Shown here: positions 1 to 27,512 of the stretch, in pieces
Layout: every line of letters starts with the position of its first letter
How positions within the stretch are numbered: the first letter of the stretch is position 1
UHGV virus genome: UHGV-0040380
Direction: 5' to 3' (one strand)
Length of the DNA stretch: 27,512 nt
Origin: a virus
Made by a program: the position numbers and the translations under genes
The notes under the pieces: generated by a model
Databases searched by the model: none
What the model was told of the DNA's origin: nothing
What the model saw: only the letters and a program-made list of their open reading frames with translations

Positions 1-4
1 TGAA

Positions 5-39
5 GATAAAAAACCCTCTGTAGTAACAGAGGGTTTTGT
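5..39 (-). terminator. Rho-independent terminator closing the late/lysis operon; hairpin is symmetric so it can act on both strands
   Basis: Perfect 8-bp stem CCCTCTGT / ACAGAGGG (13-20, 25-32) with 4-nt loop AGTA, A-tract 5' (5-12) and T-tract 3' (33-39) on the plus strand, which gives a T-tract after the stem on the minus strand as well. Confidence 0.7.
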
Positions 40-186
40 TCATTCATAGTGCAGGGTCAAATCATTCCCACTCAATTATTTACGACATACATAACCAATT
101 GACTGATAACAACTTTCTGCAACTTGATTTTCACCATACCGTTTTATATACCGTCAACAAAAATCAGTACCATGAAAAATGCCATG

Positions 187-669
187 CTATCTGGTCAGGG
201 TGTCGTACTGTTTTTCGCAGACTCTTCCGGCTTCGGCTGCCCGGTCAGCATACTCTGCCAGTTGTCTATTTCTCTCGAGAGATTTGCTGAACACGTCGGC
301 AAGCAAAACTCCGGTATCTGCGGCTGACGCCCCAGCGCCGACAATGGCGTTATACTGCCTGAGCTGCTCACGGATGGCAACGAGCTGTTGCTGCAACCTG
401 CCAGCGCGAGCGGCAGCATCAAGAGCATCGCTGCGCGCCTGATCGATCCTCTGCTGCGCTTCACGTTCATTGGTCGCTTTCTCCTGTTCGTAGTGCTGAC
501 GAGCCTTTTCTTCTTCGGCTTTGCGGTCTTCTTTCGCCTGCGCATACCCGGCGTCGTACTGACGACTGCCGTGTGCATTCCAGGCTACAACTCCTGACAT
601 GACCAGAACAGCAAGGATCGCCATGATAACCAACTGTTTCCAGTATGCTTTTACGAATGCCCAGATCAT
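187..669 (-). CDS. Rz: Rz-like i-spanin (inner-membrane spanin subunit)
   Basis: 160 aa; N-terminal TM helix ([18 protein letters not shown]) then a charged, Q/R/A/E-rich coiled-coil-like periplasmic region; last gene of the lysis cassette; start overlaps the endolysin stop (ATGA). Confidence 0.7.
195..470 (-). CDS. Rz1: Rz1-like o-spanin lipoprotein, fully embedded in the +1 frame of Rz
   Basis: Alternate-frame ORF with a lipoprotein signal [26 protein letters not shown] (lipobox LAGC) and a Pro/Ser-rich mature part; GGAGA lies about 9 nt upstream of the ATG at 470. A start at the downstream Met (428) is also possible. Confidence 0.5.
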   Translation of the reverse strand: MNVKRSRGSIRRAAMLLMLPLALAGCSNSSLPSVSSSGSITPLSALGRQPQIPEFCLPTCSANLSREIDNWQSMLTGQPKPEESAKNSTTP

Positions 670-1295
670 ACCGCCAGCACCTTACTGGCAGTGATGTAAC
701 GCGCCCGCCGGTCGTCGATGCCGTTCCTGCCACCATTGATAATCAGAGTTACACGTACAATATCTCCGGAATACTTCATGCAGCCTTTGCTGGAGAAAAA
801 CCACGCCGCGCTACGAGCCGCATATTCGTCCTGCGCCAGCAGTTCAGGATTCTCCAGCAGGTCCACTTTCAGGCCGTTTCCGCAGTCACGATAGTTATTC
901 AAACCGGTAATCTGGATAAGTCCGCGCCCACGGTAATTCCATCCATCGCCTGGGGCATTGTTACCCATGCGTTTGCTGTACACCAGATTTGCGATCGCGC
1001 GCTGGCGCTCGAGTGGCAATGGTGGTTCACCAGCACGGCGACCCAGTGCGTTGGCCTGTCCCTGAGTGAGACGTCCTGCCCGAACAAAGTTAACCAGTCC
1101 TGTGATGCTGTAGTTGAAATTCTCCTGCAACCTGGTGAAGCCACCAGACTCATGCCCGACTTGAGCAATAAACATTGCCTGATCTTCTGCTTTGCTGATG
1201 CCAAACTCTTTCATTGCAGAAGTTATATGCGAGAACCAGCGAGCGGCCAGCGCCTCGCTAATACCAGCAGCTCGCTGGAATTGTTTAATGTCCAT
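666..1295 (-). CDS. Endolysin, glycoside hydrolase family 19 (chitinase-like lysozyme)
   Basis: 209 aa with GH19-type motifs ([30 protein letters not shown]); no N-terminal hydrophobic SAR segment; GAGG 8 nt upstream of the ATG; sits between holin-like genes and Rz. Confidence 0.85.
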
Positions 1296-1578
1296 GCTGA
1301 GACCTCGTTATCTTGAAAATTTGCACCACGTTCCCTTTTGTCTTGATAAGGGCTGCCAGGAACACGGCTTTGATGATGATTTCTGACCAATCTGCGCATA
1401 TGTAATGCCCGTAAAAAGTACGAATAGGCACGCTGGCAGCAGAGACAATAAGAAGGTAAGCCAGCCACCCGCCCCACCAGCGATGGCGTGCCCCGTCACG
1501 ACGGAACAGCAGGACTCTGATTGCAATTCCGCCGCAGATTGCGGCGTTCAGGATGAGAAGTAGCTCAGGACTGGCCAT
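1285..1578 (-). CDS. Holin or antiholin-like small membrane protein
   Basis: Internal ATG at 1578 ([17 protein letters not shown]...) with GGAG upstream; about 97 aa with 2-3 predicted TM helices; overlaps the endolysin start. The longer 151-aa ORF-track start is not supported. Confidence 0.5.
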
Positions 1579-1981
1579 CGTCTTTTCTCCCCGGGATAAG
1601 GTCGCGCGGATTTTCAGAGCTGTGATACAGCCAGATACCAATGCGGACAGCAACGATTGCTGATACGAAAGCACCGGCAGAAAACACAATGCCCTTCTCA
1701 AAAGAATCCTGCGTGATCGTTGGTATGAGGCTGGCAACACCGATGAGAATTGATGCTGTCGCTTTGTAGAAGAGAACTCCGCAGAGGAAGCTGAGAATAG
1801 CCAGGATCAGCCGCCGTTTTATTGGGTACTCAACTGCCGAGGTAACAAAAATTACCGCACCAGCAAGAGCACCTAACGCTACTTCTGGAGGAACCCCGGC
1901 AACAACGGAAGCCAGCGCACCAAGGCTAAGCCCCTGATTAAGTGACTCCGTTGTCAGCGTGGTTGCCATAGTGACCACCAT
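1565..1981 (-). CDS. Holin-like membrane protein (3-4 TM helices)
   Basis: 138 aa, strongly hydrophobic with several TM segments; first gene of the lysis cassette, 14-nt overlap with the next gene. Start uncertain (ATG at 1981 or 1969); the strong AAGGAGG upstream is better placed for an out-of-frame ATG at 1992. Confidence 0.5.
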   Translation of the reverse strand: MVVTMATTLTTESLNQGLSLGALASVVAGVPPEVALGALAGAVIFVTSAVEYPIKRRLILAILSFLCGVLFYKATASILIGVASLIPTITQDSFEKGIVFSAGAFVSAIVAVRIGIWLYHSSENPRDLIPGRKDDGQS

Positions 1982-2083
1982 CTATTGTGCATAATAACCT
2001 CCTTAGTTGGAGAGTTTATCATACACATTTTAACCATATATGGTTGACTGTGATTGATTATATCTATGGCATATTTTTAACGA

Positions 2084-4486
2084 TCACGCCCATGTCGCAT
2101 CTATGTAGAACGTTGGAGATGTAGTGGTGGACCCTTCAATCGATATTTGTCCTGTTGAAGCATTAATGGTGGCCATTGCCATGCCAAATGAAACGCCATC
2201 ATCAGTGAACGGTACAGGGACATTTTTGGTTACTTTTGGTCTGCACCACCTCGGAAGCGTTAGAACAGTATTGCCATTCGCAAATGAAGTGGCTGCCAGT
2301 TTAATATTAATTGAATTGGCAGTTAAACTTGACGGTGCCTGTACTGTTACGTTTGTTCCAGCCCACCATTGAACAGCTGCTCTTGGCGTGTAATCAACAC
2401 GCGACCACCAGTCGATAATGGCAGAGCAGATAATTTCCGCATACAGACGATACCCTAACTGGCTTTGGTGAATGTCATCACGCAGAAGTGGGTCGTATTG
2501 CGTGTTGAAATACTCTGGATATGGGGCCGGGAGCTGGTGAGTTGTTGTTACACAAATGACGTTATTGCCATATTTCATCATCTGGCGTTTACCAGCCTCG
2601 CGTAACTCCGCAACACCATCGTAATTTGCTGATGGCTGACCAGCCCCTCCAATAAATGACTGGCTATACCACATCCACGGCTCAACCCAAACAGGTACAC
2701 GCCCGAGACTGTTGCAATATAAGACAAACTCATCTATCAGTGCCGCCATATAATCGCCGTTTTGGTTTCCCTGCCCTTCGTTAGTTCCGGCAACCATAAT
2801 AACGATGTAAGCATCACCCGGCCCCTGAGCCTTCAGGAGATCTAACTGTTGCCTCATTGTCTGTCCGGCAACCGCCTTGTTTACAATGCTATATGAACGG
2901 TGTCCGTTCGCTCCATCCATTAATTGCGGAATGTACGAGCTGAACGCAGAAATGAAATCCTCAGCTGTACTATCACCGTGGATAAGGATATTAAGTGGAG
3001 GCTTACAGTGCACACCATTATCAGAGGTATAGCTAGTCACGCCAGTTACTCGTACAATCGTATTGGGAGCACTACTATTAGCTACAAATCCTACCTCGTA
3101 AACGTCACCTACCGCCGAAGTATCATATGGCAGTCTAAAGCTAACACCATTCATTGTAATTACAGCCCAGTTCTTTGACTGTAATGCCACCCCAATAGTA
3201 GCCTTACCGGGAGCGTAGGACAGCAACCCTCCAGGAAGTGAGAATGGAGAACCGTTTACTACCGCGCCTCCAATTGCTTTCTGCCGTACATCCCATTGTG
3301 GAGCACCAGGAGCGCCGTAGAACATCACCCATCCACCTGAGCACCGTAACACAATACCCACTTCATTAAGAGTATTAGACTCAGCACGAATATGTCCTGA
3401 CACATGCTCACCTACTGCAATGGGTACGAACAATCCACGGGTAACAGAATCGGGTAGAGCAAATAGGGCTGCCGTTTCGGAGCTAGCGAATAATGGACCC
3501 TGAGGCGTAAATGAATCCCCGTCCACTGCATAGACAACACAATCAGACCATTCCACTCGCTTCATGCGAATAGGGTTTCGGTTGAGGATGGCCTGCTTAG
3601 CCAGATAATCCACTTCTCCACCGGTTGTTGTGAAATTAAGATGGGAAAACTCAAAAGTGCATTCACCTTCAAACTTCAGCGACTTATAAAGCGAGTAAAG
3701 ATCGCTGTCGAATTTAAGAATGACGTTTTTATCAACGATTACACGGGAGTTTTGCAGATTTCCTGCCTGTGAGGCCGTTCCTGGTATTGTATAAGTTTTC
3801 TTTGTTGCAGAGTGGCAAGGGAAATAAACATAGCCATAGAGATTTACACTCTCCACCCATGCTGCAACAACGTTTGATTGATTGTAAGATGGCATAACGG
3901 TGATTGGTATCGGCTCAAATTTATCCACACCACCGATCTTTTTCCATCCGTCAGGCTGAGCAAGAAGAATCAGCACTTCACTGGCAGAAGCACTCGGAGG
4001 GAGAATGGCTATAGGCTGCCCACTGTCATCCCAGCCAAAAATCATATTCCGGCGACTTGATACCTTTGGCACCAGGTTTACACTGTTTTCAGGAACCCTA
4101 AGCGTATTTCTCTGAAGAGCACCGATGTTGAACATCGCATGCTGAATAAGCATGGTCAGGTAGTCGAATGCATCCTCATGGACCTCTGCAAAAAATTTCC
4201 CCTGATTTCTTAAATCAGTTTCCTGCACTGCTGGAAGGTTACGAGTGATTGATATTGTAATGCCTGGCAAAACAGGAGATGACGTAATAACGCTTCCACC
4301 GGAAGATAAGCCAGCACCTGTAACCATGTAATCTGTCCCCAGGCTCATTGGAGAAACAAGACCGTCAGCGGTTATTGTGCTTACATCAAGATCTGTGTCT
4401 TTAAAAATTCTGAAAGTATATGGGAATGATGTCGTGACTCCATTCCCGAGATACTCATTGTGGCTGATTTCGGTTGAGACTGTCAT
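2084..4486 (-). CDS. Tail fibre/tailspike: T7 gp17-like N-terminal adaptor domain, central receptor-binding region, C-terminal SGNH/GDSL hydrolase (esterase) domain
   Basis: 800 aa. The N-terminal ~110 aa follow the T7 tail-fibre attachment pattern (YLGNG..FPYTF...DY...I.I.R......DL, recalled from memory). Residues ~497-690 carry SGNH blocks: HGDST (Ser codon at 2969-2971), VAGTNEG, DDIHQS. GGAGA 6 nt upstream of the ATG at 4486. Confidence 0.8.
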   Translation of the reverse strand: MTVSTEISHNEYLGNGVTTSFPYTFRIFKDTDLDVSTITADGLVSPMSLGTDYMVTGAGLSSGGSVITSSPVLPGITISITRNLPAVQETDLRNQGKFFAEVHEDAFDYLTMLIQHAMFNIGALQRNTLRVPENSVNLVPKVSSRRNMIFGWDDSGQPIAILPPSASASEVLILLAQPDGWKKIGGVDKFEPIPITVMPSYNQSNVVAAWVESVNLYGYVYFPCHSATKKTYTIPGTASQAGNLQNSRVIVDKNVILKFDSDLYSLYKSLKFEGECTFEFSHLNFTTTGGEVDYLAKQAILNRNPIRMKRVEWSDCVVYAVDGDSFTPQGPLFASSETAALFALPDSVTRGLFVPIAVGEHVSGHIRAESNTLNEVGIVLRCSGGWVMFYGAPGAPQWDVRQKAIGGAVVNGSPFSLPGGLLSYAPGKATIGVALQSKNWAVITMNGVSFRLPYDTSAVGDVYEVGFVANSSAPNTIVRVTGVTSYTSDNGVHCKPPLNILIHGDSTAEDFISAFSSYIPQLMDGANGHRSYSIVNKAVAGQTMRQQLDLLKAQGPGDAYIVIMVAGTNEGQGNQNGDYMAALIDEFVLYCNSLGRVPVWVEPWMWYSQSFIGGAGQPSANYDGVAELREAGKRQMMKYGNNVICVTTTHQLPAPYPEYFNTQYDPLLRDDIHQSQLGYRLYAEIICSAIIDWWSRVDYTPRAAVQWWAGTNVTVQAPSSLTANSINIKLAATSFANGNTVLTLPRWCRPKVTKNVPVPFTDDGVSFGMAMATINASTGQISIEGSTTTSPTFYIDATWA

Positions 4487-4590
4487 GTTAATTCTCCAGA
4501 TAGTCGCAGCACCCGTTGCGCCGCATATCCGGTTATTCTATTACCCGAAAAACCACATATGGATAGACAACCCATAAATACGAACAGATA

Positions 4591-4605
4591 TTACCTTTCA
4601 GGTGA
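4591..4605. promoter_or_regulatory. Operator-like 15-bp dyad TTACCTTTCAGGTGA (copy 1 of 3)
   Basis: Inverted repeat TTACC-N5-GGTAA with one mismatch in the right arm; lies in the divergent intergenic region between the tailspike and the SOS-box gene. Related copies at 4971-4985 and 21882-21896. Confidence 0.4.
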
Positions 4606-4642
4606 TTCGCAAAACGTGCTGGATAGCAAACAAATTATTTGC

Positions 4643-4662
4643 TACTGTATAAATATACAGTT
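4643..4662. promoter_or_regulatory. LexA (SOS) box
   Basis: TACTGTATAAATATACAGTT matches the enterobacterial consensus TACTGTATATATATACAGTA (CTGT-N8-ACAG with AT-rich core) at 18 of 20 positions; sits about 20 bp upstream of the RBS of the 4682-4939 gene and overlaps candidate -35/-10 hexamers (TTGCTA / TATTGC). Confidence 0.75.
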
Positions 4663-4681
4663 ATTGCATGGAGAAGATAAG

Positions 4682-4939
4682 ATGCAGCAGTATCACTATC
4701 CACTGGAAGACGGATTTACCGAAAGGATTCACACGCCGGGAGGCGTCAGGTCACTGGTGGAGGGATCGCACTTGATGAAATTACTCCGGGATCTCGATAA
4801 GGATGGATTTAATGTCGATGGCCCACTTGCCGAACTGACTGCACTGATTAACTACGTCACCAGCTCGCAGATGTCTATGCAGGATCTGCAAACACATCTC
4901 GACTATTGTGCCGAACAATTACGAAAACAAACCAGATAA
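4682..4939 (+). CDS. SOS-regulated small protein of unknown function (85 aa); candidate LexA-controlled antirepressor or moron
   Basis: ATG at 4682 preceded by GGAGAAG; opposite in orientation to all neighbouring structural genes; LexA box immediately upstream. No motif recognised in the sequence. The longer ORF-track start at 4559 would translate through the operator and has no SD. Confidence 0.5.
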   Translation: MQQYHYPLEDGFTERIHTPGGVRSLVEGSHLMKLLRDLDKDGFNVDGPLAELTALINYVTSSQMSMQDLQTHLDYCAEQLRKQTR

Positions 4940-4942
4940 GGT

Positions 4943-4985
4943 TTGAAATTACCAAATGGAGTGCTTATATTTACCTTTGCGGTAA
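4943..4985 (+). promoter_or_regulatory. Sigma70-like promoter (TTGAAA-17-TATATT) abutting operator-like dyad TTACCTTTGCGGTAA (copy 2)
   Basis: -35 TTGAAA (4943-4948), 17-bp spacer, -10 TATATT (4966-4971); the dyad (4971-4985) starts at the last base of the -10 hexamer. Confidence 0.4.
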
Positions 4986-5126
4986 ATTTACATCGCACTC
5001 CTCTTGTGCCATAGTAATCGGGCACTGGCAAAATCCAGTGCTGGGATTGGTCTCCCGGATTACTACAGAGTTAGTGCTACACTCATTGACGCCACATTGA
5101 GGTGGCTTATAGATGGAAATTTCACA

Positions 5127-5288
5127 ATGAAAAAAGCATTTGCTGCACTGTTCGTTTTGTTGTCTCTGGTAGCTTCAACTCAGGCCTTTGCCGGTCGTTG
5201 TCAGCACGACAGCGACACTGCTGCTGACGGCTCCCGCTGCGGTGGGCGTTCTGCGGATTCCCGCCCTGGCGGCGGTGGCATTCGTTAA
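5127..5288 (+). CDS. Small secreted peptide (53-aa precursor with a Sec-type signal peptide)
   Basis: MKKAFAALFVLLSLVASTQAFA has textbook n/h/c regions and an AxA cleavage site; predicted 31-aa mature peptide is G/R/D/S-rich with two Cys. The SD is weak and it is shorter than the ORF-track cutoff, so confidence is modest. Confidence 0.4.
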   Translation: MKKAFAALFVLLSLVASTQAFAGRCQHDSDTAADGSRCGGRSADSRPGGGGIR

Positions 5289-5311
5289 AAACAAGGCCGC
5301 GAAAGCGGCCT
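5286..5311 (-). terminator. Rho-independent terminator after the membrane-protein gene
   Basis: Stem AGGCCGC / GCGGCCT (5294-5300, 5305-5311) with GAAA loop; on the minus strand it is followed by TTGTTTTT (plus-strand A-tract 5286-5292). Confidence 0.6.
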
Positions 5312-5323
5312 GTGACATGTCAC
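5312..5323. repeat. 12-bp perfect palindrome GTGACATGTCAC (copy 1 of 3)
   Basis: Identical 12-mers at 5312-5323, 22855-22866 and 25120-25131; here it overlaps the TGA stop of the 5320-5616 gene and abuts the terminator hairpin. Confidence 0.6.
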
Positions 5324-5616
5324 GTTCCTTTTCTGAATGATAGCCGTTCGAAAAATGATGACATTCCACCGCAGACAATAGCAAAGATGATCCCACCAAA
5401 GAAGAGAAGGCCAGCCTGCCACCACTCCCACCGCCATACATCCACAGCACCAACCATACCAACAATCGCTCCAACAAATGGAATATAGCTCACGATGAAA
5501 GCAATGGGGGCTGCAATTATCCAGTGCAATCCCCACCATGATTCAAGCCCAGCCATAATTGCTGCCAACTGAAAAAGACCAACGACGATATAAACAATGA
5601 ATCCTATAGCTTGCAT
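5320..5616 (-). CDS. Small integral membrane protein (98 aa, three predicted TM helices), standalone gene with its own terminator
   Basis: AGGTGA SD 5 nt before the ATG at 5616; highly hydrophobic with W/G-rich loops; followed by a terminator; lies between the core-protein genes and the tailspike, a position not occupied in T7-type modules. Confidence 0.55.
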   Translation of the reverse strand: MQAIGFIVYIVVGLFQLAAIMAGLESWWGLHWIIAAPIAFIVSYIPFVGAIVGMVGAVDVWRWEWWQAGLLFFGGIIFAIVCGGMSSFFERLSFRKGT

Positions 5617-5628
5617 GTAGTCACCTAT

Positions 5629-5802
5629 TTACCCAGTAAAAATCAGAGGCCTCCCCTCAATAAGGCTTGCAACAAGAACTATTCCCTGCACAACAAAGAT
5701 GAACCAGCAAATAGCTTGAGTCTGAGGGTTAAGAAAATATTTGTAGCGGTCAATAAATAACAACCCACCAGAAATTATCACACTCAAAATAATTAAAAAC
5801 AC
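5629..5802 (-). CDS. Possible small membrane peptide (57 aa, GTG start)
   Basis: GTG at 5802 preceded by AGGAAG with 4-nt spacing; translation (M)FLIILSVIISGGLLFIDRYKYFLNPQTQAICWFIFVVQGIVLVASLIEGRPLIFTG has two hydrophobic segments; fills the gap between the 5812-8286 gene and the membrane-protein gene. Below the ORF-track size cutoff. Confidence 0.2.
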   Translation of the reverse strand: MFLIILSVIISGGLLFIDRYKYFLNPQTQAICWFIFVVQGIVLVASLIEGRPLIFTG

Positions 5803-5811
5803 AACACTTCC

Positions 5812-8286
5812 TTATTGCGGAGTGACATCCTGAGGTCGCCACCAGTATGTCTGATTAAACTCTTTCTTCGAACGTTGCTCCATTTTACGCAAATAGCCTG
5901 GTGAAAAATACTCCTGCATCTGGTTAAAGATCATATGATCGAGAGCCGCCTTTAAGTACCAGAGATTCGCACCGGGCATCAAACCTTTCCCCAGCTTCAC
6001 CAGATCACCACCAGTCTGCTCACTCTTCCCTTCCACAGCATTTAACGGTATGCCCTGAGCAATCTTCACTACGTCATCAACCAGACCAGCTACCGGGCCA
6101 AGCATCGACGCCAGCGCGCCGCTTCCGTACCTAGTGTGATCTGACAATAAAAAGTCACCGTAAAGGCCAAGGCCACCACCTTTCAGTAGAGCACCAAGCC
6201 AGAATTTTGCGGCACCTTCTCCTGTCATCTCTCGAGGATTACGACCAGACGCAAGGTCGTTAAGTTGCTGCGACAAAGCGCCAAGAATGGTCGTACTGGC
6301 AATAAACGTCGCAATATATGCCGCACGCCCACCAGCAGACGGCATACCCATAGCGCGTGACCAGTGACGCATAACAACCGAGATAGGGAACGATTTAAAC
6401 AGGAAAACACTTCTCGTTAATTCACCTTTCCATGTTCCACGCTGAATACCAGAACCGGTTATCAGTTGCTCACGAGCTCCCGGTGTAATAACAGCCATAT
6501 CAACTTCTTCAGTTACGGCACCGAGCAATTTACGCATTGCCTCAAATTTCACGCGCTCAGGCTCACCAAGATGTTTAACTGCTGAATCAGGGATACGCAT
6601 AATGCTTTCCGGTGTCAGCATCGTATTATTACCGTTCCCCCAGTCCTCCTGTTGCGCCAGCTTCCATACGCTCCAGTCTGTGTCAGTAATCCCTTTGCTT
6701 TTCAGGATACGAAAATCAGAGTCATCGAGGCTACGAAGGTCTGGTGTCCGTGACACTACTTCTCCCAGGCTTCCCATCATGGTTACGCCATAGGCGCGCT
6801 TGTGCGCATCTGACCATGCTGTAAGCCCACTGGCACGCATTACCGCCGTTGCCGCCCAACGAGACACTGACGGCCCCATATTATCCATCGCCCAGCGGTT
6901 AACGCTGCCAAGTAGAGATTCCATCGCCAGACCAGCGCGGCGCGCCCGCGCAAGTTCTGTACGGTTCGTTGGGTCCATAGCTTCAAGCTGGTTGCGGAAT
7001 AACTGGTTCATTGGAAGGTTGGTAACCTTCGCAGACAGATACATGGTTCCAAGATCAGAGAACGATGACAGCAACGCGGATCCGAGTCTGCTGGCAACCA
7101 GCCAGTTGCGGATATTGTCAGACCATCGCGCGATGTGCGGATTCGCTACAGGCTGTGTCTTTCCGGAAATAAAGTTGTACAGATTCTCTGTGTTGTTCGC
7201 CAGCCGCTCGACTTTACCGGTTTTACTCGGGTTAGCTGTTGCCGTTTCTGCCTTCACCTGATCAAGAAGAGAGCGGAAAACATGATCGGGGTTTGGGCCA
7301 TATGTTTCCACCAGTGCAATATCTTTACTGATACCTTCCAGGTGACCGACCATGATTTCCCATAGAGAGCGATCACCATAAAGTTGTTGATATTGGAGAT
7401 AGGAATCTGCATCTTTGAAATGTATCTGTCGTGATGCATTACCACGGTTAGCACGTGCGCCGGAAATTCGCATTCCGGTATCAGTAAGCTTATTCAGCCC
7501 ACCAGTAGCGATCGTGTTATAAGCCTCTCCAAGAAATGCAGACAACTCGGCATCGTTCATCAGTTGTCCATCGGCTCGGGTATAATATTTGCGATCCAGC
7601 TTACCTATAACATCGCCAACCCACTTATCCTTTGATACCGCCCCAACCTTTTCCATAGAATGATGTTGAGGGATCCCCCAGTTTTCGAGATAGCCAATGT
7701 CCCCACCAGCATCATTAAACCGGCGGCGCAGCAGCTCTGTAACTTCTCTCCACGCCTTAGCACCTTTTCTTGCTTTAGCATTGCCAGTATTTTGCCCCCG
7801 CATTTCATATACCAGGTCACGTACGCCCGCTTCATCTTCAAACAGACCAAAAAAGCGAGGATCAACTGCTTCGAATGCCTCCTGCAATTGACTCAATGCA
7901 TAATCACGGGTGGCTTTTGTTCTGGATTCAACAGAGAGGAAATTAGATTTACCGTCTGCATTAAAAGCTATAGTACGGTTAAGAGCGCCAAGTTTCCCAT
8001 CAGCCCCTTGATAGCTATTGATAAATTTATCCAATCTCTGACGCGCGGCTATAGTGAGAGCCACACGACGTTTCTTTAATGCCGCTTCTCGCTGTAATTC
8101 TTCAGATGCCAATTGTGCTGCTCGATATAGCCGCTCTGATTCGGAAAGTTGTCGCCACGACATCGGATCATCACGAGCAATGGAGCGCATATTTCGATAA
8201 ATGCGGTCTTCAATGTTCTGTATTTCTCGCGCCGTTAACGTGCGCTGCGCCGCCTGCTGGACCGCTTGTATACATTCCTGTCTCAT
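5812..8286 (-). CDS. Internal virion (core/ejection) protein, large
   Basis: 824 aa; last of three consecutive large proteins translationally coupled downstream of the tubular proteins, matching the position of T7 gp15/gp16-class core proteins; no enzymatic motif recognised. Confidence 0.55.
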   Translation of the reverse strand: MRQECIQAVQQAAQRTLTAREIQNIEDRIYRNMRSIARDDPMSWRQLSESERLYRAAQLASEELQREAALKKRRVALTIAARQRLDKFINSYQGADGKLGALNRTIAFNADGKSNFLSVESRTKATRDYALSQLQEAFEAVDPRFFGLFEDEAGVRDLVYEMRGQNTGNAKARKGAKAWREVTELLRRRFNDAGGDIGYLENWGIPQHHSMEKVGAVSKDKWVGDVIGKLDRKYYTRADGQLMNDAELSAFLGEAYNTIATGGLNKLTDTGMRISGARANRGNASRQIHFKDADSYLQYQQLYGDRSLWEIMVGHLEGISKDIALVETYGPNPDHVFRSLLDQVKAETATANPSKTGKVERLANNTENLYNFISGKTQPVANPHIARWSDNIRNWLVASRLGSALLSSFSDLGTMYLSAKVTNLPMNQLFRNQLEAMDPTNRTELARARRAGLAMESLLGSVNRWAMDNMGPSVSRWAATAVMRASGLTAWSDAHKRAYGVTMMGSLGEVVSRTPDLRSLDDSDFRILKSKGITDTDWSVWKLAQQEDWGNGNNTMLTPESIMRIPDSAVKHLGEPERVKFEAMRKLLGAVTEEVDMAVITPGAREQLITGSGIQRGTWKGELTRSVFLFKSFPISVVMRHWSRAMGMPSAGGRAAYIATFIASTTILGALSQQLNDLASGRNPREMTGEGAAKFWLGALLKGGGLGLYGDFLLSDHTRYGSGALASMLGPVAGLVDDVVKIAQGIPLNAVEGKSEQTGGDLVKLGKGLMPGANLWYLKAALDHMIFNQMQEYFSPGYLRKMEQRSKKEFNQTYWWRPQDVTPQ

Positions 8287-8291
8287 TTAAT

Positions 8292-10094
8292 TTAACCTCT
8301 CAAGAAACACGCCACAGCAACATCAAACAGGCTGGAATCCTGTATTGCCTGCTCACTTTCCCTGTTCGCTTCATCCAGTACTTCACGCGCACTGCGCGAT
8401 TGTGGATTACCATCATCATCCAGTACGGTGATTATCATGTCCGGAGATTCAAGCAGCGAGTCTTCAGCTATACGCAGATCAATATCTCCTGCCGGATCTG
8501 CCATCATTTTTTGTTCTGCCTGTTGCAATATTTTATCAGGCTCAAAAGGAGCTACTTCGTCTGGCGTCCTGACCTCTGCTGTTTTATAGAATGAAACAGC
8601 CTGAGCATTAAGTTCACTTTCTGCCTGCTTTCTCCGAGCCAGTTCTGCTCGAGCTTCAAAAAACTGACCGCCAGGCTCGTGCGGTGCCAACGCGTTACGG
8701 GAAAATTCCAGGCGTTCTTGTGCCTGCCGGATTCGTTGATCAATATCGCGAAGTCTGGCCTGTTTATCTGATCGAGCACGAGACAAAGCTTTACCGCTAC
8801 CGGTTGGCTCTTCTGCAAGAATTTGTGCACGCTGTTCAGTGAGATTTTCAATAATTCGTTGGCTATTAGCGATTTCAGACTGGTAAACCTGTCTATCTCC
8901 ACGCGGCAAAAGCTGCGCGGCCTGTTCTTCAAGCAACCGATTTTCTATAGCGCGCGCCGTTACTCCATCATCTACAGATGACAGAGCCTCATTAACTGCC
9001 TGAGACAGCAGACTCTTGCGCCCAGGAATTTCACTGAAAGATGCAGACTCAACAATGCTGGCAACGTCTACAGGTCTCCCCTGGCTAACATCAGACATAG
9101 CTTTTCGCAGAGCCTGAATGTGAGAATTGCGCGAAAGCACGTTGATCGGCACGCCGGGCGCAATATCAATTTCAGCATGATGAGCGGCATTCGCCGCCAG
9201 TGCAGCATCGATATCAACTGGTGAAAAGTTTGGTGCGTTTGTAGACTCGCCGCGAGAGTTAATAAATCTGCCGACACCACCAAACGCCACCCCAAGAACA
9301 GCATCAATAGCAATTGCCTGTCGATCCAACACATCATACTGGTTAGCCATTTCGCTATAGCCACCATCACGAAGCGTTTTTGCAGTAAGCCCACGCTGTG
9401 CCATACCGAACGCAATATTTGTACCTGCGGCATAGGCAATATCTGGCGTTGCACGTACTGCTGTTGCCGCGGCGCGTCGCACTGAACTTTCACCCGTCCG
9501 CGCAAGCTGAGCCGCCACACCTTCCGCTAGCGCACCACCAGCACGTAACCCGAGACTCATAGGGATCAGTGTTCCGGCACCAGCAGTAATACCCTGCACT
9601 AATCCCGCTTCCTGCGCCGTCCTGAAATCAACCCCCTGCGCTGTCAGTCGTTCAAACTCAGAAAAACCCTGTAGCGAAGTTACCGCCGCAGCACCTCCGA
9701 TCGGACCACCGAGCGTTGTACCGACAACAGCCTGCCCGCCCATATCGAACAACCCATAAAGAACCTGCCCTGCGGTTCCGGTTGTCGCGGCATCAGGCGT
9801 CAGCCGCTTAACCTGCTGCTCTGCTAGTTTTCTCTGCTCGGCAATGTATGAAACTGAAGTGTCATTGAGCGAGGTGTTTTCGTTAACAAACTGAGCAATC
9901 GGGGATACGATTTTATCCATCCCTGCCCATAGCAACTGATCTGGCTTTGCCACCAGCCCGGAGTACAAACCAGACAATGCCGCTCCTACAGCATTGTCGA
10001 AAAAACCAACATCGCTGTTAAAGCCAGCTGGATTTGATGCTGCTTCGTCAAGCTGCTGATTCTGGTTTACTGGATTAAGGCCAAAGTAACTCAT
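8292..10094 (-). CDS. Internal virion (core/ejection) protein
   Basis: 600 aa, with a Gly/Ala-rich low-complexity central region; start overlaps the upstream stop (ATGA). Confidence 0.55.
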   Translation of the reverse strand: MSYFGLNPVNQNQQLDEAASNPAGFNSDVGFFDNAVGAALSGLYSGLVAKPDQLLWAGMDKIVSPIAQFVNENTSLNDTSVSYIAEQRKLAEQQVKRLTPDAATTGTAGQVLYGLFDMGGQAVVGTTLGGPIGGAAAVTSLQGFSEFERLTAQGVDFRTAQEAGLVQGITAGAGTLIPMSLGLRAGGALAEGVAAQLARTGESSVRRAAATAVRATPDIAYAAGTNIAFGMAQRGLTAKTLRDGGYSEMANQYDVLDRQAIAIDAVLGVAFGGVGRFINSRGESTNAPNFSPVDIDAALAANAAHHAEIDIAPGVPINVLSRNSHIQALRKAMSDVSQGRPVDVASIVESASFSEIPGRKSLLSQAVNEALSSVDDGVTARAIENRLLEEQAAQLLPRGDRQVYQSEIANSQRIIENLTEQRAQILAEEPTGSGKALSRARSDKQARLRDIDQRIRQAQERLEFSRNALAPHEPGGQFFEARAELARRKQAESELNAQAVSFYKTAEVRTPDEVAPFEPDKILQQAEQKMMADPAGDIDLRIAEDSLLESPDMIITVLDDDGNPQSRSAREVLDEANRESEQAIQDSSLFDVAVACFLRG

Positions 10095-12604
10095 TGCGGA
10101 ATATCTCCGGAGAATCTCTGACGCTTCTGTGTCAGATCAAGAACAACAGGAGAACCATCATCCTTCAGCAGATATCCAGTCCCAAGTTTTACCAGGTACT
10201 GACTATCGCCGTAACTTTGCAAACCATACTGACCAGGCGGTGTTTTTATCCCGGTGCCGACAACTTGTTCATTCCAAGCCTGATTAACCTGCTTATCGAA
10301 TTGCTCTGCAGACATTCCCCACGGCAAAAGAACATTCCCCATTCCGTTATAGTCATGCACGCCACCTGTAGCTACGTTAACAGCCTGTTTCCAGATATCA
10401 TTGTCAATTTCGCCTGATACCACGCCTTTTTTCGCCATCACACCAGCGTAATAGTCCTTTGCGATCTCGTATGCCATTGATGCCCCATGAGCATCACCAG
10501 CAAATGCATCCTTCACCATGTCAGAAAACTCAAGGCGAAGATCAGCATCTTTAGGCATCGGAATACCTTTCGCATCATCAGTACCTTTACGAGCCGCCGC
10601 GCCAGCAAGAATTGTCTGCGCAGCGGTTTCAGGAGACACGGAAACATCCGGATTAAACCAGTTTTTTTCTGCCAAAATACCACCTGGCTTATCCATCAGT
10701 ATCCCGGCAACGGCAGCAGATGGAGCGTTGGCACTGATCTGCTGTAGTGCTGACATATACACCTGCCCACCACCAGTGCTCTGCCTGATGGTATCGAGAT
10801 ATGCTGCCTGTTGGGAAACGGGCGCATCACGAAAGAAAACACCGATCTGATTGGCCTCGTCTTTGGAAAAGAACGTCAGTGGAGTGCCATATGACTTAGC
10901 AAGGTCACTGACCTGAGCAGCACGCAAGGCAACGCTCTGTCCAAAGTTATCCTTATTGCTCATGTCGATAGGCTTTGCCTGTCCGGCGGCAAGAGAGAAC
11001 TGCACAGGATCCGATTGCCGCTGCTTTATCACCTGATTTGCAGCCGAAACAACGTTGTCATAAAGAGCTGCGCGTGCCGCATACCCCTCCCCTGTCTCAC
11101 CAGTATCCGGGCGTAATTGCTCAACATATGCTGTAATGCTGCTTGTCGGCATGTTGCGGAAAGAGCCTATATACTGTCCGGCGATCTGCGTATTCTTAAA
11201 CTCGGTATATCGCAGGTTTCCTTCTCTGACTCCATAAGCTGCAATAAAATCATCCTCACCAGGTGGGTTAGGAAATTCAACGCCACGCATATACGCAGCT
11301 GTCGCATCGCGAACCTGGCTGTCAATCATCGTTTTATATTCAGCCTGCTGCTGCCGACGCAGTTGATCTGCCTGTCGCATAAAACTTGCCTGCGCCTCAG
11401 GAGATGCAGCATCGAATGCTGCATTACCGGTATAGCGTTTGGTGTTGGTTGGAATTGTTGATAAACCAAGTGCTGCACTGACACCAGCAGTTAACTGCTG
11501 ATCACTGTATGGCTGGCTACCGTTCTCATGATGGATAATGGCTGCACAAAGCGCCTTCAGGGTATCAGGATTAGATGCATCGAGAGGCTCATCAGCAGAA
11601 ACGCCAAGTTGTTCGCACACTGCTTTGATATACGACATAGTGTCATTTTTATCAGTAGGCGGTGCCCAGCGATTAATTATCTCGCTGACGGTATCAATAC
11701 CCTGCCTCTGATACGACATCAGGTTTCGCCCTAATGCACGAATCCCGTGTTCAGGTGTTTCGAATTTAGCAAATCGACCATCATCACCGGTCTGGCCTAC
11801 CCACGGATTAGTTTTGCTGTATTCGAGATTTCCTGGGTTATTGTTGCGTATGCCACGGGCACGCTCGGAAGAGTCACTATCTGCTACAGCACGGCGAGCT
11901 CCAGCAGCAGTATCACTTAACTCGCCATTACTTTGGATGAATGCGGTCGCATTGTTTGCCGACCACTGGGACAATGCGGCATCAGCAACCTTCTCTTTAA
12001 ACTCGATTTTCTTGGCCTGTATTTGCTCGTCGCTCCAGCCATGCGCAACGCCGTAATCCTCAATTTGCTGGAAAGTTTGCTTATTAGCCAATACGTATGC
12101 GGCGTTGTCGCCATACAATGCTGCGGCATTTTTACCATTGTTCAGCAGCGTCGCCTGAAACTGGCCTTCTTCGTAGGCATTTATTTGCCCTATCTCGTGC
12201 CGCCCGGCCTGCGTAGTGAACTGAATACGCTGCTGCTGCGCCTGTTGCATGAAAGCATTACGAGCCTGTTCATCCGGCAGCGACATAGCCAGTTGTTCGA
12301 TCTGAGCATCAAACTGCTGCGTATACTCCTGACCTTTTCCAATAGCATTTTTCCCTTTCAGGTTAAGCAAACCTGTTTCAGGGTTATTCAACAGATCGCT
12401 GCTTATCTGGCTTAAGCTAAGAGAAGCATCCTGAGCCATAGCAACATTCGCACGCTGTTTTGCCTGCGCAACAATACCTGCATATTGCTCTGCAACATCG
12501 CCAAGTACATCACCGACATTTGGTGTCTGAAACGATGAGAATCCCTGAGTCGAAATCCCTCTGCTCTGAACCTGACGGCCCGATGTTGTTGGTACAACTG
12601 GCAT
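10091..12604 (-). CDS. Internal virion (core/ejection) protein, large
   Basis: About 837 aa from the ATG at 12604 (GGAGGA SD; the ATG overlaps the upstream TAA). The ORF-track start at 12679 would overlap the preceding gene by 76 nt. Contains a GIRNNNPGNLEY segment that I cannot assign to a domain. Confidence 0.55.
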   Translation of the reverse strand: MPVVPTTSGRQVQSRGISTQGFSSFQTPNVGDVLGDVAEQYAGIVAQAKQRANVAMAQDASLSLSQISSDLLNNPETGLLNLKGKNAIGKGQEYTQQFDAQIEQLAMSLPDEQARNAFMQQAQQQRIQFTTQAGRHEIGQINAYEEGQFQATLLNNGKNAAALYGDNAAYVLANKQTFQQIEDYGVAHGWSDEQIQAKKIEFKEKVADAALSQWSANNATAFIQSNGELSDTAAGARRAVADSDSSERARGIRNNNPGNLEYSKTNPWVGQTGDDGRFAKFETPEHGIRALGRNLMSYQRQGIDTVSEIINRWAPPTDKNDTMSYIKAVCEQLGVSADEPLDASNPDTLKALCAAIIHHENGSQPYSDQQLTAGVSAALGLSTIPTNTKRYTGNAAFDAASPEAQASFMRQADQLRRQQQAEYKTMIDSQVRDATAAYMRGVEFPNPPGEDDFIAAYGVREGNLRYTEFKNTQIAGQYIGSFRNMPTSSITAYVEQLRPDTGETGEGYAARAALYDNVVSAANQVIKQRQSDPVQFSLAAGQAKPIDMSNKDNFGQSVALRAAQVSDLAKSYGTPLTFFSKDEANQIGVFFRDAPVSQQAAYLDTIRQSTGGGQVYMSALQQISANAPSAAVAGILMDKPGGILAEKNWFNPDVSVSPETAAQTILAGAAARKGTDDAKGIPMPKDADLRLEFSDMVKDAFAGDAHGASMAYEIAKDYYAGVMAKKGVVSGEIDNDIWKQAVNVATGGVHDYNGMGNVLLPWGMSAEQFDKQVNQAWNEQVVGTGIKTPPGQYGLQSYGDSQYLVKLGTGYLLKDDGSPVVLDLTQKRQRFSGDIPQ

Positions 12605-13149
12605 TATAATCCTCCGGGTAATCTGGTTCCTGCTGCTGCCCCGATTGGCGCAGGAGTGCTTTGAGTAAACGGACTCCACGTCCCACCAAACATCTGGTAC
12701 GCACCGTATGCCTTCAGAGGCGCAGTGAGCAATGTTGTTGCTGCTCCCACATTCCCCTGTTTACGGGCTGAACTGGCTTCTGCTTTATAGTTGGCAGCCT
12801 GAACCTGATAACCGTAAGCCTCGCGTTGCGCGTTATTCACCGTCGTCAGCGAATCAAGAGCGCCAAACTGGGCAGTGTCGCCAAATATATCCAGCGCGTT
12901 ACCTGTAGATAAATCAGCGCCGGTAGCCCCCATTGTCGCCGCCTGTGTACCAAGCCGCTGTCGGGTCTCTCTGCGCCGTTGCTCAGCTTCAGCGTTACCT
13001 CTGTTTATTGCATCATTTGCCTGAGCTGTGGCTATATCTGCGTTCGCTTCTGCAACCTTCGAGGCATACTTTCCCTGTTGGTACTGGGTGTATGCCTGAA
13101 TGCCACTCATGGCGAGCATTGCGCCACCAGCAATAACCGGATCGCACAT
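12604..13149 (-). CDS. Internal virion protein (T7 gp14-like position), Ala/Gln-rich
   Basis: 181 aa; low-complexity A/Q/G-rich sequence; size and position match the small core protein that follows the tubular proteins in T7-type modules. Confidence 0.45.
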   Translation of the reverse strand: MCDPVIAGGAMLAMSGIQAYTQYQQGKYASKVAEANADIATAQANDAINRGNAEAEQRRRETRQRLGTQAATMGATGADLSTGNALDIFGDTAQFGALDSLTTVNNAQREAYGYQVQAANYKAEASSARKQGNVGAATTLLTAPLKAYGAYQMFGGTWSPFTQSTPAPIGAAAGTRLPGGL

Positions 13150-13616
13150 TATTTTCTCTCCATGTGAAATCTGTGGAAATTAAGACCAAGAGCACCATAA
13201 GGCGCGGCTTCTTCAAGCCTGAATCCAAGCCAGTGCAGCCATGCTTTGGCAACATGGTTTCGCTCGTCGACGTAGTTTTCCAGGCGCGGATAAACTGCCA
13301 GCATCAGCTGCAATACAGGGCGGCAGTGGCGAAGAAATGTCTTCTGATATTTTTCAATACGGCTGGTTCCGACCAGCCAGGGTGTACCATTGCCACCGAT
13401 CATTGACGCCGGAGATACACCAAACATGGTTACCAGTTCTCCGTTCGCGAACCCTGACCAGGCCATAGTCGCAGTGCGAAGACCAACACGCAGCGCATCT
13501 TCGGTAGTCATCAGTGATACCGCATACAGTTCGTCAATATCAGCCTGACGAACATCCGGCAAAATCATCTGAAGATGCTCTTCGGTAGCGGGAATAATTT
13601 GAACATCGATCATCAT
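13149..13616 (-). CDS. Virion-associated protein (T7 gp13-like position), unknown function
   Basis: 155 aa; translationally coupled between tubular protein B and the core proteins. Assigned by position only. Confidence 0.4.
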   Translation of the reverse strand: MMIDVQIIPATEEHLQMILPDVRQADIDELYAVSLMTTEDALRVGLRTATMAWSGFANGELVTMFGVSPASMIGGNGTPWLVGTSRIEKYQKTFLRHCRPVLQLMLAVYPRLENYVDERNHVAKAWLHWLGFRLEEAAPYGALGLNFHRFHMERK

Positions 13617-16084
13617 AATCCCCCAACAGTAAGGCGAGGAATAACGGCAAGAACAGACAGCGGCAACGGGTCAAGCTGACGGATTTTTACACGCCCGTTT
13701 TTGCCCCAGTTACTGTCCAGTTTCACTTCTACTTTTCCGGTAGCATCATCAACAGGATCATCGTAGAACTCGAATTCACGCTGTGGATATTCGTACCATT
13801 TACCGCCGGGCGTAGTCGCCCAGATGCCGCGACTGGCATTCACAACCAGAGTAACGGACGGGATCACCTGTTTTTTGTCCAGCAGCGTTTCCTGTCCGTT
13901 AATGTTGATATCCAGTGTTTCGAATTCAGCAGTTATTGGCAGGCCGATGTGCACTACAGCCCCCGGAGATTCCAGCGTGACGGTACCTCCGGAAACCACT
14001 TTCTGTGGTTCCACGTTCGCATCAGAGAGAATGTTTACGGTCTGGCCTTCAAGATGAGACAGGCCTCCAAATGTCCGGCGCGCCATCTGCCAGTTCGTGG
14101 TGGCCACATTCCTGAGGGATGATGGGACGTTCCTGTTAGGACGAACCACTACAGCGGTATTGCTGGTTACAGAAATAATGTCGCAACGTAATTCTTTTGA
14201 CACTTCATCGCCAGTATCAGGATCAGTTCCGGTATAAGGGAATTGTAGTTGCGCACCGACATCACTACTGGTGAAGTACGCACCACCAGAAATACTGATT
14301 GTATATTCCACGCGGTAATCCCATTCACCAGAACCACCAGTGATGGTCATCGTTCTGTCAGACGTATTTCTTCCATCATAGCTAAGGCCAGAATCAACAA
14401 AGAAAGCATCTTCATCGCTGGTAAATAAACGGCTGGACAGTCGCTCTATGTATCTCACTGTTTGCCCGTTAACGGTTCGGTTAACGACGAAATACACCGC
14501 ATCTTCATTGCCTTCGCTGATACTGCATGTGCTTTCATATTTCCCGGTACTGGATTGTGGTGCCCATGCAAAAACCTGCTGATCACGCAAATAGGTCATC
14601 ACCAGTAATTTACCGTCATCACGAATGCAGAAGGCGCTGGAGTAAGGGACAATAGAGAAGCACCAGTCAACAATGCTGTGCTTCTGAAAAAGATGATTGG
14701 CAAGGATGGTCAGGTCGTTCCCCTGATAGCCGTCAACATCGAATGAGTAGGCCAGATCACGGACAACACTGCCTTTCTCCTGGACGAACAGAGCAATATT
14801 CGCCACGGCAATTGGTGGGACATTGCTCGAGCCATTTGATCCCTGAGAGCTGAATGCAAATGATGATGGGGTTAACACTTTGTTCTGGTCGCCGGTGATG
14901 ACGTACTCACCTCCGGAAGTCAGTGCCACCAGCGAACCGACATCAATCAGGTGGCGGATCTCATTAACCTGACGCCCGGCATAGGTGTAGATAATTCTGT
15001 CGTCATCCTGCGTAGGATTGCTTTTGCCAAAATCCTTATAATCCCCAGTACGGCTGGCCCAGATAGTCTGAGGGAACGCTGTCGATGCGGCGAAGTAAAG
15101 ACGTTGTTGATAATAAACAACAGTGCCAGGATAACCGTTAACACTATTCCAGGCATATTTAGCCCATTTATAGCTGGCATTATCCTCGCCAACTACCTGC
15201 GAAGGGATATAGGAAATCACCTCAGCAGTTGCAGTAGTTCCATTTGCAGCAGAGATACGGGCAATGCCAAAACCACTGTGCAGATACTCCCACTCAATGC
15301 CAGTATCATCATCACCGGATCCGCCCCAGCCATCCCATGATGTGCCTTCTGTATGCGAAGGGCGCAAAGTACCTGTTTTGCCTGCTGTAACGGCGCGATA
15401 GTAGTTACTGTCTGCACGGCGAATATCGCCAATCGACGTACTCTTACTGGTTTCCCATACCGGCACAGAATCCACTGCAGGCTGTTCCAGATAGAACAAT
15501 TTGCCTACCTGCTCCGCGCCAAAAATAGAGGCGCTTGCCGTTAACGTAATTGTCCCGGTGCTGGCGCTGGCATAAACCGTCACTGACTCGTCAATATTGA
15601 TATCTTCAAATGGCCCGTTCTTCGTTACCACATCAACCAGTTGCCAGTTGTCATGCGCATAGCGGCGCAACTCTTTCGGCGGGTATGCCGGATGAACCAG
15701 CGTAAGCACGTCTGCGCTTTGCGTGAATTTAATTCGGAACAGATCGGCTTCAGTATATGGCGTGGCAATTTCATAAATAACATTGCTGCTGTTCAGCACC
15801 AACGCACCATCTTTGATAACGCGCATGTACTGGTGTCCGAACTCCAGAGCATAAGTCTGAACCGTCGAGAACTGGAACGGGATCAGGCGGCATTTCCGAT
15901 TTGGGTATTTGGCGGCACCGACAAAACGCGTACCAGGTCGATTCTCAACGCCGCCATACTGCCGCACGATAAAGTTATCGCACTTGCGCAATGCCACCTG
16001 GTACTTCGCCATGTCGATACGACCGTACAACGACGGTCCAATCTCACCACCGGCAAAGCTGGGCTGGATCCAACTGATAGCCAT
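13613..16084 (-). CDS. Tail tubular protein B (T7 gp12-like nozzle)
   Basis: 823 aa (T7 gp12 is about 794 aa); directly follows the gp11-like gene; N-terminal pattern (SW.QP.FAGGEIGP......R......) loosely resembles the gp12 N-terminus from memory. Confidence 0.5.
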   Translation of the reverse strand: MAISWIQPSFAGGEIGPSLYGRIDMAKYQVALRKCDNFIVRQYGGVENRPGTRFVGAAKYPNRKCRLIPFQFSTVQTYALEFGHQYMRVIKDGALVLNSSNVIYEIATPYTEADLFRIKFTQSADVLTLVHPAYPPKELRRYAHDNWQLVDVVTKNGPFEDINIDESVTVYASASTGTITLTASASIFGAEQVGKLFYLEQPAVDSVPVWETSKSTSIGDIRRADSNYYRAVTAGKTGTLRPSHTEGTSWDGWGGSGDDDTGIEWEYLHSGFGIARISAANGTTATAEVISYIPSQVVGEDNASYKWAKYAWNSVNGYPGTVVYYQQRLYFAASTAFPQTIWASRTGDYKDFGKSNPTQDDDRIIYTYAGRQVNEIRHLIDVGSLVALTSGGEYVITGDQNKVLTPSSFAFSSQGSNGSSNVPPIAVANIALFVQEKGSVVRDLAYSFDVDGYQGNDLTILANHLFQKHSIVDWCFSIVPYSSAFCIRDDGKLLVMTYLRDQQVFAWAPQSSTGKYESTCSISEGNEDAVYFVVNRTVNGQTVRYIERLSSRLFTSDEDAFFVDSGLSYDGRNTSDRTMTITGGSGEWDYRVEYTISISGGAYFTSSDVGAQLQFPYTGTDPDTGDEVSKELRCDIISVTSNTAVVVRPNRNVPSSLRNVATTNWQMARRTFGGLSHLEGQTVNILSDANVEPQKVVSGGTVTLESPGAVVHIGLPITAEFETLDININGQETLLDKKQVIPSVTLVVNASRGIWATTPGGKWYEYPQREFEFYDDPVDDATGKVEVKLDSNWGKNGRVKIRQLDPLPLSVLAVIPRLTVGGL

Positions 16085-16689
16085 CAGGACAACCTCGCAA
16101 TGGTAAACTCGTCAACCGGTGGCTGTGGTTCCTGTGATTCATTCTGGCTATGCGAGCCAGCACTAAGAATCACGCTATTGTACATATTGAGGGCAAACGT
16201 ACCGAGGTCTGCATTCCCAGTCAGCGCCATGTTAATAGCTGCCGCAAGACGCCAGGCTAACGCCTCCATAAAAATGGCATCAAACATGTTCACATCTGAA
16301 ACGCGAGAGACATACTTGAGCCATGCCTGAGGCTGGTCTGTGTAGATCAACTTTCCTGTTCCGTTGGTGTCTGCACCAACTTCGTACTGAACGCGCATTG
16401 ATGCTGTTGGATTGCGTACACCAGGAAGCATAATTTCAGTAATGCGCAGACAATCTGACGGGTATTGGTACGCATATTCCCAGTCAGGCGGTGGATTGCT
16501 CGTATCTGCAAGCGCCACGCGTTTGGTAGCAAAGTTCCAGTCAAAATCAGAAAGCACAGCATCACGGCAGGCCTCAAAGTGCAGCGAACATTCCCCCGCT
16601 TCCTTGCTGGCTTCCGTCAGGCTGTTAATGCTGCGGCTGTTGCCAATATTGGACAGCGCACGATTACAGATCTCTACTACAGAGGCCAT
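16084..16689 (-). CDS. Tail tubular protein A (T7 gp11-like adaptor)
   Basis: 201 aa (T7 gp11 is about 196 aa); N-terminus MASVVEICNRALSNIG resembles the gp11 start; immediately upstream of the gp12-like gene. Confidence 0.55.
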   Translation of the reverse strand: MASVVEICNRALSNIGNSRSINSLTEASKEAGECSLHFEACRDAVLSDFDWNFATKRVALADTSNPPPDWEYAYQYPSDCLRITEIMLPGVRNPTASMRVQYEVGADTNGTGKLIYTDQPQAWLKYVSRVSDVNMFDAIFMEALAWRLAAAINMALTGNADLGTFALNMYNSVILSAGSHSQNESQEPQPPVDEFTIARLS

Positions 16690-17012
16690 CGCTCACCTCC
16701 GTTACCGTACAGAGTTTCAGCCGCTGATTTTTCTACATCCCCGGAAACAGGAGCGATCGCCATATCAGTGATCTGCAGATCGGCGCTGCGATTAACGCCA
16801 TCGTCAGTTTCTCTGGCAGACAGGCCTCGAATAACAGCCTTTGCAGTTATCATCACTTCTGTTCCGACGCCCTTAGGTTGCGCCTTCAGCTTATTCAATG
16901 TGTCGTTATTCAGCGTGATGCACAGCCCCCACGGGTATTCATCGCGAGTTCTGGTTTCTCCGCTCTCATCCTGGTAGCTGTCAGTGCCGGTTTTGAGGTT
17001 TACGAGTTCCAT
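16677..17012 (-). CDS. Hypothetical virion-module protein
   Basis: About 111 aa from the ATG at 17012 (GGAG 5 nt upstream); overlaps the tubular A start; no recognisable motif. Confidence 0.4.
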   Translation of the reverse strand: MELVNLKTGTDSYQDESGETRTRDEYPWGLCITLNNDTLNKLKAQPKGVGTEVMITAKAVIRGLSARETDDGVNRSADLQITDMAIAPVSGDVEKSAAETLYGNGGERWPL

Positions 17013-17024
17013 ATACACTCCTGC

Positions 17025-17046
17025 AATAAAGGGGCCGAAGCCCCTT
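17025..17046 (-). terminator. Rho-independent terminator downstream of the capsid gene block (T7 T-phi-like position)
   Basis: Stem GGGGC / GCCCC (17031-17035, 17040-17044) with a 4-nt loop; minus-strand T-tract TTTATT follows (plus-strand A-tract 17025-17030); 18 nt after the stop of the 17063-17407 gene and directly before the next RBS. Confidence 0.55.
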
Positions 17047-17062
17047 GTCTGATCCGCGAGGC

Positions 17063-17407
17063 TTACACGCCCAGTTCTTTACGCTTATCTGCGATCTTCT
17101 CGCGGAGCGTTTCGGCTTTGGCGTTATGGTGTGGCTTCTCGTTAAAGAGCAATTCGTACTCTTCACGGAGCTTATCCAGTTCACCATCATCTGACACATC
17201 GTTGATGATTTTGGTGCTGGTTGCTGCCATTGACACCTTTCCTGCAACTTTTGCTTTTGCCTGTCTGGCTGCATCGTTAACAGGTTCCAGTGCGCTACCA
17301 GGCTCACCTTCGTATTCGATTTCTGCCCCCTCCGGCCACAGAGTGTTATGGATATGAGAGAGGCGCAGAACGCGGTATCTTGGTTTCTCACCTGACATCG
17401 ATATCAC
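17063..17407 (-). CDS. Hypothetical protein, capsid-proximal
   Basis: 114 aa, acidic, coiled-coil-like C-terminus; between capsid and terminator. Confidence 0.4.
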   Translation of the reverse strand: MISMSGEKPRYRVLRLSHIHNTLWPEGAEIEYEGEPGSALEPVNDAARQAKAKVAGKVSMAATSTKIINDVSDDGELDKLREEYELLFNEKPHHNAKAETLREKIADKRKELGV

Positions 17408-17408
17408 C

Positions 17409-17846
17409 TTAACCAGTTACTTTTGAGCGGATCGGGTACGGCGTATTGGCATCAACATCAAGACTGATACCAGCAGTGAATTCGCCAGCCGTTAGTGGGC
17501 CAGTTGCGACGGAGTAGTTAACACGCAGATATCGCTGAACACCGGCAGGCACCTTTGCAGAAACAACTCGTTTACCTGCTGTCAGGGCGGTCTTTGCCAG
17601 TGCGCCACTATCATAAATAGTGGTCCATGAGCTGTTATTCTCACTCGTCTGCAACTGGATGTTTACAGTTGCATCACCGCTTGCCGCGGCGGCTGTGTTA
17701 ACCAGCGCCCAAAACTCAAGCGGGTAACCAACGCCGATATCACGACGTTTTCCGTCAATTGGACCGAGATCGATTACGTCAGTAGAAGCCGCGGTATTCG
17801 TAACCGCCTGTGCTTCGGAGAACATCAACAGTTTGTCGGTGATCAT
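17409..17846 (-). CDS. Hypothetical capsid-associated protein (possible decoration or minor capsid protein)
   Basis: 145 aa, Ala/Thr/Val-rich and beta-rich in character; immediately downstream of the major capsid gene and upstream of the terminator. Function inferred from position only. Confidence 0.4.
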   Translation of the reverse strand: MITDKLLMFSEAQAVTNTAASTDVIDLGPIDGKRRDIGVGYPLEFWALVNTAAAASGDATVNIQLQTSENNSSWTTIYDSGALAKTALTAGKRVVSAKVPAGVQRYLRVNYSVATGPLTAGEFTAGISLDVDANTPYPIRSKVTG

Positions 17847-17897
17847 CTTCTTTCTCCATTAGTGGGTCTGTTACGACCCACAGGTTAATAACAGGCG

Positions 17898-18884
17898 TTA
17901 CACCACGCGGGCTTCTGTTTCCAGAAGCGCATCAGTTTCACGGATTGGTACACCACGGAATGACGTCCACCACTCGCCTTCAGTCTCTTTTACGCTAATC
18001 GCCAGAGATGTTTTCTCCAGAGACTGCAGATCAAGAGCCTGGCCTACAGTGCGGTTCATGTAGAACACCGGGCGGCCCATGCCACGGTTTGGAATGCGAT
18101 GCAGTGCTTTAACCATCAACTTCGCAATATTTGCGGCAGAGGAAGGTTCTGAAAGATTGCTGACATCGATGTTTGCAATGCGAACAACATAACGCCAGTC
18201 ACGCAGAGCAAGTCCGTTGTCCCATTTGTAATGGGTACGGTAGCCTTCGTACTTGCCGCCATTAGCATCTTCCAGTGTCACCTGGCCTTTATCTTCCATC
18301 TGGATGCCAGCCTTCTGCCCTTTCGGGAAGATGCCATGCACGGTGTTTTCGCCCCACACCACTAACCAGATTGAGGTGTTATCTGTACCCGTGCCACCAG
18401 CATCAATGATGTTCTGAGCATTACCCGCAGACAGGCTGGAATAGCGGGAGGACAGTCCCATAAACTGCTGAGGGTTAACGCTGGAGTCACCATAAAACAG
18501 CGTCTGCGCCATCTGCTGATTCATCGCTTCAATAAATGCGCGGTCTTCAGACAGGCGGAATTCGGCGGTATTACCGTTCAGATCAGCCAGTGACTTATCG
18601 ACTTCAGCATAGGTTTCCAGCATGCCAACGGAGTCGGTGACCTGCACTGTGGTTGATTTGCTTGGCTGTACGCCATAGTTCAGCAAACGCCAGGTGGCTG
18701 AAGGTAAACCAGAACGAATGGTGGTTCGGTGTCCGGTAGGAAGGTTCCCTTCGACAAAAGGCATATCCTGAAGGATCGGGTTAGTTTGACCGAGAAGCTC
18801 GATAATCTTATCGACTTTCCCGTTTAGATCGACGCGCTTACCCCAGTCAGCCAGCGTTAGCGCAGTTAAGCCTTTAACAGACAT
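17898..18884 (-). CDS. Major capsid protein
   Basis: 328 aa; follows the scaffold gene; size and position match a T7 gp10 / HK97-fold coat protein. Confidence 0.65.
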   Translation of the reverse strand: MSVKGLTALTLADWGKRVDLNGKVDKIIELLGQTNPILQDMPFVEGNLPTGHRTTIRSGLPSATWRLLNYGVQPSKSTTVQVTDSVGMLETYAEVDKSLADLNGNTAEFRLSEDRAFIEAMNQQMAQTLFYGDSSVNPQQFMGLSSRYSSLSAGNAQNIIDAGGTGTDNTSIWLVVWGENTVHGIFPKGQKAGIQMEDKGQVTLEDANGGKYEGYRTHYKWDNGLALRDWRYVVRIANIDVSNLSEPSSAANIAKLMVKALHRIPNRGMGRPVFYMNRTVGQALDLQSLEKTSLAISVKETEGEWWTSFRGVPIRETDALLETEARVV

Positions 18885-18898
18885 TGTTATTTCCTCTC

Positions 18899-19594
18899 TT
18901 ATTTGCCATAGAGCACTTCGGCCGCACTACGCTGGCCTTCATTACCACCGGTGACCATGCCATCTTCAGACATCGCCTTTCCGATTTTCACGAACGTTTT
19001 GACCAGATCAGGGTGATTACCCAGCCCGGTGGTGTTCAGATATTCTTTGAGTTCAGGTGTCCCGAACTGGTCAAGCGCACGCTGTGCGGCGCTAAGGTTA
19101 GAAATCAACTTGTCGCCACCGATTTCTTTGTCAGCTTTTACATCCGCAGCCCACTGCTCGGTTGTTTTCTGCCAGGCTTCTGCCTGGCGCTGCTGAACAC
19201 CTGCCAGAATCTTCGGATAAGCATCAACCAGCTTTTGCGCTTGCTCGTTGGTCAGGTTAAGTTCTCGCGCCACCGGCTCGAATTCCTTCAACGCTTCTGT
19301 ATCCAGCTCTACGCCTTCGGCAGCCTGAAACTCGTACTTCTCAGGAGCACCCTCTGGTTTATCGCCGTTCTTTTTTTCACCCTGCTTATCGTTTTCAGGC
19401 TTTTTGTCATCAGCAGGTTTATCGCCATCAGCAACAGGTTGTGGCTTATCACCTTCCTGTTGTGATGGATCACCAACTGGAGCAGGGTTATCACCTGCAT
19501 GCGCTGACGGTTCTGACGCAGCCGGAGCTGCCCCGCCATCGGCTGGCTGCTCATTGCAAAGACGGCGATACAGCAAACGCTCAAATAAATTCAT
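18899..19594 (-). CDS. Scaffolding protein
   Basis: About 231 aa from the ATG at 19594 (GGAG 5 nt upstream); very acidic, Pro/Lys/Asp/Glu-rich N-terminal half and helical C-terminal half; between portal and capsid. Confidence 0.6.
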   Translation of the reverse strand: MNLFERLLYRRLCNEQPADGGAAPAASEPSAHAGDNPAPVGDPSQQEGDKPQPVADGDKPADDKKPENDKQGEKKNGDKPEGAPEKYEFQAAEGVELDTEALKEFEPVARELNLTNEQAQKLVDAYPKILAGVQQRQAEAWQKTTEQWAADVKADKEIGGDKLISNLSAAQRALDQFGTPELKEYLNTTGLGNHPDLVKTFVKIGKAMSEDGMVTGGNEGQRSAAEVLYGK

Positions 19595-19596
19595 GA

Positions 19597-21570
19597 TCAC
19601 TCCTGTTCACTGGCCTCTTTGGCCATCTTCAAATACTGTTCAGGGCAATGAGCCATAACGCGCTGAAACAGTTCCAGCGCCAGATTGCGTTGCCCCTCAT
19701 TAAATGCCATTGCCATAGCGTCCATCGGTGAGATAGCGGAAAACACACGGCCTTTCTCCAGCACCGACCAGACAACGCGACGCCCCTGTTCACTGCTCAT
19801 GACAAAGCGAATGTCATCAATTTCACGCTTCGCCATGTCACGTTGCTTACGGGCGTTTTCTTCTTTCAGTTGATCGTCTTCGTAATCTGTCATTGTGATT
19901 GCCCCCCCCTGACCACTAACTGCATTCGCCATAGCTGACAAAACACTCGGATCCGAAGTTTTAGCTTCGCTTAGCGTCTTGGCACCCTGTGCCGCCGCCA
20001 TCCCCATCGCCATCATTTGTTGCTGCTGTTGCTGCTGTGCCCGTTGCTGGCGAGCCTGCTCAACCTGTTCCTGCGGAACAATAACGGTTGGAGACACTCC
20101 GGACATATCAGCGAATGCATCGATCGCCTGATCAACGTTGAGTTTGTCGAGAGCTTCTGGTTTCGCTTGCGCAAGTTGACCAATGAAGTTAACCGTGGAC
20201 GCCAGACTGGACAGGCCGATAGACTTCTGCGCCTGAGCCATGACGGAAATGTATTCGACCTTCAGGGGCATGCCTTCCATCGCGTCAGGCGGTGGCGGCA
20301 GCATGTTTTTACGCACCATCATCGAGAAAGCGCGGTCAATGAGAGGATTAAGACATTCGTCGTTCAGACGCTCCAGAACCGGCCCCAACATCAGAAGTTT
20401 TTCTTCTTTCATTTCGATCACCGCTTCAACAGGCATCGAGCGGGTATTGATGTTCTGCAACATCATGAACAGATCGACAAAGTAGGCGCTGTTAATGATT
20501 TGACGAGTGTCCTGAATGTCTGCCACCAAATCTGCTGTACTGGGGTTAACCAGATAAGCAGGCCTGAAGCCATCCTGACCAGTAATCTGATCGATATACG
20601 TGATGTCGCCAGGAAGAAGGGAGGCTCGCTGATTCTTGAGGGAAGTCGGAGCAACCATCGGCGGATTGGTGGCTTTATCAATCAACTGCGACTTGCGCTT
20701 CTGGAGAAGCTGCAATGCCTTAACAGGTCCAAGAGCCAGCATACCCGGGCATGATGATCCATAAACATCTTCGCCGTTAACTTCCCAGCGCGGAGCCATA
20801 ATTGGAAACTCATCGAATCCGGACTCACGCAACAACTTGTCGTTATCGCCACCAACCTCGTAATAAACCGATTTGAATGGCTTGTTCTTGCTATCCAGCT
20901 TCGATGTATCGCGGTCAATGTTCGGGTAAACCGAGTGCATCACTTCAATCCACTTCTCGTAGGTGCCGCTTTCCCACATGCTTTTTACGTATTCGCTGAC
21001 GTTATTTAGCCCGAACTCCTGAACAAGCTGACGAACAGTCATAGAGAACTTGCGAAAACAGGTGTCCACACTGCCACGAGGTGAGTTAGCCAGGTAGTAA
21101 CTGCCTATCGGGAATGGCATTGTGCGAATAATGTCCTCGTCATCCTCCAGCACCGCCATTGCACCAGTGCTGTATGTTCCGAGGCTTCCGTATAACTGCG
21201 GCAGCGACTGATAGAGATTCGACTTATTGAACATATCGTTCATGCGGTTCTGCACCGCCTCAAGCCACAACTTAACAGGGCCATAATCCATCATTTCAGG
21301 ATCTGGCGTAGCCAGACGAAACCACGGACGCGCGGGGCTTGTGATGCCTGACATCATGCCGCTGGCGAGAGTGCGCGCCGCCATAGTCCCGGTCGAATCA
21401 ATAATGCGTGTATTCCGTCGATCGTTACGATTGACCTCAGAAGTCAGAAAGCGGGAACCACGCGGGTTGATGTAATCACTCAACTCGCGCCAGTGCGGCT
21501 CGAACGACTGACGCTCGCTTTCAAGTTGTGCGAACTGTTTGTTCAATCGCTCTTTAGTTGTTTCCGCCAT
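19597..21570 (-). CDS. Portal (head-to-tail connector) protein, T7 gp8-like, with a C-terminal extension
   Basis: 657 aa; contains a Q-rich ...QQQQQQQMMAMGMAAAQG segment resembling the T7 gp8 C-terminal region (from memory), followed by about 100 extra residues; precedes scaffold and capsid. Confidence 0.8.
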   Translation of the reverse strand: MAETTKERLNKQFAQLESERQSFEPHWRELSDYINPRGSRFLTSEVNRNDRRNTRIIDSTGTMAARTLASGMMSGITSPARPWFRLATPDPEMMDYGPVKLWLEAVQNRMNDMFNKSNLYQSLPQLYGSLGTYSTGAMAVLEDDEDIIRTMPFPIGSYYLANSPRGSVDTCFRKFSMTVRQLVQEFGLNNVSEYVKSMWESGTYEKWIEVMHSVYPNIDRDTSKLDSKNKPFKSVYYEVGGDNDKLLRESGFDEFPIMAPRWEVNGEDVYGSSCPGMLALGPVKALQLLQKRKSQLIDKATNPPMVAPTSLKNQRASLLPGDITYIDQITGQDGFRPAYLVNPSTADLVADIQDTRQIINSAYFVDLFMMLQNINTRSMPVEAVIEMKEEKLLMLGPVLERLNDECLNPLIDRAFSMMVRKNMLPPPPDAMEGMPLKVEYISVMAQAQKSIGLSSLASTVNFIGQLAQAKPEALDKLNVDQAIDAFADMSGVSPTVIVPQEQVEQARQQRAQQQQQQQMMAMGMAAAQGAKTLSEAKTSDPSVLSAMANAVSGQGGAITMTDYEDDQLKEENARKQRDMAKREIDDIRFVMSSEQGRRVVWSVLEKGRVFSAISPMDAMAMAFNEGQRNLALELFQRVMAHCPEQYLKMAKEASEQE

Positions 21571-21584
21571 TTCAATGACTCCGG

Positions 21585-21791
21585 TTACTGACCAAGCAGC
21601 GTTTTACCGCTGGTATTAGCGGTTGATGTGTCGCCCTGAGAACCGGTAAGCAGCGTAGAACTACGACCAGCAGCAGCGCGACGGCGACGTGTTTCTTCGT
21701 CGCGGGCATCAACAACGGCGGCATCCTGCTCCTGTGGTGCTGCCTGAACTTCTGGTGTTGCAGGCACTGATGGTGAGCTACCCATGCACAT
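21585..21791 (-). CDS. Small low-complexity protein upstream of portal
   Basis: 68 aa, A/T/S/R-rich; ATG with GGAG about 10 nt upstream; ends 14 nt before the portal start. A competing overlapping frame (21572-21811) has a TTG start and no SD. Confidence 0.35.
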   Translation of the reverse strand: MCMGSSPSVPATPEVQAAPQEQDAAVVDARDEETRRRRAAAGRSSTLLTGSQGDTSTANTSGKTLLGQ

Positions 21792-21881
21792 ATCAATGAC
21801 TCCGTACGCAATTAAATTATTACCAATTTAACCACATATGATTTATTTATCGTAGACAGTTGACATTTAACGCACGAATTA

Positions 21882-21896
21882 TTACCTTTCAGGTAA
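21882..21896. promoter_or_regulatory. Operator-like 15-bp dyad TTACCTTTCAGGTAA (copy 3, perfect)
   Basis: Perfect inverted repeat TTACCT-ttc-AGGTAA; a consensus -35 hexamer TTGACA lies 16 bp upstream (21860-21865) on the plus strand, the strand that carries the tRNA. Confidence 0.4.
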
Positions 21897-22218
21897 CCAA
21901 AGAGTTCATTCCGGTTACTAACCTGACTGGCTTGTCGTTAAATTGAACTGGTGGAGTGAGCTTTTATTTTGAGCAGTACGGCGTATGGCACATGCGCCGA
22001 TAGCGGTCTGGATACGTTTAAGGGGCACCCTCCCTTGCTCGGGCAAACGAACCAGGTAGCCGGAATGTGCAAGTCGAGCGGTTTTATTCCGCGCACGGGG
22101 ATTCACCATCCCGGCGATTCGGTGTGACGCCTCGGAAGAGACGAGGGTACAACGATGAGAGCATTTATGGAGCCGCGACAAAGTGTGGTGCCTTAACAGG
22201 CTAAGTGCTCTCAGCGTT

Positions 22219-22295
22219 GTGGCATTAGCTCAGTCGGACAGAGCAACCGCCTTCTAAGCGGTTGGTCGCAGGTTCGAATCCTGCATGCCACGCCA
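22219..22295 (+). tRNA. tRNA-Arg (anticodon UCU, reads AGA/AGG), phage-encoded
   Basis: Cloverleaf folded by hand: acceptor GTGGCAT / ATGCCAC, D-stem GCTC / GAGC, anticodon stem ACCGC / GCGGT with loop CTTCTAA, T-arm GCAGG-TTCGAAT-CCTGC, discriminator G plus encoded CCA. Resembles E. coli argU but has a different acceptor stem. Confidence 0.9.
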
Positions 22296-22338
22296 GAATC
22301 ACGCCTAAGGACCGTGATGCCAGAAGTTCCAGGTGCTT

Positions 22339-22381
22339 GGCGGTGATGGTTTCCCTTGAAGGACTATCACCGCCCTTTTTA
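22339..22381 (+). terminator. Rho-independent terminator downstream of the tRNA
   Basis: 9-bp stem GGCGGTGAT / ATCACCGCC (22339-22347, 22366-22374) followed by CTTTTTA. Confidence 0.55.
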
Positions 22382-22458
22382 CAGCAGGACGCCATTGCGA
22401 TGACTTCATGCTGTAAACCCGTACAGCCACGGAAGGCATAACTCATTGCTTCCAGTTC

Positions 22459-22482
22459 GCCCGGTTCGCCGGGCATTTTTTT
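22459..22482 (+). terminator. Strong rho-independent terminator 1 nt upstream of the RBS of the 22494 gene
   Basis: Stem GCCCGG / CCGGGC with TTCG tetraloop (22459-22474), then A plus TTTTTTT (22476-22482); the SD AAGGTGAG starts at 22483. Confidence 0.65.
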
Positions 22483-22493
22483 AAGGTGAGATT

Positions 22494-22850
22494 ATGAACG
22501 ACCAGCAAATCGAAAAAGAAATCGTTGAGAAAGGCAAAACCGCTCCGCGAGTTACGCCTCAATATATCGAAAGCATCATTCTTGAAGAGCATTTCTTTAC
22601 TGCTTATGACGGCATTCGTGCTGCCAATATGGGCGTTGGCGATTCATGGACAGCGCATAAATCTACAGACCTCCTGACTTTCTGCGTACTGGTGCTGAAG
22701 AATGGCTTCACCGTCACCGGAGAAAGCGCCTGTGCAAGCCCGGAAAACTTTGATGCAGAAATTGGTCGGAAGATTGCCCGGCAGAATGCTGTAAACAAAA
22801 TCTGGATGCTCGAAGGTTACTTGCTGAAGCAGAAGCTAAGCGAGCAATAA
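22494..22850 (+). CDS. Hypothetical protein (118 aa), moron in opposite orientation to the late genes
   Basis: ATG with AAGGTGAG SD; no signal peptide or TM segment; not recognised by me; bracketed by intrinsic terminators on both sides. Confidence 0.6.
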   Translation: MNDQQIEKEIVEKGKTAPRVTPQYIESIILEEHFFTAYDGIRAANMGVGDSWTAHKSTDLLTFCVLVLKNGFTVTGESACASPENFDAEIGRKIARQNAVNKIWMLEGYLLKQKLSEQ

Positions 22851-22854
22851 CACC

Positions 22855-22866
22855 GTGACATGTCAC
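22855..22866. repeat. 12-bp perfect palindrome GTGACATGTCAC (copy 2 of 3)
   Basis: Lies 5 nt after the stop of the 22494-22850 gene and 4 nt before the terminator stem. Confidence 0.6.
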
Positions 22867-22870
22867 AAAC

Positions 22871-22897
22871 AGCCAGCCTATGAGCTGGCTTTGTTTT
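22871..22897. terminator. Convergent (bidirectional) terminator between the 118-aa gene (+) and terL (-)
   Basis: Stem AGCCAGC / GCTGGCT (22871-22877, 22884-22890) with 6-nt loop, followed by TTGTTTT on the plus strand and GTTTGTG on the minus strand. Confidence 0.6.
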
Positions 22898-22940
22898 ATC
22901 CTCACCAGAGGATATCAACGACATTATCCCCACCAGCGGA

Positions 22941-24416
22941 TTAAGCATAGGGATCGTAATCTGTGATGGCCTTGCCTTGCTGGTTCTGCTGACCGGGAAT
23001 TCGCAGACGCTTCGACACAGGGAACGCAAACGTCAGCAGTAGCGCATCGCCTTTACCAGGAGAACGCCCAAGTCGCTCTTTGATATCTTCCTTCGGTTCG
23101 ATAACGATTTTACCGTCCACTCGAACTTTGTACTCTGCTGCCGACAGGTCGTCCGCTGTTTCCTGGTCATCAAGCATGCCGCCCAGCCTCAGCCATGTCT
23201 TGCATGAGTTGAACATCTCCCCACGCTTGTTGAGCATCTGCGGGTCAGTAGACGCGCCACCGAACTGAACAAGTTGCCATGTACGACCCCAGCCGTCACC
23301 GATTGACTTCAGACCAGTTCCGTAACCGAAGTCGATGAACACTGCGTCAGCCTGGTACTGGTCTTCAAAGTCAGCGATACGCTTCGCCATAATCAGATCG
23401 TCAGTGGTCTTGTTGCCGGTCCACAGCACCTTACTATGCAGCCCCTGCCGCAGGTATATCACAGCGTCATCAACACCGGAGTATGCCGGGTCAACGCCGA
23501 TTATCACCGGAGCATGTGCAACCTGCGCAGCGGTTACCACCCGTTTCATTGCCTCGTCAGTAAGGCCGGTAGGGATAAACTGCAATTCAGATGCATCCGG
23601 GAATATGCCGCGCACACGGATTTTAACGAAGTCGCTGTCTTCCCCGTAGTCATCAACCCATTTCTGCAACTGCTGTTTGTTAGTGCCTTCCACCGTCCGG
23701 CTGTCAATCTGCGCAGTTTTCCAGCGGTGTTTATATTTGCGGAAACATTCGCGAAAACGCCCGGTGTTACGTGTAGGGTTTCCGAACGCCACCCAGATAA
23801 TCTCAGTGTCTTCGTCCGTAAGCGCACCCTCGGCAACTTCCCACACCAGATCCGCAATGTTCGACGCTTCATCAAACACCACGATGATGCGTTTGCGCTC
23901 GTTGTGTAGTCCGGCGAATGCCTCGGTGTTGTGCTCAGACCAGGGGATTGCGTCAGCTCGCCACCGCTTGTCGTGCCCAGGATCATTGCTGTACATCGCG
24001 GTAGCGGTACAGGTAAACCAGTCTTTCGTGATAGCAAGGTTTGACCACTTGATAATTTCCGGCCAGGTCTTCGTTCGTAGCTGGTTGTCGGTGTTGGCGG
24101 TCACCACGACCTTACAATCCTCGCAAGTGGACATGCCCCAGTTGATCAGCATTGAGATGAATGCGGATTTACCAATACCGTGACCAGAAGCACGTGCCAG
24201 CATAAGCGGCTGATAACGCGTCTCTGGATTCTGCAGGTGATCACGTATCTCTCGGAACGCATCGGCCTGCCACTGACGTGGGCCGGTGGCATGTGCCAGT
24301 TCAGTCCCCTCTTCCCCCCACGGGAACGCATAGAGGGCATAGCCAAGCGGATCGTGAGTGAACCCTGCAATATCCTCGATTAACTGCTCTTCAGGAGATA
24401 ACGCTGTATCTGTCAC
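22941..24416 (-). CDS. terL: Terminase large subunit
   Basis: 491 aa; Walker A-like GHGIGKS, Walker B-like IIVVFDEAS, C-terminal nuclease-like region (IIGVDPAYSG, DAVFIDFGYG); start overlaps the terS stop. Confidence 0.9.
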   Translation of the reverse strand: MTDTALSPEEQLIEDIAGFTHDPLGYALYAFPWGEEGTELAHATGPRQWQADAFREIRDHLQNPETRYQPLMLARASGHGIGKSAFISMLINWGMSTCEDCKVVVTANTDNQLRTKTWPEIIKWSNLAITKDWFTCTATAMYSNDPGHDKRWRADAIPWSEHNTEAFAGLHNERKRIIVVFDEASNIADLVWEVAEGALTDEDTEIIWVAFGNPTRNTGRFRECFRKYKHRWKTAQIDSRTVEGTNKQQLQKWVDDYGEDSDFVKIRVRGIFPDASELQFIPTGLTDEAMKRVVTAAQVAHAPVIIGVDPAYSGVDDAVIYLRQGLHSKVLWTGNKTTDDLIMAKRIADFEDQYQADAVFIDFGYGTGLKSIGDGWGRTWQLVQFGGASTDPQMLNKRGEMFNSCKTWLRLGGMLDDQETADDLSAAEYKVRVDGKIVIEPKEDIKERLGRSPGKGDALLLTFAFPVSKRLRIPGQQNQQGKAITDYDPYA

Positions 24417-25009
24417 TGATTACTATCCTGACGTTCTTTGAGTCGCTTCCTGGCTGCTGCTATGCGATCAGCAATTGTCACATTCACATTAACATCCAGA
24501 CGTTCTTTGAACGCGTTGACATCAACATGCTTACCAATCAGCTCAAGGTTCTTCACCTTGTCAGGCCATTTAATTTTTTTGAGGATTGTCTCTATCGAAT
24601 CCTCGTTCATGTTCATGATGGTCGATGACAGATCAAAGCCACTAAGCGTAGTGCGCCAGATTTTCGGCCACTCGCGGATTGGCTTAAGGCTCCCATCGTC
24701 GTTGAGGATGTCGATCACGTCCATCTGGTCGATCTCCACCAGGCGCATGAGAACGTAATCAGCACTGACGCGCATTCGTTTGTTGCGCTCCTCCATCAAC
24801 TCGGCAATCCGTTTTTGAATGCGTTCATCGCGCATCATGACACTGGCTTTAACTGCCGCTGTATTTGGGGAGAATCCTGCGTTAATCGCTGCCTGAGTCT
24901 GGTTTTCAGGCGTTTTGATGTATGACTGGCAATAAGCCTCCTGCATTGCTGTGAGCGGCTTAAATTGCGTTGATTTGCGTTTATAGGTTTTAGGTTCAGC
25001 AGGCATCAT
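24413..25009 (-). CDS. terS: Terminase small subunit
   Basis: About 198 aa from the ATG at 25009 (GGTGG SD); terminase small-subunit-type N-terminal HTH region (QTQAAINAGFSPNTAAVKAS). The ORF-track TTG start at 25087 would run through a terminator hairpin and direct repeats. Confidence 0.8.
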   Translation of the reverse strand: MMPAEPKTYKRKSTQFKPLTAMQEAYCQSYIKTPENQTQAAINAGFSPNTAAVKASVMMRDERIQKRIAELMEERNKRMRVSADYVLMRLVEIDQMDVIDILNDDGSLKPIREWPKIWRTTLSGFDLSSTIMNMNEDSIETILKKIKWPDKVKNLELIGKHVDVNAFKERLDVNVNVTIADRIAAARKRLKERQDSNQ

Positions 25010-25017
25010 AACCACCG

Positions 25018-25046
25018 TGGTAATAGTTACCGTTGTGGTAATAGTA
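25018..25046. repeat. Tandem direct repeats GTGGTAATAGT x2 (7-bp spacer) in the terS leader
   Basis: Identical 11-mers at 25018-25028 and 25036-25046, between the upstream terminator and the terS RBS. Confidence 0.5.
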
Positions 25047-25051
25047 CCATG

Positions 25052-25078
25052 CAAAATAAAGCCGCCATAGTTGGCGGC
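25052..25078 (-). terminator. Rho-independent terminator upstream of terS (separates accessory genes from the packaging/late genes)
   Basis: Stem GCCGCCA / TGGCGGC (25061-25067, 25072-25078) with 4-nt loop; minus-strand T-tract TTTATTTTG follows. Confidence 0.6.
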
Positions 25079-25119
25079 AGTATTCAAAGTCCATCAAATT
25101 CATCATGCATAATCTACTC

Positions 25120-25131
25120 GTGACATGTCAC
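25120..25131. repeat. 12-bp perfect palindrome GTGACATGTCAC (copy 3 of 3)
   Basis: Overlaps the TGA stop of the 25128-25469 gene, as copy 1 does for the 5320-5616 gene. Confidence 0.6.
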
Positions 25132-25469
25132 ACTATTAATTTCGTTTCATGCCAGCCTTTGGTCACCCAGCATTGCGAGTCACCACTACACGGGCATGAA
25201 TTCACAGGAACTCTCTCGCCGCACTTACCGCAACGTTTTCTGCTGATCGATTTTATACGCCCGCGCACGCGTGCATCATCCTGGCGGATCAGTAACGCTA
25301 TATACTCACCAAATTCGTAAGGCGCACGCCCGGGGCGACGCGTGGCGCAGTTCCGCTCCAGCATTTCAATTTCCTGAGCATCAAGCACAATCTCCAGCTT
25401 ACGTACACCGGATGCAGCTTGTCTGGCTCTCTGAGCGGCTTTGCGCTCTGCTGCTGATTTAGCCATCAA
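25128..25469 (-). CDS. Small basic protein with a C-terminal Cys-rich (zinc-finger-like) segment; possible regulator
   Basis: 113 aa; Arg/Lys-rich N-terminus and a CGKCG...CPCSGDSQC cluster; last gene before the terminator that precedes terS. Function not established from sequence. Confidence 0.45.
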   Translation of the reverse strand: MMAKSAAERKAAQRARQAASGVRKLEIVLDAQEIEMLERNCATRRPGRAPYEFGEYIALLIRQDDARVRGRIKSISRKRCGKCGERVPVNSCPCSGDSQCWVTKGWHETKLIV

Positions 25470-25740
25470 TATTCACCTTTATCGCGAACACTTTTACCGG
25501 TTTATCGCCGAAGTGCGGATGCGTGATTGTCTTGATTTCATATCCGTCATACGAAACATCAATTCTACGGCTGGAATCGTCGCGCTTCGGATATCCCTTT
25601 GTGATAATCAGGCGGTCATACTCCCGGAACATAATTCGCTTATTCCAGTAGTCATTACACAGGCGATATTCTTCTGTTTTCTCTCCGCAAATCATGGCAT
25701 CGAAGTATTCACCTTTAACGGCAAGTTGCAGGTTAGCCAC
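25459..25740 (-). CDS. ASCH-domain protein
   Basis: 93 aa containing the ASCH signature GxKxxExR (GEKTEEYR) near the N-terminus. Confidence 0.6.
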   Translation of the reverse strand: MANLQLAVKGEYFDAMICGEKTEEYRLCNDYWNKRIMFREYDRLIITKGYPKRDDSSRRIDVSYDGYEIKTITHPHFGDKPVKVFAIKVNIDG

Positions 25741-26626
25741 GGTTAACCTCCTGCGGCGGTTCTGGTAGCGGCATCCAGTGTGTTACCTGCTCAACACCAT
25801 TGCCCGGCTTAATCGTTGCATCTCCGCGCCGGAATGTGCTTCCGGTATAGCGTGCGGAGCATATTAGCGGTTCAACCAGAGAGCTATCAAAATTCACCGA
25901 AATAAGCACGTTCTGGCCCTTTTCAGGCATTTGATCACTACAGCTTATCCAGCCATCCGTAGTTACCGGAGGAGTGCCCGATAGCGCGGTCTGCTCCAGT
26001 GATGCTTTTACAAACCACGCGGCCTGAACTATTACGTCATGAATCCAGCGCAAATCAGCCTCGCGATCTTTCTTTTTCATCTTTTCGCCACTTAAAGCCT
26101 GGCTTATGTGGCTGCGAACCAGGTTTTCATGTAATTCCTTCGCATCCTCAATGGTGAAACCACCAGGCAGGCGAGCCGGGGTTACATGAGGGTTGCCTTC
26201 CCCCAGACTCTGAAGCATGGCGGCACTCCGCTCTATACCATCCAGCGCGATTCGCAGTGCCTGAATTGTGGTAGAGCTATCGTTTGGGGCTATTCCATAT
26301 CGCTCGAATACAGCTAAATGGTTGCGCATAATCTCAGGCGTAAGCTCTTTGTAAGCATAAGCAAGAGGCTCTGATGCATTATCCGGCACAACCGACACAG
26401 GCGCGGCAGCATAAACAGGAATAACGTCCGCTTGCTCTTTATTGCTTTCATCCGTTAAAGCCCAGAATAATTTCCCGGCCGGATGTTTGAAAATATAAGC
26501 AACTGGTTCTGCTTCCAGCGATGCCAGCGCAATCCGTGCCAGTTCCATTTGTTCTCCACGAGTAAGCCCGTTATCAAGCGGATTTTTAATGAATAATTCG
26601 ATACTTTCTTTGGTAATAGTGGTCAT
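25733..26626 (-). CDS. DUF551-domain prophage protein
   Basis: 297 aa; the C-terminal segment (WISCSDQMPE...VTHWMPLPEPP) matches the DUF551 pattern common in enterobacterial prophages (from memory). Confidence 0.55.
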   Translation of the reverse strand: MTTITKESIELFIKNPLDNGLTRGEQMELARIALASLEAEPVAYIFKHPAGKLFWALTDESNKEQADVIPVYAAAPVSVVPDNASEPLAYAYKELTPEIMRNHLAVFERYGIAPNDSSTTIQALRIALDGIERSAAMLQSLGEGNPHVTPARLPGGFTIEDAKELHENLVRSHISQALSGEKMKKKDREADLRWIHDVIVQAAWFVKASLEQTALSGTPPVTTDGWISCSDQMPEKGQNVLISVNFDSSLVEPLICSARYTGSTFRRGDATIKPGNGVEQVTHWMPLPEPPQEVNRG

Positions 26627-26628
26627 AG

Positions 26629-26820
26629 CTATTTCACCTTAATCTCAACATTTCTCAGCTTTAGCTCTACTGGCAGGTCTGACTTTCCTGTTAATGCTAA
26701 TGCGAGATTTTCTGGGGTAATGAGAGCAGTTATTGTTTTCCCCATTGCCAGACGAATAATTATTCGTATTTCGCGATCGTCACATGCTCCTGGTCGAACG
26801 ATTGATATTTGTCCGTCCAT
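26629..26820 (-). CDS. Hypothetical small protein
   Basis: 63 aa; coupled between the DUF551 and Ea22-like genes. Confidence 0.35.
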   Translation of the reverse strand: MDGQISIVRPGACDDREIRIIIRLAMGKTITALITPENLALALTGKSDLPVELKLRNVEIKVK

Positions 26821-26821
26821 C

Positions 26822-27370
26822 TCACTCTCCTTTGATGCGAATGCCAGCGGCGCGGATTGCAGCGATGACTTCAGAAACTTTGTATGCCATTACCGTTTGG
26901 TAATCCTCGTGAAAATCTGTTCGATGAAGCATGCTGCTACGTTCCGGGAGCGATATTTCCCGTTCATCCAGTTCTGCTATGCGCTTCTCTGCGGCTTCCA
27001 GCGCTCTTCCCTGCTCGCCATTCTTCTTCTCCAGCGATTCAATTCGGTCAGCCTGCTGGTTGATATGGTTGTCCTGTGCGGACAATACTTTGTCTTTGGC
27101 TTCCCGTTCATCCAGTAGTGCCAGCACGGTAGCTGGATTGGCTGCGGCGATGAATTCAGCATTGGCCTGCTGTTCCATTTGGAAATCTTCATCGAAACCG
27201 CTTTCAGGATGCGCTCCTTCAATTCTGCAAATGGGAAGATATCCAACAACTTCACGATGAATTAGCGCATCACCAGCATCAAATATCTCCTCTCCATATT
27301 CTAGCGACCACACACCACTCGTTGCTTTCTCTGCCTTTTCACGCAGCGCCTGATAGTCAATCTTGTTCAT
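26822..27370 (-). CDS. Ead/Ea22-like prophage protein
   Basis: 182 aa; N-terminus MNKIDYQALREKAEKATSGVWSLEY resembles the conserved start of lambdoid Ea22-like proteins (from memory); coiled-coil C-terminal half. Confidence 0.45.
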   Translation of the reverse strand: MNKIDYQALREKAEKATSGVWSLEYGEEIFDAGDALIHREVVGYLPICRIEGAHPESGFDEDFQMEQQANAEFIAAANPATVLALLDEREAKDKVLSAQDNHINQQADRIESLEKKNGEQGRALEAAEKRIAELDEREISLPERSSMLHRTDFHEDYQTVMAYKVSEVIAAIRAAGIRIKGE

Positions 27371-27371
27371 G

Positions 27372-27512
27372 TCACATCACCCTGAATCCGTTGCATTTAC
27401 GTAAGAAATCGCAGATATAGCCCTTCATTTTTTCATGCCAATCTCGATCATTCCCATTGCACCAACCATCAGGTGGAGTCCAGTTTTCTATCAGAGCAGC
27501 CATTTTCTTTGC
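27372..27512 (-). CDS. 3' end of a further minus-strand gene, truncated by the window edge
   Basis: Open frame runs from the window edge to the TGA at 27372-27374 (...MAALIENWTPPDGWCNGNDRDWHEKMKGYICDFLRKCNGFRVM); the stop is 1 nt from the next start. Confidence 0.3.
   Translation of the reverse strand, partial: AKKMAALIENWTPPDGWCNGNDRDWHEKMKGYICDFLRKCNGFRVM

Follow-up and report, generated by a model that had tools for sequence, protein, structure and literature searches.

Gene content of the window

The window, meaning the whole stretch of 27,512 nucleotides that was analysed, begins with a short bacterial flank and ends within a set of phage early genes. The late genes are all encoded on the minus strand, and the open reading frames with their Pfam and PHROG matches bear out the gene order, from terminase to Rz/Rz1, and the exact core protein lengths (824, 600 and ~837 aa) given by an earlier reading made from the letters alone (the sequence-only reading). 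The features identified are as follows.

1..59, no strand: bacterial chromosome flank, yfgI side, including a terminator hairpin at 10-37
187..669, minus: Rz-like i-spanin (phrog_312, E=1e-58; 86% identity to epsilon15 Rz)
195-470, minus: Rz1 lipoprotein o-spanin, embedded in the Rz gene (phrog_11621, E=7e-39; 85% identity to epsilon15 Rz1)
666..1295, minus: GH19 (chitinase-like) endolysin (PF00182, E=6e-10; 84% identity to epsilon15 endolysin)
1285..1578, minus: holin, 97 aa, two hydrophobic segments (Phage_holin_3_7, PF05449, E=7e-25; start codon checked)
1565..1969, minus: holin-family membrane protein, 134 aa, three hydrophobic segments (Phage_holin_8, PF16931, E=3e-12; 84% identity to epsilon15 gp23)
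2084..4486, minus: tail fibre/tailspike, 800 aa (N-terminus against 8CK1/28LX tailspikes, E=3e-22; many tail PHROGs)
4682..4939, plus: 85-aa gene of the variable island, epsilon15 gp19 homologue (84% identity; phrog_450)
5127..5288, plus: 53-aa predicted secreted/membrane-associated peptide, moron candidate (phrog_14503 'membrane associated protein', E=1e-39)
5294..5311, minus: strong intrinsic terminator hairpin closing the virion operon (7-bp stem, 6 G-C pairs, T-tract)
5320..5616, minus: 98-aa protein, three hydrophobic (predicted transmembrane) segments (phrog_3075)
5812..8286, minus: c824, large internal (ejection) protein, predicted gp16-class fold (28% identity to epsilon15 gp17)
8292..10094, minus: c600, internal protein, Gly/Ala-rich hydrophobic segments (32% identity to epsilon15 gp16)
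10091..12604, minus: c837, internal protein, gp15 position (PDB 7Q47, E=3e-17; 9VVP Gp29 N-terminus, E=4e-38)
12604..13149, minus: gp14-family internal virion protein, 181 aa (PF24072 T7_gp14, 31.2 bits against a 27-bit cut-off)
13149..13616, minus: small internal virion protein, 155 aa, T7 gp13 position (phrog_308 'internal virion protein', E=7e-62)
13613..16084, minus: tail nozzle (tubular protein B), 823 aa (PDB 8ck1_A 'Tail Nozzle', E=1e-216)
16084..16689, minus: adaptor (tubular protein A), 201 aa (PDB 8ck1_E 'Connector Protein', E=6e-27; phrog_9239 'tail tubular protein')
16677..17018, minus: capsid staple protein, epsilon15 gp10 family (PF21628, E=8e-52)
17031..17044, minus: GGGGC-TTCG-GCCCC hairpin, then TTTATT (direct sequence reading)
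17063..17407, minus: small conserved head-module protein, 114 aa, epsilon15 gp9 homologue (phrog_590, E=4e-61; 40% identity)
17409..17846, minus: Bbp16-family capsid cement protein (PF21190, E=5e-47)
17898..18884, minus: major capsid protein, epsilon15 GP7 family (PF20911, E=1e-148)
18899..19594, minus: 231-aa protein at the scaffold position (phrog_458 'protease', E=1e-110)
19597..21570, minus: fused 657-aa ORF, portal (T7 gp8 family; PF12236, E=9e-187) plus Bbp19 (PF25181, E=7e-16)
19902..19909, minus: G8 run (C8 on the plus strand) causing the frameshift (alignment with relatives)
21585..21791, minus: 68-aa conserved protein, epsilon15 gp3 homologue (88% identity; phrog_831)
22219..22295, plus: tRNA-Arg, anticodon UCU (ARAGORN; Rfam 73 bits)
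22494..22850, plus: N4 gp49 / Sf6 gp66 family gene (PF13876, E=2e-34), with a terminator at 22871-22890
22941..24416, minus: terminase large subunit, TerL (phrog_2, E=1e-52; 94% identity to epsilon15 TerL)
24413..25087, minus: terminase small subunit, TerS (Terminase_2, PF03592, E=1.5e-29)
25128..27370, minus: end of the early-right region, five genes (phrog_536, PF04448, PF13935)

All genes are intact except for the portal–Bbp19 frameshift.

The window is part of an integrated Uetakevirus prophage

Uetakevirus is a genus of well-known temperate short-tailed phages of E. coli and Salmonella, including epsilon15 and phiV10. The window showed 96–97% DNA identity over 86–88% of the query to phiV10, phiv142-3, ZX5, O157 typing phages 9 and 10, and HEMP4, and 98.1% identity at 98% coverage to a prophage of E. 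coli NADC1036; among 5426 complete E. coli genomes, about 280 contain 80% or more of the window. Comparison with epsilon15-like phages, which the sequence-only reading had suggested, was the right choice: the window is collinear gene by gene with phiV10, NADC1036 and epsilon15, and in the whole-length comparison with phiV10 and epsilon15, set as the identity test, similarity was not patchy.

Alignment with the phiV10 attP and the NADC1036 chromosome placed the prophage/host junction at about 59/60: phage matches end at position 60, and after ...GGGAATGATT the window tracks host sequence. The lysis genes do lie at the far end, as had been proposed, and at the prophage terminus beside host DNA, since Rz and the integrase gene flank attP and integration puts them there. 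Lysis would be carried out by the two holin-family proteins, the GH19 endolysin and Rz/Rz1. Beyond the window, the 38.7-kb scaffold, read up to its last ~4.3 kb and short of the integrase end, encodes a repressor-like HTH protein, replication proteins resembling DnaT and lambda P, and a DUF3799 nuclease.

Taken together, these results identify the window, with a probability of about 95%, as part of a temperate podophage of the genus Uetakevirus (epsilon15/phiV10-type) that is integrated in an E. coli chromosome, namely the half that holds its packaging, virion and lysis genes. We are equally confident that it spans the right-hand two thirds of the prophage, from the attachment junction near yfgI (~60) to the last early genes. 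The earlier description as a temperate podovirus is upheld.

Packaging and early-right genes

Relatives of TerL occur in phages AF, RpY1 and Liberibacter SC1 and, more distantly, as P1 PacB; gene callers start TerS at 25006, giving 197 aa. A P22-type terminase, as the sequence-only reading had it, was rejected: P22 gp3 is GP3_package and gp2 is Terminase_6N/6C, whereas TerS of the window is Terminase_2 and TerL falls in neither gp2 family, its BLASTP comparison with P22 gp2 giving E=0.21. The island between terL and portal consists of the gp49/66-family gene and tRNA-Arg(UCU), each on the plus strand. Terminator hairpins follow the tRNA at 22339-22374 and 22459-22474, and each of the 76 relatives that gave a match has the tRNA region conserved.

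The early-right genes run in the order Ea22-like (PF13935), 63-aa ORF, DUF551 (PF04448), 93-aa ORF and 113-aa ORF, then terS. The 113-aa protein is a putative regulator (phrog_536 'transcriptional regulator', E=2e-54; 79% identity to epsilon15 gp49). Of three flanking genes described as typical of lambdoid phages, the Ea22-like and DUF551 genes were confirmed, but the ASCH assignment was unsupported, its only trace being in the 93-aa ORF (E=0.16; 13 bits, below the 21.2-bit cut-off).

Capsid and tail modules compared with T7 and epsilon15

A T7-type virion module had been proposed, and part of this stands. The portal belongs to the Pfam family of T7 gp8 and the gp14-like protein to that of T7 gp14, and the order adaptor, nozzle, internal proteins, tail fibre is T7-style. 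For the adaptor and nozzle the link is indirect. Structures of the nozzle, adaptor and tailspike anchor have been solved for a relative (8CK1). The nozzle also matches Legionella phage 9efk_M (E=2e-15) and is 88% identical to epsilon15 gp12, and the epsilon15 gp11 record reports that HHpred matched this protein with T7 tubular protein A. For the capsid module the relationship is absent, its GP7, Bbp16 and gp10 staple proteins being of epsilon15/BPP-1 type and not T7's. Pairwise comparison of window proteins with T7 proteins found no similarity for any. The 231-aa protein at the scaffold position is acidic and Pro-rich at its N-terminus and Ala/Glu/Lys-rich in the remaining part, and matched nothing in Pfam, NCBIfam or PDB, including any protease family.

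By analogy with epsilon15 and T7, TerS and TerL would package DNA through the T7-gp8-type portal into an HK97-fold capsid, which the cement and staple proteins would reinforce. Adaptor and nozzle would form a stubby tail, on which tailspikes would dock via a conserved N-terminal anchor (residues 1-117). The remainder of the tail fibre binds the receptor, is of a rare kind and bears motifs of SGNH esterases (GDS at 504, GTNE at 567, DDIH at 670); Lipase_GDSL_2 matches at E=5e-4, under the Pfam cut-off, and a copy with 92% nucleotide identity is named 'SGNH/GDSL hydrolase family protein' in RefSeq. The island between core proteins and tail fibre comprises two small plus-strand genes, the 53-aa product having a signal-peptide-like N-terminus, and the gene of the 98-aa membrane protein, which is the final one ahead of the terminator and is shared by only 17 of 80 close relatives.

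Internal core proteins

The AF2 model of c824 (pLDDT 92, pTM 0.92) matched, in BFVD, 'Internal virion protein D' as well as the internal core proteins of phages resembling T7 and phiKMV (E 1e-8 to 5e-6, TM 0.45-0.51). PDB gave no match, and when the c824 family was aligned with T7 gp16 itself by hhalign the result was insignificant (probability 7.5%); the modelling points to a gp16-class fold that is visible only through structure prediction. The N-termini of P0140, P0148, P0235, P0143 and P0194 (1707-2913 aa) match c600 (E 2e-23 to 1e-8) and their C-termini match c824: judged from these alignments, c600 is fused upstream of a c824-like domain in other phages.

Structure prediction for c837 was of low confidence (pLDDT 62.5). 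In its sequence, a conserved ~248-aa N-terminal module is followed at residues 249-398 by an Enc34/PHA02564-type peptidoglycan glycosidase domain, whose predicted catalytic residues W313, Y325 and E360 are conserved, following the Trp, Tyr and Glu of the Enc34-type enzyme (PMC8943055). In sister alleles the glycosidase position is taken by a true SLT domain. Domain matching indicates that c837 carries a peptidoglycan hydrolase domain of Enc34/PHA02564 type. The sequence-only reading, which saw no lytic-transglycosylase motif, was correct for SLT but overlooked this different muralytic domain; the three large core proteins that it set against T7's two reflect allelic polymorphism within this phage group. 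The 155-aa protein matched Phage_T7_Gp13 at only E=0.12.

The 155-, 181-, 837-, 600- and 824-aa proteins would make up a core stack on the portal. In epsilon15 the core stack exits to form a periplasm-spanning tube (PMC8954989; PMC12391199). By analogy with epsilon15 and T7, from which the single roles are drawn, the ejected proteins would build a channel through the cell envelope at infection: c837 would cut peptidoglycan by its Enc34-type glycosidase domain, and c824 would be the gp16-class component, with c600, to which it is fused in other phages, as its partner.

Novelty of the genome plan

The sequence-only reading had regarded the genome as a new mosaic in which a T7-type virion module, a P22-type terminase and lambdoid accessory genes are joined. 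We consider this highly improbable. The Pfam families shared with T7 by the portal and gp14-like protein speak for it, as do the frequency of Ea22 and DUF551 genes among lambdoid phages, the listing of Sf6 gp2 (from a P22-like phage) as top HHpred template for TerL in the epsilon15 record, and the uneven protein identity to epsilon15 along the genome (28% to 94%). However, neither terminase subunit is of P22 type, the capsid, cement and staple proteins differ from the T7 type, and the full arrangement exists at 96–98% identity in phiV10 and hundreds of prophages and defines the genus. Every module of the window is also present in phiV10 and epsilon15; on sequence comparison its layout, terminase first included, is the standard genome plan of Uetakevirus and already known.

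Portal–Bbp19 fusion

Portal and Bbp19 are separate genes of 559 and 98 aa in phiV10, NADC1036 and 71 of 76 viral contigs, where relatives read GGGTGGG, or G7 in a few genomes, at the site of the G8 run. The fusion alters only three portal residues before Bbp19 continues in frame (19597-19893), with its own ATG kept at 19893, and the G-run lies where the Bbp19 ribosome-binding site is expected. The G8 allele was found in none of 391 E. coli genomes and none of 74 viral contigs, and the 657-aa portal in none of 76 relatives. Unseen outside this lineage, the fusion is yet recurrent in separate assemblies. It occurs on 6-7 contigs that span two assembly pipelines and at least two accessions (ENA ERZ28614948, Logan ERR7738572); these contigs are identical across the structural region, with clustered SNPs against the window elsewhere.

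A copy with the frameshifted portal may not produce normal virions. One possible reading, which we regard as somewhat unlikely, is a crippled (cryptic) prophage in which the fusion blocks head assembly, so that the element persists only as chromosomal DNA. The absence of the fusion from the surveyed genomes, contigs and relatives fits a recent deleterious mutation, and the contigs identical in the structural region may represent one clonal host lineage; but the remaining window genes are all intact, the change to the portal is small, free Bbp19 could still be made from the expected ribosome-binding site position and its own ATG, and the allele was assembled repeatedly. This recurrence also weighs against the more doubtful proposal that G8 is a sequencing or assembly artefact and that portal and Bbp19 are truly separate, as in relatives. 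Homopolymers are prone to errors and all other sequences read GGGTGGG or G7, yet two pipelines gave the same 657-aa product, the contigs differ from the window by SNPs elsewhere, and GGGTGGG becomes G8 only by a substitution plus an insertion.

Transcription signals of the Uetakevirus prophage

No RNA polymerase gene was found in the window, in agreement with the sequence-only reading, or in the phiV10 annotation (1-29736) or the complete epsilon15 record. As for the promoters noted by that reading, promoter-like sites were no commoner than in shuffled sequence (19 vs 22.9 +/- 5.2; 9 vs 11.1 +/- 3.3). Host RNA polymerase would transcribe a single long late operon from upstream of terS. The hairpin at 17031-17044, which separates the capsid-accessory genes from the staple and tail genes and has annotated stem-loops at the equivalent position in epsilon15, is probably a partial terminator that reduces expression downstream.

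Identity of the prophage

A megablast search with 25 kb of the window as query against 50,697 phage records returned nine records with a query coverage of 80% or more. Ranking highest, at 96–97% identity, were phiv142-3, ZX5, the O157 typing phages 9 and 10, phiV10, HEMP4 and PAS61; phiV10 matched at 96.4% identity across 87% of the query, and epsilon15 at 77% DNA identity across 46%. At least 80% of the query was present in 280 of 5,426 complete E. coli genomes, among which NADC1036 was the best match (98.1% identity, 98% coverage), with an additional separate 38.7-kb record of the same element.

Comparison with the annotations of phiV10, NADC1036 and epsilon15 demonstrated collinearity in every gene. 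phiV10 (Uetakevirus phiV10, NC_007804) and NADC1036-type prophages share with the window ~96–98% nucleotide identity and the terS-to-Rz/Rz1 order, TerL is 99% identical in phiV10 and phiV10-like prophages, and the NADC1036 prophage occupies the identical chromosomal site. The Salmonella phage epsilon15, the type species, for which an earlier sequence-only reading had proposed a comparison, also proved collinear gene for gene; cryo-EM has shown its core stack, gp7 capsid and gp10 staple, and the window encodes both a GP7 capsid protein (PF20911, E = 1e-148) and a gp10 staple (PF21628, E = 8e-52). Because of this identity and gene-for-gene collinearity, the window can be assigned, on sequence grounds, to the genus Uetakevirus, which comprises temperate podophages of the epsilon15/phiV10 group.

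The sequence-only reading had described a mosaic of a T7-type virion module, a P22-type terminase and lambdoid genes. The gene order it reported is real, and nearly all its gene calls were confirmed by Pfam, PHROGs and PDB sequence searches, but a new mosaic is not supported: the layout is the usual one for a phiV10-type prophage, and the details added here refine a known system. Near-identical prophages are already in RefSeq, and the window is a routine member of a well-studied genus. In practice the result serves as a correction: this architecture belongs under Uetakevirus and should not be recorded as a T7/P22/lambda chimera.

Gene content and differences from relatives

Genes in the window lie mostly on the minus strand. 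The features on which the following sections draw are these:

2084–4486, tail fibre
5294–5311, terminator hairpin 3′ of the last late gene
5812–8286, minus strand, large internal core protein of 824 aa (c824)
8292–10094, minus strand, large internal core protein of 600 aa (c600)
10091–12604, minus strand, large internal core protein of 837 aa (c837)
17031–17044, hairpin between capsid-accessory genes and staple gene, probably a partial terminator
17063–18884, capsid module
18899–19594, 231-aa protein between portal and major capsid protein (MCP)
19597–21570, minus strand, 657-aa portal ORF holding portal and Bbp19 domains together

Table. Confirmed gene inventory of the window.
Module: proteins and matches
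Packaging: TerS (Terminase_2), TerL, portal (PF12236)
Head: MCP (GP7), Bbp16 cement, gp10 staple
Tail: adaptor and nozzle, matching 'Connector' and 'Tail Nozzle' of 8CK1, the solved tail parts of a relative (the latter E = 1e-216)
Core: T7_gp14-family protein and three large proteins of 837, 600 and 824 aa
Receptor binding: tail fibre, first 117 residues matching solved tailspike anchors
Lysis: two holin-family proteins, GH19 endolysin, Rz/Rz1
Flanking early genes: Ea22, DUF551

An NCBIfam search with ten structural proteins gave nothing useful, and a literature search on the PDB entry codes 8CK1 and 9VVP found no paper. Two calls fell away: the proposed ASCH gene reached at best E = 0.16 (13.2 bits) against PF04266, over 23 residues of a 93-aa ORF, and promoter-like sites did not exceed those in shuffled sequences. 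The proposed terminators, in turn, are clear hairpins, and that at 17031–17044 corresponds to stem-loops annotated in epsilon15.

The 231-aa protein is labelled 'protease' in PHROGs and RefSeq records. Searches linked it to no protease family, to no NCBIfam model and to no solved structure; its N-terminus is acidic and Pro-rich and the remainder is Ala/Glu/Lys-rich. We infer that this composition and its position suit 'scaffold', the earlier call, better than 'protease'. The 'protease' label appears to go back to a similarity noted long ago in the record of epsilon15.

The window differs from phiV10 in the receptor-binding part of the tail fibre, where it carries an SGNH-motif allele; in lacking the O-antigen acetyltransferase gene that phiV10 has between tail fibre and holin; in the island downstream of the core genes, which holds a BRO-N gene in phiV10 and a gene for a 98-aa membrane protein here; and in the fusion of portal with Bbp19, a small gene downstream of the portal. 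Relative to epsilon15, which has serotype-conversion genes 3′ of its tailspike, the capsid module is 36–43% identical, c600 32% and c824 28%. Within the capsid module, identity to epsilon15 was 43% for MCP, 36% for cement, 40% for the gp9-like protein and 43% for the staple, against 81% for portal, 84% for adaptor, 88% for nozzle and 94% for TerL among its neighbours; a capsid module so much more diverged than its surroundings would indicate module exchange within the genus.

The module order is also that of Pseudomonas phage AF and the wider Bbp16/Bbp19 podophages, families named for Bordetella phage BPP-1. Phage AF has Bbp19- and Bbp16-like genes and is 54% identical in TerL, 48% in MCP, 41% in portal and 39–55% in nozzle, but it places its holins 5′ of the tailspike and has a single giant 2213-aa protein in place of c600 and c824.

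Integration site and prophage state

Alignment with phiV10 attP and the NADC1036 chromosome demonstrated that the window leaves phage sequence after ...GGGAATGATT and then tracks the host flank beside yfgI, its bases 1–59 being bacterial. The integrase gene is annotated 3′ of Rz/Rz1 in phiV10 and epsilon15. Since the integrase gene comes next after Rz/Rz1 and integration takes place between them, the lysis cassette comes to lie at the prophage end, which explains the earlier observation of lysis genes at the far end.

A 38,683-bp ENA metagenome scaffold, 99.95% identical to the window over a 17.9-kb overlap, extends past it and there encodes a repressor-like HTH protein, DnaT-like and lambda-P-like replication proteins, and a DUF3799 nuclease. 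Given this extension, the window appears to come from a full-length prophage, whose integrase end falls outside the stretch of scaffold read, rather than from a structural remnant. The host flank, together with the repressor-like and replication genes, is what is expected of a temperate phage.

The host flank includes a terminator hairpin at 10–37 (AAAACCCTCTGTTACTACAGAGGGTTTT), of which the phiV10 attP region holds a near-copy (~26780–26813 of the phiV10 record). The phage may bring a substitute for the host terminator displaced by integration.

Terminase affiliation

In the same Pfam scan as the window proteins, P22 gp3 was assigned to GP3_package (PF16677) and P22 gp2 to Terminase_6N and Terminase_6C. 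The window's TerS belongs to PF03592 (Terminase_2), and its TerL matched no terminase family at E ≤ 5, Terminase_6 included; TerL gave only E = 0.21 against P22 gp2 in BLASTP and no match in the PDB sequence search. Its relatives in tblastn were Pseudomonas phage AF (54%), Vibrio and Ralstonia podophages, Liberibacter phages SC1/SC2 and, distantly, P1 PacB, and P22-like phages were absent from 40 rows sampled evenly from the 252 phage records matching TerL. The terminase had been taken for P22-type, an affiliation that these family assignments contradict. P22 (Salmonella phage, Lederbergvirus) resembles the window as a temperate podophage whose terminase genes open the late operon and which has an O-antigen-specific tailspike and ejection proteins, but it uses other families for the terminase subunits, portal, tail machine and capsid accessory proteins.

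Extent of the likeness to T7

T7's own proteins were run through the same scan as the window proteins. Two families proved common to both: the gp8-family portal (PF12236; window E = 9e-187, T7 gp8 E = 3e-113) and the gp14 family (PF24072; window 31.2 bits at a cut-off of 27, T7 gp14 160 bits). The order is likewise that of T7, running from portal, scaffold position and capsid through a partial terminator, adaptor and nozzle to small and then large internal proteins and the fibre. In contrast, the window's adaptor and nozzle gave no Pfam Tube or Phage_nozzle match even at E ≤ 5, whereas T7 gp11 and gp12 matched strongly; their relation to tubular proteins A and B comes from the depositors' names for the 8CK1 chains and an HHpred note in the epsilon15 record. 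The T7 Gp13 and SLT families found no match among the window counterparts, and pairwise BLASTP and phmmer comparison of all window proteins with T7 gp8–gp19 yielded nothing significant.

Unlike T7 (Autographiviridae), the window is temperate, has its terminase, of another family, placed first, and carries a capsid of epsilon15/BPP-1 type with cement and staple proteins. Its predicted muralytic domain is of PHA02564 type and sits in the protein at the gp15 position, whereas T7 gp16 matches SLT at E = 2e-31. That the window lacks a phage RNA polymerase, as proposed earlier, held up, every substantial ORF being assigned otherwise; no RNA polymerase gene is annotated in positions 1–29736 (of 39104) of phiV10 or in the complete epsilon15 record.

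The T7-type label thus applies to the portal and gp14 families and to the order, but not to the Tube, Phage_nozzle, Gp13 and SLT families or to the capsid. Because only the gp8 and gp14 families are in common, other T7 families and pairwise similarity are absent, and the capsid is that of epsilon15/BPP-1, the resemblance is an old one at the level of structure, common to the whole genus, and not a recent module acquisition.

Internal core proteins

Residues 249–367 of c837 matched the Enc34 endolysin (PDB 7Q47, PHA02564) at E = 3e-17, with W313, Y325 and E360 aligned to Enc34 Trp79, Tyr95 and Glu131. In Enc34, Glu131 is catalytic, Trp79 and Tyr95 are also important, and muralytic activity has been reported (PMC8943055). 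Homology and conserved residues both point to a peptidoglycan glycosidase domain of Enc34/PHA02564 type in c837, at residues ~249–398. In the Hafnia phage Enc34 this domain serves in the lysis cassette as an endolysin anchored to the membrane at its C-terminus; in c837, by contrast, it lies within a large protein of the virion interior, an arrangement also seen at the N-terminus of Gp29 (PDB 9VVP). Epsilon15 gp15 has the same Enc34-type domain, 85% identical. The earlier statement that none of the large core proteins shows a lytic-transglycosylase motif therefore stands in part: an SLT domain is absent from c837, c600 and c824, but c837 has the predicted Enc34-type muralytic domain.

The core cassette was surveyed in 80 viral contigs retrieved by nozzle alignment, their nozzles being 98–99% identical to the window's; this set covers close relatives only and is fit for population statistics, not for deep profiles. 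Three cassette types were found among them.

Table. Core cassette types among the contigs surveyed.
Type: loci; proteins (aa)
A (the window's): 45; 154 + 181 + 837 + 600 + 824
B: 26; 154 + ~191 + 902–915 + one protein of 1004–1129
C: 5; 154 + 181 + 873 + 565 + 849

The count of three large proteins, put forward as a departure from T7's two, is confirmed for the window (837, 600 and 824 aa), but the cassette is polymorphic among phages with near-identical nozzles. Their head and tail genes hardly vary, and the ejection proteins seem to be swapped as one block. Alleles at the gp15 position share their first ~248 residues at 43–57% identity. Past this point, a genuine SLT domain (PF01464, E = 1.5e-17 and 4e-7) follows in two of the alleles scanned, those of 873 and 905 aa (contigs L034:13481–16102 and L054:13481–16198), and the 915-aa allele (contig L040) and epsilon15 gp15 carry the Enc34-type domain. 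The muralytic domain of this protein is swapped, SLT against PHA02564, at a fixed junction near residue 248. The cassette swap among phages with 99%-identical nozzles and the SLT/PHA02564 exchange are by-products of modest use for studies of podophage DNA injection.

A search among cluster representatives placed c824 in a very large family, with 5,118 representatives. The c824-like part forms, in a small number of these, the C-terminus of proteins of 1,700–2,900 aa with c600-like N-termini, and the c824-family profile finds the C-terminal half of the single large type B protein (E = 3e-22; hhalign probability 98–99%). Because of these giant fusions and this profile match, c600 and c824 can be said to behave like two pieces of one unit. 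The fusions (P0140, P0143, P0148, P0194 and P0235; 1707–2913 aa) belong to distant relatives. Phage AF gp16 (2213 aa) was considered as support for a split gene and rejected, as it has no BLAST similarity to c600 or c824. In other family members (~1040–1166 aa) extra sequence is inserted between positions ~570 and ~580 of c824, a hint that this protein is built of two modules.

PDB sequence searches with c600, c824 and the 231-aa protein gave no matches. Structure prediction for c824 from a 119-sequence alignment was confident (pLDDT 92, pTM 0.92), and comparison of the model with solved structures gave no credible match. In a set of predicted viral structures, its matches were proteins called 'Internal virion protein D', as T7 gp16 is, and internal core proteins from T7-like and phiKMV-like phages (Bordetella BB8, Ralstonia RSB3, Providencia PSTRCR_120 and Pseudomonas LKA1) at E values of 1e-8 to 5e-6, TM 0.45–0.51 and ~12% identity. 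The predicted fold of c824 thus appears to be of the gp16 class that T7-like phages have; at the profile level, hhalign of the c824 family with T7 gp15 and gp16 was insignificant (probability 0.1% and 7.5%). As a confidently modelled, putative gp16-class body with no solved counterpart, c824 is likewise of modest use for DNA-injection studies. The c837 prediction was poor (pLDDT 62.5) and was left out of the fold search; its alignment combines alleles that differ in their central and C-terminal portions, which is the likely cause.

A wall-cutting domain in gp15-like proteins has been reported for K1E and SP6 (PMC8954989). By analogy, c837 would hold both the gp15 position and the wall-cutting domain, and we infer that c600 and c824 jointly occupy the place of gp16. 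In Table 1 of the same review (PMC8954989), the ejection proteins of epsilon15 are given as gp11 (229 aa), gp12 (499 aa) and gp13 (708 aa), a mapping that seems to concern other proteins. In the epsilon15 RefSeq record, gp11 is a 201-aa adaptor, gp12 an 825-aa nozzle and gp13 a 154-aa small internal protein.

The portal–Bbp19 reading frame

The 657-aa portal ORF exists because a run of eight G residues (G8, 19902–19909) replaces the GGGTGGG of relatives, shifting the frame 16 nt ahead of the portal stop. G8 was found in none of 391 E. coli genomes (G7 in 5) and none of 74 viral contigs, and a 657-aa portal in none of 76 relatives. The exact fusion product does recur, on 6–7 contigs of ENA and Logan assemblies that show clusters of SNPs relative to the window at other places, so the G8 allele is probably real; it is possibly restricted to one host lineage.

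Only three residues are altered before Bbp19 resumes in frame, and Bbp19 keeps its own ATG, with the G-run at the expected position of the ribosome-binding site. We consider it improbable that G8 is a heritable allele yielding a viable portal–Bbp19 fusion; if it did, the fusion would be a natural 'Rosetta stone' for its role. Alternatively, slippage on the G-run might give both fused and separate products.

Tail fibre and O-antigen

Residues 196–800 of the tail fibre drew just four weak hits from phage isolates, with ≤28% identity, and were present in 12 of the 5,426 complete E. coli genomes at ≤91.8% nucleotide identity, some of these copies being annotated as SGNH/GDSL hydrolase in RefSeq. 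The blocks GDS (504), GTNE (567) and DDIH (670) stand in the correct SGNH order; the Lipase_GDSL_2 score was 21 bits, below the 32.9-bit cut-off. A deacetylating tailspike is a reasonable guess. Modular, serogroup-linked tailspikes have already been described in Uetakevirus prophages (PMC10408124), and this rare SGNH-motif allele may be of interest for O-antigen-specific receptor-binding proteins.

The last ~59 residues of the tail fibre are 93% identical to the C-terminus of an 'endo-N-acetylneuraminidase' of Escherichia phage vB_EcoM_ESCO9, and a C-terminal module common to the two proteins is possible. Between tail fibre and first holin, the gap of 114 nt (1970–2083) holds no O-antigen-modifying gene.

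Accessory genes and tRNA

The 98-aa protein of the island downstream of the core genes (5320–5616, minus strand) has three hydrophobic, predicted transmembrane segments; its gene stands at the very end of the late operon and occurs in 17 of 80 relatives. The variable island also holds a gene for a 53-aa product with a predicted signal peptide (5127–5288, plus strand) and an epsilon15 gp19 homologue (4682–4939, plus strand). The 98-aa and 53-aa genes are moron candidates, for example for superinfection exclusion.

A tRNA-Arg(UCU) gene (22219–22295, plus strand) lies opposite the late genes, in a region kept in all 76 of the 76 relatives with a match, and an 83-aa ORF on the other strand (22225–22476) overlaps it. 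At the apparently corresponding place, phiV10 has the annotated hypothetical protein PhiV10p04. The late genes use the AGA codon at 5.7 per 1000 codons, which is above the E. coli average.

Follow-up and report, generated by a model that had tools for sequence, protein, structure and literature searches.

An epsilon15-like Escherichia coli prophage carries a LexA-boxed orthologue of the SPC32H antirepressor Ant

The gene at 4682–4939 is very probably ant of an epsilon15-like prophage, with the LexA box at 4643–4662 as its operator, and together with the repressor Rep they would constitute a LexA–Ant–Rep switch. The window, that is, the whole 27,512-nt stretch of DNA that was analysed (UHGV-0040380), contains the box and an intact open reading frame. 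The encoded protein is orthologous to a crystallised antirepressor, its position, strand, and LexA box are conserved in related phages, and a matching Rep is present in close relatives. The LexA–Ant–Rep switch of epsilon15-like podophages was reportedly published by Kim and Ryu in 2013 and then solved structurally by Kim et al. in 2016. A LexA-controlled Ant antirepressor is already known from SPC32H, and the finding is real, not new.

The ant gene and its product

The gene and the elements directly upstream of it are as follows.

4682–4939, plus strand: ant, 85-residue antirepressor, from ATG at 4682 to TAA at 4939; orthologue of SPC32H Ant, epsilon15 gp19, and PhiV10p24
4670–4673, plus strand: Shine–Dalgarno sequence GGAG, 8 nt upstream of the ATG; the six-phage alignment described below shows GCATGGAGA without variation
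4643–4662, no strand assigned: LexA (SOS) box TACTGTATAAATATACAGTT, predicted operator of the ant promoter; near-consensus, unique, and conserved in position
4620–4648, plus strand: putative ant promoter, with −35 TGGATA at 4620–4625, a 17-nt spacer, and −10 TACTGT at 4643–4648

The ant gene lies on the plus strand between the minus-strand gene of an 800-residue tailspike (2084–4486) and minus-strand virion genes (from 5812), as had been described in an earlier note on this DNA, which pointed to an 85-residue frame running against the surrounding late operon. The gene order of tailspike (minus), ant (plus), and virion genes (minus) is common to the window, SPC32H, epsilon15, phiV10, Tyrion, and BUCT711. 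A longer in-frame open reading frame begins at 4559, but is not conserved: epsilon15 and Tyrion have only six open codons before the ATG. The start is therefore placed at 4682.

A phmmer search of the PDB with the window protein returned a single match, 5D50 chain E, an 86-residue 'Anti-repressor protein' (E = 4.1e-47), with residues 2–84 aligned to residues 3–85. By tblastn, the window protein shares 88% full-length identity with what the SPC32H gene annotated ant encodes. In the SPC32H record (KC911856), this orthologue is labelled 'ant: anti-repressor protein' and occupies the same position and strand as in the window. The match to a solved structure at 88% identity settles the identity of the window protein. 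The same gene is labelled hypothetical as epsilon15 gp19 and as PhiV10p24. Identity to SPC32H is 78% at the nucleotide level and 88% at the amino acid level, a clear sign of purifying constraint on ant.

Profile searches place the protein in PHROG 450 ('unknown function'), with E = 9e-48 over 84 of 88 positions. The only other PHROG matches are to 15539 and to the C-terminal portion of an 'anti-repressor' PHROG. The Pfam search gave a sub-threshold match to DUF724 and nothing else at E ≤ 10, and the NCBIfam search gave no family. The lack of a model for Ant in these two collections explains why both the earlier note and RefSeq failed to place the protein. The gene is not an unrecognised one, as the note had it, but belongs to a published family represented by 5D50 chain E and PHROG 450. 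The protein is hydrophilic, and its sequence shows neither a signal nor a membrane segment.

Judged by homology, size, position and strand, and the LexA box, the window gene is a member of the SPC32H Ant family. The earlier note had guessed at an antirepressor from the combination of LexA repression, small size, and a location far from the immunity region; the 88% identity to a characterised Ant and the conservation of the box bear this guess out.

The LexA box

The sequence TACTGTATAAATATACAGTT agrees with the 20-nt LexA consensus TACTGTATATATATACAGTA at 18 positions, and its CTGT and ACAG cores are both intact. It is the sole site in the window with at most three mismatches to the consensus 20-mer, where none is expected (100 shuffles), so the near-perfect SOS box claimed in the earlier note is real. 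The 47-kb prophage locus of E. coli HN257 likewise contains one site with at most three mismatches, again with none expected (100 shuffles). The looser pattern CTGT-N8-ACAG has three copies in the window, where 0.46 would be expected; of these, the copy at 4643–4662 alone has an AT-rich spacer.

The weight-matrix scoring that the note proposed was carried out with an approximate LexA matrix, built from 20 E. coli SOS boxes known from the literature. On this matrix the box scores 27.6 bits, more than every training site (top one 27.3), and the next-best 20-mer in the window lies 17 bits below it. A gap of 7 nt separates the box from the GGAG and one of 19 nt separates it from the ATG of ant, a minor correction to the distance of about 20 bp to the ribosome-binding site given earlier. 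The box lies 157 bp upstream of the tailspike ATG, in agreement with the earlier figure of about 160 bp.

The box and the promoter in related phages

An alignment of the intergenic region between tailspike and ant was made for six phages. The motif TACTGT-N8-ACAGT is in register in this alignment and is followed by an invariant TTGCATGGAGA-N-GA-NN-GATG. The LexA box is in register in five phages and has the same position in phiV10, SPC32H, epsilon15, and Tyrion. The segment TGCTGGATAG, from which the −35-like TGGATA is taken, is invariant in all six. A sigma-70 consensus scan did not pick up the ant promoter hexamers, which are too weak for it. The putative −10 element TACTGT coincides with the left arm of the LexA box, and the operator would then overlap the promoter.

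In SPC32N, ACAG in the box is changed to AAAG. SPC32H and SPC32N differ at two bases over a 1.55-kb locus: one lies inside the tailspike gene, and the other is the change in the box, which lowers the approximate matrix score from 25.3 in SPC32H to 19.1 in SPC32N. This is reportedly the phage pair studied by Kim and Ryu, whose abstract is said to describe the box change in SPC32N as a mutation by which Ant becomes constitutive and the phage, in effect, lytic.

A weakened box is also seen in Klebsiella phage vB_KpnP_BUCT711 (locus L009, about 17020–17040, with ant at 17054). Its sequence, ATATGTATATATATACAGTA, has ATGT instead of CTGT as the left arm, and its approximate matrix score of 18.9 is as low as that of the SPC32N mutant box. 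Judged from this score, BUCT711, a sewage isolate, may express ant constitutively.

The host phage element

The ant locus of the window shares 95–98% nucleotide identity with E. coli phages phiV10, TL-2011b, ZX5, and phiv142-3; for phage vB_EcoP_ZX5, the identity across the locus is 96.7–97.6%. It is 77–80% identical to Salmonella phages epsilon15, SPN1S, and SPC32H and to Enterobacter phage Tyrion. These relatives are all members of Uetakevirus, the epsilon15-like podophages, so the window represents the part of such a prophage that holds the lysis, tailspike, virion, and terminase genes. By sequence comparison, the element is an epsilon15-like (Uetakevirus) E. coli prophage. E. coli HN257 is 100% identical to the window over 4480–5820, but is not its source: among complete E. 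coli genomes, none matched the window in full, and the best match reached 97.9% over 90%. Look-ups by exact protein gave no match either. An exact 69-mer from the window end had no match in species-representative genomes and matched 27 IMG/VR loci, of which none was colinear with the right end of the window (best matches below 500 bp, at 94–98% identity). Of the 5,426 complete genomes of E. coli, 559 gave matches to the ant region, among them strains of O157, O26, and O103.

Several further observations concern the element as a whole. In E. coli NADC1036, one Uetakevirus genome is present twice, in the chromosome (NZ_CP076264.1, 2792082–2815236) and as a separate 38,709-bp record (NZ_CP076267.1). 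This double record is consistent with an excised circular copy, that is, with spontaneous induction in the sequenced culture. In HN257, a second integrase, a RepA-family helicase, and an HTH regulator adjoin the lysis end of the prophage (locus L007, 176–3539). They probably belong to a separate small integrative element inserted in tandem at the guaA site. The window also contains a tRNA gene at 22219–22292 on the plus strand (Rfam, 73 bits), annotated as tRNA-Arg in HN257; it is located within the structural region, opposite in strand to the virion genes. It was the only Rfam hit at the gathering threshold in the whole window, with nothing near ant.

The tailspike, too, shows a feature of its own. 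Residues 503–680 of the 800 give a weak match to GDSL/SGNH hydrolases, below the Pfam cut-off, and RefSeq annotates the protein as an SGNH/GDSL hydrolase. This suggests a tailspike of the esterase type that modifies its receptor, rather than a beta-helix glycanase.

Rep, the probable repressor partner of Ant

No Rep is encoded within the 27.5-kb window, and the cognate Rep of this prophage is therefore deduced from relatives. The HN257 prophage encodes a 194-residue protein in the expected divergent immunity region. This protein is 42% identical to SPC32H Rep over its full length and matches 5D50 chain A with E = 4e-42. It contains two HTH regions, HTH_3 and a YdaS/Cro-like HTH, and no Peptidase_S24 domain. 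Rep equivalents are also present in phiV10, Tyrion, and BUCT711.

The Rep proteins fall into two types, one in phiV10, HN257, and Tyrion and the other in SPC32H and epsilon15, which are 41–46% identical to each other. Unlike Rep, Ant is 81–98% identical among the E. coli, Salmonella, and Enterobacter phages. This decoupling of Ant and Rep in conservation may be due to mosaic exchange of the immunity module.

The interaction of the two proteins has been described for SPC32H. In the account given in PMC9638917, which cites Kim et al. 2016, the DNA-bound form of SPC32H Rep is a tetramer; an Ant tetramer binds two Rep dimers and breaks the Rep tetramer. A passage of PMC9986798 adds that the C-terminal tetramerisation domain of Rep doubles as the Ant-binding domain. 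[quoted passage not shown] In addition, Mcc1229, a DNA-damaging bacteriocin (microcin), induced E. coli Uetakevirus prophages of the phiV10 species 21- and 47-fold (bioRxiv 10.64898/2026.05.26.727859), in keeping with SOS control by way of an antirepressor. An S24 cleavage domain is seen in neither Rep type (the domain search covered the E. coli type), and the reported SOS induction therefore still calls for an antirepressor.

Palindromes resembling Rep operators

Two palindromes flank ant, and two promoter-like elements lie close to them.

4539–4561, minus strand: promoter-like motif CATATGTGGTT-N5-GGTAATA(GAAT) upstream of the tailspike; adjoins the ant system and is not part of it
4590–4606, no strand assigned: Rep-operator-like palindrome ATTACCTTTCAGGTGAT between tailspike and ant; present in all aligned phages
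4943–4971, plus strand: sigma-70-like promoter TTGAAA-17-TATATT downstream of ant, found by the consensus scan and graded good/strong
4970–4986, no strand assigned: second Rep-operator-like palindrome TTTACCTTTGCGGTAAA, directly downstream of ant, abutting the sigma-70-like promoter

The pattern ATTACC-N5-GGTAAT, with at most two mismatches, has 14 copies in the prophage locus of HN257, where 1.3 would be expected. Its copies in the window and those listed for HN257 are the following.

Window: 4590–4606, 4970–4986, 21881–21897, 25008–25024, and 25026–25042
HN257 (locus L007): 33384, 33446, 35392, 35729, 35777, 36489, and 36551

The HN257 copies cluster around rep, with pairs flanking it, and others occur close to the genes for replication, to the terminase, and to the portal operon. 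Copies are also found on both sides of ant and by the start of the small terminase gene. In the epsilon15 record, a site upstream of gp19 and four others are annotated as 'repressor' binding sites. This distribution suggests that Rep may directly control several operons, beyond the early ones.

The downstream palindrome lies in the segment 4920–5070, which folds strongly as RNA (z = −4.8). A reading of this segment as an RNA structure was considered and rejected: in a four-phage alignment, the invariant part consists of the half-sites and the spacer varies freely. At 4970–4986, the TTACC and GGTAA half-sites are invariant and the 5-nt spacer is variable in phiV10, Tyrion, and Klebsiella phage BUCT711. 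Invariant half-sites with a free spacer are the signature of a protein-binding site, not of an RNA stem. The segment 4940–5070 as such is conserved in phiV10-like phages and Tyrion, and a conserved hairpin, GGCACTGG-N6-CCAGTGCC, is located at about 5021–5042, downstream of ant.

The promoter-like motif upstream of the tailspike has exactly two copies in the window, where none is expected. The second, at 21840–21818 on the minus strand, precedes the portal-side structural operon. A Rep-like palindrome is found 29–41 bp upstream of each copy, at 4590–4606 and 21881–21897, respectively, and the block 4535–4561 is invariant across six phages. The motif is a candidate for a late or Rep-controlled promoter element of the phage. 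In the direction of minus-strand transcription, the copy at 4561–4539 lies about 80–120 bp past the LexA box. The conserved motif and the palindrome next to it indicate that the tailspike probably has its own phage-controlled promoter, with the LexA box behind the motif.

Genes downstream of ant

In the window, the Bro-N gene that phiV10 and ZX5 carry is replaced by a two-gene moron region.

5127–5288, plus strand: 53-residue protein with a signal-peptide-like N terminus, phrog_14503 'membrane associated protein'
5320–5616, minus strand: 97-residue open reading frame, phrog_3075, followed by a strong minus-strand terminator-like hairpin at 5311–5294

The Bro-N proteins of the relatives are related to Ant itself. 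Tyrion gp20 (locus L002, 5726–6430), a Bro-N 'anti-repressor', is 38% identical to Ant at residues 153–230 (78 residues, E = 2e-19) and matches PHROG 450 at residues 151–232. The Bro-N protein PhiV10p23 (locus L001, 6771–7355) stops after about 31 residues of the Ant-like module. Since the whole of Ant aligns with the C-terminal ~80 residues of Tyrion gp20, the small Ant corresponds to a free-standing version of the C-terminal module of some Bro-N antirepressors. Because such Bro-N proteins lie directly downstream of ant, some phages carry two Ant modules in tandem. In the ZX5 study (2022, PMC9782041), the Bro-N protein ORF4 is named the anti-repressor, and the small LexA-boxed Ant orthologue is left as hypothetical.

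Proposed switch and alternative readings

The proposed switch takes LexA control and the Ant–Rep mechanism from the SPC32H literature, and by analogy the same steps would be expected for the phiV10-type Rep of E. coli. Host LexA would occupy the box, which overlaps the putative −10 element of the ant promoter, and ant would be silent in the lysogen. Upon DNA damage, RecA-stimulated self-cleavage of LexA would free the promoter, and the 85-residue Ant would be made. Ant, a tetramer in SPC32H, would bind Rep, a protein with two HTH regions and without a self-cleavage domain. The DNA-binding Rep tetramer would then be split into dimers held by Ant, Rep would leave its operators, and the lytic genes would be turned on. 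Against this model stand the absence of Rep from the window, the weakness of the promoter hexamers, and the divergence of Rep: the E. coli type is only 41–42% identical to SPC32H Rep, while Ant is 84–87% identical to the Salmonella Ants.

Some small prophage genes under LexA control are toxins. With this precedent, and with no family for the protein in Pfam and NCBIfam, the open reading frame could be taken for an SOS-induced toxin or another moron unrelated to induction. The toxin alternative raised in the earlier note is nevertheless rejected as extremely improbable, given 88% full-length identity to a protein crystallised in complex with a phage repressor, the hydrophilic sequence with no visible signal or membrane segment, and PHROG matches confined to 450, 15539, and the C-terminal part of the 'anti-repressor' family. 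The note had also raised the idea that the palindromic box works in both directions, repressing or blocking minus-strand transcription into the tailspike and lysis genes as well. The box does lie 157 bp upstream of the tailspike ATG, and minus-strand read-through from the virion operon must cross it. However, no sigma-70-like minus-strand promoter overlaps the box, minus-strand terminator-like hairpins at 5311–5294 and 4945–4928 precede it, and the tailspike has its own promoter-like motif beyond it, at 4561–4539, in common with a portal-side operon that has no LexA box. Moreover, LexA would be depleted in exactly the state in which late genes are needed, and a role of the box in minus-strand transcription is therefore very unlikely.

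A further alternative accepts the gene as an Ant orthologue, but one that no longer induces its own prophage in the E. coli lineage. Ant might act mainly in trans on co-resident Uetakevirus prophages, its own Rep being only ~42% identical to SPC32H Rep, or induction might proceed through a different antirepressor, such as the Bro-N type gene downstream of ant in phiV10, ZX5, and Tyrion. The conservation of Ant (81–98%) over Rep types that are 41–46% identical would agree with such a change of role, as would the Ant-like C-terminal domain of the Bro-N protein directly downstream in Tyrion (38% over 78 residues, E = 2e-19). In addition, overexpression of the ZX5 Bro-N ORF4 lowered lysogeny (PMC9782041). 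Yet the window has no Bro-N gene, with the 53-residue membrane protein in its place, and nevertheless retains ant and its LexA box intact and under constraint. An antirepressor would also still be required, as neither Rep type has an S24 domain (tested for the E. coli type). Loss of the inducing role is thus improbable, and the LexA–Ant–Rep switch is the preferred reading.

Beyond this switch, Ant may be a genus-wide 'master key' in a larger cascade that joins heteroimmune cross-induction to a feed-forward chain, a possibility that is tentative and on balance rather doubtful. Since Ant is conserved over the two Rep types, one SOS-induced Ant could cross-induce heteroimmune Uetakevirus prophages. 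The palindromes at 4590–4606 and 4970–4986 appear to put the tailspike–lysis promoter and the downstream plus-strand genes directly under Rep. If true, the chain would run from LexA through Ant to Rep, and from there to a second antirepressor (in relatives, a Bro-N protein with an Ant-like domain) and to the late and lysis genes. Such cross-induction would extend the antirepressor crosstalk already known (Lemire et al. 2011) and would not amount to a system of a new kind.

Comparison with known antirepressors

The closest known system is Ant of SPC32H and SPC32N (5D50 chain E), from the same genus, Uetakevirus, at 88% full-length identity and with 86 residues against 85 in the window. The two genes share their position and strand between tailspike and virion genes, an equal distance from the box to the Shine–Dalgarno sequence and the ATG, and a Rep-type palindrome upstream. 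The SPC32H antirepressor type is reportedly described in the abstract of Kim and Ryu as structurally distinct. Several differences are also apparent. The host is Salmonella for SPC32H and E. coli here, and the partner Rep in close relatives of the window is of the other immunity type, at 41–42% identity. The LexA box agrees with the consensus at 18 of 20 positions in the window and at 17 of 20 in SPC32H. Finally, the window has ~870 bp of additional moron DNA, on both plus and minus strands, after ant, whereas SPC32H leads straight into the next virion gene.

Coliphage 186 Tum (Shearwin 1998) and the Gifsy/Fels-2 proteins GfoA and GfhA (Lemire et al. 2011, PMC3121763) follow the same logic, with a non-cleavable repressor. 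Each of these small antirepressors is repressed by LexA, is encoded at a distance from the immunity region, and inactivates the repressor through protein–protein contact. However, profile searches of Pfam, NCBIfam, and PHROGs detected no sequence relationship between these proteins and the window Ant. Pfam includes the DinI family, which is related to the Tum C terminus. No Tum/DinI-family similarity of the window Ant was found in Pfam at E ≤ 10 or in NCBIfam.

The large antirepressors of the Bro-N/P22 Ant type (PHROG 130 and 1760; Tyrion gp20, PhiV10p23, and ZX5 ORF4) share the C-terminal module with the window Ant. In contrast to them, the window Ant has no Bro-N domain and is one third the size; the Pfam search found no Bro-N, AntA, or KilAC domain in it. 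The regulation also differs: the window Ant is predicted to be controlled by LexA, and the Bro-N/P22 Ant type by Mnt/Arc-type or Rep-type proteins.

Implications

The analysis offers little new biology, and its practical value lies in annotation. RefSeq and phage records list the E. coli orthologue (WP_001188252.1 in HN257; PhiV10p24) as a 'hypothetical protein', and the results on SPC32H seem not to have been transferred to E. coli phages. Recognising ant explains how such prophages can respond to DNA damage without a cleavable repressor.

Follow-up and report, generated by a model that had tools for sequence, protein, structure and literature searches.

The DNA analyzed here, referred to as the window, is a stretch of 27,512 nucleotides that, judged from its sequence, belongs to a phiV10/epsilon15-like (Uetakevirus) temperate podovirus prophage of Escherichia coli. 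Its late genes, which include terS, terL, the genes for the portal, the capsid, the internal virion proteins and the tailspike, and the lysis genes, are located on the minus strand and are broken up by two short plus-strand islands. The window stops before the immunity region; for this reason the regulator discussed below was sought in complete relatives. Part of the window region is matched by 559 of 5,426 complete genomes. Among them, the circular record of E. coli NADC1036 (L004, 38.7 kb) is the excised genome of the same phage type and shows 99.9% identity to the window across a 1.4-kb query around the first two dyads described below; in strain HN257 a related prophage is integrated at guaA. 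Six complete genomes were compared, i.e. L004, phiV10, SPC32H, epsilon15, Tyrion and the Klebsiella phage BUCT711, and the repressor gene rep was seen in the near-identical complete phages L004 and L009.

A sequence-only reading of the window had pointed out three copies of a 15-bp dyad with the arms TTACC and GGTAA in the non-coding DNA of the islands, and had proposed that they are operators of a dimeric phage regulator that co-controls these islands. The three dyads are present at 4591-4605, 4971-4985 and 21882-21896, and all of them are non-coding: copy 1 is placed between the start of the tailspike gene (4486, minus strand) and that of ant (4682, plus strand), copy 2 between the stop codon of ant (4939) and a 53-aa ORF starting at 5127, and copy 3 between the start of a gp3-like gene (21791, minus strand) and a tRNA-Arg gene (22219). 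The features around copies 1 and 2 are the following.

4541-4562, minus strand: conserved block with a half operator, read on the plus strand as TTACC-N5-AACC-NN-ATATG, 50 bp from copy 1
4591-4605, no strand: copy 1, TTACCTTTCAGGTGA, a highly probable operator of the repressor Rep in the divergent control region of ant and the tailspike gene; the dyad is syntenic in six of six genomes
4620-4660, plus strand: ant promoter TGGATA-17-TACTGT, conserved in five genomes
4645-4660: near-consensus LexA box CTGTATAAATATACAG, overlapping the ant promoter
4682-4939, plus strand: ant, 85 aa, by homology the antirepressor of Rep (PDB 5D50 chain E, 'Anti-repressor protein', E = 4e-47)
4943-4971, plus strand: sigma-70 promoter TTGAAA-17-TATATT, 10 of 12 consensus matches
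4971-4985, no strand: copy 2, TTACCTTTGCGGTAA, a highly probable Rep operator over the predicted start site of the promoter at 4943-4971
5009-5087, plus strand: truncated IsrK or c4-a1b1-like leader RNA, downstream of copy 2

The homology of ORF 4682-4939 identifies it as the known SOS- and LexA-controlled antirepressor Ant. LexA reportedly controls the ant promoter in SPC32H, a finding attributed to the work of Kim and Ryu in 2013. The center of copy 1 lies at about position -57 relative to the ant promoter, and this distance is fixed. No conserved core promoter overlapping copy 1 was detected in the six-genome comparison, so simple occlusion does not explain this copy. The TTGCGA hexamer that had been noticed 1 bp from copy 1, facing the tailspike gene, does exist; the minus-strand promoter to which it was assigned has no usable -10 and is not conserved, given that the hexamer reads ATGCAA in the other genomes and no -10 follows it. 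A promoter called by the prediction tool at copy 1, TAGACA-17-GATATT, was also discarded on account of its -35 element, which is not conserved.

At copy 2 the earlier description was accurate, as the promoter TTGAAA-17-TATATT that was said to abut the dyad was found at 4943-4971. Its -10 element ends on the first base of the dyad, from which it is predicted that the operator covers the transcription start. Copy 2 is syntenic in phiV10, Tyrion and BUCT711 with the -35 retained, in the form TTG[A/C/T]AA in phiV10 and Tyrion and as TTGACG, in the same register, in BUCT711. The spacer of copy 2 in phiV10 (GCAAA) is inverted relative to that of the window. In addition, it was observed that in phiV10 (L003, approximately 20485-20523) copy 2 is contained in a 37-bp near-perfect palindrome, GGAGTGCTTATATTTACC GCAAA GGTAAATATAAGCACTCC; compared with this palindrome, the right flank of copy 2 in the window (4958-5000) carries a small insertion.

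The RNA encoded downstream of copy 2 has only the first two hairpins in the window, with scores of 42.1 bits for isrK (gathering score 50) and 31.5 bits for c4-a1b1 (gathering score 46.7), and an RNA-family search gave no match to C4 RNA in this leader region. An Rfam scan of the whole window at the gathering threshold reported tRNA only, and the IsrK remnant surfaced at E-value thresholds. In phiV10 and Tyrion, full IsrK RNAs (75.9 and 79.9 bits) and C4 antisense RNAs (77.7 and 73.3 bits) are present, located at 3095-3293 in record L001 and at 21171-21369 in record L006, and they are followed by a Bro-N or anti-repressor gene. The homology between the window and phiV10 breaks at position 5065 and resumes at 5268, and in the window a 53-aa membrane-associated ORF (phrog_14503) replaces the C4 RNA and the antirepressor gene; a Bro-N/KilAC-type antirepressor gene is absent from the window as cargo of copy 2. 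As far as can be read from the DNA, the second antirepressor module of the Uetakeviruses, which resembles P1 immI and the IsrK module of Gifsy-1, is truncated or lost in the window prophage.

The second island is preceded by copy 3.

21820-21841, minus strand: the same conserved block as at 4541-4562, 62 bp from copy 3 and upstream of gp3, the portal gene and the head genes
21860-21888, plus strand: putative tRNA-Arg island promoter TTGACA-17-TACCTT, with a -10 that falls within the left arm of copy 3
21882-21896, no strand: copy 3, TTACCTTTCAGGTAA, a highly probable Rep operator overlapping the -10 of the putative tRNA-island promoter; syntenic in six of six genomes
22219-22295, plus strand: tRNA-Arg(UCU), the first product expected from the putative copy 3 promoter

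The TTGACA hexamer that had been placed 16 nt upstream of copy 3 is found at 21860-21865, and TTGAC(A/C) occurs exactly 16 nt before this dyad in the six genomes, where the -10 at copy 3 reads TACCTT or TACCCT. Phylogenetic footprinting indicates that the -35 elements are conserved at fixed distances for both copy 2 and copy 3, and these two copies overlap the core of predicted plus-strand promoters. The copy 3 promoter was not called in the consensus scan because its -10 matches the consensus at only three of six positions. The candidate called by the tool at this place, TAGACA-18-AATTAT, was rejected, given that its -35 is not conserved whereas TTGACA is. The spacing of TTGAC(A/C) puts the -10 in the left arm of the dyad, so that Rep bound to it would keep the tRNA-Arg(UCU) island from being transcribed from this promoter. 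Farther downstream, between the tRNA terminator and an ORF of the Phage_gp49_66 family (22494-22850), there is a weak LexA-like box, CTGTAAACCCGTACAG, at 22411-22426, which may be a chance match because its center is GC-rich.

Two further dyads are found in the window, both of them at terS.

25009-25023, no strand: TAACCACCGTGGTAA, a highly probable second terS Rep operator with one mismatch, 18 bp from the first one, covering the terS ribosome-binding site
25027-25041, no strand: TTACCGTTGTGGTAA, a highly probable Rep operator in the terS leader

The 18-bp spacing of this pair (25009-25041) is shared by phiV10, epsilon15 and Tyrion. The two sites extend over the leader of terS, the first late gene, and over its GGTGG ribosome-binding site, and they are located just past a rho-independent terminator. 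The homology of TerS to its epsilon15 counterpart begins at MPAEPK, with an ATG at 25006, and yields a protein of 198 aa; therefore, both terS sites are truly in the leader, as they are in epsilon15. The terS ORF as listed for the window (25004-25087, minus strand), and as given in phiV10-type records, starts 27 codons too early.

A second, distinct repeat was observed in the window. The perfect 12-bp palindrome GTGACATGTCAC occurs three times, at 5312-5323, 22855-22866 and 25120-25131, and each copy is found where a segment of transcription in the late direction finishes, beside a rho-independent terminator and often overlapping the stop codon. There are three syntenic copies in epsilon15, where they are not annotated, and in SPC32H; phiV10 has two, the expected position of the third being the end of the linear record, and L004, Tyrion and BUCT711 carry the palindrome at two of these places. 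A binding site of the gp49-like regulator and a cassette boundary are two possibilities for this element.

The abundance of the dyads in the window is well above chance, in agreement with the earlier claim. Allowing up to one mismatch, TTACCTTTNNGGTAA has four matches in the window and an average of 0.00 in 100 dinucleotide-preserving shuffles; if the spacer is left free (TTACC-N5-GGTAA) there are five matches against 0.42 expected, the added two being the sites at terS. Copies 2 and 3 fit the consensus dyad exactly, and copy 1 has one mismatch in an arm. An unbiased scan of each complete genome for all the 5-mer inverted repeats with spacers of 0-12 or 0-14 nt ranked TTACC-N5-GGTAA as the top dyad in the six complete genomes, with 8 exact copies in L004, 8 in phiV10, 10 in SPC32H, 11 in epsilon15, and 9 in both Tyrion and BUCT711. 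From base composition, 0.037 exact and 1.16 one-mismatch sites are expected per 38.7 kb, and 8 and 13 were observed. Rather than showing a similar density in coding DNA, 11 of the 13 sites of L004 fall within annotated intergenic DNA, which makes up 8.6% of the genome (binomial P = 1.3e-10), and the other two are found within the initial 25 codons of terS as annotated, in a mis-called 5' extension; once the start of terS is corrected, all 13 sites are in non-coding DNA or leaders.

From 88 sites of the six genomes the consensus a-TTACC-(A/T-rich N5)-GGTAA-t was obtained, in which the arms are invariant and the spacers free. The TTT that had been included in the spacer does not belong to the motif, conservation being confined to the arms and a single flanking base, and the putative operator is better described as a 17-bp dyad, aTTACC-N5-GGTAAt, with approximately 13 copies dispersed per genome. 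In every genome there are full operator pairs separated by 62 bp (once by 63 bp), i.e. about six helical turns; in L004 these pairs are at 28793/28855 and 31946/32008. In L004 and its relatives the replication genes are followed by an operator pair, and the sites adjacent to rep are spaced by 17/30-31 or 48 bp.

When the motif was searched in the complete relatives, it was observed that the sites cluster on both sides of rep. In every genome there are three sites toward a cro-like gene that is divergent from rep, and two or three just downstream of rep that precede the leftward early operon; in L004 these correspond to 31186, 31217 and 31234 upstream, and to 31946 and 32008 downstream. The same layout was found in six more rep loci, from Superficieibacter, Erwinia, Klebsiella, Citrobacter and Scandinavium. 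Syntenic dyads recur in the related prophages, including the equivalents of copies 1 and 3 in all six genomes. This distribution does not agree with a dedicated regulator of the accessory islands, given that with about 13 sites per genome the dyad flanks rep on both sides, in OR-like and OL-like positions, follows the replication genes and precedes terS.

The product of rep matches the crystallized repressor of SPC32H (PDB 5D50_A, 'Repressor', E = 4e-42). According to Pfam it contains helix-turn-helix families only, and the S24 peptidase domain is absent, which implies that Rep is not cleaved with the help of RecA. The Rep proteins of L004 and L009 are identical to that of phiV10, and it has been reported that overexpression of the identical repressor in phage ZX5 reduces the transcripts of endolysin and holin by over 99.9% (PMC9782041). 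The segment NLVNRW, presumed to be part of the recognition helix, is invariant across Rep proteins with overall identities of 42-78%, and this invariance fits that of the dyad arms. Distant homologues of the N-terminal domain of Rep that have a different helix showed no such dyads nearby. Covariation of operator and repressor was sought among heteroimmune relatives and none was found, all the Rep types (42-100% identity) keeping both the helix and the arms.

The same sites have been labeled before in one genome. In the RefSeq record of epsilon15 (NC_004775.2) the 17-mers appear as protein_bind features with the note 'repressor; lysogeny', which is a database prediction, at the following positions.

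12-27: before terS, equivalent of the terS site of the window
2931-2947: syntenic with copy 3
19895-19911: syntenic with copy 1
further sites: three downstream of rep and one after the replication genes

In this regard, the identity of the operator is already known, since that record annotates the syntenic sites as repressor-binding. In the phiV10-type records examined the dyads are not annotated, and a full-text literature search found no paper that defines the operator. The epsilon15 genome paper is said to be that of Kropinski and colleagues, from 2007.

Taken together, the enrichment, the clustering around rep, the synteny and the homologies of Rep and Ant make it very probable that Rep, the immunity (lysogeny) repressor of epsilon15/phiV10-type prophages, has the dyads as its operators. 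The proposal of the sequence-only reading is in consequence upheld with respect to operators of a phage-encoded DNA-binding repressor; a simple dimer is disfavored, since the Rep protein of SPC32H reportedly binds DNA in tetrameric form (PMC9638917, citing Kim and colleagues, 2016), and the tetramer is reported to be dismantled by Ant (PMC9638917, PMC9986798). In a lysogen, Rep bound to the operators, of which one set is found at every transcription unit, would keep these units silent. Rep would act as a non-cleavable helix-turn-helix repressor that, as its SPC32H homologue, could be inactivated by the small LexA-controlled Ant. At copy 2, Rep would shut off a promoter that is expected to drive, in phiV10 and Tyrion, the module formed by the IsrK/C4 RNAs and the Bro-type antirepressor, and that in the window would now drive only the truncated leader and the gene of the 53-aa membrane protein. 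At copy 3 Rep would sit over the -10 of the tRNA-Arg island promoter, and at terS, the first late gene, the pair of sites would place it over the leader with the ribosome-binding site. Copy 1 may act from its fixed position between the ant promoter and the late-strand block that carries a half operator.

Another phage regulator could be the main ligand of these sites, either the Cro-like lytic repressor (76 aa, phrog_35) or the gp49-like regulator, whose gene lies immediately ahead of terS; in this case the copies of the late region would time the lytic phase instead of contributing to lysogenic silencing. In lambdoid switches Cro and CI share operators, a precedent that favors this idea; moreover, the cro-like gene adjoins the three sites on its side of rep, and the data presented here do not separate Rep binding from Cro binding. 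Nevertheless, we consider it improbable, because the sites extend to the downstream side of rep and to all the other transcription units, as is typical of a global prophage repressor, the curators of epsilon15 assigned the sites to the repressor, and the presence of the motif is tracked by the invariant NLVNRW helix of Rep. Binding by Cro is furthermore compatible with binding by Rep, to which it would be added without replacing it. A site for a host transcription factor was rejected, as the clustering around rep points to a phage protein; to our knowledge, none of the host factors such as CRP, GntR or the ExuR-like proteins has this half-site and spacing.

It could also be argued that the dyad acts as RNA, in that the island transcripts would begin with a hairpin (stem of 5 bp, loop of 5 nt) serving, for example, as a stability or processing element, given that copies 2 and 3 are at or just past the predicted transcription starts and that the 15-17-mers fold at -3 to -5.4 kcal/mol. 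These hairpins are weak, though, and across the 88 sites the arms are invariant, without compensatory changes, while the spacers vary freely; at copy 2 only half of the dyad would be transcribed, many sites are upstream of promoters or between convergent units, and the spacer inversion of copy 2 in phiV10 is neutral for a symmetric DNA site. We regard this role as very improbable. Even more remote is the idea that the dyads are recombination junctions at the edges of swapped cassettes, devoid of a regulatory role. It would account for the borders of the plus-strand islands, each of which has a dyad on one side and GTGACATGTCAC with a terminator on the opposite side, and for the fact that the cargo of the islands varies between phages while the flanks are conserved, but it leaves unexplained the clusters at rep, the strict 62-bp and 18-bp spacings of the pairs, the invariant arms with free spacers, and the fixed register with the -35 and -10 elements. 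Operators of Rep are therefore the reading that we retain.

The conserved block of the late strand offers some insight about copies 1 and 3. On the minus strand it reads CATATGTGGTT-N5-GGTAATAGAAT, that is, a half operator (GGTAAT) fused to a -10-like hexamer, and there are exactly two such blocks per genome, one ahead of the tailspike gene and the other ahead of gp3. In phages that have an O-antigen island upstream of the lysis genes, a third relative was observed at that place. The two blocks are probably promoters without a -35 that would restart late transcription after each opposite-strand island. The distance from the block to the full dyad is strictly conserved, 50 bp on the tailspike side and 62 bp on the gp3 side. 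On the basis of these spacings, of the 62-bp full pairs and of the two DNA-binding units of the tetramer, we tentatively suggest that a Rep tetramer might bridge the full and the half site in a micro-loop of six turns, silencing both promoters of the divergent region, i.e. the island promoter and the internal promoter for late restart, although we consider this somewhat doubtful. We know of no description of an operator/half-operator loop architecture for the Uetakevirus family.

The arrangement proposed here can be compared with other immunity systems. In epsilon15 the same 17-bp dyad, ATTACC-N5-GGTAAT, is present at syntenic positions, i.e. upstream of terS, between the tRNA/gp50 island and gp3, between gp19 (ant) and the tail fiber gene, downstream of rep and after the replication genes; in contrast with the window, there is no gene past ant in island 1 and hence no equivalent of copy 2, and its Rep is only 42% identical. 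SPC32H (PDB 5D4Z and 5D50) is similar in that it has the homologous Rep, an Ant that is about 85% identical, the ant gene next to that of the tailspike, a LexA box overlapping the ant promoter, and the dyad 10 times in its genome, but it lacks a second C4/Bro-type module after ant. In lambda, CI also has sites on both sides of its gene (OR and OL) and a divergent cro-like gene, within a similar genome map; unlike CI, Rep has no S24 domain and induction would proceed through the LexA-controlled antirepressor, and the operators are found far outside the immunity region and in pairs 62 bp apart.

The C1 repressor of P1 and P7 is likewise a single primary repressor with many scattered operators, one of which controls a C4-gated antirepressor operon. 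Unlike the dyads, the P1 operators are 17-mers without symmetry; C1 and Rep are unrelated proteins, and the window lacks the C4 RNA and the antirepressor gene. In P1 immI, C1 represses c4-icd-ant and the C4 RNA constitutes a second lock (PMC8198154). The organization of phiV10 and Tyrion resembles this one, as copy 2 is followed there by IsrK and C4 RNAs that score above threshold, and by an antirepressor gene. The stoperators of gp71 in the mycobacteriophages L5 and L1 provide an example of many repressor sites beyond the immunity region, including the late or structural region. Stoperators act in an orientation-dependent manner inside transcribed regions. They are asymmetric, whereas the sites described here are symmetric and located at promoters or leaders.

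If the dyads are operators of Rep, what appeared to be a regulon of the islands becomes an ordinary part of a known lysis-lysogeny switch, and approximately 13 regulatory sites per genome could be marked by annotators in the E. coli prophages that share this region. For the tRNA-Arg island and the gene that follows ant, the prediction is expression in the lytic phase and not in the lysogen. The window phage would have kept the promoter of the lost C4/Bro secondary antirepressor module, presumably still under the control of Rep. The shared arms also predict cross-repression, for example by a phiV10-type Rep on the operators of SPC32H or epsilon15.

Two other repeats of L004 deserve mention. Near int/attP, at 38545-38559, there is a one-mismatch dyad flanked by TGACGGTA...TACCGTCA; its counterpart in epsilon15, at 26882, overlaps a feature annotated as an integrase-binding site, and the L004 dyad may not be a Rep operator. 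At 30101-30195, inside a DnaT-like replication gene, four tandem ATCCC-N6-GGGAT units placed 24 bp apart look like origin iterons.

Follow-up and report, generated by a model that had tools for sequence, protein, structure and literature searches.

A probable deletion of about 1.6 kb places an annotated gene for a predicted exported two-cysteine peptide behind a truncated IsrK/immI-type leader in a Uetakevirus prophage of Escherichia coli

The stretch of DNA analysed here (the window; 27,512 nt) is an epsilon15/phiV10-like (Uetakevirus) E. coli prophage. The region considered begins after a gene known as WP_001188252.1 in the HN257 annotation and as PhiV10p24 in that of phiV10; an immI-type promoter starts 4 nt past its stop codon. 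All elements that an initial annotation of the region, made from the letters alone, had named were found where it had placed them. The features are as follows.

4682-4939, plus strand: upstream neighbour, gene for an 85-aa epsilon15 gp19-like protein (phrog_450, E 9e-48)
4943-4971, plus strand: sigma-70-like promoter TTGAAA-17-TATATT, with hexamers conserved in relatives
4970-4986, no strand assigned: operator-like dyad TTTACC-N5-GGTAAA, lying across the -10 and +1
5009-5070, plus strand: remnant of an IsrK-family sRNA and c4 target a1/b1, from Rfam matches and fold
5070-5071, no strand assigned: deletion junction with AG microhomology, from alignments with relatives; immI leader on the left, native upstream region of the small ORF on the right
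5075-5083, plus strand: putative remnant of the native promoter, TG-n-TACACT (extended -10), from conservation across loci
5091-5106, plus strand: native 5' UTR hairpin GCCAC-AUUGAG-GUGGC, predicted to lie at, or close to, the start of the native transcript
5115-5119, plus strand: weak Shine-Dalgarno-like GGAAA, 7 nt 5' of the ATG, read from the sequence
5127-5192, plus strand: signal peptide codons (MKKAFAALFVLLSLVASTQAFA) with n/h/c architecture and predicted SPase I cleavage after AFA
5193-5288, plus strand: mature 31-aa peptide GRCQHDSDTAADGSRCGGRSADSRPGGGGIR and stop codon, from phrog_14503, homologues and pN/pS
5294-5311, no strand assigned: GC-rich hairpin AGGCCGCGAAAGCGGCCT common to two convergent genes, called by the terminator scan on the minus strand only
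5320-5616, minus strand: gene for a 98-aa membrane protein, convergent with the small ORF

The small ORF has exactly the sequence that had been quoted for it, with 53 aa between the ATG at 5127 and the stop codon at 5286-5288, and a RefSeq CDS (WP_000708858.1) starts at the same ATG. Using the phrog_14503 HMM, residues 1-53 could be aligned to the entire profile (1-53 of 53, E 2.3e-40). This PHROG is described as 'membrane associated protein', and 57 close homologues across eight genera carry the NCBI name 'transmembrane anchored protein'. The mature core is under purifying selection (pN/pS 0.15; pS 0.71 vs pN 0.11, with synonymous sites near saturation), and in the signal region pN/pS is 0.37 with hydrophobicity kept. 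A spurious ORF is ruled out by these ratios and by the breadth of the family, and family conservation and pN/pS together indicate that the ORF exceeds what chance would produce. A longer ORF of 94 aa starting from TTG 5004 was also rejected, since its in-frame upstream sequence varies by context and the RefSeq start is the ATG. The Shine-Dalgarno sequence (GGAAA) is as weak as had been reported, and SD-like GGA, AAGGA or AGGT sequences lie at the same distance from the ATG in homologues. Judged by these comparisons, the ORF is a true prophage gene with an existing annotation, and its predicted product is an exported 31-residue peptide with two Cys.

The signal-peptide architecture, which had been judged unlikely by chance, is borne out by the family, in which the -3/-1/+1 rule holds. 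The precursor begins with MKK as the n-region, followed by AFAALFVLLSLVA and then by STQAFA; its hydropathy profile peaks over residues 3-12, against the 7-15 or so hydrophobic residues usual for an h-region, and the sole regular element of the AF2 model (pLDDT 73.8) is a helix at residues 3-15, corresponding to the signal helix. The small ORF thus shows the charged n-region, hydrophobic h-region, polar c-region and conserved small residues at -3 and -1 by which Sec/SPI substrates are recognized. The predicted cleavage site in the window is A-F-A|G, and AxA|G is common to the family, with A, S, V, G or C at -3 in 119 of 132 members, A or S at -1 in 111 and G at +1 in 124. Among homologues the signal region is variable, whereas the mature part is near-invariant. 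A lipoprotein is ruled out by the absence of a lipobox (Cys at +1 after [LVI][ASTVI][GAS]), since G and the first Cys are in every case separated by one residue, which is N, R, P or S. In longer relatives the motif of the mature part is flanked by a signal peptide and a TM helix, or adjoins SH3_3 or PG_binding domains. We infer that the product would be a Sec-type precursor, and a cut by signal peptidase I after AFA(22) would release a 31-residue peptide into the periplasm.

Alternatively, the N-terminal hydrophobic segment could be an uncleaved signal anchor that tethers the Cys2 motif at the periplasmic face of the inner membrane, as both the NCBI name and the phrog_14503 description would have it; these names, however, were assigned automatically. 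The motif does occur within a membrane-anchored protein in about 27 of 146 relatives, though the anchor there is a distinct TM helix located downstream. The median length of the uncharged segment ahead of the motif is 15 residues, which is short for a TM anchor, and the residues at -3, -1 and +1 (A/S, A/S and G) are conserved in 84-94% of 132 members, which is expected only with signal peptidase I action. We therefore regard the anchor as unlikely.

The mature part has the Gly/Arg/Asp-rich, two-Cys composition that had been claimed for its 31 residues (G8 R5 D4 S4 A3 C2, net charge +1). It carries the family motif C-x6-A-x-DGSRCG-x-R-[SA]...RPGG, whose columns are invariant in the alignments, and the C-6-A spacing is fixed in 127 motif matches. 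The two invariant Cys, 13 residues apart, would be joined by a disulfide, closing a loop in which the invariant DGSRCG-x-R lies. The family comprises about 380 clusters at 50% identity and was examined at 57 genome loci across phyla, the hosts including Enterobacterales, Rhizobiales and cyanobacteria. Fusions of the motif to SH3 or PG-binding domains were seen in about 10 of 146 relatives. When the peptide and 146 family representatives were scanned against Pfam, NCBIfam and PADLOC, no model covered the motif; a profile search of PDB sequences with the family gave 0 matches at E<=10, and Foldseek of the AF2 model against the PDB gave 0 matches. The clusters to which ten diverse relatives belong have uninformative names, and literature searches by protein name, accession, PHROG id or motif found no paper on the protein. 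A resemblance of the mature motif to the Excalibur Ca-binding motif (DxDxDGxxCE; PF05901) is unsupported, Excalibur not being among the 25 most frequent Pfam families matched at E<=1 by the 146 representatives. In Enterobacterales the neighbours of the small ORF are Ant, phrog_450 and phrog_684 (26 neighbour ORFs scanned), and outside Enterobacterales no conserved partner gene was found among 80 neighbour ORFs of such loci, Rap1a occurring in 3 of the 80.

Upstream of the gene, the proposed TTGAAA-17-TATATT promoter is present at 4943-4971 and, with a 10/12 match, is the best promoter-like site between 4300 and 5900, a scan in which such sites are not rare (6 found vs 3.5 expected). Its hexamers are kept in phiV10, phiv142-3 and Tyrion, and its spacer diverges. 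The dyad reported at +1 was likewise recovered (TTTACC-N5-GGTAAA, 4970-4986); the window has 3 copies of its core TTACC-N5-GGTAA (at 4971, 21882 and 25027) vs 0.01 expected, and in phiV10 and Tyrion the arms are invariant with the 5-nt spacer free to vary. An operator lying over a promoter recalls Op51 of P1. Candidates for a protein acting on the dyad are a phrog_536 regulator encoded at 25131-25469 and the prophage repressor. Given the dyad, the lysogen may keep the upstream promoter repressed, in which case little of the long transcript would be made.

The leader downstream of this promoter folds better than its shuffles (z = -3.0). A nested stem-loop had been proposed for it, and both the CACTGG-caaaat-CCAGTG hairpin (5023-5040) and the outer stem do appear in the MFE fold; the fold, however, is a three-way junction rather than a simple nested stem, with two hairpins (5022-5041 and 5042-5056) inside the outer stem 5013-5019/5058-5064. 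The second of these, GGGA-UUGGUC-UCCC, had been missed. The suggestion of an sRNA in the leader came close, since the hairpins match the Rfam models of IsrK (RF01394; 42.1 bits at 5022-5087, gathering 50) and c4-a1b1 (RF03163; 31.5 bits at 5009-5061, gathering 46.7), but both matches are below gathering in the window and IsrK exceeds it only in relatives, where the full-length element reaches 67.7 bits (phiv142-3) and 79.9 bits (Tyrion). For c4-a1b1, even intact relatives give 39.8-39.9 bits against the gathering score of 46.7. C4 RNA (RF01695) scores 61.2 bits in phiv142-3 and 73.3 bits in Tyrion, in both cases upstream of Bro-N antirepressors; no C4 was found at gathering score anywhere in the window, nor at E<=10 in 4850-5400. 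At 42.1 bits, the window leader is, by the covariance-model score, a truncated copy of IsrK and not a member of the family. The 3' third of IsrK is missing from the window together with its intrinsic terminator; the terminator stem and T7 run are present in phiV10, phiv142-3 and Tyrion and are replaced after 5070 in the window. The hairpins at 5013-5064 were rejected as a terminator because a T-run is absent, and the terminator scan found none on the plus strand between 4971 and 5127. The conservation of promoter, dyad and hairpins in phiV10, phiv142-3 and Tyrion, together with the Rfam matches, places them beyond chance expectation.

Compared with the window, these relatives show how the parts are normally placed. 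Their alignments indicate that the equivalent of the 4943-4971 promoter drives an IsrK/C4/antirepressor (immI-type) transcription unit. The Bro-N antirepressor is present in phiV10, phiv142-3 and Tyrion and missing from the window, where the next gene is the 53-aa ORF. In relatives the small ORF lies about 1.6 kb further downstream, where it follows a strong terminator and is preceded by a -10-like box and a 5' hairpin of its own. About 1.6 kb of phiv142-3 is absent from the window, namely the IsrK terminator, the C4 RNA, the Bro-N antirepressor, Orf9, Orf10 and a terminator, and the junction at 5070/5071 both truncates IsrK and cuts the promoter spacer of the small-ORF cassette. The fused arrangement was found in 2 of 5426 complete E. 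coli genomes; 502 of these genomes carry one or both halves, in most cases both but away from each other. Among 80 IMG/VR loci (viral contigs) it was found in 0, the halves being apart. We conclude that two unrelated known modules of a Uetakevirus prophage have most probably been joined by a deletion of about 1.6 kb. The first module (4943-5070) would be the front end of a P1-type immI antirepressor control region, with promoter, dyad and 5' IsrK hairpins bearing a1/b1 sites; in intact relatives this unit continues through the IsrK terminator, C4 RNA and Bro-N antirepressor, all of which the window lacks. Because C4, ant and the IsrK terminator are deleted, the window hairpins are left with neither a cognate C4 in cis nor a terminator.

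The second module (about 5075-5311) may be described as a self-contained moron cassette, consisting of a -10 box, a short 5' UTR with a hairpin, a weak SD, the 53-codon ORF and a shared terminator hairpin. The T, A and final T of its -10 hexamer (TAnnnT) are invariant in 13 Enterobacterales loci at 39-47 nt from the ATG, the box is always downstream of a strong terminator, and -35-like T[TG]G hexamers precede it in these loci. In phiv142-3-type phages the putative -35 is TGGACG, which the deletion removed from the window. Transcription from this native promoter would be expected to start at about 5090 or the equivalent position. In none of the loci tested does the native -10 box reach the threshold of the consensus scan, so read-through from upstream genes is possible. 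The 5' UTR hairpin occurs at the same position in 12 of the 13 loci (mean z -1.7) and shows covariation, with 79% of cells paired, 3 of 5 pairs compensatory and 0 of 500 shuffles reaching the score. At the other end, the 5294-5311 hairpin has conserved counterparts in phiv142-3 and a Klebsiella locus; its T-run is on the minus strand only, terminating the 5320-5616 gene, and it is likely a weaker stop for the small ORF transcript. The small ORF is an accessory gene that runs against the late genes on either side, variably present among relatives (present in phiv142-3, TL-2011b and HEMP4; absent from phiV10, Tyrion and YDC107_2), and in Uetakevirus prophages it is placed between tail-fibre/tailspike and ejection-protein genes, a moron hot-spot. 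With its own -35 lost by the deletion, the cassette would now lie downstream of the immI promoter, and since no terminator intervenes, the ORF could be transcribed, from a start at about 4978, as an mRNA of about 330 nt that includes the orphan IsrK/a1b1 hairpins.

Two other readings of this arrangement have to be weighed. First, the truncated IsrK/a1b1 leader could be the functional product, either regulating as an RNA or serving to decoy the C4 of co-resident P1-like elements or other prophages, with the ORF as a passenger. Both hairpins with their a1/b1-like loops are intact, as are promoter and operator, and IsrK-family RNAs act in trans in Gifsy-1 (PMC4825925). However, the terminator generating the short trans-acting IsrK isoform has been deleted along with the IsrK/C4 targets (the uORF/ant leader), and the small ORF is under strong purifying selection independent of the leader, so that we consider this quite improbable. 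Second, the initial annotation had treated the promoter at 4943-4971, the leader of about 150 nt and the ORF as one unit that evolved together, in which a riboswitch- or sRNA-like leader regulates translation. Several properties of the window fit such a unit, including the weak SD, the lack of a plus-strand terminator between promoter and ORF, the z of -3.0 for the leader fold and the pairing of 4982-4988 with the SD region (5117-5124) in the MFE fold. In all other relatives, however, the promoter and hairpins belong to IsrK/C4/ant, preceding the IsrK terminator, C4 and Bro-N, and the DNA in front of the ORF is different and itself follows a terminator; the one-unit arrangement is confined to the 2 of 5426 complete genomes and is seen in 0 of 80 viral contigs, and the junction that truncates IsrK also cuts the promoter spacer of the cassette. 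Comparative data have largely disproved the one-unit reading, which we hold to be very improbable.

The window can be compared with systems already described. The protein is identical or nearly so to the phrog_14503 'transmembrane anchored protein' WP_000708858.1 and to its counterparts in TL-2011b and phiv142-3 (Orf11), at the same genome position, and the window differs from these relatives only in its upstream DNA, where the immI promoter and IsrK remnant directly precede the gene. Like IsrK of Gifsy-1 (RF01394; mechanism in PMC4825925), the leader has its own promoter and two 5' hairpins with CAAAAUC and UUGG loops, and an antirepressor lies downstream in relatives; unlike IsrK, the window has neither the 3' third nor an intrinsic terminator, nor a downstream uORF/antirepressor, and the short isoform is not expected. 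In P1/P7 immI, according to Citron & Schuster 1990 as cited in PMC7313666, a C4 antisense RNA with a1/b1 and a2/b2 targets controls icd-ant. Relatives show the same order of promoter, a1/b1-like hairpins, C4 and antirepressor (RF01695, RF03163), and the window keeps the a1/b1-like element; in contrast to P1/P7, it has no C4 and no ant, a1/b1 is sub-gathering even in relatives, and the relatives' antirepressor is Bro-N and not P1 Ant. The combination of IsrK, c4 and Bro-N is known in APSE phages (PMC7313666), and a Uetakevirus Bro-N anti-repressor at the equivalent locus promotes the lytic cycle (PMC9782041). Morons are autonomous promoter-gene-terminator cassettes in prophages (PMC3573123); the small gene resembles them in being accessory, opposite to flanking late genes, bracketed by predicted terminator hairpins and polymorphic for presence or absence, and differs in that its own promoter is putative, with the -35 lost in the window.

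For the peptide itself, we propose at low confidence that it may act on the lysogen cell envelope as a lysogenic-conversion factor, because the gene occupies a moron hot-spot and because the mini-domain is fused to peptidoglycan-binding, SH3 or single-pass membrane proteins in other bacteria. An envelope-directed function is a guess, as the fusions are few, there is no conserved neighbour gene or PADLOC match, and the AF2 model is moderately confident and has no structural match. Going further, C-x6-A-x-DGSRCG-x-R...RPGG could be an undescribed, widespread exported mini-domain, whose disulfide-closed Arg-rich loop would bind peptidoglycan or another anionic polymer; the prophage's free periplasmic peptide would then alter the envelope, for example for superinfection exclusion, and its expression in the deletion variant would have been captured by the antirepressor-control promoter. 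This extended proposal is put forward tentatively, and we give it a rather low probability. That the peptide is instead an arbitrium-like or bacteriocin-like secreted signal tied to the adjacent lysis-lysogeny (antirepressor) module, beside which this small, predicted Sec-exported product is encoded in most Uetakevirus relatives, is hardly credible, since its mature sequence is near-invariant across genera and phyla, unlike communication peptides, whose sequences diverge to give specificity, members of the family are also found outside phages with no receptor-like gene consistently beside them, the motif is also a domain of larger envelope proteins, and the small ORF persists in the window where ant is deleted.

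In conclusion, the small ORF and the RNA families are ordinary and already known, and the importance of the locus is limited in that annotation already covers the gene, its RNA elements fall within families described before and the unit of promoter, leader and ORF is a deletion accident. The peptide family is nevertheless among the smallest strongly conserved exported families seen here, and it is a candidate for functional work on small proteins. In addition, the deletion variant can be regarded as a natural experiment, in which the C4/antirepressor switch is lost and the prophage still excises (pNADC1036guaAphage), and it could show what IsrK/C4/ant contributes to Uetakevirus induction.

The short plus-strand ORF is a real, already known gene, annotated in RefSeq as WP_000708858.1; it runs from an ATG at 5127 to a stop codon at 5286-5288, and its product is MKKAFAALFVLLSLVASTQAFAGRCQHDSDTAADGSRCGGRSADSRPGGGGIR. 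The product is a full-length match to phrog_14503 ('membrane associated protein', moron category; E 2.3e-40), and 57 close homologues, the majority labelled 'transmembrane anchored protein', are found in Escherichia, Shigella, Klebsiella, Citrobacter, Cronobacter, Franconibacter, Pectobacterium, Dickeya and Salmonella, as well as in phages of E. coli and Klebsiella. Over 14 Enterobacterales loci, synonymous change is close to saturation (pS 0.71), with pN 0.11 and pN/pS 0.15 in the mature core and pN 0.26 and pN/pS 0.37 in the signal region. Hardly any position changes in the mature part, C.HD.DTAADGSRCGGRSADSRPGG; in the signal region the sequence varies and the character is kept. We regard both the family membership and the signal-peptide features of the product as established. 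None of the papers found in our literature search mentioned the protein.

The initial annotation had treated promoter, structured leader and exported-peptide ORF as one unit. All the sequence features it listed were found in the window, its observation as a whole was confirmed, and its interpretation holds in part: the gene with signal-peptide features is real. However, the single promoter-leader-ORF unit is an artefact, because a rare deletion joined two modules, each of a known kind. The window is an E. coli prophage of the epsilon15/phiV10-like group (Uetakevirus), and E. coli HN257 is 100% identical across a 381-base query (window 4940-5320). Leader and small ORF share a short plus-strand island, which in relatives is the site of the antirepressor and accessory genes and is surrounded here by the following genes.

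2084-4486, minus strand: tailspike gene, one flank of the island
5320-5616, minus strand: membrane-protein ORF, 98 aa, phrog_3075
5629-5802, minus strand: membrane-protein ORF, 57 aa
5812-8286 and onward, minus strand: ejection/virion protein genes, other flank of the island

The two membrane-protein ORFs, directly downstream of the gene for an 824-aa virion/ejection protein, converge on the small ORF, and neither had a match in PADLOC. RefSeq labels the 800-aa tailspike an SGNH/GDSL hydrolase family protein, a label that points to a receptor-destroying tailspike of the esterase (deacetylating) type. Ahead of the leader, an 85-aa gp19-like protein of phrog_450 (4682-4939, plus strand) weakly resembles the C-terminal part of anti-repressor phrog_1760 (E 4.5e-7, profile positions 177-225 of 232), and from this likeness it might be a partner or remnant of an antirepressor system.

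The deletion joining the two modules is well established. Homology to Tyrion and phiv142-3 on the left stops at ...GGATTACTACAGAG (5070), and homology on the right begins at (AG)TTAGTGCTACACT (5071), matching what lies ahead of Orf11 in phages of the phiv142-3 type, with an overlap of 2 nt at the junction. The IsrK terminator, C4, the antirepressor, two small ORFs and a strong terminator are lost, about 1.6 kb in phiv142-3, and no C4 reached the gathering score across the entire window. Among 5426 complete E. coli genomes, 502 match at least one half, at a median of two separate places, and only two (HN257 and NADC1036) carry the fused arrangement; the identical protein is encoded on 80 IMG/VR contigs, every one of them unfused. 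In NADC1036, the deletion variant is integrated in the chromosome and is accompanied by a circular 38.7-kb 'guaA phage' record (L143, NZ_CP076267.1, pNADC1036guaAphage). Therefore, the antirepressor-less variant still excises, and excision is not prevented by the loss of the IsrK terminator, C4 and ant. Another deletion variant of the island is seen in Escherichia phage YDC107_2 (L001, locus ~3400-3560), where the shared terminator hairpin comes right after the gp19-like gene, and neither the immI leader nor the small ORF is present.

The identity of the leader is equally firm, and it belongs to another module than the small ORF. Its TTGAAA-17-TATATT promoter (4943-4971) is the best sigma-70-like site nearby (10/12), such sites being common (6 observed vs 3.5 expected in shuffles), and a dyad, TTTACC-N5-GGTAAA, overlaps -10 and +1. 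The fold of 4977-5135 (-49.7 kcal/mol, z = -3.0) contains the proposed first hairpin and outer stem, but the outer stem (5013-5019/5058-5064) encloses two hairpins, GCACUGG-CAAAAU-CCAGUGC and GGGA-UUGGUC-UCCC, the second of which had been overlooked. Using permissive Rfam thresholds, we found matches below gathering to IsrK (RF01394; 5022-5087, 42.1 bits, E 3e-8, gathering 50) and to 'a1, b1 targets of C4 antisense RNA' (RF03163; 5009-5061, 31.5 bits, E 1.5e-6, gathering 46.7). In phiv142-3 this stretch runs on into full IsrK (67.7 bits) and C4 antisense RNA (61.2 bits), then a Bro-N antirepressor; in Enterobacter phage Tyrion, at 78% identity, the order is IsrK (79.9 bits), C4 (73.3 bits) and then an antirepressor. 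Three relatives, phiV10, phiv142-3 and Tyrion, keep the promoter hexamers and the dyad arms, whereas sequences differ in the promoter spacer and at the 5-nt centre of the dyad. The module follows the same logic as immI of P1/P7; earlier work on APSE phages described IsrK, c4 and Bro-N arranged together (PMC7313666), the IsrK mechanism is known from Gifsy-1 (PMC4825925), and the Uetakevirus Bro-N anti-repressor at this locus favours the lytic cycle (PMC9782041).

The window has three copies of the dyad core TTACC-N5-GGTAA, vs 0.01 expected from shuffles.

4971-4985: copy 1, at the immI-type promoter
21882-21896: copy 2, portal/tRNA intergenic region, a short way past a perfect TTGACA (21861-21866)
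25027-25041: copy 3, 5' end of the small-terminase gene, adjoining the phrog_536 gene
25131-25469, minus strand: phrog_536 'transcriptional regulator' gene

The copies look like the operator set of one phage regulator. The prophage also contains a tRNA-Arg gene (anticodon TCT; 22219-22295, plus strand), on the downstream side of the second dyad/promoter-like site.

In all unfused phages, a strong terminator (AGCCCGCGCTGCGGGCT + T6) lies ahead of the small ORF; next in order come TGGACG-16-TGc-TACACT, a hairpin and a weak SD, leading up to the ATG. Thirteen Enterobacterales loci drawn from different genera share a -10-like hexamer, TAnnnT, in which T, A and the last T never vary; it stands 39-47 nt from the ATG, with T[TG]G-type hexamers ~17 nt upstream. 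We infer a native promoter here, which stays putative because it scores below the threshold of the promoter scanner. The hairpin lies 6-10 nt past the hexamer in 12 of the 13 loci (mean z -1.7); in the alignment 79% of cells are paired, three of five pairs have compensatory changes, and the covariation score was reached by 0 of 500 shuffles and was lower in slid controls.

5091-5106, and equivalent positions in the compared loci L005-L017: conserved 5'-UTR hairpin immediately after the TAnnnT box, with compensatory changes across Enterobacterales genera

This hairpin might stabilise the mRNA as a 5' stem-loop or serve as a regulatory site. In the window, the deletion endpoint falls within the spacer of the native promoter, so that only TGcTACACT (5075-5083) is retained and the -35 is replaced by CCGGAT. 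No plus-strand terminator was found between 4971 and 5127, and the immI promoter can therefore now read into the small ORF. In the MFE fold of such an extended leader, 4982-4988 base-pairs with the SD region, and any regulatory weight of this modelled pairing would be speculative.

The peptide family reaches far beyond phages of enterics. A pattern scan with one genome per species gave 57 loci, in Mesorhizobium, Devosia, Methylobacterium, Rhizobium, Bradyrhizobium and Agrobacterium among others, and further in several cyanobacteria, Bacteriovorax, Vibrio and a Polyangiaceae MAG; an exhaustive profile search gave 380 clusters (50% identity) at E<=1e-3. The family unit has fixed spacing, C-x6-A-x-D-G-S-R-C-G-x-R-[SA]-x3-R-P-G-G, and among 146 representatives it is a stand-alone protein of ~50 aa (41), the C-terminus of longer proteins (37), or placed right behind the signal peptide, ahead of a TM helix and cytoplasmic domain (27). 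A few long members pair it with SH3_3 (4) or PG_binding_1/2/3 (2 each). Small residues stand at -5 and -3 relative to the first Cys in 119 and 111 of 132 members, and Gly two positions ahead of it in 124, a pattern that is predicted to be a conserved AxA|G signal-peptidase-I site. A lipobox was ruled out because an extra residue separates G and C. Searches of Pfam, NCBIfam, PADLOC and PDB gave no relative of the motif; the moderately confident AF2 model (pLDDT 73.8) has the signal helix as its sole regular element, and Foldseek returned no structural match to it. Metagenomic family members P0199, P0127 and P0174 carry a four-cysteine sub-variant, CPCPY...G..CG.RSA[YW]S[RK].GG...P.C, as tandem repeats or after an SH3_3 domain, which hints at a modular, possibly envelope-binding mini-domain.

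Taken at face value, these features would have the precursor exported by Sec and cleaved after Ala22, releasing a 31-mer into the periplasm, where a disulfide between Cys25 and Cys38 would close it. Lysogens would express it from its own weak promoter, with extra expression from the immI promoter in the deletion variant, and our guess is that the peptide is an envelope-directed lysogenic-conversion factor. The remaining interest of the locus lies in this uncharacterised, widely conserved exported mini-domain.

Follow-up and report, generated by a model that had tools for sequence, protein, structure and literature searches.

The palindrome in its prophage

The stretch of DNA analysed here (27,512 nucleotides of virus genome UHGV-0040380, hereafter the window) represents an epsilon15/phiV10-like (Uetakevirus) prophage whose late genes are encoded on the minus strand; it is 96–98% identical to E. 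coli phages and prophages. The window contains three exact copies of the 12-bp palindrome GTGACATGTCAC (sites 1 to 3, Table 1), as the sequence-only reading had reported. The 12-mer has no match in 100 dinucleotide-preserving shuffles of the window, and a search of the window at up to two mismatches reveals no additional copies. A partial copy noted earlier near 27368 amounts only to CATGTCAC, an 8-mer corresponding to one half-site at chance level, and it is not counted because about one such match is expected by chance. A 14-mer had been described as common to two of the copies; the 14-mer, cGTGACATGTCACa, is real, but all three copies have it, at 22854–22867 and 25119–25132 in one orientation and at 5311–5324 as the reverse complement, in the opposite orientation. 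The fuller motif, comprising the 12-mer and its flanking bases, is YGTGAC-NN-GTCACR.

Table 1: Genes, palindromic sites and intrinsic terminators of the window.
Feature	Coordinates	Strand	Remarks
Family gene (phiV10 gp55 / epsilon15 gp49 / N15 gp46 family, phrog_536)	25128–25466	-	112 aa
Site 1 palindrome	25120–25131	.	On TGA stop of family gene, early-right operon end
Intrinsic terminator, early-right operon end	25061–25078	-	41 nt downstream of site 1, before terS
terS	24413–25009	-	ATG at 25009 gives 198 aa, length equal to epsilon15 terS
terL	22941–24416	-	
Intrinsic terminator	22871–22890	+	4 nt past site 2; hairpin shared with terL end on the other strand
Site 2 palindrome	22855–22866	.	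4 nt past accessory gene stop, convergent with terL end
Accessory gene (Phage_gp49_66 family, PF13876)	22494–22850	+	3' untranslated region holds site 2
Portal gene	19597–21570	-	
Last gene of late structural operon	5320–5616	-	98 aa, phrog_3075; stop codon within site 3
Site 3 palindrome	5312–5323	.	On TGA stop of last late gene
Intrinsic terminator, late operon	5294–5311	-	Abuts site 3

All three palindromes are located at the 3' ends of transcription units, 0–41 nt upstream of an intrinsic terminator, which bears out the earlier placement of the copies at gene ends. Two of them overlap TGA stop codons, as had also been noticed; in ORFs 5320–5616(-) and 25128–25469(-) the stop occupies palindrome positions 2–4, in identical register. 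The terminator hairpins previously seen against two copies are real, but all three copies have a hairpin plus T-run. The palindrome itself, having a stem of 4–5 bp, 50% G+C within the 12-mer and no T-run, does not qualify as an intrinsic terminator, and the true terminators are separate elements adjacent to it.

The terminator at 25078–25061(-) precedes repressor-operator-like sequences and then terS. The dyad ATTACC-N5-GGTAAT is annotated as the repressor operator in the epsilon15 record, and six matches with up to two mismatches are found in the window against 0.7 expected. Five of these (25008–25024, 25026–25042, 21881–21897, 4590–4606 and 4970–4986) are placed at the terS start, upstream of the gene preceding the portal gene and in the region upstream of the tailspike, while the sixth, at 12606, is intragenic and may be due to chance. 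Because of these positions the late region looks like three units under direct repressor control, and the palindromes would therefore mark the ends of successive units, each next unit starting from a repressor operator. The Rep repressor operator was itself considered as the identity of the palindrome and rejected, its dyad being a different sequence at other positions.

Some further features of the region were recorded. The mechanically defined terS ORF (24413–25087(-)) and the phiV10 annotation both begin at a TTG within the upstream terminator hairpin; the ATG at 25009, giving 198 aa as in epsilon15, is the likelier start. Between site 1 and its terminator lies a remnant ORF of eight codons, MHDEFDGL* (25084–25110(-)), which is the C-terminus of a ~70-aa ORF that is intact here in relatives L033, L040, L043, L073 and L083, indicating a deletion in the window. 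A tRNA-Arg gene (anticodon TCT) at 22219–22295(+) lies between the portal module and the accessory gene and runs opposite to the late genes; it is annotated in several relatives too. The closest relative (98% identity) is present twice in one assembly of E. coli NADC1036, in the chromosome (NZ_CP076264.1, 2789482–2814563) and as L091, a 38.7-kb circular record named after guaA (NZ_CP076267.1), suggesting that the circular record is excised phage DNA assembled as a plasmid.

Conservation of the sites and their association with a gene family

The Salmonella phages epsilon15 and SPN1S, which are ~80% identical to the window in conserved genes, carry the perfect 12-mer at the same three positions with diverged flanks, and phiV10 carries two perfect copies and one with a single mismatch that spans the record junction. 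The phiV10 record thus starts within a palindrome; a genome end or pac/cos site was nevertheless rejected, as the start just follows the gp55 stop codon, and a packaging signal would not be expected three times in a genome. Relatives in IMG/VR were sampled through the family gene for sites 1 and 2 (80 sequences) and through the last late gene for site 3 (80 sequences). At site 1, 75 of 80 relatives have the perfect sequence and 4 a copy with one mismatch; at site 3 the palindrome is intact in 77 of 80, differs at one position in 2 and is deleted in 1. Site 2 is perfect in 53 of 80, has one mismatch in 11 and is absent from 15, so it is dispensable in some close relatives. The 15 relatives without it carry a different cassette with breakpoints at 22939 and 22482, not at the palindrome. 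In epsilon15, phiV10 and SPN1S site 2 is perfect, and the accessory protein of the window is ~71% identical to that of phiV10.

Downstream of site 3 the 80 IMG/VR relatives have at least five different unrelated sequences, and the core identity of this site is 0.99 compared with 0.87 and 0.60 for its flanks. When unique haplotypes of the IMG/VR relatives are considered, core identities are 0.99–1.00 and flank identities 0.60–0.87. Judged from these alignments, the palindromic motif is under purifying selection. The sequence-only reading had suggested looking for the motif at equivalent junctions, where it is indeed kept in epsilon15, phiV10, SPN1S and most of the 160 IMG/VR relatives.

A wider scan using one genome per species yielded 46 loci from 46 Enterobacterales species, with homologues of 35–81% protein identity. 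In the 860.6 kb surrounding these homologues there are 64 GTGAC-N2-GTCAC sites against ~0.8 expected, distributed over 44 of the 46 loci. The spacing is strict: the same arms at spacers of 0, 1 and 3–7 occur 0–1 times each in the same 860.6 kb, with no N3 site. Among all inverted 5-mer pairs at spacers 0–4 the GTGAC pair at spacer 2 ranks first; it is present in 44 loci, compared with 14 for CCCAC at spacer 4, the runner-up among independent pairs, and the 34 loci with TGACA at spacer 0 reflect the interior of this same motif. The motif lies on the TGA stop of the homologue in a single register in 25 of the 46 loci and no more than 30 nt from it in 30, with protein identities as low as 35%. 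All ten arm bases are strictly conserved with no compensatory arm changes among the 64 sites, and 120 of 128 half-sites have a pyrimidine next to the arm.

Members of the family occur in phages of Enterobacterales, Vibrio and Aeromonas, and six of the seven unrelated phage lineages that carry it have the site. In N15, where gene 46 is 35% identical, GTGACTGGTCAC or its complement occurs three times, once on the gene 46 stop in the same register. The lambda-like phage Chlobot has one site, GTGACATGTCAC, 7 nt past the homologue; Pantoea phage AH07 has two sites, of which one, GTGACCTGTCAC, is on the stop of the homologue; a single site is present in a P2-like Yersinia phage; and of the three in Vibrio phage K233, one precedes terS by 30 nt. 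With the Vibrio homologue as a lone query, two loci were recovered.

Two individual loci show variations of the arrangement. In Aeromonas phage 13AhydR10PP (L089, around 2959–2971) the homologue, of ~32% identity, ends A TGA CAT GGC AC, a degenerate copy of the palindrome (10 of 12 positions) that covers the stop in the same register, and the 22.9 kb of this locus contains no perfect palindrome. In Xenorhabdus ehlersii (L132, around 13627–13822) a second, partial family gene ending GWHALKL* has its own GTGACATGTCAC 4 nt past the stop.

Family-free control DNA amounting to 197 kb contains no motif site; it consists of the phages lambda and P22, 100 kb of E. coli chromosome with a lambdoid prophage in it, and three loci that carry an accessory-gene homologue. 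A concern raised earlier, that the 12-mer might be frequent in the host, is answered by its absence from the 100 kb of E. coli chromosome and from lambda and P22. As far as these sequence comparisons extend, the motif travels with the family across unrelated phage types and is missing from DNA without it. Because the gene and the adjacent site are physically linked, co-inheritance would suffice to account for the primary site, but neither the secondary sites nor the covariation described below would follow from it. In the literature searched, the 12-mer appears only in unrelated primers, and papers on Uetakevirus and N15 regulation mention neither the family gene nor the site. The family, the motif, its placement on the gene's own stop and its operon-end positions are undescribed, while a small dimeric binder with a palindromic site is of a familiar kind.

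The 112-aa protein and its correspondence with the motif

The family gene is the last early-right gene, and its TGA stop is overlapped by site 1. Its 112-aa product matches phrog_536 ('transcriptional regulator'). No match was obtained in Pfam or NCBIfam, even with permissive thresholds, in the PDB by sequence or profile, or with Foldseek from a first, low-confidence model. The family comprises 921 clusters, and the named members among those listed are all 'hypothetical' or 'phage protein'. Residues that are invariant or almost so are C40, R43, R44, P49, Y50, E54, L59, I60, C79, C82, G95, C99 and T102. An AlphaFold2 model built from a 33-sequence alignment (pLDDT 74) has helices at residues 5–19, 30–43, 52–75 and 100–111 and leaves residues 21–29, the segment proposed as the DNA-reading strand, unstructured. 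The predicted fold weakly resembles the ribbon-helix-helix (RHH) fold, and RHH proteins are the best, though weak, structural matches. Beyond this core the family has an N-terminal basic helix and a C-terminal cysteine cluster (C79, C82 and C91/C99, together with the invariant C40); the Cys-rich C-terminal tail is probably zinc-binding. No conserved partner is encoded downstream, where terS, Xis/AlpA-like genes and various small ORFs are found instead, and no recombinase or nuclease gene is consistently adjacent.

The central dinucleotide of the motif varies together with the proposed strand, in what amounts to about four subfamily or lineage events confounded by phylogeny: strands of the form RK[LIV]E[LI]xL or VTKIELxL accompany the centre AT, the Yersinia strand INEIRARL accompanies GC (5 of 5 loci), the N15-type strand TTRRDWVL accompanies TG/CA (6 of 6 sites), and the Vibrio strand IQELRLKV accompanies AC/GC. 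An exception is the Pantoea locus L110, with an AT-type strand and a CT centre. Invariant arms in turn accompany invariant basic residues. Covariation of the centre with the strand, combined with invariant arms, is what direct recognition by a symmetric dimer predicts, and the pyrimidines in 120 of 128 flanks fit the symmetry of DNA rather than extension of an RNA stem.

Taken from sequence, YGTGAC-NN-GTCACR is probably the cognate DNA-binding site of the predicted 25128–25466(-) protein. The 112-aa protein would consist of an RHH-like core and a Cys-rich tail and would bind as a dimer centred on the dyad, its two-stranded sheet reading the central base pairs and its invariant basic residues reading the GTGAC arms. 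Among the roles offered by the sequence-only reading, that of a site for a dimeric DNA-binding protein is consequently well supported, with this predicted product as the candidate.

Small dimeric proteins with the strand-helix-helix core that is weakly predicted here include Arc, Mnt, CopG, omega, ParG, TacA and the ParD antitoxins. RHH repressors likewise read short symmetric or repeated DNA sites through a two-stranded sheet. They bind operators at their own promoters, however, whereas the primary site of the family is at the 3' end of the gene and the other sites are 3' untranslated or intragenic.

Proposed role, alternatives and meaning

One site lies on the stop codon of the family gene itself, and the other two are at the 3' ends of two more transcription units, shortly before intrinsic terminators. 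It is conceivable, at a level of confidence that remains tentative, that the bound protein serves as a roadblock or insulator at operon ends and limits its own synthesis through its own stop codon. The operon ends so reinforced would be those between the early-right operon, the terS-terL unit and the structural-gene unit, with repressor-operator-like sequences at the start of each late unit. Self-limitation is proposed because the primary site covers the gene's own stop codon; binding there would limit synthesis of the protein and read-through into the next gene. An architectural role similar to that of matS is an alternative to the roadblock. More broadly, an RHH/zinc protein that acts at 3' gene ends as a roadblock or as a matS-like organiser of the phage chromosome may, together with the palindrome, constitute a novel and widespread module of temperate phages, a reading that is offered with reservation.

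Several observations bear on the position of the sites. In the species loci the order site-then-terminator is found 16 times and the reverse twice, and only 25% of sites have a nearby terminator, compared with 1.7% of random positions. In N15 and Chlobot only 10–15 nt separate the site from the next start codon, leaving no room for a promoter, and the sites are mostly outside promoters. Secondary sites are heterogeneous, being located inside a YdaT/CII-like gene, N15 repA and a phrog_2479 gene, and upstream of the Vibrio terS, and no single function is evident from their positions.

Two groups of secondary sites recur in detail. A perfect 12-mer ~70 nt before the end of the YdaT/CII-like gene (PF06254, phrog_163), upstream of replication genes, is found in Proteus, Xenorhabdus, Providencia and Morganella prophages (L112, L119, L122, L124–L126, L130 and L131; e.g., position 6412 of L130), where the surrounding codons have diverged and the 12-mer is kept. 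In N15-type phages (sites at 33237 in N15 itself, L084; 11522/15732 in L090; 4645 in L139) GTGACTGGTCAC lies in the 5' third of repA, and a second site lies between gene 33 and a terminator.

The site at the coding end of the gene for its probable binding protein has a parallel in LacI, which at lac operator O3, at the 3' end of lacI, forms an elongation roadblock that results in self-limitation. A DNA-binding protein so positioned can stall RNA polymerase, truncate its own mRNA and reduce read-through. The analogy is one of mechanism only, as the proteins are unrelated, and the roadblock in the present case would be a matter of inference. In the window and in epsilon15 the arrangement also resembles lambda Q/qut/tR', with the last early gene, a DNA site, a terminator and late genes in succession, and the GTGACA half of the site resembles a -35 hexamer. 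The family protein has no Q-family match, however; N15, Chlobot and AH07 carry a separate Q-like gene, and there the family gene is not beside late genes. Relatives insert ~200 bp between site and terminator, and sites 2 and 3 leave no room for a promoter. The promoter-like match is found at site 1 only, and the Q-type arrangement is not kept in relatives or in other lineages. A site for a late-promoter activator was rejected likewise, since the distance to terS varies by ~200 bp among relatives.

The position of the sites between stop codon and terminator might instead reflect a function in RNA, with the palindrome forming a hairpin GUGA-CAUG-UCAC that affects termination efficiency, the stability of the 3' end or coupling to translation of the next gene, whether or not the family protein binds the RNA. 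All three sites of the window are transcribed in this position, the predicted folds contain a 4–5 bp hairpin beside each terminator hairpin, the site precedes the terminator in the 16-to-2 excess given above, and in N15, Chlobot and some relatives the next gene's Shine-Dalgarno sequence comes directly after the site. However, a stem of only 4 bp is marginal, and the invariant C5 and G8 are unable to pair across a 2-nt loop. The Y/R flanks fit a two-fold symmetry of DNA, while a transcript in one of the two orientations, such as that of site 3, would have a C-A mismatch, and the sites are found in either orientation with respect to transcription, some of them antisense to genes. Ten strict arm bases exceed what a hairpin needs, because compensatory changes, of which the 64 sites show none, would be tolerated in an RNA stem. 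A function as an RNA hairpin is thus considered unlikely. The variable neighbourhoods of the sites raise a different question, namely whether the palindrome is a recombinase or nuclease target, or a homology patch, that moves accessory genes including the family gene, the secondary copies being empty or used targets. The palindromes do border variable accessory-gene regions, and the family gene and its site are found in very different phage backbones. Different small ORFs directly follow site 1 in L033, L040, L043, L073 and L083, at least five sequence variants directly follow site 3, and in the circular NADC1036 record (L091) a 67-aa ORF lies between the family-gene stop and the palindrome, with a degenerate copy, GTGATATGCCTA, at the stop. 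Insertions by site 1 and divergence 3' of site 3 are nonetheless to be expected where the site is on a stop codon at an operon end. The breaks of the site-2 cassette are not at the palindrome, homologues of the accessory gene in family-free phages have no palindrome within 1 kb, and the 197 kb of control DNA including lambda and P22 contain no empty target sites. Intragenic sites are conserved in orthologous genes across genera, Pectobacterium loci have two sites 27 bp apart in an operator-like rather than scar-like arrangement, the family gene lacks the consistently adjacent recombinase or nuclease gene, and the covariation of protein and centre is left unexplained. Mobilisation through the palindrome is accordingly regarded as quite improbable. 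The earlier proposal of a junction that mediates modular exchange is unsupported as a cause, given the breakpoints, the motif-free accessory homologues and the intragenic sites, and a nuclease or recombinase target is improbable, with nothing in its support. That the palindrome is part of the accessory-gene cassette was rejected, homologues elsewhere lacking the motif.

A host protein exploited by the phage, either MatP or a regulator of the CRP/FNR type, could also bind the palindrome. Enterobacterales, Vibrio and Aeromonas, in whose phages the family occurs, are groups that have MatP. The matS consensus, GTGACRNYGTCAC, is a 13-bp palindrome with a 3-bp centre (PMC6907758). The GTGAC/GTCAC arms of the two sequences are identical, but the centre is 2 bp in all three window copies and strictly so in the loci, with 64 N2 sites and none with the matS N3 spacing in 860 kb. 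Moreover, there is no need for a host-factor site to accompany one phage gene family, or to be lacking in lambda, P22 and 100 kb of host DNA, and the centre tracks the phage protein rather than the host. The two systems are alike in having a dimer with an RHH element, predicted in the present case, and a few dispersed high-information sites per replicon, some of them intragenic. MatP, however, has a four-helix bundle and a coiled coil, which the family protein lacks; the latter has a Cys-rich tail, is encoded by the phage and has a site on its own stop. Homology to MatP was rejected on the basis of an hhalign comparison of the family profile with E. coli MatP, a soft test in which the probability was 0.1% and no similarity was detectable. 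Recognition by a host factor consequently appears very improbable, and the family protein is retained as the probable ligand of the site.

With this assignment an unnamed family of ~900 clusters, which occur in many Salmonella, E. coli, Klebsiella, Citrobacter, Proteus, Yersinia and Vibrio prophages, gains a testable hypothesis of function together with an exact target of 12–14 bp. The placement on the gene's own stop and at operon ends differs from that of classical operators and suggests a role in controlling transcription elongation or read-through, or in organising DNA, in temperate phages. In epsilon15-like phages the motif helps annotation by showing where the early-right operon, the terminase unit and the structural operon end, and the combination of matS arms with a different, strict spacing provides a natural experiment in half-site spacing. 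If the tentatively proposed module is real, it would represent a mode of phage gene control or DNA organisation without a described example, spanning Uetakevirus, N15-like, lambdoid and P2-like phages of Enterobacterales, Vibrio and Aeromonas.

Follow-up and report, generated by a model that had tools for sequence, protein, structure and literature searches.

Among the small, optional envelope proteins that stop the entry of related DNA are the phage proteins HK97 gp15, Cor and T5 Llp and the plasmid proteins TraS and Eex, and exclusion genes of this kind sit in or next to virion-gene or transfer operons. Exclusion proteins usually diversify fast, strong purifying selection and wide spread being atypical of them, and exclusively late expression is unusual for a prophage exclusion factor. 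For short-tailed phages, the only system studied so far that stops injection is SieA of phage P22 (PMC10883804). [quoted passage not shown]

The locus described here belongs to a window of 27,512 nucleotides (the whole stretch of DNA analysed), which is UHGV virus genome UHGV-0040380 and carries its late genes on the minus strand. The original prediction had taken a T7-type module as its reference; by its match to phiV10 and epsilon15 the window is instead an epsilon15/phiV10-type (Uetakevirus) prophage. Escherichia phages phiV10, phiv142-3 and HEMP4 match the region, as do further representatives of Uetakevirus, the epsilon15-like temperate podophages, and a prophage of E. coli HN257 is 100% identical over it. 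An SLT-domain protein of 862 aa and proteins of 600 and 824 aa are the counterparts of phiV10 p18, p19 and p20 (98-99% identity), and the epsilon15 cluster has been counted among the syntenic podophage ejection-protein operons (PMC8954989). The gene for the 824-aa protein, a gp17-like pilot/ejection (internal virion) protein, occupies 5812-8286 on the minus strand; of the large genes in the late internal-protein operon, it comes last. Its product is 99% identical to p20, a "virion structural protein", and belongs to PHROG 684; its C-terminal 249 residues are kept in 100 podophage records, under the annotation of internal virion, pilot or structural protein, and two segments of its C-terminal part, 653-673 and 722-743, are moderately hydrophobic. 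Two small genes on the same strand follow it, tm57 (5629-5802) and tm98 (5320-5616). Past the accessory island that they open, the next late gene encodes a tailspike whose N-terminal adaptor is of the epsilon15 type and which has an SGNH/GDSL esterase domain (2084-4486, minus strand), and a lysis cassette of two holin-type proteins, an endolysin and Rz/Rz1 lies at 187-1981.

The order gp17-like gene, tm57, tm98, isrK/c4-like leader, gp19-like gene and tailspike gene places tm98 where P22 has sieA, between the last ejection gene and an immI-type region with the tailspike gene of a temperate podophage. Like SieA, tm98 is a small protein, predicted to lie in the inner membrane with about three TM segments, and like SieA it is accessory and variable among relatives. 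The two nevertheless differ in several ways. SieA has 162-164 aa as compared with 98 aa for tm98; sieA converges on ejection gene 16 and is transcribed in the lysogen from a promoter of its own, whereas tm98 runs in the direction of the pilot gene and no such promoter was detected; and SieA types diverge to less than 30% identity, whereas tm98 is strongly conserved. When a profile of 111 family sequences was aligned with P22 SieA (type A) by hhalign, the probability was 0.5% over 7 aligned columns, and membership of tm98 in the SieA family was rejected for want of sequence or profile similarity.

Both predicted reading frames are present on the minus strand, the 98-codon frame with an ATG start and the 57-codon frame with a GTG start and, in hydropathy analysis, two hydrophobic segments (residues 1-20 and 27-51). 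PGAP annotation of the identical HN257 sequence includes tm98 (WP_001147903.1) and did not call tm57. Because the TAA stop of the gp17-like gene (5814-5812) lies in frame 9 nt before it, the GTG at 5802 is the first possible start of tm57. The putative Shine-Dalgarno sequence of tm57, AAGGAAG (5807-5813, minus strand), overlaps this stop codon; orthologues have AAGGGGGA or AAGGAGG at the same position, and those from Klebsiella, Salmonella and Citrobacter have TTG as the start codon at the same place. Homology search recovered 13 full-length tm57 homologues of 56-58 aa from E. coli, Citrobacter, Klebsiella, Salmonella and Enterobacter (74-98% identity), and the dN/dS of tm57 is 0.19-0.27, with 13-16 synonymous changes over about 39 sites and 14 non-synonymous changes over about 128 sites. 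Selection on tm98 is tighter still, with a dN/dS of 0.034 against the Klebsiella orthologue and 0.058 against that of Salmonella (dS 0.95-1.7; 36-44 synonymous and 12 non-synonymous differences). The Shine-Dalgarno sequence of tm98, AGGTGA (5621-5626, minus strand), lies inside a conserved junction, AAATAGGTGAC(T/C)ACATG, which is also found 5′ of tm98 where the upstream gene is one of several unrelated ones. By these sequence criteria, tm57 and tm98 are real genes under purifying selection. The GC content of the tm57 region is 37-38%, as compared with about 50% for the pilot gene and flanks and about 48% for tm98.

The three TM helices originally proposed for tm98 are borne out as three hydrophobic helical segments, placed by hydropathy at residues 1-26, 29-61 and 65-89, which would amount to three TM helices or to two plus a re-entrant hairpin. 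An AlphaFold2 model built with 111 homologues (mean pLDDT 90.7) contains helices at 2-28, 32-44, 46-60 and 65-97, the middle two being separated by a break of one residue at P46, which is near-invariant. Over the same 111 sequences the mean number of Lys and Arg residues is 2.7 in the C-terminal tail, 0.7 in the short N-terminal tail and 0.15 and 0.26 in the two Trp-rich loops, which are net acidic; in fusion proteins of the family the linkers N-terminal to helix 1 are also Arg-rich. Based on the positive-inside rule, this charge distribution favours a topology in which both termini are cytoplasmic and both loops periplasmic, and a re-entrant hairpin rather than a full crossing is favoured for what the central, P46-kinked segment would form.

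The original prediction described the genes as standalone, with a terminator of their own. The terminator is real, and the independence is contradicted by the linkage of the genes: the gap from the pilot gene to tm57 is 9 nt and that from tm57 to tm98 12 nt, all three genes are co-oriented, and a consensus scan of the minus strand from 5800 to about 9990 found no sigma-70-like site, although weak or atypical promoters could escape such a scan. The short gaps and the lack of a promoter-like site indicate that tm57 and tm98 form the distal end of the late internal-protein operon. This operon is closed by a strong Rho-independent terminator on the minus strand (5284-5311), AGGCCGC-TTTC-GCGGCCT followed by TGTTTTT. 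The hairpin (5311-5294) has a 7-bp stem with 6 GC pairs and a 4-nt loop, a 56-nt stretch that includes it folds with -17.4 kcal/mol (z = -2.5), and the records of phiV10 and epsilon15 list its counterpart as a terminator. A weak hairpin inside the 3′ end of tm57 (5666-5645) was dismissed, since it is not conserved in Klebsiella. Classical morons have their own promoter; for tm57 and tm98, with only 9 and 12 nt before them, none was seen in the consensus scan. The terminator that a moron would have is there, common to whatever gene closes the operon, and the presence or absence of a moron among close relatives is seen for tm98. The late-strand layout gives no sign that the genes are expressed in the lysogen, as that of a classical exclusion factor must be. 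In a transcription study of phiv142-3, Orf12 (tm98) was not among the genes up-regulated in serum, the supplement of that study listing up-regulated genes only and giving no basal level.

As the original prediction stated, a palindrome, GTGACATGTCAC (5312-5323), lies at the stop codon of tm98, and it contains that TGA codon (5322-5320). Exact copies of it occur 3 times in the window, as compared with 0.06 expected. It marks a conserved boundary at the end of the operon, being found at the same position in epsilon15, in phiV10 and in Klebsiella and Cronobacter prophages whose terminal genes differ; with the middle base left free, it stands 3′ of tm98 in 77 of 80 IMG/VR loci. The TGA stop of the last gene lies inside the palindrome in the window, in epsilon15, in Salmonella prophage L027 and in Klebsiella loci, and one-base variants of the 12-mer supply this stop in L026, where they end tm98, and in L028, where they end a lipoprotein gene. 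The palindrome is not the repressor operator annotated in epsilon15, which reads ATTACC-N5-GGTAAT, and that identity was rejected.

The slot between the stop codon of the gp17-like gene and GTGACATGTCAC with its terminator is a hypervariable cargo hot spot. In epsilon15 it holds gp18, a 64-aa protein with two TM segments, and in phiV10 (p21) and SPN1S a 46-aa peptide with two. Salmonella prophage L027 carries tm57 and gp18 in this slot; another Salmonella prophage carries tm57, a 93-aa TM protein gene and tm98; a Citrobacter prophage carries tm57 and a gene for a 126-aa lipoprotein; and in Cronobacter and Kosakonia prophages tm98 directly follows the pilot gene. The pilot gene is followed by tm98 in all 80 IMG/VR loci, with tm57 between them in 63; in others tm57 is replaced by the gene for a 104-aa protein with two TM segments or for signal-peptide proteins of 103, 133 or 175 aa. 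A second viral scan, seeded with a divergent family member, recovered essentially the same loci. All of the alternative occupants compared are envelope-targeted, and all of the enterobacterial Uetakeviruses examined have a small TM gene of some kind immediately behind gp17. The virulent Vibrio phage phiVC8 encodes a homologue of the pilot protein, and there the tail fibre gene comes directly after the pilot protein gene. The original prediction would have been weakened by a gene found universally at this position in related virulent phages; phiVC8 has no slot gene, and comparison of relatives shows tm98 to be accessory.

By position, the counterparts of tm57 are gp18 of epsilon15, p21 of phiV10 and the 46-aa reading frame of SPN1S, each of them a two-TM protein gene located after gp17 and before the palindrome and terminator. 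Their sequences are a different matter: tblastn of tm57 and tm98 against phiV10 found nothing, as did tblastn of gp18 and p21 against the 80 viral loci carrying tm57 and tm98, and gp18 belongs to PHROG 29212 and p21 to PHROG 7892, whereas tm57 matches no PHROG. Because gp18 and tm57 co-occur in Salmonella L027, they are not simple alleles of one another.

The tm57-tm98 cassette is present in 205 of 5426 complete E. coli genomes (about 4%) and a close gp17-like allele in about 316, a ratio that is approximate because megablast misses divergent pilot alleles; the cassette is also present in prophages of Klebsiella and Salmonella. Of about 100 phage records that include the pilot-protein domain, only 7 have tm98, and epsilon15, phiV10 and SPN1S lack it. 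In 7 of 79 IMG/VR loci, tm98 copies that are 93-99% identical follow pilot alleles of only about 27% identity, and phiV10 has a 99% identical pilot protein without tm98. These two observations imply that tm98 is portable cargo rather than a co-evolving partner of the pilot protein. The two genes are typical prophage accessory cargo.

The family to which tm98 belongs is large. Homology search found 52 homologues, and tm98 matches PHROG 3075 end to end (E 5.4e-54, 182 bits, residues 1-98 on profile positions 1-98); PHROG 3075 has no function assigned to it, and the family reaches far beyond phages. An HMM search returned 745 clusters (50% identity), of which 318 had E ≤ 1e-10; most are about 100 aa long, and members are found in Alphaproteobacteria, Desulfovibrio and Chloroflexi. 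Residues Q16, A19, P46, G49, G53, G56, A57, W61, W63 and F72 are near-invariant. Fusions to DUF805, RDD, MORN or zinc-ribbon modules occur in the family, but these partners are themselves uncharacterised and offer no functional clue; one member is a four-fold tandem repeat. Homologues lie 2-36 nt after gp17-family genes of 24-26% identity in Cronobacter, Kosakonia and Salmonella lineages, including one in a Salmonella prophage of different organisation, where the gp17 homologue in front of it is 26% identical. Other settings include a podophage-like Yersinia prophage in which the homologue adjoins Bro-N and tailspike genes, a prophage end where it adjoins an integrase gene, an integrative element with primase, SLT protein, AlpA and Abi_2 or SocA genes, a plasmid-like contig with replicase and ProQ genes, and the Buttiauxella chromosome between umuDC and yejM. 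In Alphaproteobacteria the homologue is followed by the gene for a DUF6804 membrane protein. Elsewhere in the family HicAB genes are also among the neighbours, and some homologues lie in chromosomal islands. Searches of Pfam and NCBIfam gave no match to an established family for tm98 or tm57, a profile search of PDB sequences returned noise only (E = 1), and Foldseek of tm98 against BFVD was uninformative (best E 1.6).

The function originally suggested for these genes was superinfection exclusion or a block to injection. Several parts of that suggestion stand, namely that these are accessory membrane protein genes and that they occupy a sieA-like position; others do not, there being no homology to SieA, no promoter-like site and, at E ≤ 0.1, no PADLOC defence model matching tm98, tm57 or the two plus-strand neighbours. 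We propose that tm57 and tm98 may be accessory envelope factors that act, for example, in superinfection exclusion or a block to DNA entry, a tentative reading by analogy to which we give a probability of about 0.35. A DNA-entry block is the best explanation on account of the layout that parallels that of sieA together with the accessory, envelope-targeted and mobile character of the slot. In such a mechanism, tm98 would reside in the inner membrane with its Lys/Arg-rich C terminus, and probably its N terminus as well, in the cytoplasm and its two acidic, Trp-rich loops in the periplasm, and would probably oligomerise through its Gly-rich helices. It could then disturb the building of the trans-envelope DNA channel by an incoming podophage, an action like that of SieA by a protein of unrelated sequence. 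Because tm98 is strongly conserved across very different mobile elements, it would more likely act directly on some conserved inner-membrane component of the host than on the pilot protein, which evolves fast. The simple form of the model has two observations against it: the placement in the late operon with no promoter detected, and the very strong selection and wide taxonomic reach, which suggest a conserved host target or an intrinsic membrane activity. If transcribed with the late operon, the proteins would protect mainly induced or infected cells, unless an undetected promoter exists.

A more sweeping version of the exclusion reading, which we consider improbable, is that the whole tm98 family consists of general DNA-entry exclusion factors of phages, plasmids and integrative elements, which would act by occupying a conserved host inner-membrane component required by trans-envelope channels. 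The family would then have been recruited repeatedly to the 3′ ends of pilot operons, and the GTGACATGTCAC palindromes would be exchange or regulatory boundaries of the slot.

Of the other explanations, we would hesitate most to set aside that of a helper in the lytic cycle, although on balance it too appears doubtful. In this case tm57 and tm98 would be synthesised late, together with the pilot proteins, and would work within the cell that produces them, for instance by shielding its inner membrane from newly made, membrane-active pilot protein or by conditioning the membrane for assembly or exit. The tight operon linkage without a promoter is as such a role would have it, as are the homologues a few nucleotides behind gp17-family genes of only 24-26% identity, the invariable succession of pilot gene and tm98 in the IMG/VR loci, and the small TM gene after gp17 in every enterobacterial Uetakevirus examined. 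Against it, phiV10 manages with a 99% identical pilot protein and no tm98, near-identical tm98 proteins are paired with pilot alleles of about 27% identity, the slot also holds non-homologous proteins, among them periplasmic proteins and a lipoprotein, and phiVC8 has nothing there. Moreover, there are family members without a pilot gene nearby, on the plasmid-like contig, in the chromosome and next to integrases. The members in the Buttiauxella chromosome, on the plasmid-like contig and in integrative elements speak for a third reading, in which the genes are generic mobile-element cargo whose membrane function is directed at the host and apart from exclusion, that is, lysogenic conversion in the broad sense; stress tolerance, the handling of ions or small molecules and modulation of a host membrane machine are examples. 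The strong conservation and near-invariant residues across 745 clusters are also in its favour, as are the fusions to DUF805, RDD, MORN and zinc-ribbon modules, the four-fold tandem repeat and the pairing with DUF6804 in Alphaproteobacteria. We nonetheless judge it unlikely: the fusion partners give no functional clue, the promoter that expression in the lysogen would call for was not detected, and the phage copies are consistently found in the island between ejection and tailspike genes together with other envelope proteins, which argues for a phage-related role.

A small multi-TM protein made late might also be a holin, an antiholin or another lysis-timing protein, and tm98 does have a weak Pfam match to Phage_holin_5_2 (E 0.027). 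At 15.1 bits, this match is far below the cut-off of 29.2; the lysis cassette of the window is complete and unrelated to tm98 (hhalign probability ≤ 0.3%); and most related phages lyse their hosts without tm98, which makes a lysis function very unlikely. The non-ATG start of tm57 and its absence from the PGAP annotation could be taken as signs of chance reading frames or decaying remnants without function, an explanation that is effectively refuted by dN/dS values of 0.03-0.27 with many synonymous changes, by the conserved Shine-Dalgarno sequence and start position and by full-length homologues across genera.

If tm98 or tm57 blocks DNA entry, they would constitute the second studied system, after SieA, that stops injection by short-tailed phages (PMC10883804), and a family of more than 700 sequence clusters would gain a function. 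Being common in E. coli and present in Klebsiella and Salmonella, the cassette could affect host range in phage therapy against these species. Should the proteins instead have a late role alongside the pilot proteins, this would hint at a step in the morphogenesis or exit of podophages that has gone unrecognised. Either way, the slot offers a compact, natural collection of small envelope proteins, and tm98 can now be defined better: it belongs to a large, unnamed family of membrane proteins, and it is one of the genes that fill a conserved cassette slot bounded by a palindrome.

Between the cassette and the tailspike gene, the plus strand carries a gene convergent to tm98 for a 53-aa signal-peptide protein (5127-5288), which belongs to PHROG 14503, described as "membrane associated protein" in the moron category. 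Upstream of it is a candidate two-hairpin RNA leader (5009-5087, plus strand) that resembles isrK and c4-a1b1, RNAs of immI-type antirepressor control; the Rfam scores, both below the gathering scores, are 42.1 bits for isrK (E 7e-8) and 31.5 bits for c4-a1b1 (E 3e-6). Farther upstream on the same strand is an 85-aa epsilon15 gp19-like gene (4682-4939; PHROG 450). In phiV10 and many relatives, a Bro-N antirepressor gene stands at this place.

The variable slot between the stop codon of the gp17-like pilot gene and the palindrome and terminator, which in the window holds the cassette of tm57 (a 57-aa two-helix membrane protein) and tm98 (a 98-aa membrane protein with three hydrophobic helices), carries other small genes in relatives. 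In a Citrobacter freundii prophage (L028 5279-5659) it encodes a 126-aa lipoprotein of PHROG 3716 with the lipobox LVGC, in L026 (5275-5556) a 93-aa TM protein, and in L078 and L098 signal-peptide proteins of 103-175 aa lying upstream of tm98. Within L026-L028, a spacer of ~95 nt separates tm57 from the next gene. In epsilon15, a near-identical copy of the end of this spacer, ACCAGATTTAGGAAAGGCGGTAGGACAATGATGG, closes gene 17 and joins it to the gene for gp18, a two-TM peptide. The spacer looks like a recombination scar, which tm57 would have left by inserting into an epsilon15-type arrangement.

The palindrome GTGACATGTCAC occurs in three exact copies in the window, one of which (5312-5323) contains the tm98 stop codon. 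The other two flank the terminase genes on both sides: the copy at 25120-25131 shares bases with the TGA stop of a 113-aa ORF (25128-25469, minus strand) immediately upstream of the terS-like gene, while downstream of the terL-like gene comes first a terminator hairpin and then the copy at 22855-22866. The identical 12-mer is found in epsilon15 3′ of terL (record position 2142) and 3′ of gp18 (19517). Candidate roles are a protein-binding site, a bidirectional terminator element or a cassette boundary. The terminator and palindrome alone (35 nt; 5290-5325) have matches in another ~250 complete E. coli genomes, from which the tm57-tm98 cassette is absent. Identity of the 12-mer with the annotated repressor operator of epsilon15 was rejected, as that operator reads ATTACC-N5-GGTAAT.

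Inverted repeats similar to this operator, of the form TTACC-N4-5-GGTAA, lie in the window at 4971-4985, 21882-21896, 25027-25041 and 26890-26903. The repeat at 4971-4985 adjoins the -10 element of the top-scoring predicted plus-strand promoter (4943-4971), and both lie upstream of an isrK/c4-like leader at 5009-5087 (plus strand), which matches the Rfam families isrK (42.1 bits, E 7e-8) and c4-a1b1 (31.5 bits, E 3e-6), in each case below the gathering score. Its two hairpins, with loops CAAAAUC and UUGG, resemble the antirepressor-controlling targets of P1 c4-type antisense RNA. The sole gene behind the leader is a 53-aa signal-peptide ORF, which suggests that the immI region is truncated or rearranged in the window. 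This ORF (5127-5288, plus strand; PHROG 14503, moron category) is convergent with tm98 and encodes a secreted or membrane-anchored peptide (MKKAFAALFVLLSLVASTQAFAGRCQHD...).

Elsewhere in the tm98 family, the 427-aa member P0061 contains the domain in four tandem copies, hinting that the functional unit may be oligomeric, and in two alphaproteobacterial genomes (L005 8308-8646, L007 8304-8594) the gene after the tm98 homologue encodes a small membrane protein of the DUF6804 type. The phiv142-3 GenBank record gives the tm98 gene as Orf12 (L029 7094-7450), a 118-aa product whose 20-codon N-terminal extension reaches back into the tm57 region; tm57 is unannotated there, and the extension is probably a start-codon misannotation. 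The tailspike (2084-4486, minus strand) joins an epsilon15-type N-terminal adaptor (first ~120 aa) to a C-terminal SGNH/GDSL esterase-like domain, a combination that suggests a receptor-deacetylating spike.

Follow-up and report, generated by a model that had tools for sequence, protein, structure and literature searches.

A conserved pseudoknotted RNA next to a phage tRNA-Arg(UCU) belongs to a previously uncatalogued family of structured phage RNAs

Positions 21977-22219 of virus genome UHGV-0040380 encode a structured phage RNA whose family had not been catalogued before; it consists of a core of about 170 nt and a long hairpin, P6. Throughout, the window denotes the whole stretch of DNA that was analysed (27,512 nucleotides). 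The initial annotation had described the region as a GC-rich, non-coding gap in front of a tRNA gene. This gap is a conserved pseudoknotted RNA of about 170-240 nt, which is encoded on the plus strand and has spread as a module among unrelated phages. As to its function we favor, with a probability of about 0.35, the view that the core is a cis-acting leader that would drive read-through of two terminators ahead of an accessory gene.

Results

The locus and its coding content

The window holds the structural half of a phiV10/epsilon15-like podophage of the genus Uetakevirus. Positions 21800-22500 were 98-99% identical to phiV10, TL-2011b, HEMP4, the O157 typing phages 9 and 10, and others. The genes that frame the locus are:

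19597-21570, minus strand: portal gene
22219-22295, plus strand: tRNA-Arg(UCU), anticodon tct, with an encoded CCA end (ARAGORN, Rfam)
22941-24416, minus strand: terL

The tRNA, assigned earlier to the strand opposite to portal and terL, was recovered at exactly this place by ARAGORN as the single tRNA of the window and by Rfam with a score of 73.3 bits (RF00005, gathering score 29). Its acceptor stem is GUGGCAU. Compared with E. coli argU, in the sequence that we take this gene to have, the tRNA was identical at 63 of 77 positions with differences in the acceptor and anticodon stems, which agrees with the earlier impression of a phage-borne gene. A look at codon usage, as had been suggested, yielded 9.9 AGA plus AGG per 1000 codons in the window genes, i.e. 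16.7% of the arginine codons and presumably about three times the average of E. coli. They clustered in the tail and ejection genes (187-17391), and the head genes had hardly any of them. Judged by this usage it is plausible that the phage-borne tRNA-Arg(UCU) supplies the translation of late genes.

Some 320 bp upstream of the tRNA had been reported to lack a credible reading frame, and this holds. Between 21897 and 22218 the longest ATG-initiated ORF of the plus strand has 24 codons, next to a TTG-initiated ORF of 52 amino acids, and a coding signal was absent. The minus strand carries a TTG-initiated ORF of 87 amino acids in the gap 5' of the tRNA (21918-22181). Could the element be a decayed or small protein-coding gene such as this minus-strand ORF? 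Minus-strand ORFs do exist, and mEp460_037 (a 122-amino acid hypothetical CDS) as well as several other 'hypothetical protein' annotations overlie the element; yet most records and PGAP annotate nothing there. The lengths of 40 cores were distributed over the remainders 2, 1 and 0 after division by three with 19, 13 and 8 sequences, and variable columns were spread evenly over the codon positions (28/26/24). Thus there was no three-base periodicity, insertions and deletions were not multiples of three, and sequence variation was compensatory in helices that were maintained. We rejected the minus-strand ORF and with it the decayed gene proposed earlier; the chance that the element encodes a protein is minute.

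Structure and conservation of the RNA

The features of the element, all on the plus strand, are:

21977-22149, plus strand: conserved RNA core with helices P1-P5 and one pseudoknot (covariance model R1, pair counts)
21979-21986/21992-21999, plus strand: helix P1 with the loop GGCAC
22004-22011 and 22052-22062, plus strand: closing segments of helix P2, with a 3-nt bulge UAG (22057-22059) and a branched tip
22055-22073, plus strand: near-invariant 19-mer GGTAGCCGGAATGTGCAAG
22078-22081/22089-22092, plus strand: helix P3
22098-22102/22108-22112, plus strand: helix P4
22104-22107 with 22121-22124, plus strand: pseudoknot of the P4 loop CACC with GGTG
22130-22134/22142-22146, plus strand: helix P5 with the loop GAAGAGA
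22150-22219, plus strand: P6, a long irregular hairpin (CAACGATGAGAGCA ... TGCTCTCAGCGTTG) with a variable tip

Three short hairpins that the initial annotation had quoted turned out to be real helices of this structure: CCTCG-GAAGAGA-CGAGG (22130-22146) is P5, GGGAT-TCACC-ATCCC (22098-22112) is P4 and TTGC-TCGG-GCAA is a tip hairpin of P2. The last G of P6 at 22219 is at the same time nucleotide 1 of the tRNA.

Copies of the element were first collected by exact matching of the 19-mer to IMG/VR, which gave at least 120 contigs and 108 distinct copies among the matches listed. A second scan was anchored on the pseudoknot region and was independent of the 19-mer; here the 19-mer was exact in 129 of 143 copies. 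The hand-drawn structure was tested on an alignment of 40 diverse cores (A3). Standard base pairs were found in 95.4% of the cells (n = 40 sequences), compared to 27.7-38.1% in controls in which the 3' partners were slid by 1-3 columns. Changes on both sides affected 14 pairs and covered 107 cells, and none of 500 shuffles reached the observed values. Covariation backed helix P1, the inner part of P2, P4, P5 and the pseudoknot that links the loop CACC of P4 to GGUG further downstream, where a C-G pair was replaced by A-U in four sequences. P6 was represented by 36 distinct sequences, which all shared the same closing stem with compensatory changes while the tips varied from 49 to 138 nt. The full 266-nt stretch folded better than its own shuffles (z = -2.4). 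A check of conservation and covariation, one of the points at which the earlier reading could have failed, thus came out in its favor: the block is 70-100% conserved across unrelated phages and its helices covary.

G-U pairs were frequent on the plus strand; the pair U8-G18, for instance, was present in 39 of 40 sequences and would be an A-C mismatch if read on the other strand. Because of these pairs we assign the RNA to the plus strand, the strand of the tRNA. Two details of the drawing were discarded. The pairing of a second pseudoknot, between the P1 loop GCAC and GUGC of the 19-mer, showed no variation in A3, and of three variants that the second scan supplied two (L196, L218) disrupt it. 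The P2 pair U31-G92 of the first drawing was replaced since the variants L197, L243 and L190 favor U31-G89 with a bulge of 3-4 nt.

Many nucleotides in the junctions of the core are invariant, and the boundaries of the module are sharp, lying between ...CGTTG and TGG. Intergenic phage sites beside tRNAs with unrelated flanking genes are typical of self-cleaving ribozymes. The element occupies such sites, and together with its compact core, its invariant junctions, its pseudoknot and its sharp boundaries this would suit a ribozyme that processes itself, or a dedicated processing module, by which the early transcript would be split into leader, tRNA and downstream mRNA. Yet no known ribozyme family matched even at E ≤ 10, the core is much larger than most self-cleavers, and a cleavage-site signature is not recognisable from the sequence alone. 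We regard a ribozyme of this kind as improbable.

Comparison with catalogued RNAs

The covariance model R1 scored 110-160 bits on true copies and found one copy in the window with 149.7 bits. When the whole window was compared to Rfam 15 at gathering thresholds the tRNA was the sole match, and the plus strand of 21897-22218 matched no catalogued family at E ≤ 10. On the minus strand the same threshold returned two weak matches to eukaryotic families at the 5' edge (E = 2 and 7.9). The copy of mEp460 had no Rfam match at E ≤ 1. A literature search, which included conserved sequence words, found no description of the RNA in the papers that could be searched, none of which contained these words. 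The element is a new RNA family; the feature is real and its structure is established.

GOLLD, ROOL and the stable RNAs 'species 1 and 2' of T4 are phage-borne structured RNAs beside tRNA genes, with which they are probably co-processed. The core RNA shares these traits, i.e. it is phage-borne, structured and tRNA-adjacent, but it is far smaller than GOLLD and ROOL and has no Rfam match to either. The remark that large structured RNAs lie next to tRNAs in some phages is an analogy only, because no Rfam family matches.

A further likeness concerned a neighboring module. STnc100/PasD-type RNAs (RF02076) are prophage sRNAs that usually lie near the gene of the Q antiterminator (bioRxiv 10.64898/2026.05.13.724894). 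In ST64B the stretch directly after a P6-like hairpin was a sub-threshold STnc100 match (35 bits, gathering score 47), while the core and the window sequence did not match STnc100. Nothing else of relevance appeared in the mEp460 and ST64B leaders in an Rfam comparison at E ≤ 1.

Distribution and genomic contexts

With 21960-22225 as a query blastn matched 83 phage records. The same ~245 nt were present at 82-84% identity in the lambdoid phages cdtI, mEp460, 2H10, Ayreon and Stx2c phages, whereas P1, P7, D6, SJ46 and RCS47 shared the first ~165 nt at 77-81% identity. More remote copies were found in Klebsiella, Enterobacter and Salmonella phages and in one phage deposited as a Stenotrophomonas phage. 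In all, the core occurred in P1-like phages, in SfV/mEp460-type and Stx2c lambdoids, in Uetakeviruses, in a Klebsiella Lastavirus and in prophages of many Enterobacterales. About a third of the complete E. coli genomes (1840 of 5426) carried the element, and PGAP has no annotation under these copies except for the tRNA in those of the window type.

GTDB species genomes were scanned with an exact 17-mer and the results were filtered with R1. Only 23 of 54 loci were real by this measure: 22 from Enterobacterales (Citrobacter, Klebsiella, Enterobacter, Kosakonia, Kluyvera, Phytobacter, Buttiauxella, Erwinia dacicola and others) and one on a 1.75-kb contig of a MAG labelled Bacillota. Loci in Bacteroides, Chloroflexota, archaea and elsewhere failed R1 and were chance matches of the 17-mer. 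The taxonomic range is a lower bound, because an exact 17-mer was required.

Three contexts stood out. In mEp460, cdtI, the Stx2c phages, mEp390 and BUCT708 the core lies just 3' of a cI-like repressor gene on the cI strand. By eye, the cI terminator of mEp460 is followed by two operator-like repeats (TTGCATATCTCGCAA and TTGCATAATGCGCAA), a candidate promoter TTGCAT-17-TATCTT and then the core; apparently the lambdoid copies head the early-left (pL) transcript. In phage P1 the core starts 15 nt after tRNA-Ile (trnI) and precedes ban, i.e. it is located inside the C1-controlled ban operon at an unannotated site, and the phage P1 copies have no P6. The third context is that of the window. Among 130 copies 27 had a same-strand tRNA-Arg(tct) that began precisely where P6 ends, and in 17 a tRNA(cat) was located about 15 nt upstream on the same strand as in phage P1. 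Thus a same-strand tRNA abutted the element in 44 of 130 copies, and about two thirds had no adjacent tRNA.

These data bear on two labels that had been considered for the gap. Covariation and layout speak for a structured ncRNA that is co-transcribed with the tRNA. 'tRNA leader' is too narrow a label because about two thirds of the copies have no neighboring tRNA. The core is an independent module, most copies of which reside in what we read as early-operon leaders and not in tRNA clusters.

Do these contexts imply that the RNA is a product in its own right? As a stable phage ncRNA that acts in trans, it would be excised from early transcripts by RNase P at tRNA-Arg, by 3' processing of tRNA-Ile in phage P1 and by RNase III/E at P6. 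Its core would bind a conserved host factor, like 6S RNA, Y RNA or the RNAs of RNPs do, or act as a decoy in host takeover or anti-defence. Other stable phage RNAs cluster with tRNAs likewise. Besides the 44 copies abutting a tRNA, several observations agree with such a product: the context in phage P1; the near-invariance of the 19-mer, as expected of a binding surface; the hairpins P1 at the 5' end and P6 at the 3' end, which would protect a processed RNA; and the boxes in SopranoGao, where -35 and -10 elements placed by eye after two terminators would start a transcript 3-5 nt before helix P1. On the other hand, the inspected neighborhoods have no protein in common, and the phage P1 copies, having no P6, have no obvious protected 3' end. 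A trans-acting RNA is a tentative second choice.

Promoter-like region, terminators and downstream gene

The elements that flank the core and the tRNA on the plus strand are:

21860-21896, plus strand: promoter-like region with a dyad (sequence and promoter scan), putatively active
21925-21972, plus strand: putative remnant, the 3' half of a second P6-type hairpin (GCTTGTCGTTAAATTGAACTGGTGGAGTGAGCTTTTATTTTGAG), recognised by eye only
about 22339-22380, plus strand: terminator-like hairpin T1, a 14-bp stem followed by CTTTTT (promoter/terminator scan)
about 22459-22482, plus strand: terminator-like hairpin T2, GCCCGG-TTCG-CCGGGC followed by ATTTTTTT (sequence, scan)
22494-22850, plus strand: accessory ('cargo') gene of 118 amino acids, Phage_gp49_66 (PF13876, Pfam E = 1.7e-34)
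22871-22890: further terminator-like hairpin

Both the TTGACA and the dyad on which the initial annotation had remarked were found in the sequence. TTGACA (21860-21865) would be the -35 box with TACCTT (21883-21888) as a candidate -10 box; the dyad TTACCTTTCAGGTAA at 21882-21896 (TTACC-N5-GGTAA) overlaps the -10/+1 region. The promoter scan reported a single promoter-like site here (21853-21882), for which it picked TAGACA at 21853 and AATTAT at 21877 as an alternative. The window had five such dyads with 0.42 expected, and the layout TTGACA-N14-TATTACC..GGTAA recurred 5' of the element in L068 and VB_ST_E15. Downstream of it, 21925-21972 resembles by eye the 3' half of P6 in L077 and BUCT708 as well as a stretch 5' of the core in other copies of the Uetakevirus type. 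Its appearance suggests a scar left by recombination 5' of the core.

T1 was conserved in related loci, T2 in L068 and VB_ST_E15. About 12 nt separate the end of the T-run of T2 from the start codon of ORF 22494-22850, and the scan found no promoter-like site between T1 and this start codon. With T1 and T2 ahead and a promoter-like site absent, the ORF would be transcribable by read-through only, as far as can be judged from the DNA. The order of promoter-like site, terminator-like hairpins and ORF is plain in the window. In related phages the cargo slot is filled by other genes (Tad2-like, membrane or coiled-coil proteins) or is empty. Over all contexts the downstream genes differ (gp49/66, Tad2-like, DUF2303, ban or none), and where a gene is present it is co-oriented with the element.

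Across 95 distinct copies a terminator-like site was present within 760 nt downstream in 72, and in 46 an ORF started at most 70 nt after such a site. The downstream value was 76%, compared to 59% on the opposite strand of the same DNA and 38% inside genes further on. The terminator finder was home-made and permissive with high controls, and values moderately above controls are weak evidence, so that we rely on strong, individually inspected terminators.

Natural variants were informative. L068 has retained the promoter, core, P6, T1 and T2, and its cargo slot is empty. The epsilon15-like VB_ST_E15 lacks most of the core, P6 and the tRNA and has kept T2 and the cargo gene. Its junction is at the word TTCCCTTGATGCT, which L068 carries in the P2 tip and in the T1 loop; this suggests a deletion between two TTCCCTTGATGCT repeats. 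SfV and ST64B share their first genes and the pre-ORF terminator with mEp460, where the first genes after the leader are yfdP-like and DUF2303, but they lack the core. Right after pL they carry a different conserved motif of 65 nt, and they have kept the P6-like hairpin; in several loci the 65-nt motif and the core were present together. Thus the core is dispensable for the mEp460-type operon, and the early leaders of SfV/ST64B/mEp460-type phages are assembled from interchangeable RNA modules, of which the core is one. In phage P1 the scan did not find a terminator before ban.

A conserved core with variable peripheral helices in a 5' leader, terminators downstream, a size like that of T-box leaders and the proximity to rare-codon tRNAs are reminiscent of a riboswitch or attenuator. 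In such a device the core, as the aptamer for a small molecule or a tRNA, would control the downstream terminators. Yet the downstream genes listed above are unrelated, so that a consistent gene association is missing, and copies exist that have no gene to regulate. The terminators are 120-250 nt further on, in the window separated from the core by P6 and the whole tRNA, and no alternative pairing between core and terminator was evident. No riboswitch of Rfam matched. We consider a riboswitch unlikely.

Relation to antitermination signals of lambdoid phages

Nascent put RNA suppresses pausing and termination by binding to the zinc-binding domain of the β' subunit of RNA polymerase. The place of the core in lambdoid phages, 3' of the cI terminator and the candidate pL promoter as read from the sequence and 5' of the pre-ORF terminator, is the relative place of put: cI, RNA, intrinsic terminator, early genes. 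The window copy has a comparable order of promoter, core, tRNA, T1, T2 and ORF. Like with put, no N-like protein is encoded adjacent, and the predicted function of the core would be the same. HK022 putL and putR are cis-acting antiterminator RNAs of about 73 nt with two stem-loops (PMC9378689), in contrast to 170-240 nt and at least six helices plus a pseudoknot in the RNA described here. We located putL by the stem motif AGACG...CGTCT quoted there (PMC9378689) on the minus strand of the HK022 record L006 at about 8311-8240. Neither an nhmmer profile nor R1 had a significant match in 20.7 kb of HK022 that included putL, and we conclude that the core is not a homolog of put by sequence or covariance model. 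The only nhmmer match to HK022, ACGGTGTGACACCTGG, was inside the nun coding sequence and was dismissed as chance. Furthermore, put occurs in the left and the right operons, while the core was found at one place per phage record and, unlike put, also outside of lambdoids and beside tRNAs.

There are likenesses to the lambda pL leader, too. P5, a 5-bp stem with the loop GAAGAGA, resembles boxB (GCCCU-GAAGA-AGGGC), GGTGTGA is similar to boxC, the 3' strand of P6 (TGCTCTC/TGCTCTTT) to boxA and P6 to the RNase III site of the leader. Lambda nut with its RNase III hairpin and the lambdoid copies are both located in the leader of the early-left operon. However, the order of the motifs differs, and the boxA- and boxC-like stretches here are base-paired with covariation. 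An N protein was absent from its usual place in the first ORFs after the leader: the YfdP-like ORF had no Pfam match and the next one is DUF2303. Neither phage P1 nor the Uetakeviruses are known to use N. By motif order and gene content the element does not qualify as a lambda-type nut site.

Discussion

The best explanation of the data in our opinion is a leader that acts in cis. The dyad-controlled promoter at about 21860-21896 would transcribe a plus-strand RNA from a short unit of core, P6, tRNA-Arg(UCU), T1, T2 and the accessory gene 22494-22850. Cleavage by RNase P at the 5' end of the tRNA (22218/22219) would at the same time set the structured RNA's 3' end, and P6 may be a processing module for RNase III or RNase P. 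The nascent, folded core would act on its own RNA polymerase, and the modified polymerase would pass the intrinsic terminators that separate the element from the genes behind it. HK022 put has this role, which would here be fulfilled by an unrelated and much larger structure. The variety of downstream genes fits a general expression device and not a gene-specific regulator.

The position equivalent to that of HK022 putL, strong terminators before co-oriented genes, the lack of an N-like gene after the mEp460 leader and the variable cargo all speak for a cis-acting leader. Several observations speak against it. SfV and ST64B share terminator and downstream genes with mEp460 and do without the core; the phage P1 core is located mid-operon with no terminator before ban in the scan; L068 keeps the unit and has no downstream gene; VB_ST_E15 keeps T2 and cargo with most of the core deleted; and the terminator enrichment, obtained with a permissive finder, is moderate. 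These facts are at least as compatible with a self-contained RNA product as with a cis-acting leader. The retention of the unit in L068 and the optional nature of the core in otherwise identical lambdoid leaders are what one expects of an RNA that is itself the product, yet a trans-acting RNA leaves the expression of ORF 22494-22850 behind two terminators unexplained. Taken together, the two readings fit about equally well, and we place the cis-acting leader slightly ahead because it explains how an ORF behind T1 and T2 is expressed.

On a broader scale the core could be a new functional class of RNA that works through a conserved host machine, either as an RNA that reprograms the polymerase or as a new ribozyme or RNP RNA; we hold this to be possible, though doubtful. 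If it is true, the core would be a second, structurally unrelated type of RNA that makes E. coli RNA polymerase terminator-resistant, or alternatively a ribozyme or RNP RNA that serves temperate phages including P1 during the first minutes of the lytic cycle.

No system in biology is better annotated than E. coli with its temperate phages, and yet this RNA lacked both an Rfam family and a PGAP annotation, and we found it mentioned nowhere: a new RNA family that went unnoticed in a third of the sequenced E. coli genomes, with a 19-nt stretch that hardly varies between P1-like, lambdoid, epsilon15-like and Klebsiella phages. The spurious 'hypothetical protein' calls over the element merit removal from annotation. 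Because phiV10, P1 and mEp460 are all in culture, the element is easily tested. As a trans-acting RNA it would represent a novel phage RNP or decoy, which may be linked to the accessory and anti-defence genes behind the element. Should RNA polymerase be its target, then put, which has a different fold, would be the only other phage RNA known for this activity, and the element would provide a new handle on the control of elongation by nascent RNA.

Conserved motifs in early-left leaders

Another conserved motif, AACAGGCAGGACGCCCACGAAGTAGCCGCC-NGG-NGGCATANGAA...CCGGATGATTCG, about 65 nt long and the second one known from these leaders, lies directly after the early-left promoter at the following loci of other phages and contigs:

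1807-1868, ST64B (L188)
1536-1597, SfV (L187)
further loci: L092, L132, L156, L172, L098, L025, L135, L181 and L182

The second stem of this motif showed a compensatory change, CCGGU/ACCGG versus CCUGG/CCAGG. It occurs both with and without the core, i.e. the conserved pseudoknotted RNA that the window carries. No Rfam match was obtained at E <= 1, and the motif was absent from the lambdoid phage HK022 when looked for there. ST64B gave a sub-threshold match to the prophage sRNA family STnc100 at 2156-2274, with 35.1 bits compared to a gathering score of 47 and an E-value of 7.5e-6. The match begins exactly at the boundary between ...GTTG and TGGTGAATG, after the hairpin of the early-left leader that resembles P6, the long hairpin following the core.

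Hairpins of the type of helix P5 of the core recur in some early-left leaders; strict counting gives three or four of them, and inspection by eye gives more:

2370-3060, BUCT708 (L009), + strand
further loci, + strand: L010, L037, L075, L042, L097 and L099

They consist of a GC-rich stem with the loop GGAAAGAC or GAAGAGA and were confined to the + strand. The hairpins resemble lambda boxB, so they may serve as sites for an RNA-binding protein.

Probable and possible matches to tRNA sequences

Window 21800-22500, used as a megablast query, gave further matches to Synechococcus phages (65 records); these matches are assumed to fall over the tRNA-Arg at 22219-22295. At locus L104 the tip of P6 (about 3700-3780) contains a sequence resembling the T-arm and the 3' strand of the acceptor of a tRNA (GAAAGGTTCGATTCCTTTCCCGCACCCAC). 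L104 may carry a tRNA-like insert inside P6.

Natural deletion in VB_ST_E15

In VB_ST_E15 most of the core, P6 and tRNA-Arg are gone (L244 2841-2911, minus strand). The deletion junction lies at a TTCCCTTGATGCT word, which the related locus L068 carries both in the tip of P2 and in the loop of terminator T1. The P2 tip and the T1 loop of the window also share a TCCCTTG-like word.

A tiny ORF beside a palindrome

A tiny ORF, M(H/K)DEFDG(L/F)*, adjoins the palindrome GTGACATGTCAC. The pair, or words similar to it in the case of L244, was located at:

window 25085-25130, minus strand, upstream of terS
L068 5320-5365, after terminator T2, in the place without a cargo gene
L244 (VB_ST_E15), about 2330-2360

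In VB_ST_E15 these similar words make up the C-terminus of the cargo ORF.

A repeated dyad and codon usage in the window

The dyad TTACC-N5-GGTAA is present in five copies in the window versus 0.42 expected:

4591-4605 and 4971-4985, flanking a small + strand ORF (listed as 4559-4939, likely ATG 4683)
21882-21896, overlapping the -10/+1 region of the putative promoter that precedes the structured RNA
25009-25023 and 25027-25041, adjacent copies bracketed by the terS start and a terminator

The five dyads probably either bind a single phage regulator or represent a signal related to pac.

Finally, the tail and ejection genes (187-17391) frequently use AGA/AGG and ATA codons. In the genes for capsid, portal and terminase (17409-24416), AGA/AGG is nearly absent and ATA is rare. 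This contrast in codon usage suggests that the halves of the structural module differ either in origin or in how strongly they are expressed.

Follow-up and report, generated by a model that had tools for sequence, protein, structure and literature searches.

What does a gene encode that lies directly behind an intrinsic terminator, and how could it be expressed from there? The question arises at the end of a short plus-strand unit in the window analyzed here, which is a stretch of 27,512 nucleotides (virus genome UHGV-0040380) from a Uetakevirus (phiV10/epsilon15-like) prophage. The first-pass annotation had described an open reading frame with a good Shine-Dalgarno sequence (SD), a GC stem with a UUCG loop and U7 immediately before that SD, a second terminator further upstream, and a third one after the gene. 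All of these elements were recovered in our analysis (T1 to T3 below), in the following arrangement.

19597-21791, minus strand: portal gene plus a small gp3-like ORF (21585-21791), divergent from the island promoter.
21815-21824 and 21877-21886, plus strand: two copies of AATTATTACC at a distance of 62 bp within the divergent intergenic region.
21860-21888, plus strand: candidate sigma-70 promoter (TTGACA, 17 nt, TACCTT), with the top plus-strand weight-matrix score in 21760-22500.
21977-22218, plus strand: conserved structured leader RNA of ~240 nt, with its core at 21977-22150.
22219-22295, plus strand: tRNA-Arg, anticodon UCU (ARAGORN; Rfam tRNA, 73.3 bits).
22339-22382, plus strand: T1, intrinsic terminator, a 14-bp stem (22339-22374) followed by CTTTTT (dG -22.0 kcal/mol).
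22383-22458, plus strand: T1-T2 spacer, promoter-free, with two small hairpins.
22459-22482, plus strand: T2, intrinsic terminator, GCCCGG-UUCG-CCGGGC (22459-22474), A, and T7 (22476-22482) (dG -11.2 kcal/mol).
22483-22490, plus strand: SD AAGGTGAG, which starts at the base right after the T2 U-tract.
22494-22850, plus strand: acb4 homolog ("Gp49 family protein," PF13876), 118 aa, ATG start.
22855-22899, plus strand: right boundary of the cargo slot, formed by the palindrome GTGACATGTCAC (22855-22866) and then T3 plus UUGUUUUAU.
22871-22890, plus strand: T3, intrinsic terminator, followed by TTGTTTTAT (dG -11.5 kcal/mol).
22941-24416, minus strand: terminase large subunit gene (terL), convergent with acb4.

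The unit between the portal and terminase genes thus reads, on the plus strand, promoter, leader RNA, tRNA-Arg(UCU), T1, T2-SD, cargo, and T3, and this order is conserved in related phages, antisense to their portal and terminase genes. The tRNA directly upstream of T1 had gone unmentioned in the first-pass annotation.

On sequence evidence, the 118-aa protein is a member of the Acb4 (PF13876) family. It matched the Pfam family PF13876 (Phage_gp49_66) over profile positions 1 to 82 of 82 (118.6 bits, cut-off of 27, E value = 1.7e-34), and its NCBI name is "Gp49 family protein." According to Chang et al. (bioRxiv 10.1101/2024.12.30.630793), PF13876 is the family of Acb4, an anti-CBASS cyclic-dinucleotide sponge. 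Table S3 of that preprint lists phiV10 gp03 (Q287B5), epsilon15 A0AR14, N4 gp49, and Sf6 gene 66 as Acb4 homologs and contains the identical 118-aa sequence as A0A0C5F232 (E. coli). Given these matches, the gene can no longer be called unrecognized, nor its product unassignable, as both had been at first. A weak Pfam match to Glyco_hydro_100 (E value = 0.05, under the cut-off) was discarded. The family itself is already published, and the result for this gene is a clean annotation.

Remote homology search and structure prediction, run on the supposedly unassignable protein, led to PF13876 and, through AF2 and Foldseek, to a single structure, 9E4W, the Acb4 protein of the Bacillus phage SPO1. 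This was the only real sequence match in the PDB (single-sequence search, E value = 0.006; profile search, 5e-5). The AF2 monomer model (pLDDT of 83) has the elements H3-12, H22-28, E29-36, H37-44, H56-60, E62-68, E73-77, and H88-116, and its top 13 Foldseek matches in the PDB were all 9E4W chains (probability of 1.00, target-normalized TM of 0.60 to 0.70). The Acb4 protomer fold (three antiparallel strands, N-terminal helices, and a long C-terminal helical region) is present in the model, which shares with SPO1 Acb4 the helices flanking the three strands and the long C-terminal helix. The two proteins, both small phage accessory proteins, are ~24 to 29% identical and have the same Pfam family and predicted fold, but the 118-aa protein is extended by 20 residues at the N terminus and has a variable insert at about residues 38 to 58. 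We predict it to be a tetrameric cyclic-dinucleotide sponge with anti-CBASS activity, and nucleotide sponging by this particular protein is very likely.

We then compared the locus with those of phiV10, ZX5, phiv142-3, TL-2011b, and PAS61. The backbone through the SD, and again from GTGACATGTCAC/T3 on, is ~97 to 100% identical in these phages, and the insert between the SD and GTGACATGTCAC/T3 differs among them or is missing. T1 is almost unchanged in all five, and T3 is largely backbone, with a variant hairpin in TL-2011b. Identity between related phages stops just past the T2 U-tract and the SD, and T2 forms the left boundary of the slot. The SD precedes different cargos and is also found in the "empty" phiv142-3 (as AAGGTGTG) and in SPN1S; to judge from these alignments, AAGGTGAG belongs to the conserved backbone, outside the cargo.

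In a census of 32 tRNA-Arg-type loci, the slot was occupied by Acb4 (13 loci), by a Tad2-like protein (4 loci; Pfam PF11195, E value = 4e-26; PDB Tad2, E value = 4e-16), or by members of at least three other families or remnants. Tad2 (Thoeris anti-defence 2, PF11195/DUF2829), which is absent from the window, is an alternative cargo of the identical slot, for example in Klebsiella phage ST512-KPC3phi13.3; like Acb4 it is a small immune-nucleotide sponge, but it has an unrelated fold and another ligand class (gcADPR). Because the slot holds Acb4 alleles, a Tad2-like sponge, several proteins without an assigned family, or nothing, it is an anti-defence cargo slot. The cargos without an assigned family include a 140-aa protein in PAS61 (WMX18984.1), a 115-aa protein in TL-2011b (AEW24577.1), and, in IMG/VR loci, a 283-aa membrane/coiled-coil protein and a 146-aa protein. 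Several intact acb4 alleles exist and differ mainly in the N-terminal half. phiV10 gp03 sits in this slot too, between the same T2/SD and T3, and the window's allele differs from it mainly in that half, the alleles being mosaic. In Sf6, nucleotide similarity to the window starts ~3 nt before the start codon, and the upstream island is not shared. Of 5,426 complete E. coli genomes, at least 181 contained the island with the window's acb4 allele (counted at ≥80% of an 801-nt query spanning the island). The suggestion that this is an accessory gene is borne out by its variation between otherwise collinear phages, and the expectation that genes so placed tend to serve anti-defence agrees with membership in the Acb4 anti-CBASS family. 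We hold with good confidence that acb4 in this prophage is both a member of the Acb4 family and an exchangeable cargo that ends a plus-strand tRNA operon behind T1 and T2.

The first-pass annotation had also called the gene a moron. In the classical definition (Hendrix/Juhala), a moron is an extra gene that carries both a promoter and a terminator of its own and that the prophage expresses. Like lambdoid morons, the window's acb4 is present or absent between conserved neighbors in otherwise collinear phage genomes (alignments and cargo census), is followed by a terminator of its own (T3), and is dispensable for virion production. Unlike them, it has no promoter of its own that we could detect in 22296-22493, uses a backbone SD, and lies downstream of terminators in a tRNA operon; moreover, with the mosaic boundary at the SD/start codon, a promoter would not fit inside the cargo. 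The term is therefore not supported in its classical sense, the gene lacking its own promoter and even the SD belonging to the backbone.

Next, we looked into whether the terminators are more than chance hairpins. The 4-kb region contains 5 terminator-like sites versus 3.4 ± 2.0 expected, so that the count alone is at chance level. T1, T2, and T3 are nevertheless kept in E. coli, Klebsiella, and Salmonella relatives, in which T2 occurs as GCCCGG/CCGGGC, GCCCAC/GTGGGC, and GCCTGG/CCGGGC variants with U7 retained. Conservation across host genera, with the T2 hairpin kept by compensatory changes, indicates that these are selected structures. On the minus strand, the U-tract is absent at T1 and T2, and the T3 tail is only GUUUGUG. 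T3 opposes the convergent terL, and its hairpin was annotated by the authors of phiV10 as the terminator after terL. The spacer hairpins are ACAGCA...TGCTGT (22381-22414) and GGAAG...CTTCC (22431-22453). We considered a riboswitch- or attenuator-type fold competing with T2 and rejected it: in both the MFE and the centroid structures of 22296-22510, T2 is intact and the hairpins are independent of one another. An 83-aa ORF on the minus strand (22225-22476), antisense over the tRNA, T1, and T2, was judged spurious by inspection. The same ORF is an annotated CDS in phiV10, ZX5, and TL-2011b.

The first-pass annotation had found no convincing promoter upstream of the gene, and neither did we. A consensus scan gave no promoter-like site in 22296-22493, and neither did the weight-matrix scan; the two scans, which see sigma-70-like sites only, gave no sigma-70 promoter between T1 and the acb4 SD. 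The 12 best plus-strand weight-matrix candidates of 21760-22500 all fell inside 21790-21970. The hexamers of the top candidate (21860-21888) are represented in E. coli, Klebsiella, and Salmonella relatives by TTGACA, TTGACC, or TTGGCA with TACCTT, and the spacer between them has diverged. The second copy of AATTATTACC overlaps the -10 region of this promoter. The motif has 3 matches in the window versus 0.1 expected and is conserved among the relatives from the same three host genera; its two copies in the intergenic region are possibly binding sites for a regulator.

Since the acb4 cargo has no detectable promoter of its own, a polymerase starting at the tRNA promoter (~21860-21888) would have to cross T1 and T2 to reach it. 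The three terminators would also keep transcription of the operon from entering terL antisense. From this anatomy, expression of acb4 most likely requires that polymerase read through T1 and T2, and it is somewhat probable that the transcript comes from the upstream promoter by such readthrough. We infer that expression in the lysogen is low. There is a counter-point: leakage alone past two barriers, a -22 kcal/mol hairpin and a GC/UUCG/U7 terminator behind it, should yield little mRNA, against the many copies that a stoichiometric sponge needs.

The leader RNA bears on how the terminators might be crossed. It is a well-supported structured RNA that is absent from Rfam; at an E value of ≤1, the only Rfam family matched in 21400-23100 was tRNA. 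Its core contains hairpin P1, helix P2, an invariant 19-mer (GGTAGCCGGAATGTGCAAG, 22055-22073), and hairpins P4 (loop UCACCA) and P5 (loop GAAGAGA), with two possible pseudoknots, and a closing stem GAGAGCA/TGCTCTC that reaches the tRNA was recognized by eye. At least 120 IMG/VR contigs contain the 19-mer. Across 41 representatives, 98% of the cells were paired and 12 pairs showed compensatory changes, a level reached by 0 of 500 shuffles; slid controls were 24 to 51% paired. The covariance model built on the leader (R1) found exactly one copy per phage genome searched, and no second copy, for example in early operons, in either the window or the whole phiV10 genome.

The leader is common to Uetakeviruses, to lambdoid phages whose examined stretches carry no annotated N gene, and to P1/P7 (ban operon), always in sense orientation and at the start of or within an operon. 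Downstream of it, Uetakeviruses carry the tRNA, two terminators, and promoterless cargo. The lambdoid mEp460, Stx2a_1447, Ayreon, and prophage L007 have it shortly after cI and a PL-type promoter, and a strong terminator or a pair of them (-19 and -10 kcal/mol) separates it from the first early-left gene. In phage P1 it lies between trnI and ban, and no terminator was detected after it.

HK022-type put elements are ~70 nt long, form two stem-loops, and render RNA polymerase terminator resistant via the beta' zinc-binding domain. By analogy, the leader might be a cis-acting processive antiterminator that functions like HK022 put and lets polymerase read through T1 and T2 efficiently; acb4 would then be expressed from the leader's promoter only, the terminators blocking all other transcripts. 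This reading, a refinement of the expression step above, is tentative. It is in keeping with the strong covariation of an RNA outside Rfam, with the constant sense orientation ahead of the tRNA, two terminators, and promoterless cargo, with the position after a PL-type promoter and before strong terminators in the N-unannotated lambdoids, and with the lack of any annotated N- or Q-type antiterminator in phiV10. As with the put elements of HK022 and HK639, we are dealing with a structured nascent transcript, close to an early-type promoter and ahead of terminators, in phages without an annotated N; the position is thus put-like, and the P1 context fits poorly. The motifs ACGGCG...CAUGCGUCG and GGAAGAG are common to the leader, HK022 putL, and HK639 putL. 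Furthermore, an unidentified put-like RNA has already been proposed for an N-less phage with mEp460-type immunity (PMC12315714).

Against this reading, the leader exceeds put more than twofold in length: it measures ~170 to 240 nt and has four or more helices and two possible pseudoknots, compared with ~70 nt and two stems for put. In addition, model R1 had no match at an E value of ≤10 in the put regions searched (HK022 locus L012 and HK639 locus L133). Homology to put was rejected, as blastn returned nothing significant, only 7- to 9-nt words; the analogy was kept. The P1 copy lacks a detected downstream terminator, and over all contexts, terminators followed the leader on the same strand at 78 of 112 loci, barely above the opposite-strand control (64 of 112), a comparison that does not discriminate. 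More tentatively still, the leader may represent an undescribed class of phage RNA, a protein-independent processive antiterminator that licenses promoterless anti-defence cargo (Acb4, Tad2, and several others).

It is unlikely that acb4 instead has its own, unrecognized promoter, located between T1 and the SD or overlapping T2, with expression independent of the terminators. Such a promoter might need an alternative sigma factor or some phage factor, or its transcript might be nearly leaderless; scans confined to sigma-70-like sites would not see it, and conservation of the spacer 22383-22458 in relatives could reflect a function besides the hairpins. However, the weakest of the 12 plus-strand candidates listed for 21760-22500 scores 6.3 in the weight matrix, and no candidate in 22296-22493 reached that value; scores of ≥6 arise by chance about once per 124 nt in the window. 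Moreover, PAS61 lacks 33 nt of the spacer and retains T2, SD, and cargo, and with T2 only 1 nt from the SD, any transcript starting 5' of T2 still meets T2. Readthrough from the upstream promoter remains our preferred account.

A separate question is which nucleotide the protein binds. In the SPO1 Acb4 pocket, F48, F62, and I66 make base-stacking and van der Waals contacts; these residues are kept as F72, F86, and I90, and the ENF(D/N)xEIGR motif shared with SPO1 Acb4 is conserved as ENFDxEIGR. Guanine-reading and phosphate-contacting residues are changed: of the ligand contacts, K36, E49, V56, and Y57 correspond to L60, T73, C80, and A81, and N63, T70, and K81 correspond to D87, I94, and M105. 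With several contacts changed, ligand specificity is unreadable from the sequence. The main target in this clade could accordingly be something other than a CBASS nucleotide, namely, c-di-AMP, other immune nucleotides, or RNA, on an unaltered Acb4 fold. The loss of the guanine-reading K36 and E49 points in that direction, as do the similarity of the Acb4 fold to dsRNA-binding domains, a c-di-AMP-based guard system reportedly triggered by Acb4 (PMC13640721), and the binding of 3'3'-c-di-AMP as well by Acb4 homologs of Gram-negative-host phages, whose specificity reportedly differs (bioRxiv 10.1101/2024.12.30.630793). Yet the hydrophobic pocket and the motif are kept, and in that preprint, 3'3'-cGAMP was bound by 8 of 8 purified homologs from across the family, a set that possibly does not include this protein's clade. 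We consider a non-CBASS main target improbable and retain the prediction of an anti-CBASS sponge.

Finally, two strong upstream terminators, the lack of a detected promoter, and the existence of the "empty" relative phiv142-3 might suggest that acb4 is a relic without transcription, left behind the terminators of the tRNA operon, but the intact ORF with its strong SD, the spread of the island with this allele through 181 complete E. coli genomes, the multiple intact alleles differing mainly in their N-terminal halves, and the filling of the same slot by different intact anti-defence cargos make this highly improbable.

These results indicate that the "Gp49 family protein" of phiV10/epsilon15-like prophages is very likely an Acb4-type immune-nucleotide sponge and that the slot's small proteins without an assigned family make up a small, clearly delimited set of candidates for new anti-defence genes. 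A promoterless cargo behind two conserved terminators turns the way in which temperate phages time or limit sponge expression into a testable question, and the timing matters because guard systems that monitor c-di-AMP can be tripped by Acb4 (PMC13640721). The leader, moreover, occupies the PL leader of N-unannotated lambdoid phages, whose early antitermination is an open question (PMC12315714). If it is indeed an antiterminator of the kind proposed above, the slot would be a regulated site for anti-defence cassettes and a place to find new anti-defence genes.

Nearly every gene of the window, including the portal gene and the virion genes, lies on the minus strand, and a plus-strand island sits between the terminase large-subunit gene (terL) and the portal module. 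Judged by its sequence, the window represents an epsilon15/phiV10-like (Uetakevirus) phage or prophage of E. coli; positions 22150-22950 share 99.4% identity with an E. coli ETEC4085 prophage and 96 to 98% with phiV10-type phages, counting shared parts. The sequence features reported in the first-pass annotation (a 118-aa ORF, its SD, and three terminators, here T1 to T3) were all found in the island.

21585-21791, minus strand: small gp3-like ORF
22219-22295, plus strand: tRNA-Arg(UCU), directly 5' of T1
22339-22382, plus strand: T1, a 14-bp hairpin, then CTTTTT (dG -22.0 kcal/mol)
22459-22482, plus strand: T2, GCCCGG-UUCG-CCGGGC, then A and T7 (dG -11.2 kcal/mol)
22483-22490, plus strand: SD, AAGGTGAG
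22494-22850, plus strand: 118-aa ORF with an ATG start
22871-22890, plus strand: hairpin of T3, then TTGTTTTAT (dG -11.5 kcal/mol)
22941-24416, minus strand: terminase large subunit (terL)
24413-25087, minus strand: terminase small subunit

The tRNA gene was absent from the first-pass annotation, and because it lies directly upstream, T1 is first of all a tRNA-gene terminator. An 83-aa minus-strand ORF (22225-22476), antisense over the tRNA gene, T1, and T2, is annotated as a hypothetical protein in phiV10 (PhiV10p04), ZX5, and TL-2011b and is very probably a spurious annotation. The portal ORF of the window (19597-21570, minus strand) encodes 657 aa; its counterparts in phiV10, ZX5, and the 99%-identical ETEC4085 prophage are two separate genes, the portal gene (559 aa) and the one that follows it (98 aa), with a 4-nt overlap. 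At this junction the window appears to differ by 1 nt or to have the two genes fused in frame.

The 118-aa protein had been considered unrecognized and left unassigned, but it matched Pfam PF13876 (Phage_gp49_66) end to end (E value = 1.7e-34; 118.6 bits, cutoff 27) as well as PHROG 322, and its NCBI name is "Gp49 family protein." Its sole credible PDB sequence match was 9E4W, "anti-CBASS 4 (Acb4)" of Bacillus phage SPO1; a search with the sequence alone gave an E value of 0.006, and one with a 36-homolog profile gave 5e-5. Acb4 is a tetramer that acts as a sponge for 3'3'-cGAMP and related CBASS signals; its homologs are the 1,331 proteins of PF13876, 3'3'-cGAMP was bound by 8 of 8 purified homologs, and homologs from phages of Gram-negative hosts bound 3'3'-c-di-AMP too (Chang et al., bioRxiv 10.1101/2024.12.30.630793). 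The identical 118-aa sequence appears in Table S3 of that study as UniProt A0A0C5F232 (E. coli), together with the phiV10, epsilon15, N4 gp49, and Sf6 gene 66 proteins. The gene is thus an already catalogued Acb4 homolog, and the core of the earlier finding was therefore already known.

The AlphaFold2 model of the protein (pLDDT 83) consists of three strands flanked by helices and a long C-terminal helix. When it was searched against the PDB with Foldseek, the best 13 matches were all chains of 9E4W (probability 1.00, target-normalized TM 0.60 to 0.70), and the matches ranking below them were noise. In the alignment with SPO1 Acb4, the pocket residues F48, F62, and I66 correspond to F72, F86, and I90, whereas the guanine-base-reading and phosphate-contact residues K36, E49, Y57, T70, and K81 are not kept. 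Membership in the Acb4 family is therefore secure and sponge activity very likely, but the alignment does not show the precise range of ligands.

We aligned the island with those of phiV10, ZX5, phiv142-3, TL-2011b, and PAS61. The left backbone, which starts upstream of the tRNA, continues over T1, the spacer, and T2, and ends with the SD, and the right backbone, which begins with the palindrome GTGACATGTCAC and T3, are near-identical; the sequence between the SD and the palindrome varies. This cargo slot, which in the window corresponds to 22491-22854, contains the following.

Window, phiV10, and ZX5: Acb4 alleles
TL-2011b (comparison locus L004, 2943-3290): unrelated 115-aa ORF, AEW24577.1
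PAS61 (comparison locus L005, 2812-3234): unrelated 140-aa ORF, WMX18984.1
phiv142-3: 8-codon remnant only

The three Acb4 alleles are mosaics, as their N-terminal halves are diverged and their C-terminal halves near-identical at the DNA level: codons ~1 to 60 are strongly diverged, with indels around residues 38 to 58 (window 22494-22700 versus loci L001 and L002), a pattern that suggests recombination or diversifying selection in the N-terminal part. The architecture recurs, with another cargo, in Salmonella phage SPN1S, whose T2 hairpin is kept via compensatory changes (GCCCAC-UUCG-GUGGGC); U7 and AAGGTGA are conserved. Across 32 loci of the tRNA-Arg type, from IMG/VR and phage records, the slot held Acb4 in 13, a 283-aa membrane/coiled-coil protein in 6 (e.g., L117), a 173-aa protein in 4, the 140-aa protein in 4, and a 146-aa protein in 1 (L083), and remnants were also present.

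The 173-aa cargo matched PF11195 (E value = 4e-26) and solved Tad2 structures (E value = 4e-16). Its representative in Klebsiella phage ST512-KPC3phi13.3 (QBQ71862.1; L135, 3511-4032), which follows tRNA-Arg and T2, matches solved Tad2, ModTad2, and AcrIIA7 structures, and on these matches the cargo is a Tad2-like protein. An N-terminal extension of ~75 residues in QBQ71862.1 lies outside this assignment. Because Tad2 is the sponge that counters Thoeris, a single position alternately houses immune-signal sponges of two unrelated families. This makes the slot an anti-defense cargo site, which bears out the earlier guess that genes so placed tend toward anti-defense functions. The 140-, 115-, 283-, and 146-aa slot proteins, for which a Pfam search gave no match, are by association candidate new anti-defense proteins.

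Next, we looked into how the cargo might be transcribed, using sigma-70 consensus and weight-matrix scans. The consensus scan of 22296-22493 revealed no sigma-70-like site, in agreement with the first-pass annotation, which had no convincing promoter in 22382-22457; the cargo leaves no room for a promoter, and the SD itself belongs to the backbone. The gene (acb4) had been called a moron, but it has no promoter of its own and so is not a classical one. All 12 of the best plus-strand candidates in the weight-matrix scan of 21760-22500 fell within 21790-21970, and the only good predicted promoter was TTGACA-17-TACCTT (21860-21888), whose hexamers recur in E. coli, Klebsiella, and Salmonella relatives (TTGACA/TTGACC/TTGGCA and TACCTT) with a diverged spacer. 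A 10-nt direct repeat, AATTATTACC, occurs twice in this divergent intergenic region (21815-21824 and 21877-21886, 62 bp apart); one copy overlaps the -10 hexamer and is part of the palindrome TTACC-TTTCA-GGTAA. Where 0.1 matches to the core 9-mer ATTATTACC would be expected in the window, there are 3. The repeat is a possible operator for some regulator, and the island promoter may therefore be regulated. The transcription unit would comprise the promoter, ~85 nt, a structured leader, tRNA-Arg, T1, the spacer, T2, SD-acb4, and T3. Since the cargo has no promoter and the sole good one lies upstream, acb4 expression would require RNA polymerase to read through T1 and T2. Plus-strand transcription would be halted three times ahead of antisense entry into terL; read on the minus strand, neither T1 nor T2 is followed by a U-tract and that of T3 is weak, so late transcription could cross the island.

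The 240 nt 5' of the tRNA contain no credible ORF. In another prophage, an unannotated stretch flanked by a cI-like repressor gene and yfdP is 83% identical to this leader, the two differing also by indels and one replaced segment; the leader's invariant 19-mer GGTAGCCGGAATGTGCAAG was present in at least 120 IMG/VR contigs. Carriers of the element include lambdoid phages (mEp460, cdtI, Ayreon, 2H10, and Stx2c and Stx2a phages), P1/P7, where it is flanked by trnI and ban, and Uetakevirus-like phages of Salmonella and Klebsiella; in Uetakeviruses it lies upstream of tRNA-Arg. Copies were located as follows.

Window: 21977-22218, plus strand
L007: 1330-1573
L009 (P1): 2500-2679
L010 (mEp460): 2500-2672
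L135: 2999-3151
L136: 5000-5172
L137: 4000-4172

Among 41 representatives, mutually <93% identical, the tested structure, with four helices and two pseudoknots, had 98% of cells paired, with compensatory changes in 12 pairs (88 cells); none of 500 shuffles reached this, and slid controls were 24 to 51% paired. The leader is thus a conserved structured RNA of ~170 to 240 nt with strong covariation and two possible pseudoknots. A search of Rfam 15 gave no match at an E value of ≤1, and a covariance model of the leader found exactly one copy per phage genome searched. The last 73 nt (22150-22222) share ~96% identity with unannotated DNA in many E. coli genomes without this prophage (e.g., NZ_CP029369.1, 3951533-3951605); these chromosomal matches are the same element in other (lambdoid) prophages.

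In lambdoid phages, the leader is always found just 3' of cI and a PL-type promoter, the early-left genes come next after one or two strong terminators, and no N gene is annotated in the stretches examined, which makes it attractive to suppose that the leader is a protein-independent antiterminator like put, the antiterminator RNA of HK022 and HK639, and would let cargo behind two terminators be expressed. We hold this only tentatively and think it rather unlikely, however: the covariance model had no match in the HK022 or HK639 put regions, blastn between leader and put returned short shared motifs only, no obvious terminator follows the leader in P1, and terminators 3' of the leader were not clearly enriched over an opposite-strand control with all contexts pooled. 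Classical attenuation at T2 is unlikely because the fold of 22296-22510 contains independent hairpins and no structure competing with T2.

The annotation of acb4 itself is routine. The promoterless slot behind two conserved terminators, the alternation there of Acb4, Tad2, and other proteins, and the conserved leader RNA go beyond the first-pass finding as written and appear undescribed in the sources examined; the regulatory architecture and the leader RNA merit experiment. As to readthrough of T1 and T2, a tight restriction of acb4 in the lysogen would make biological sense, because a c-di-AMP-binding sponge can set off guard systems (PMC13640721).
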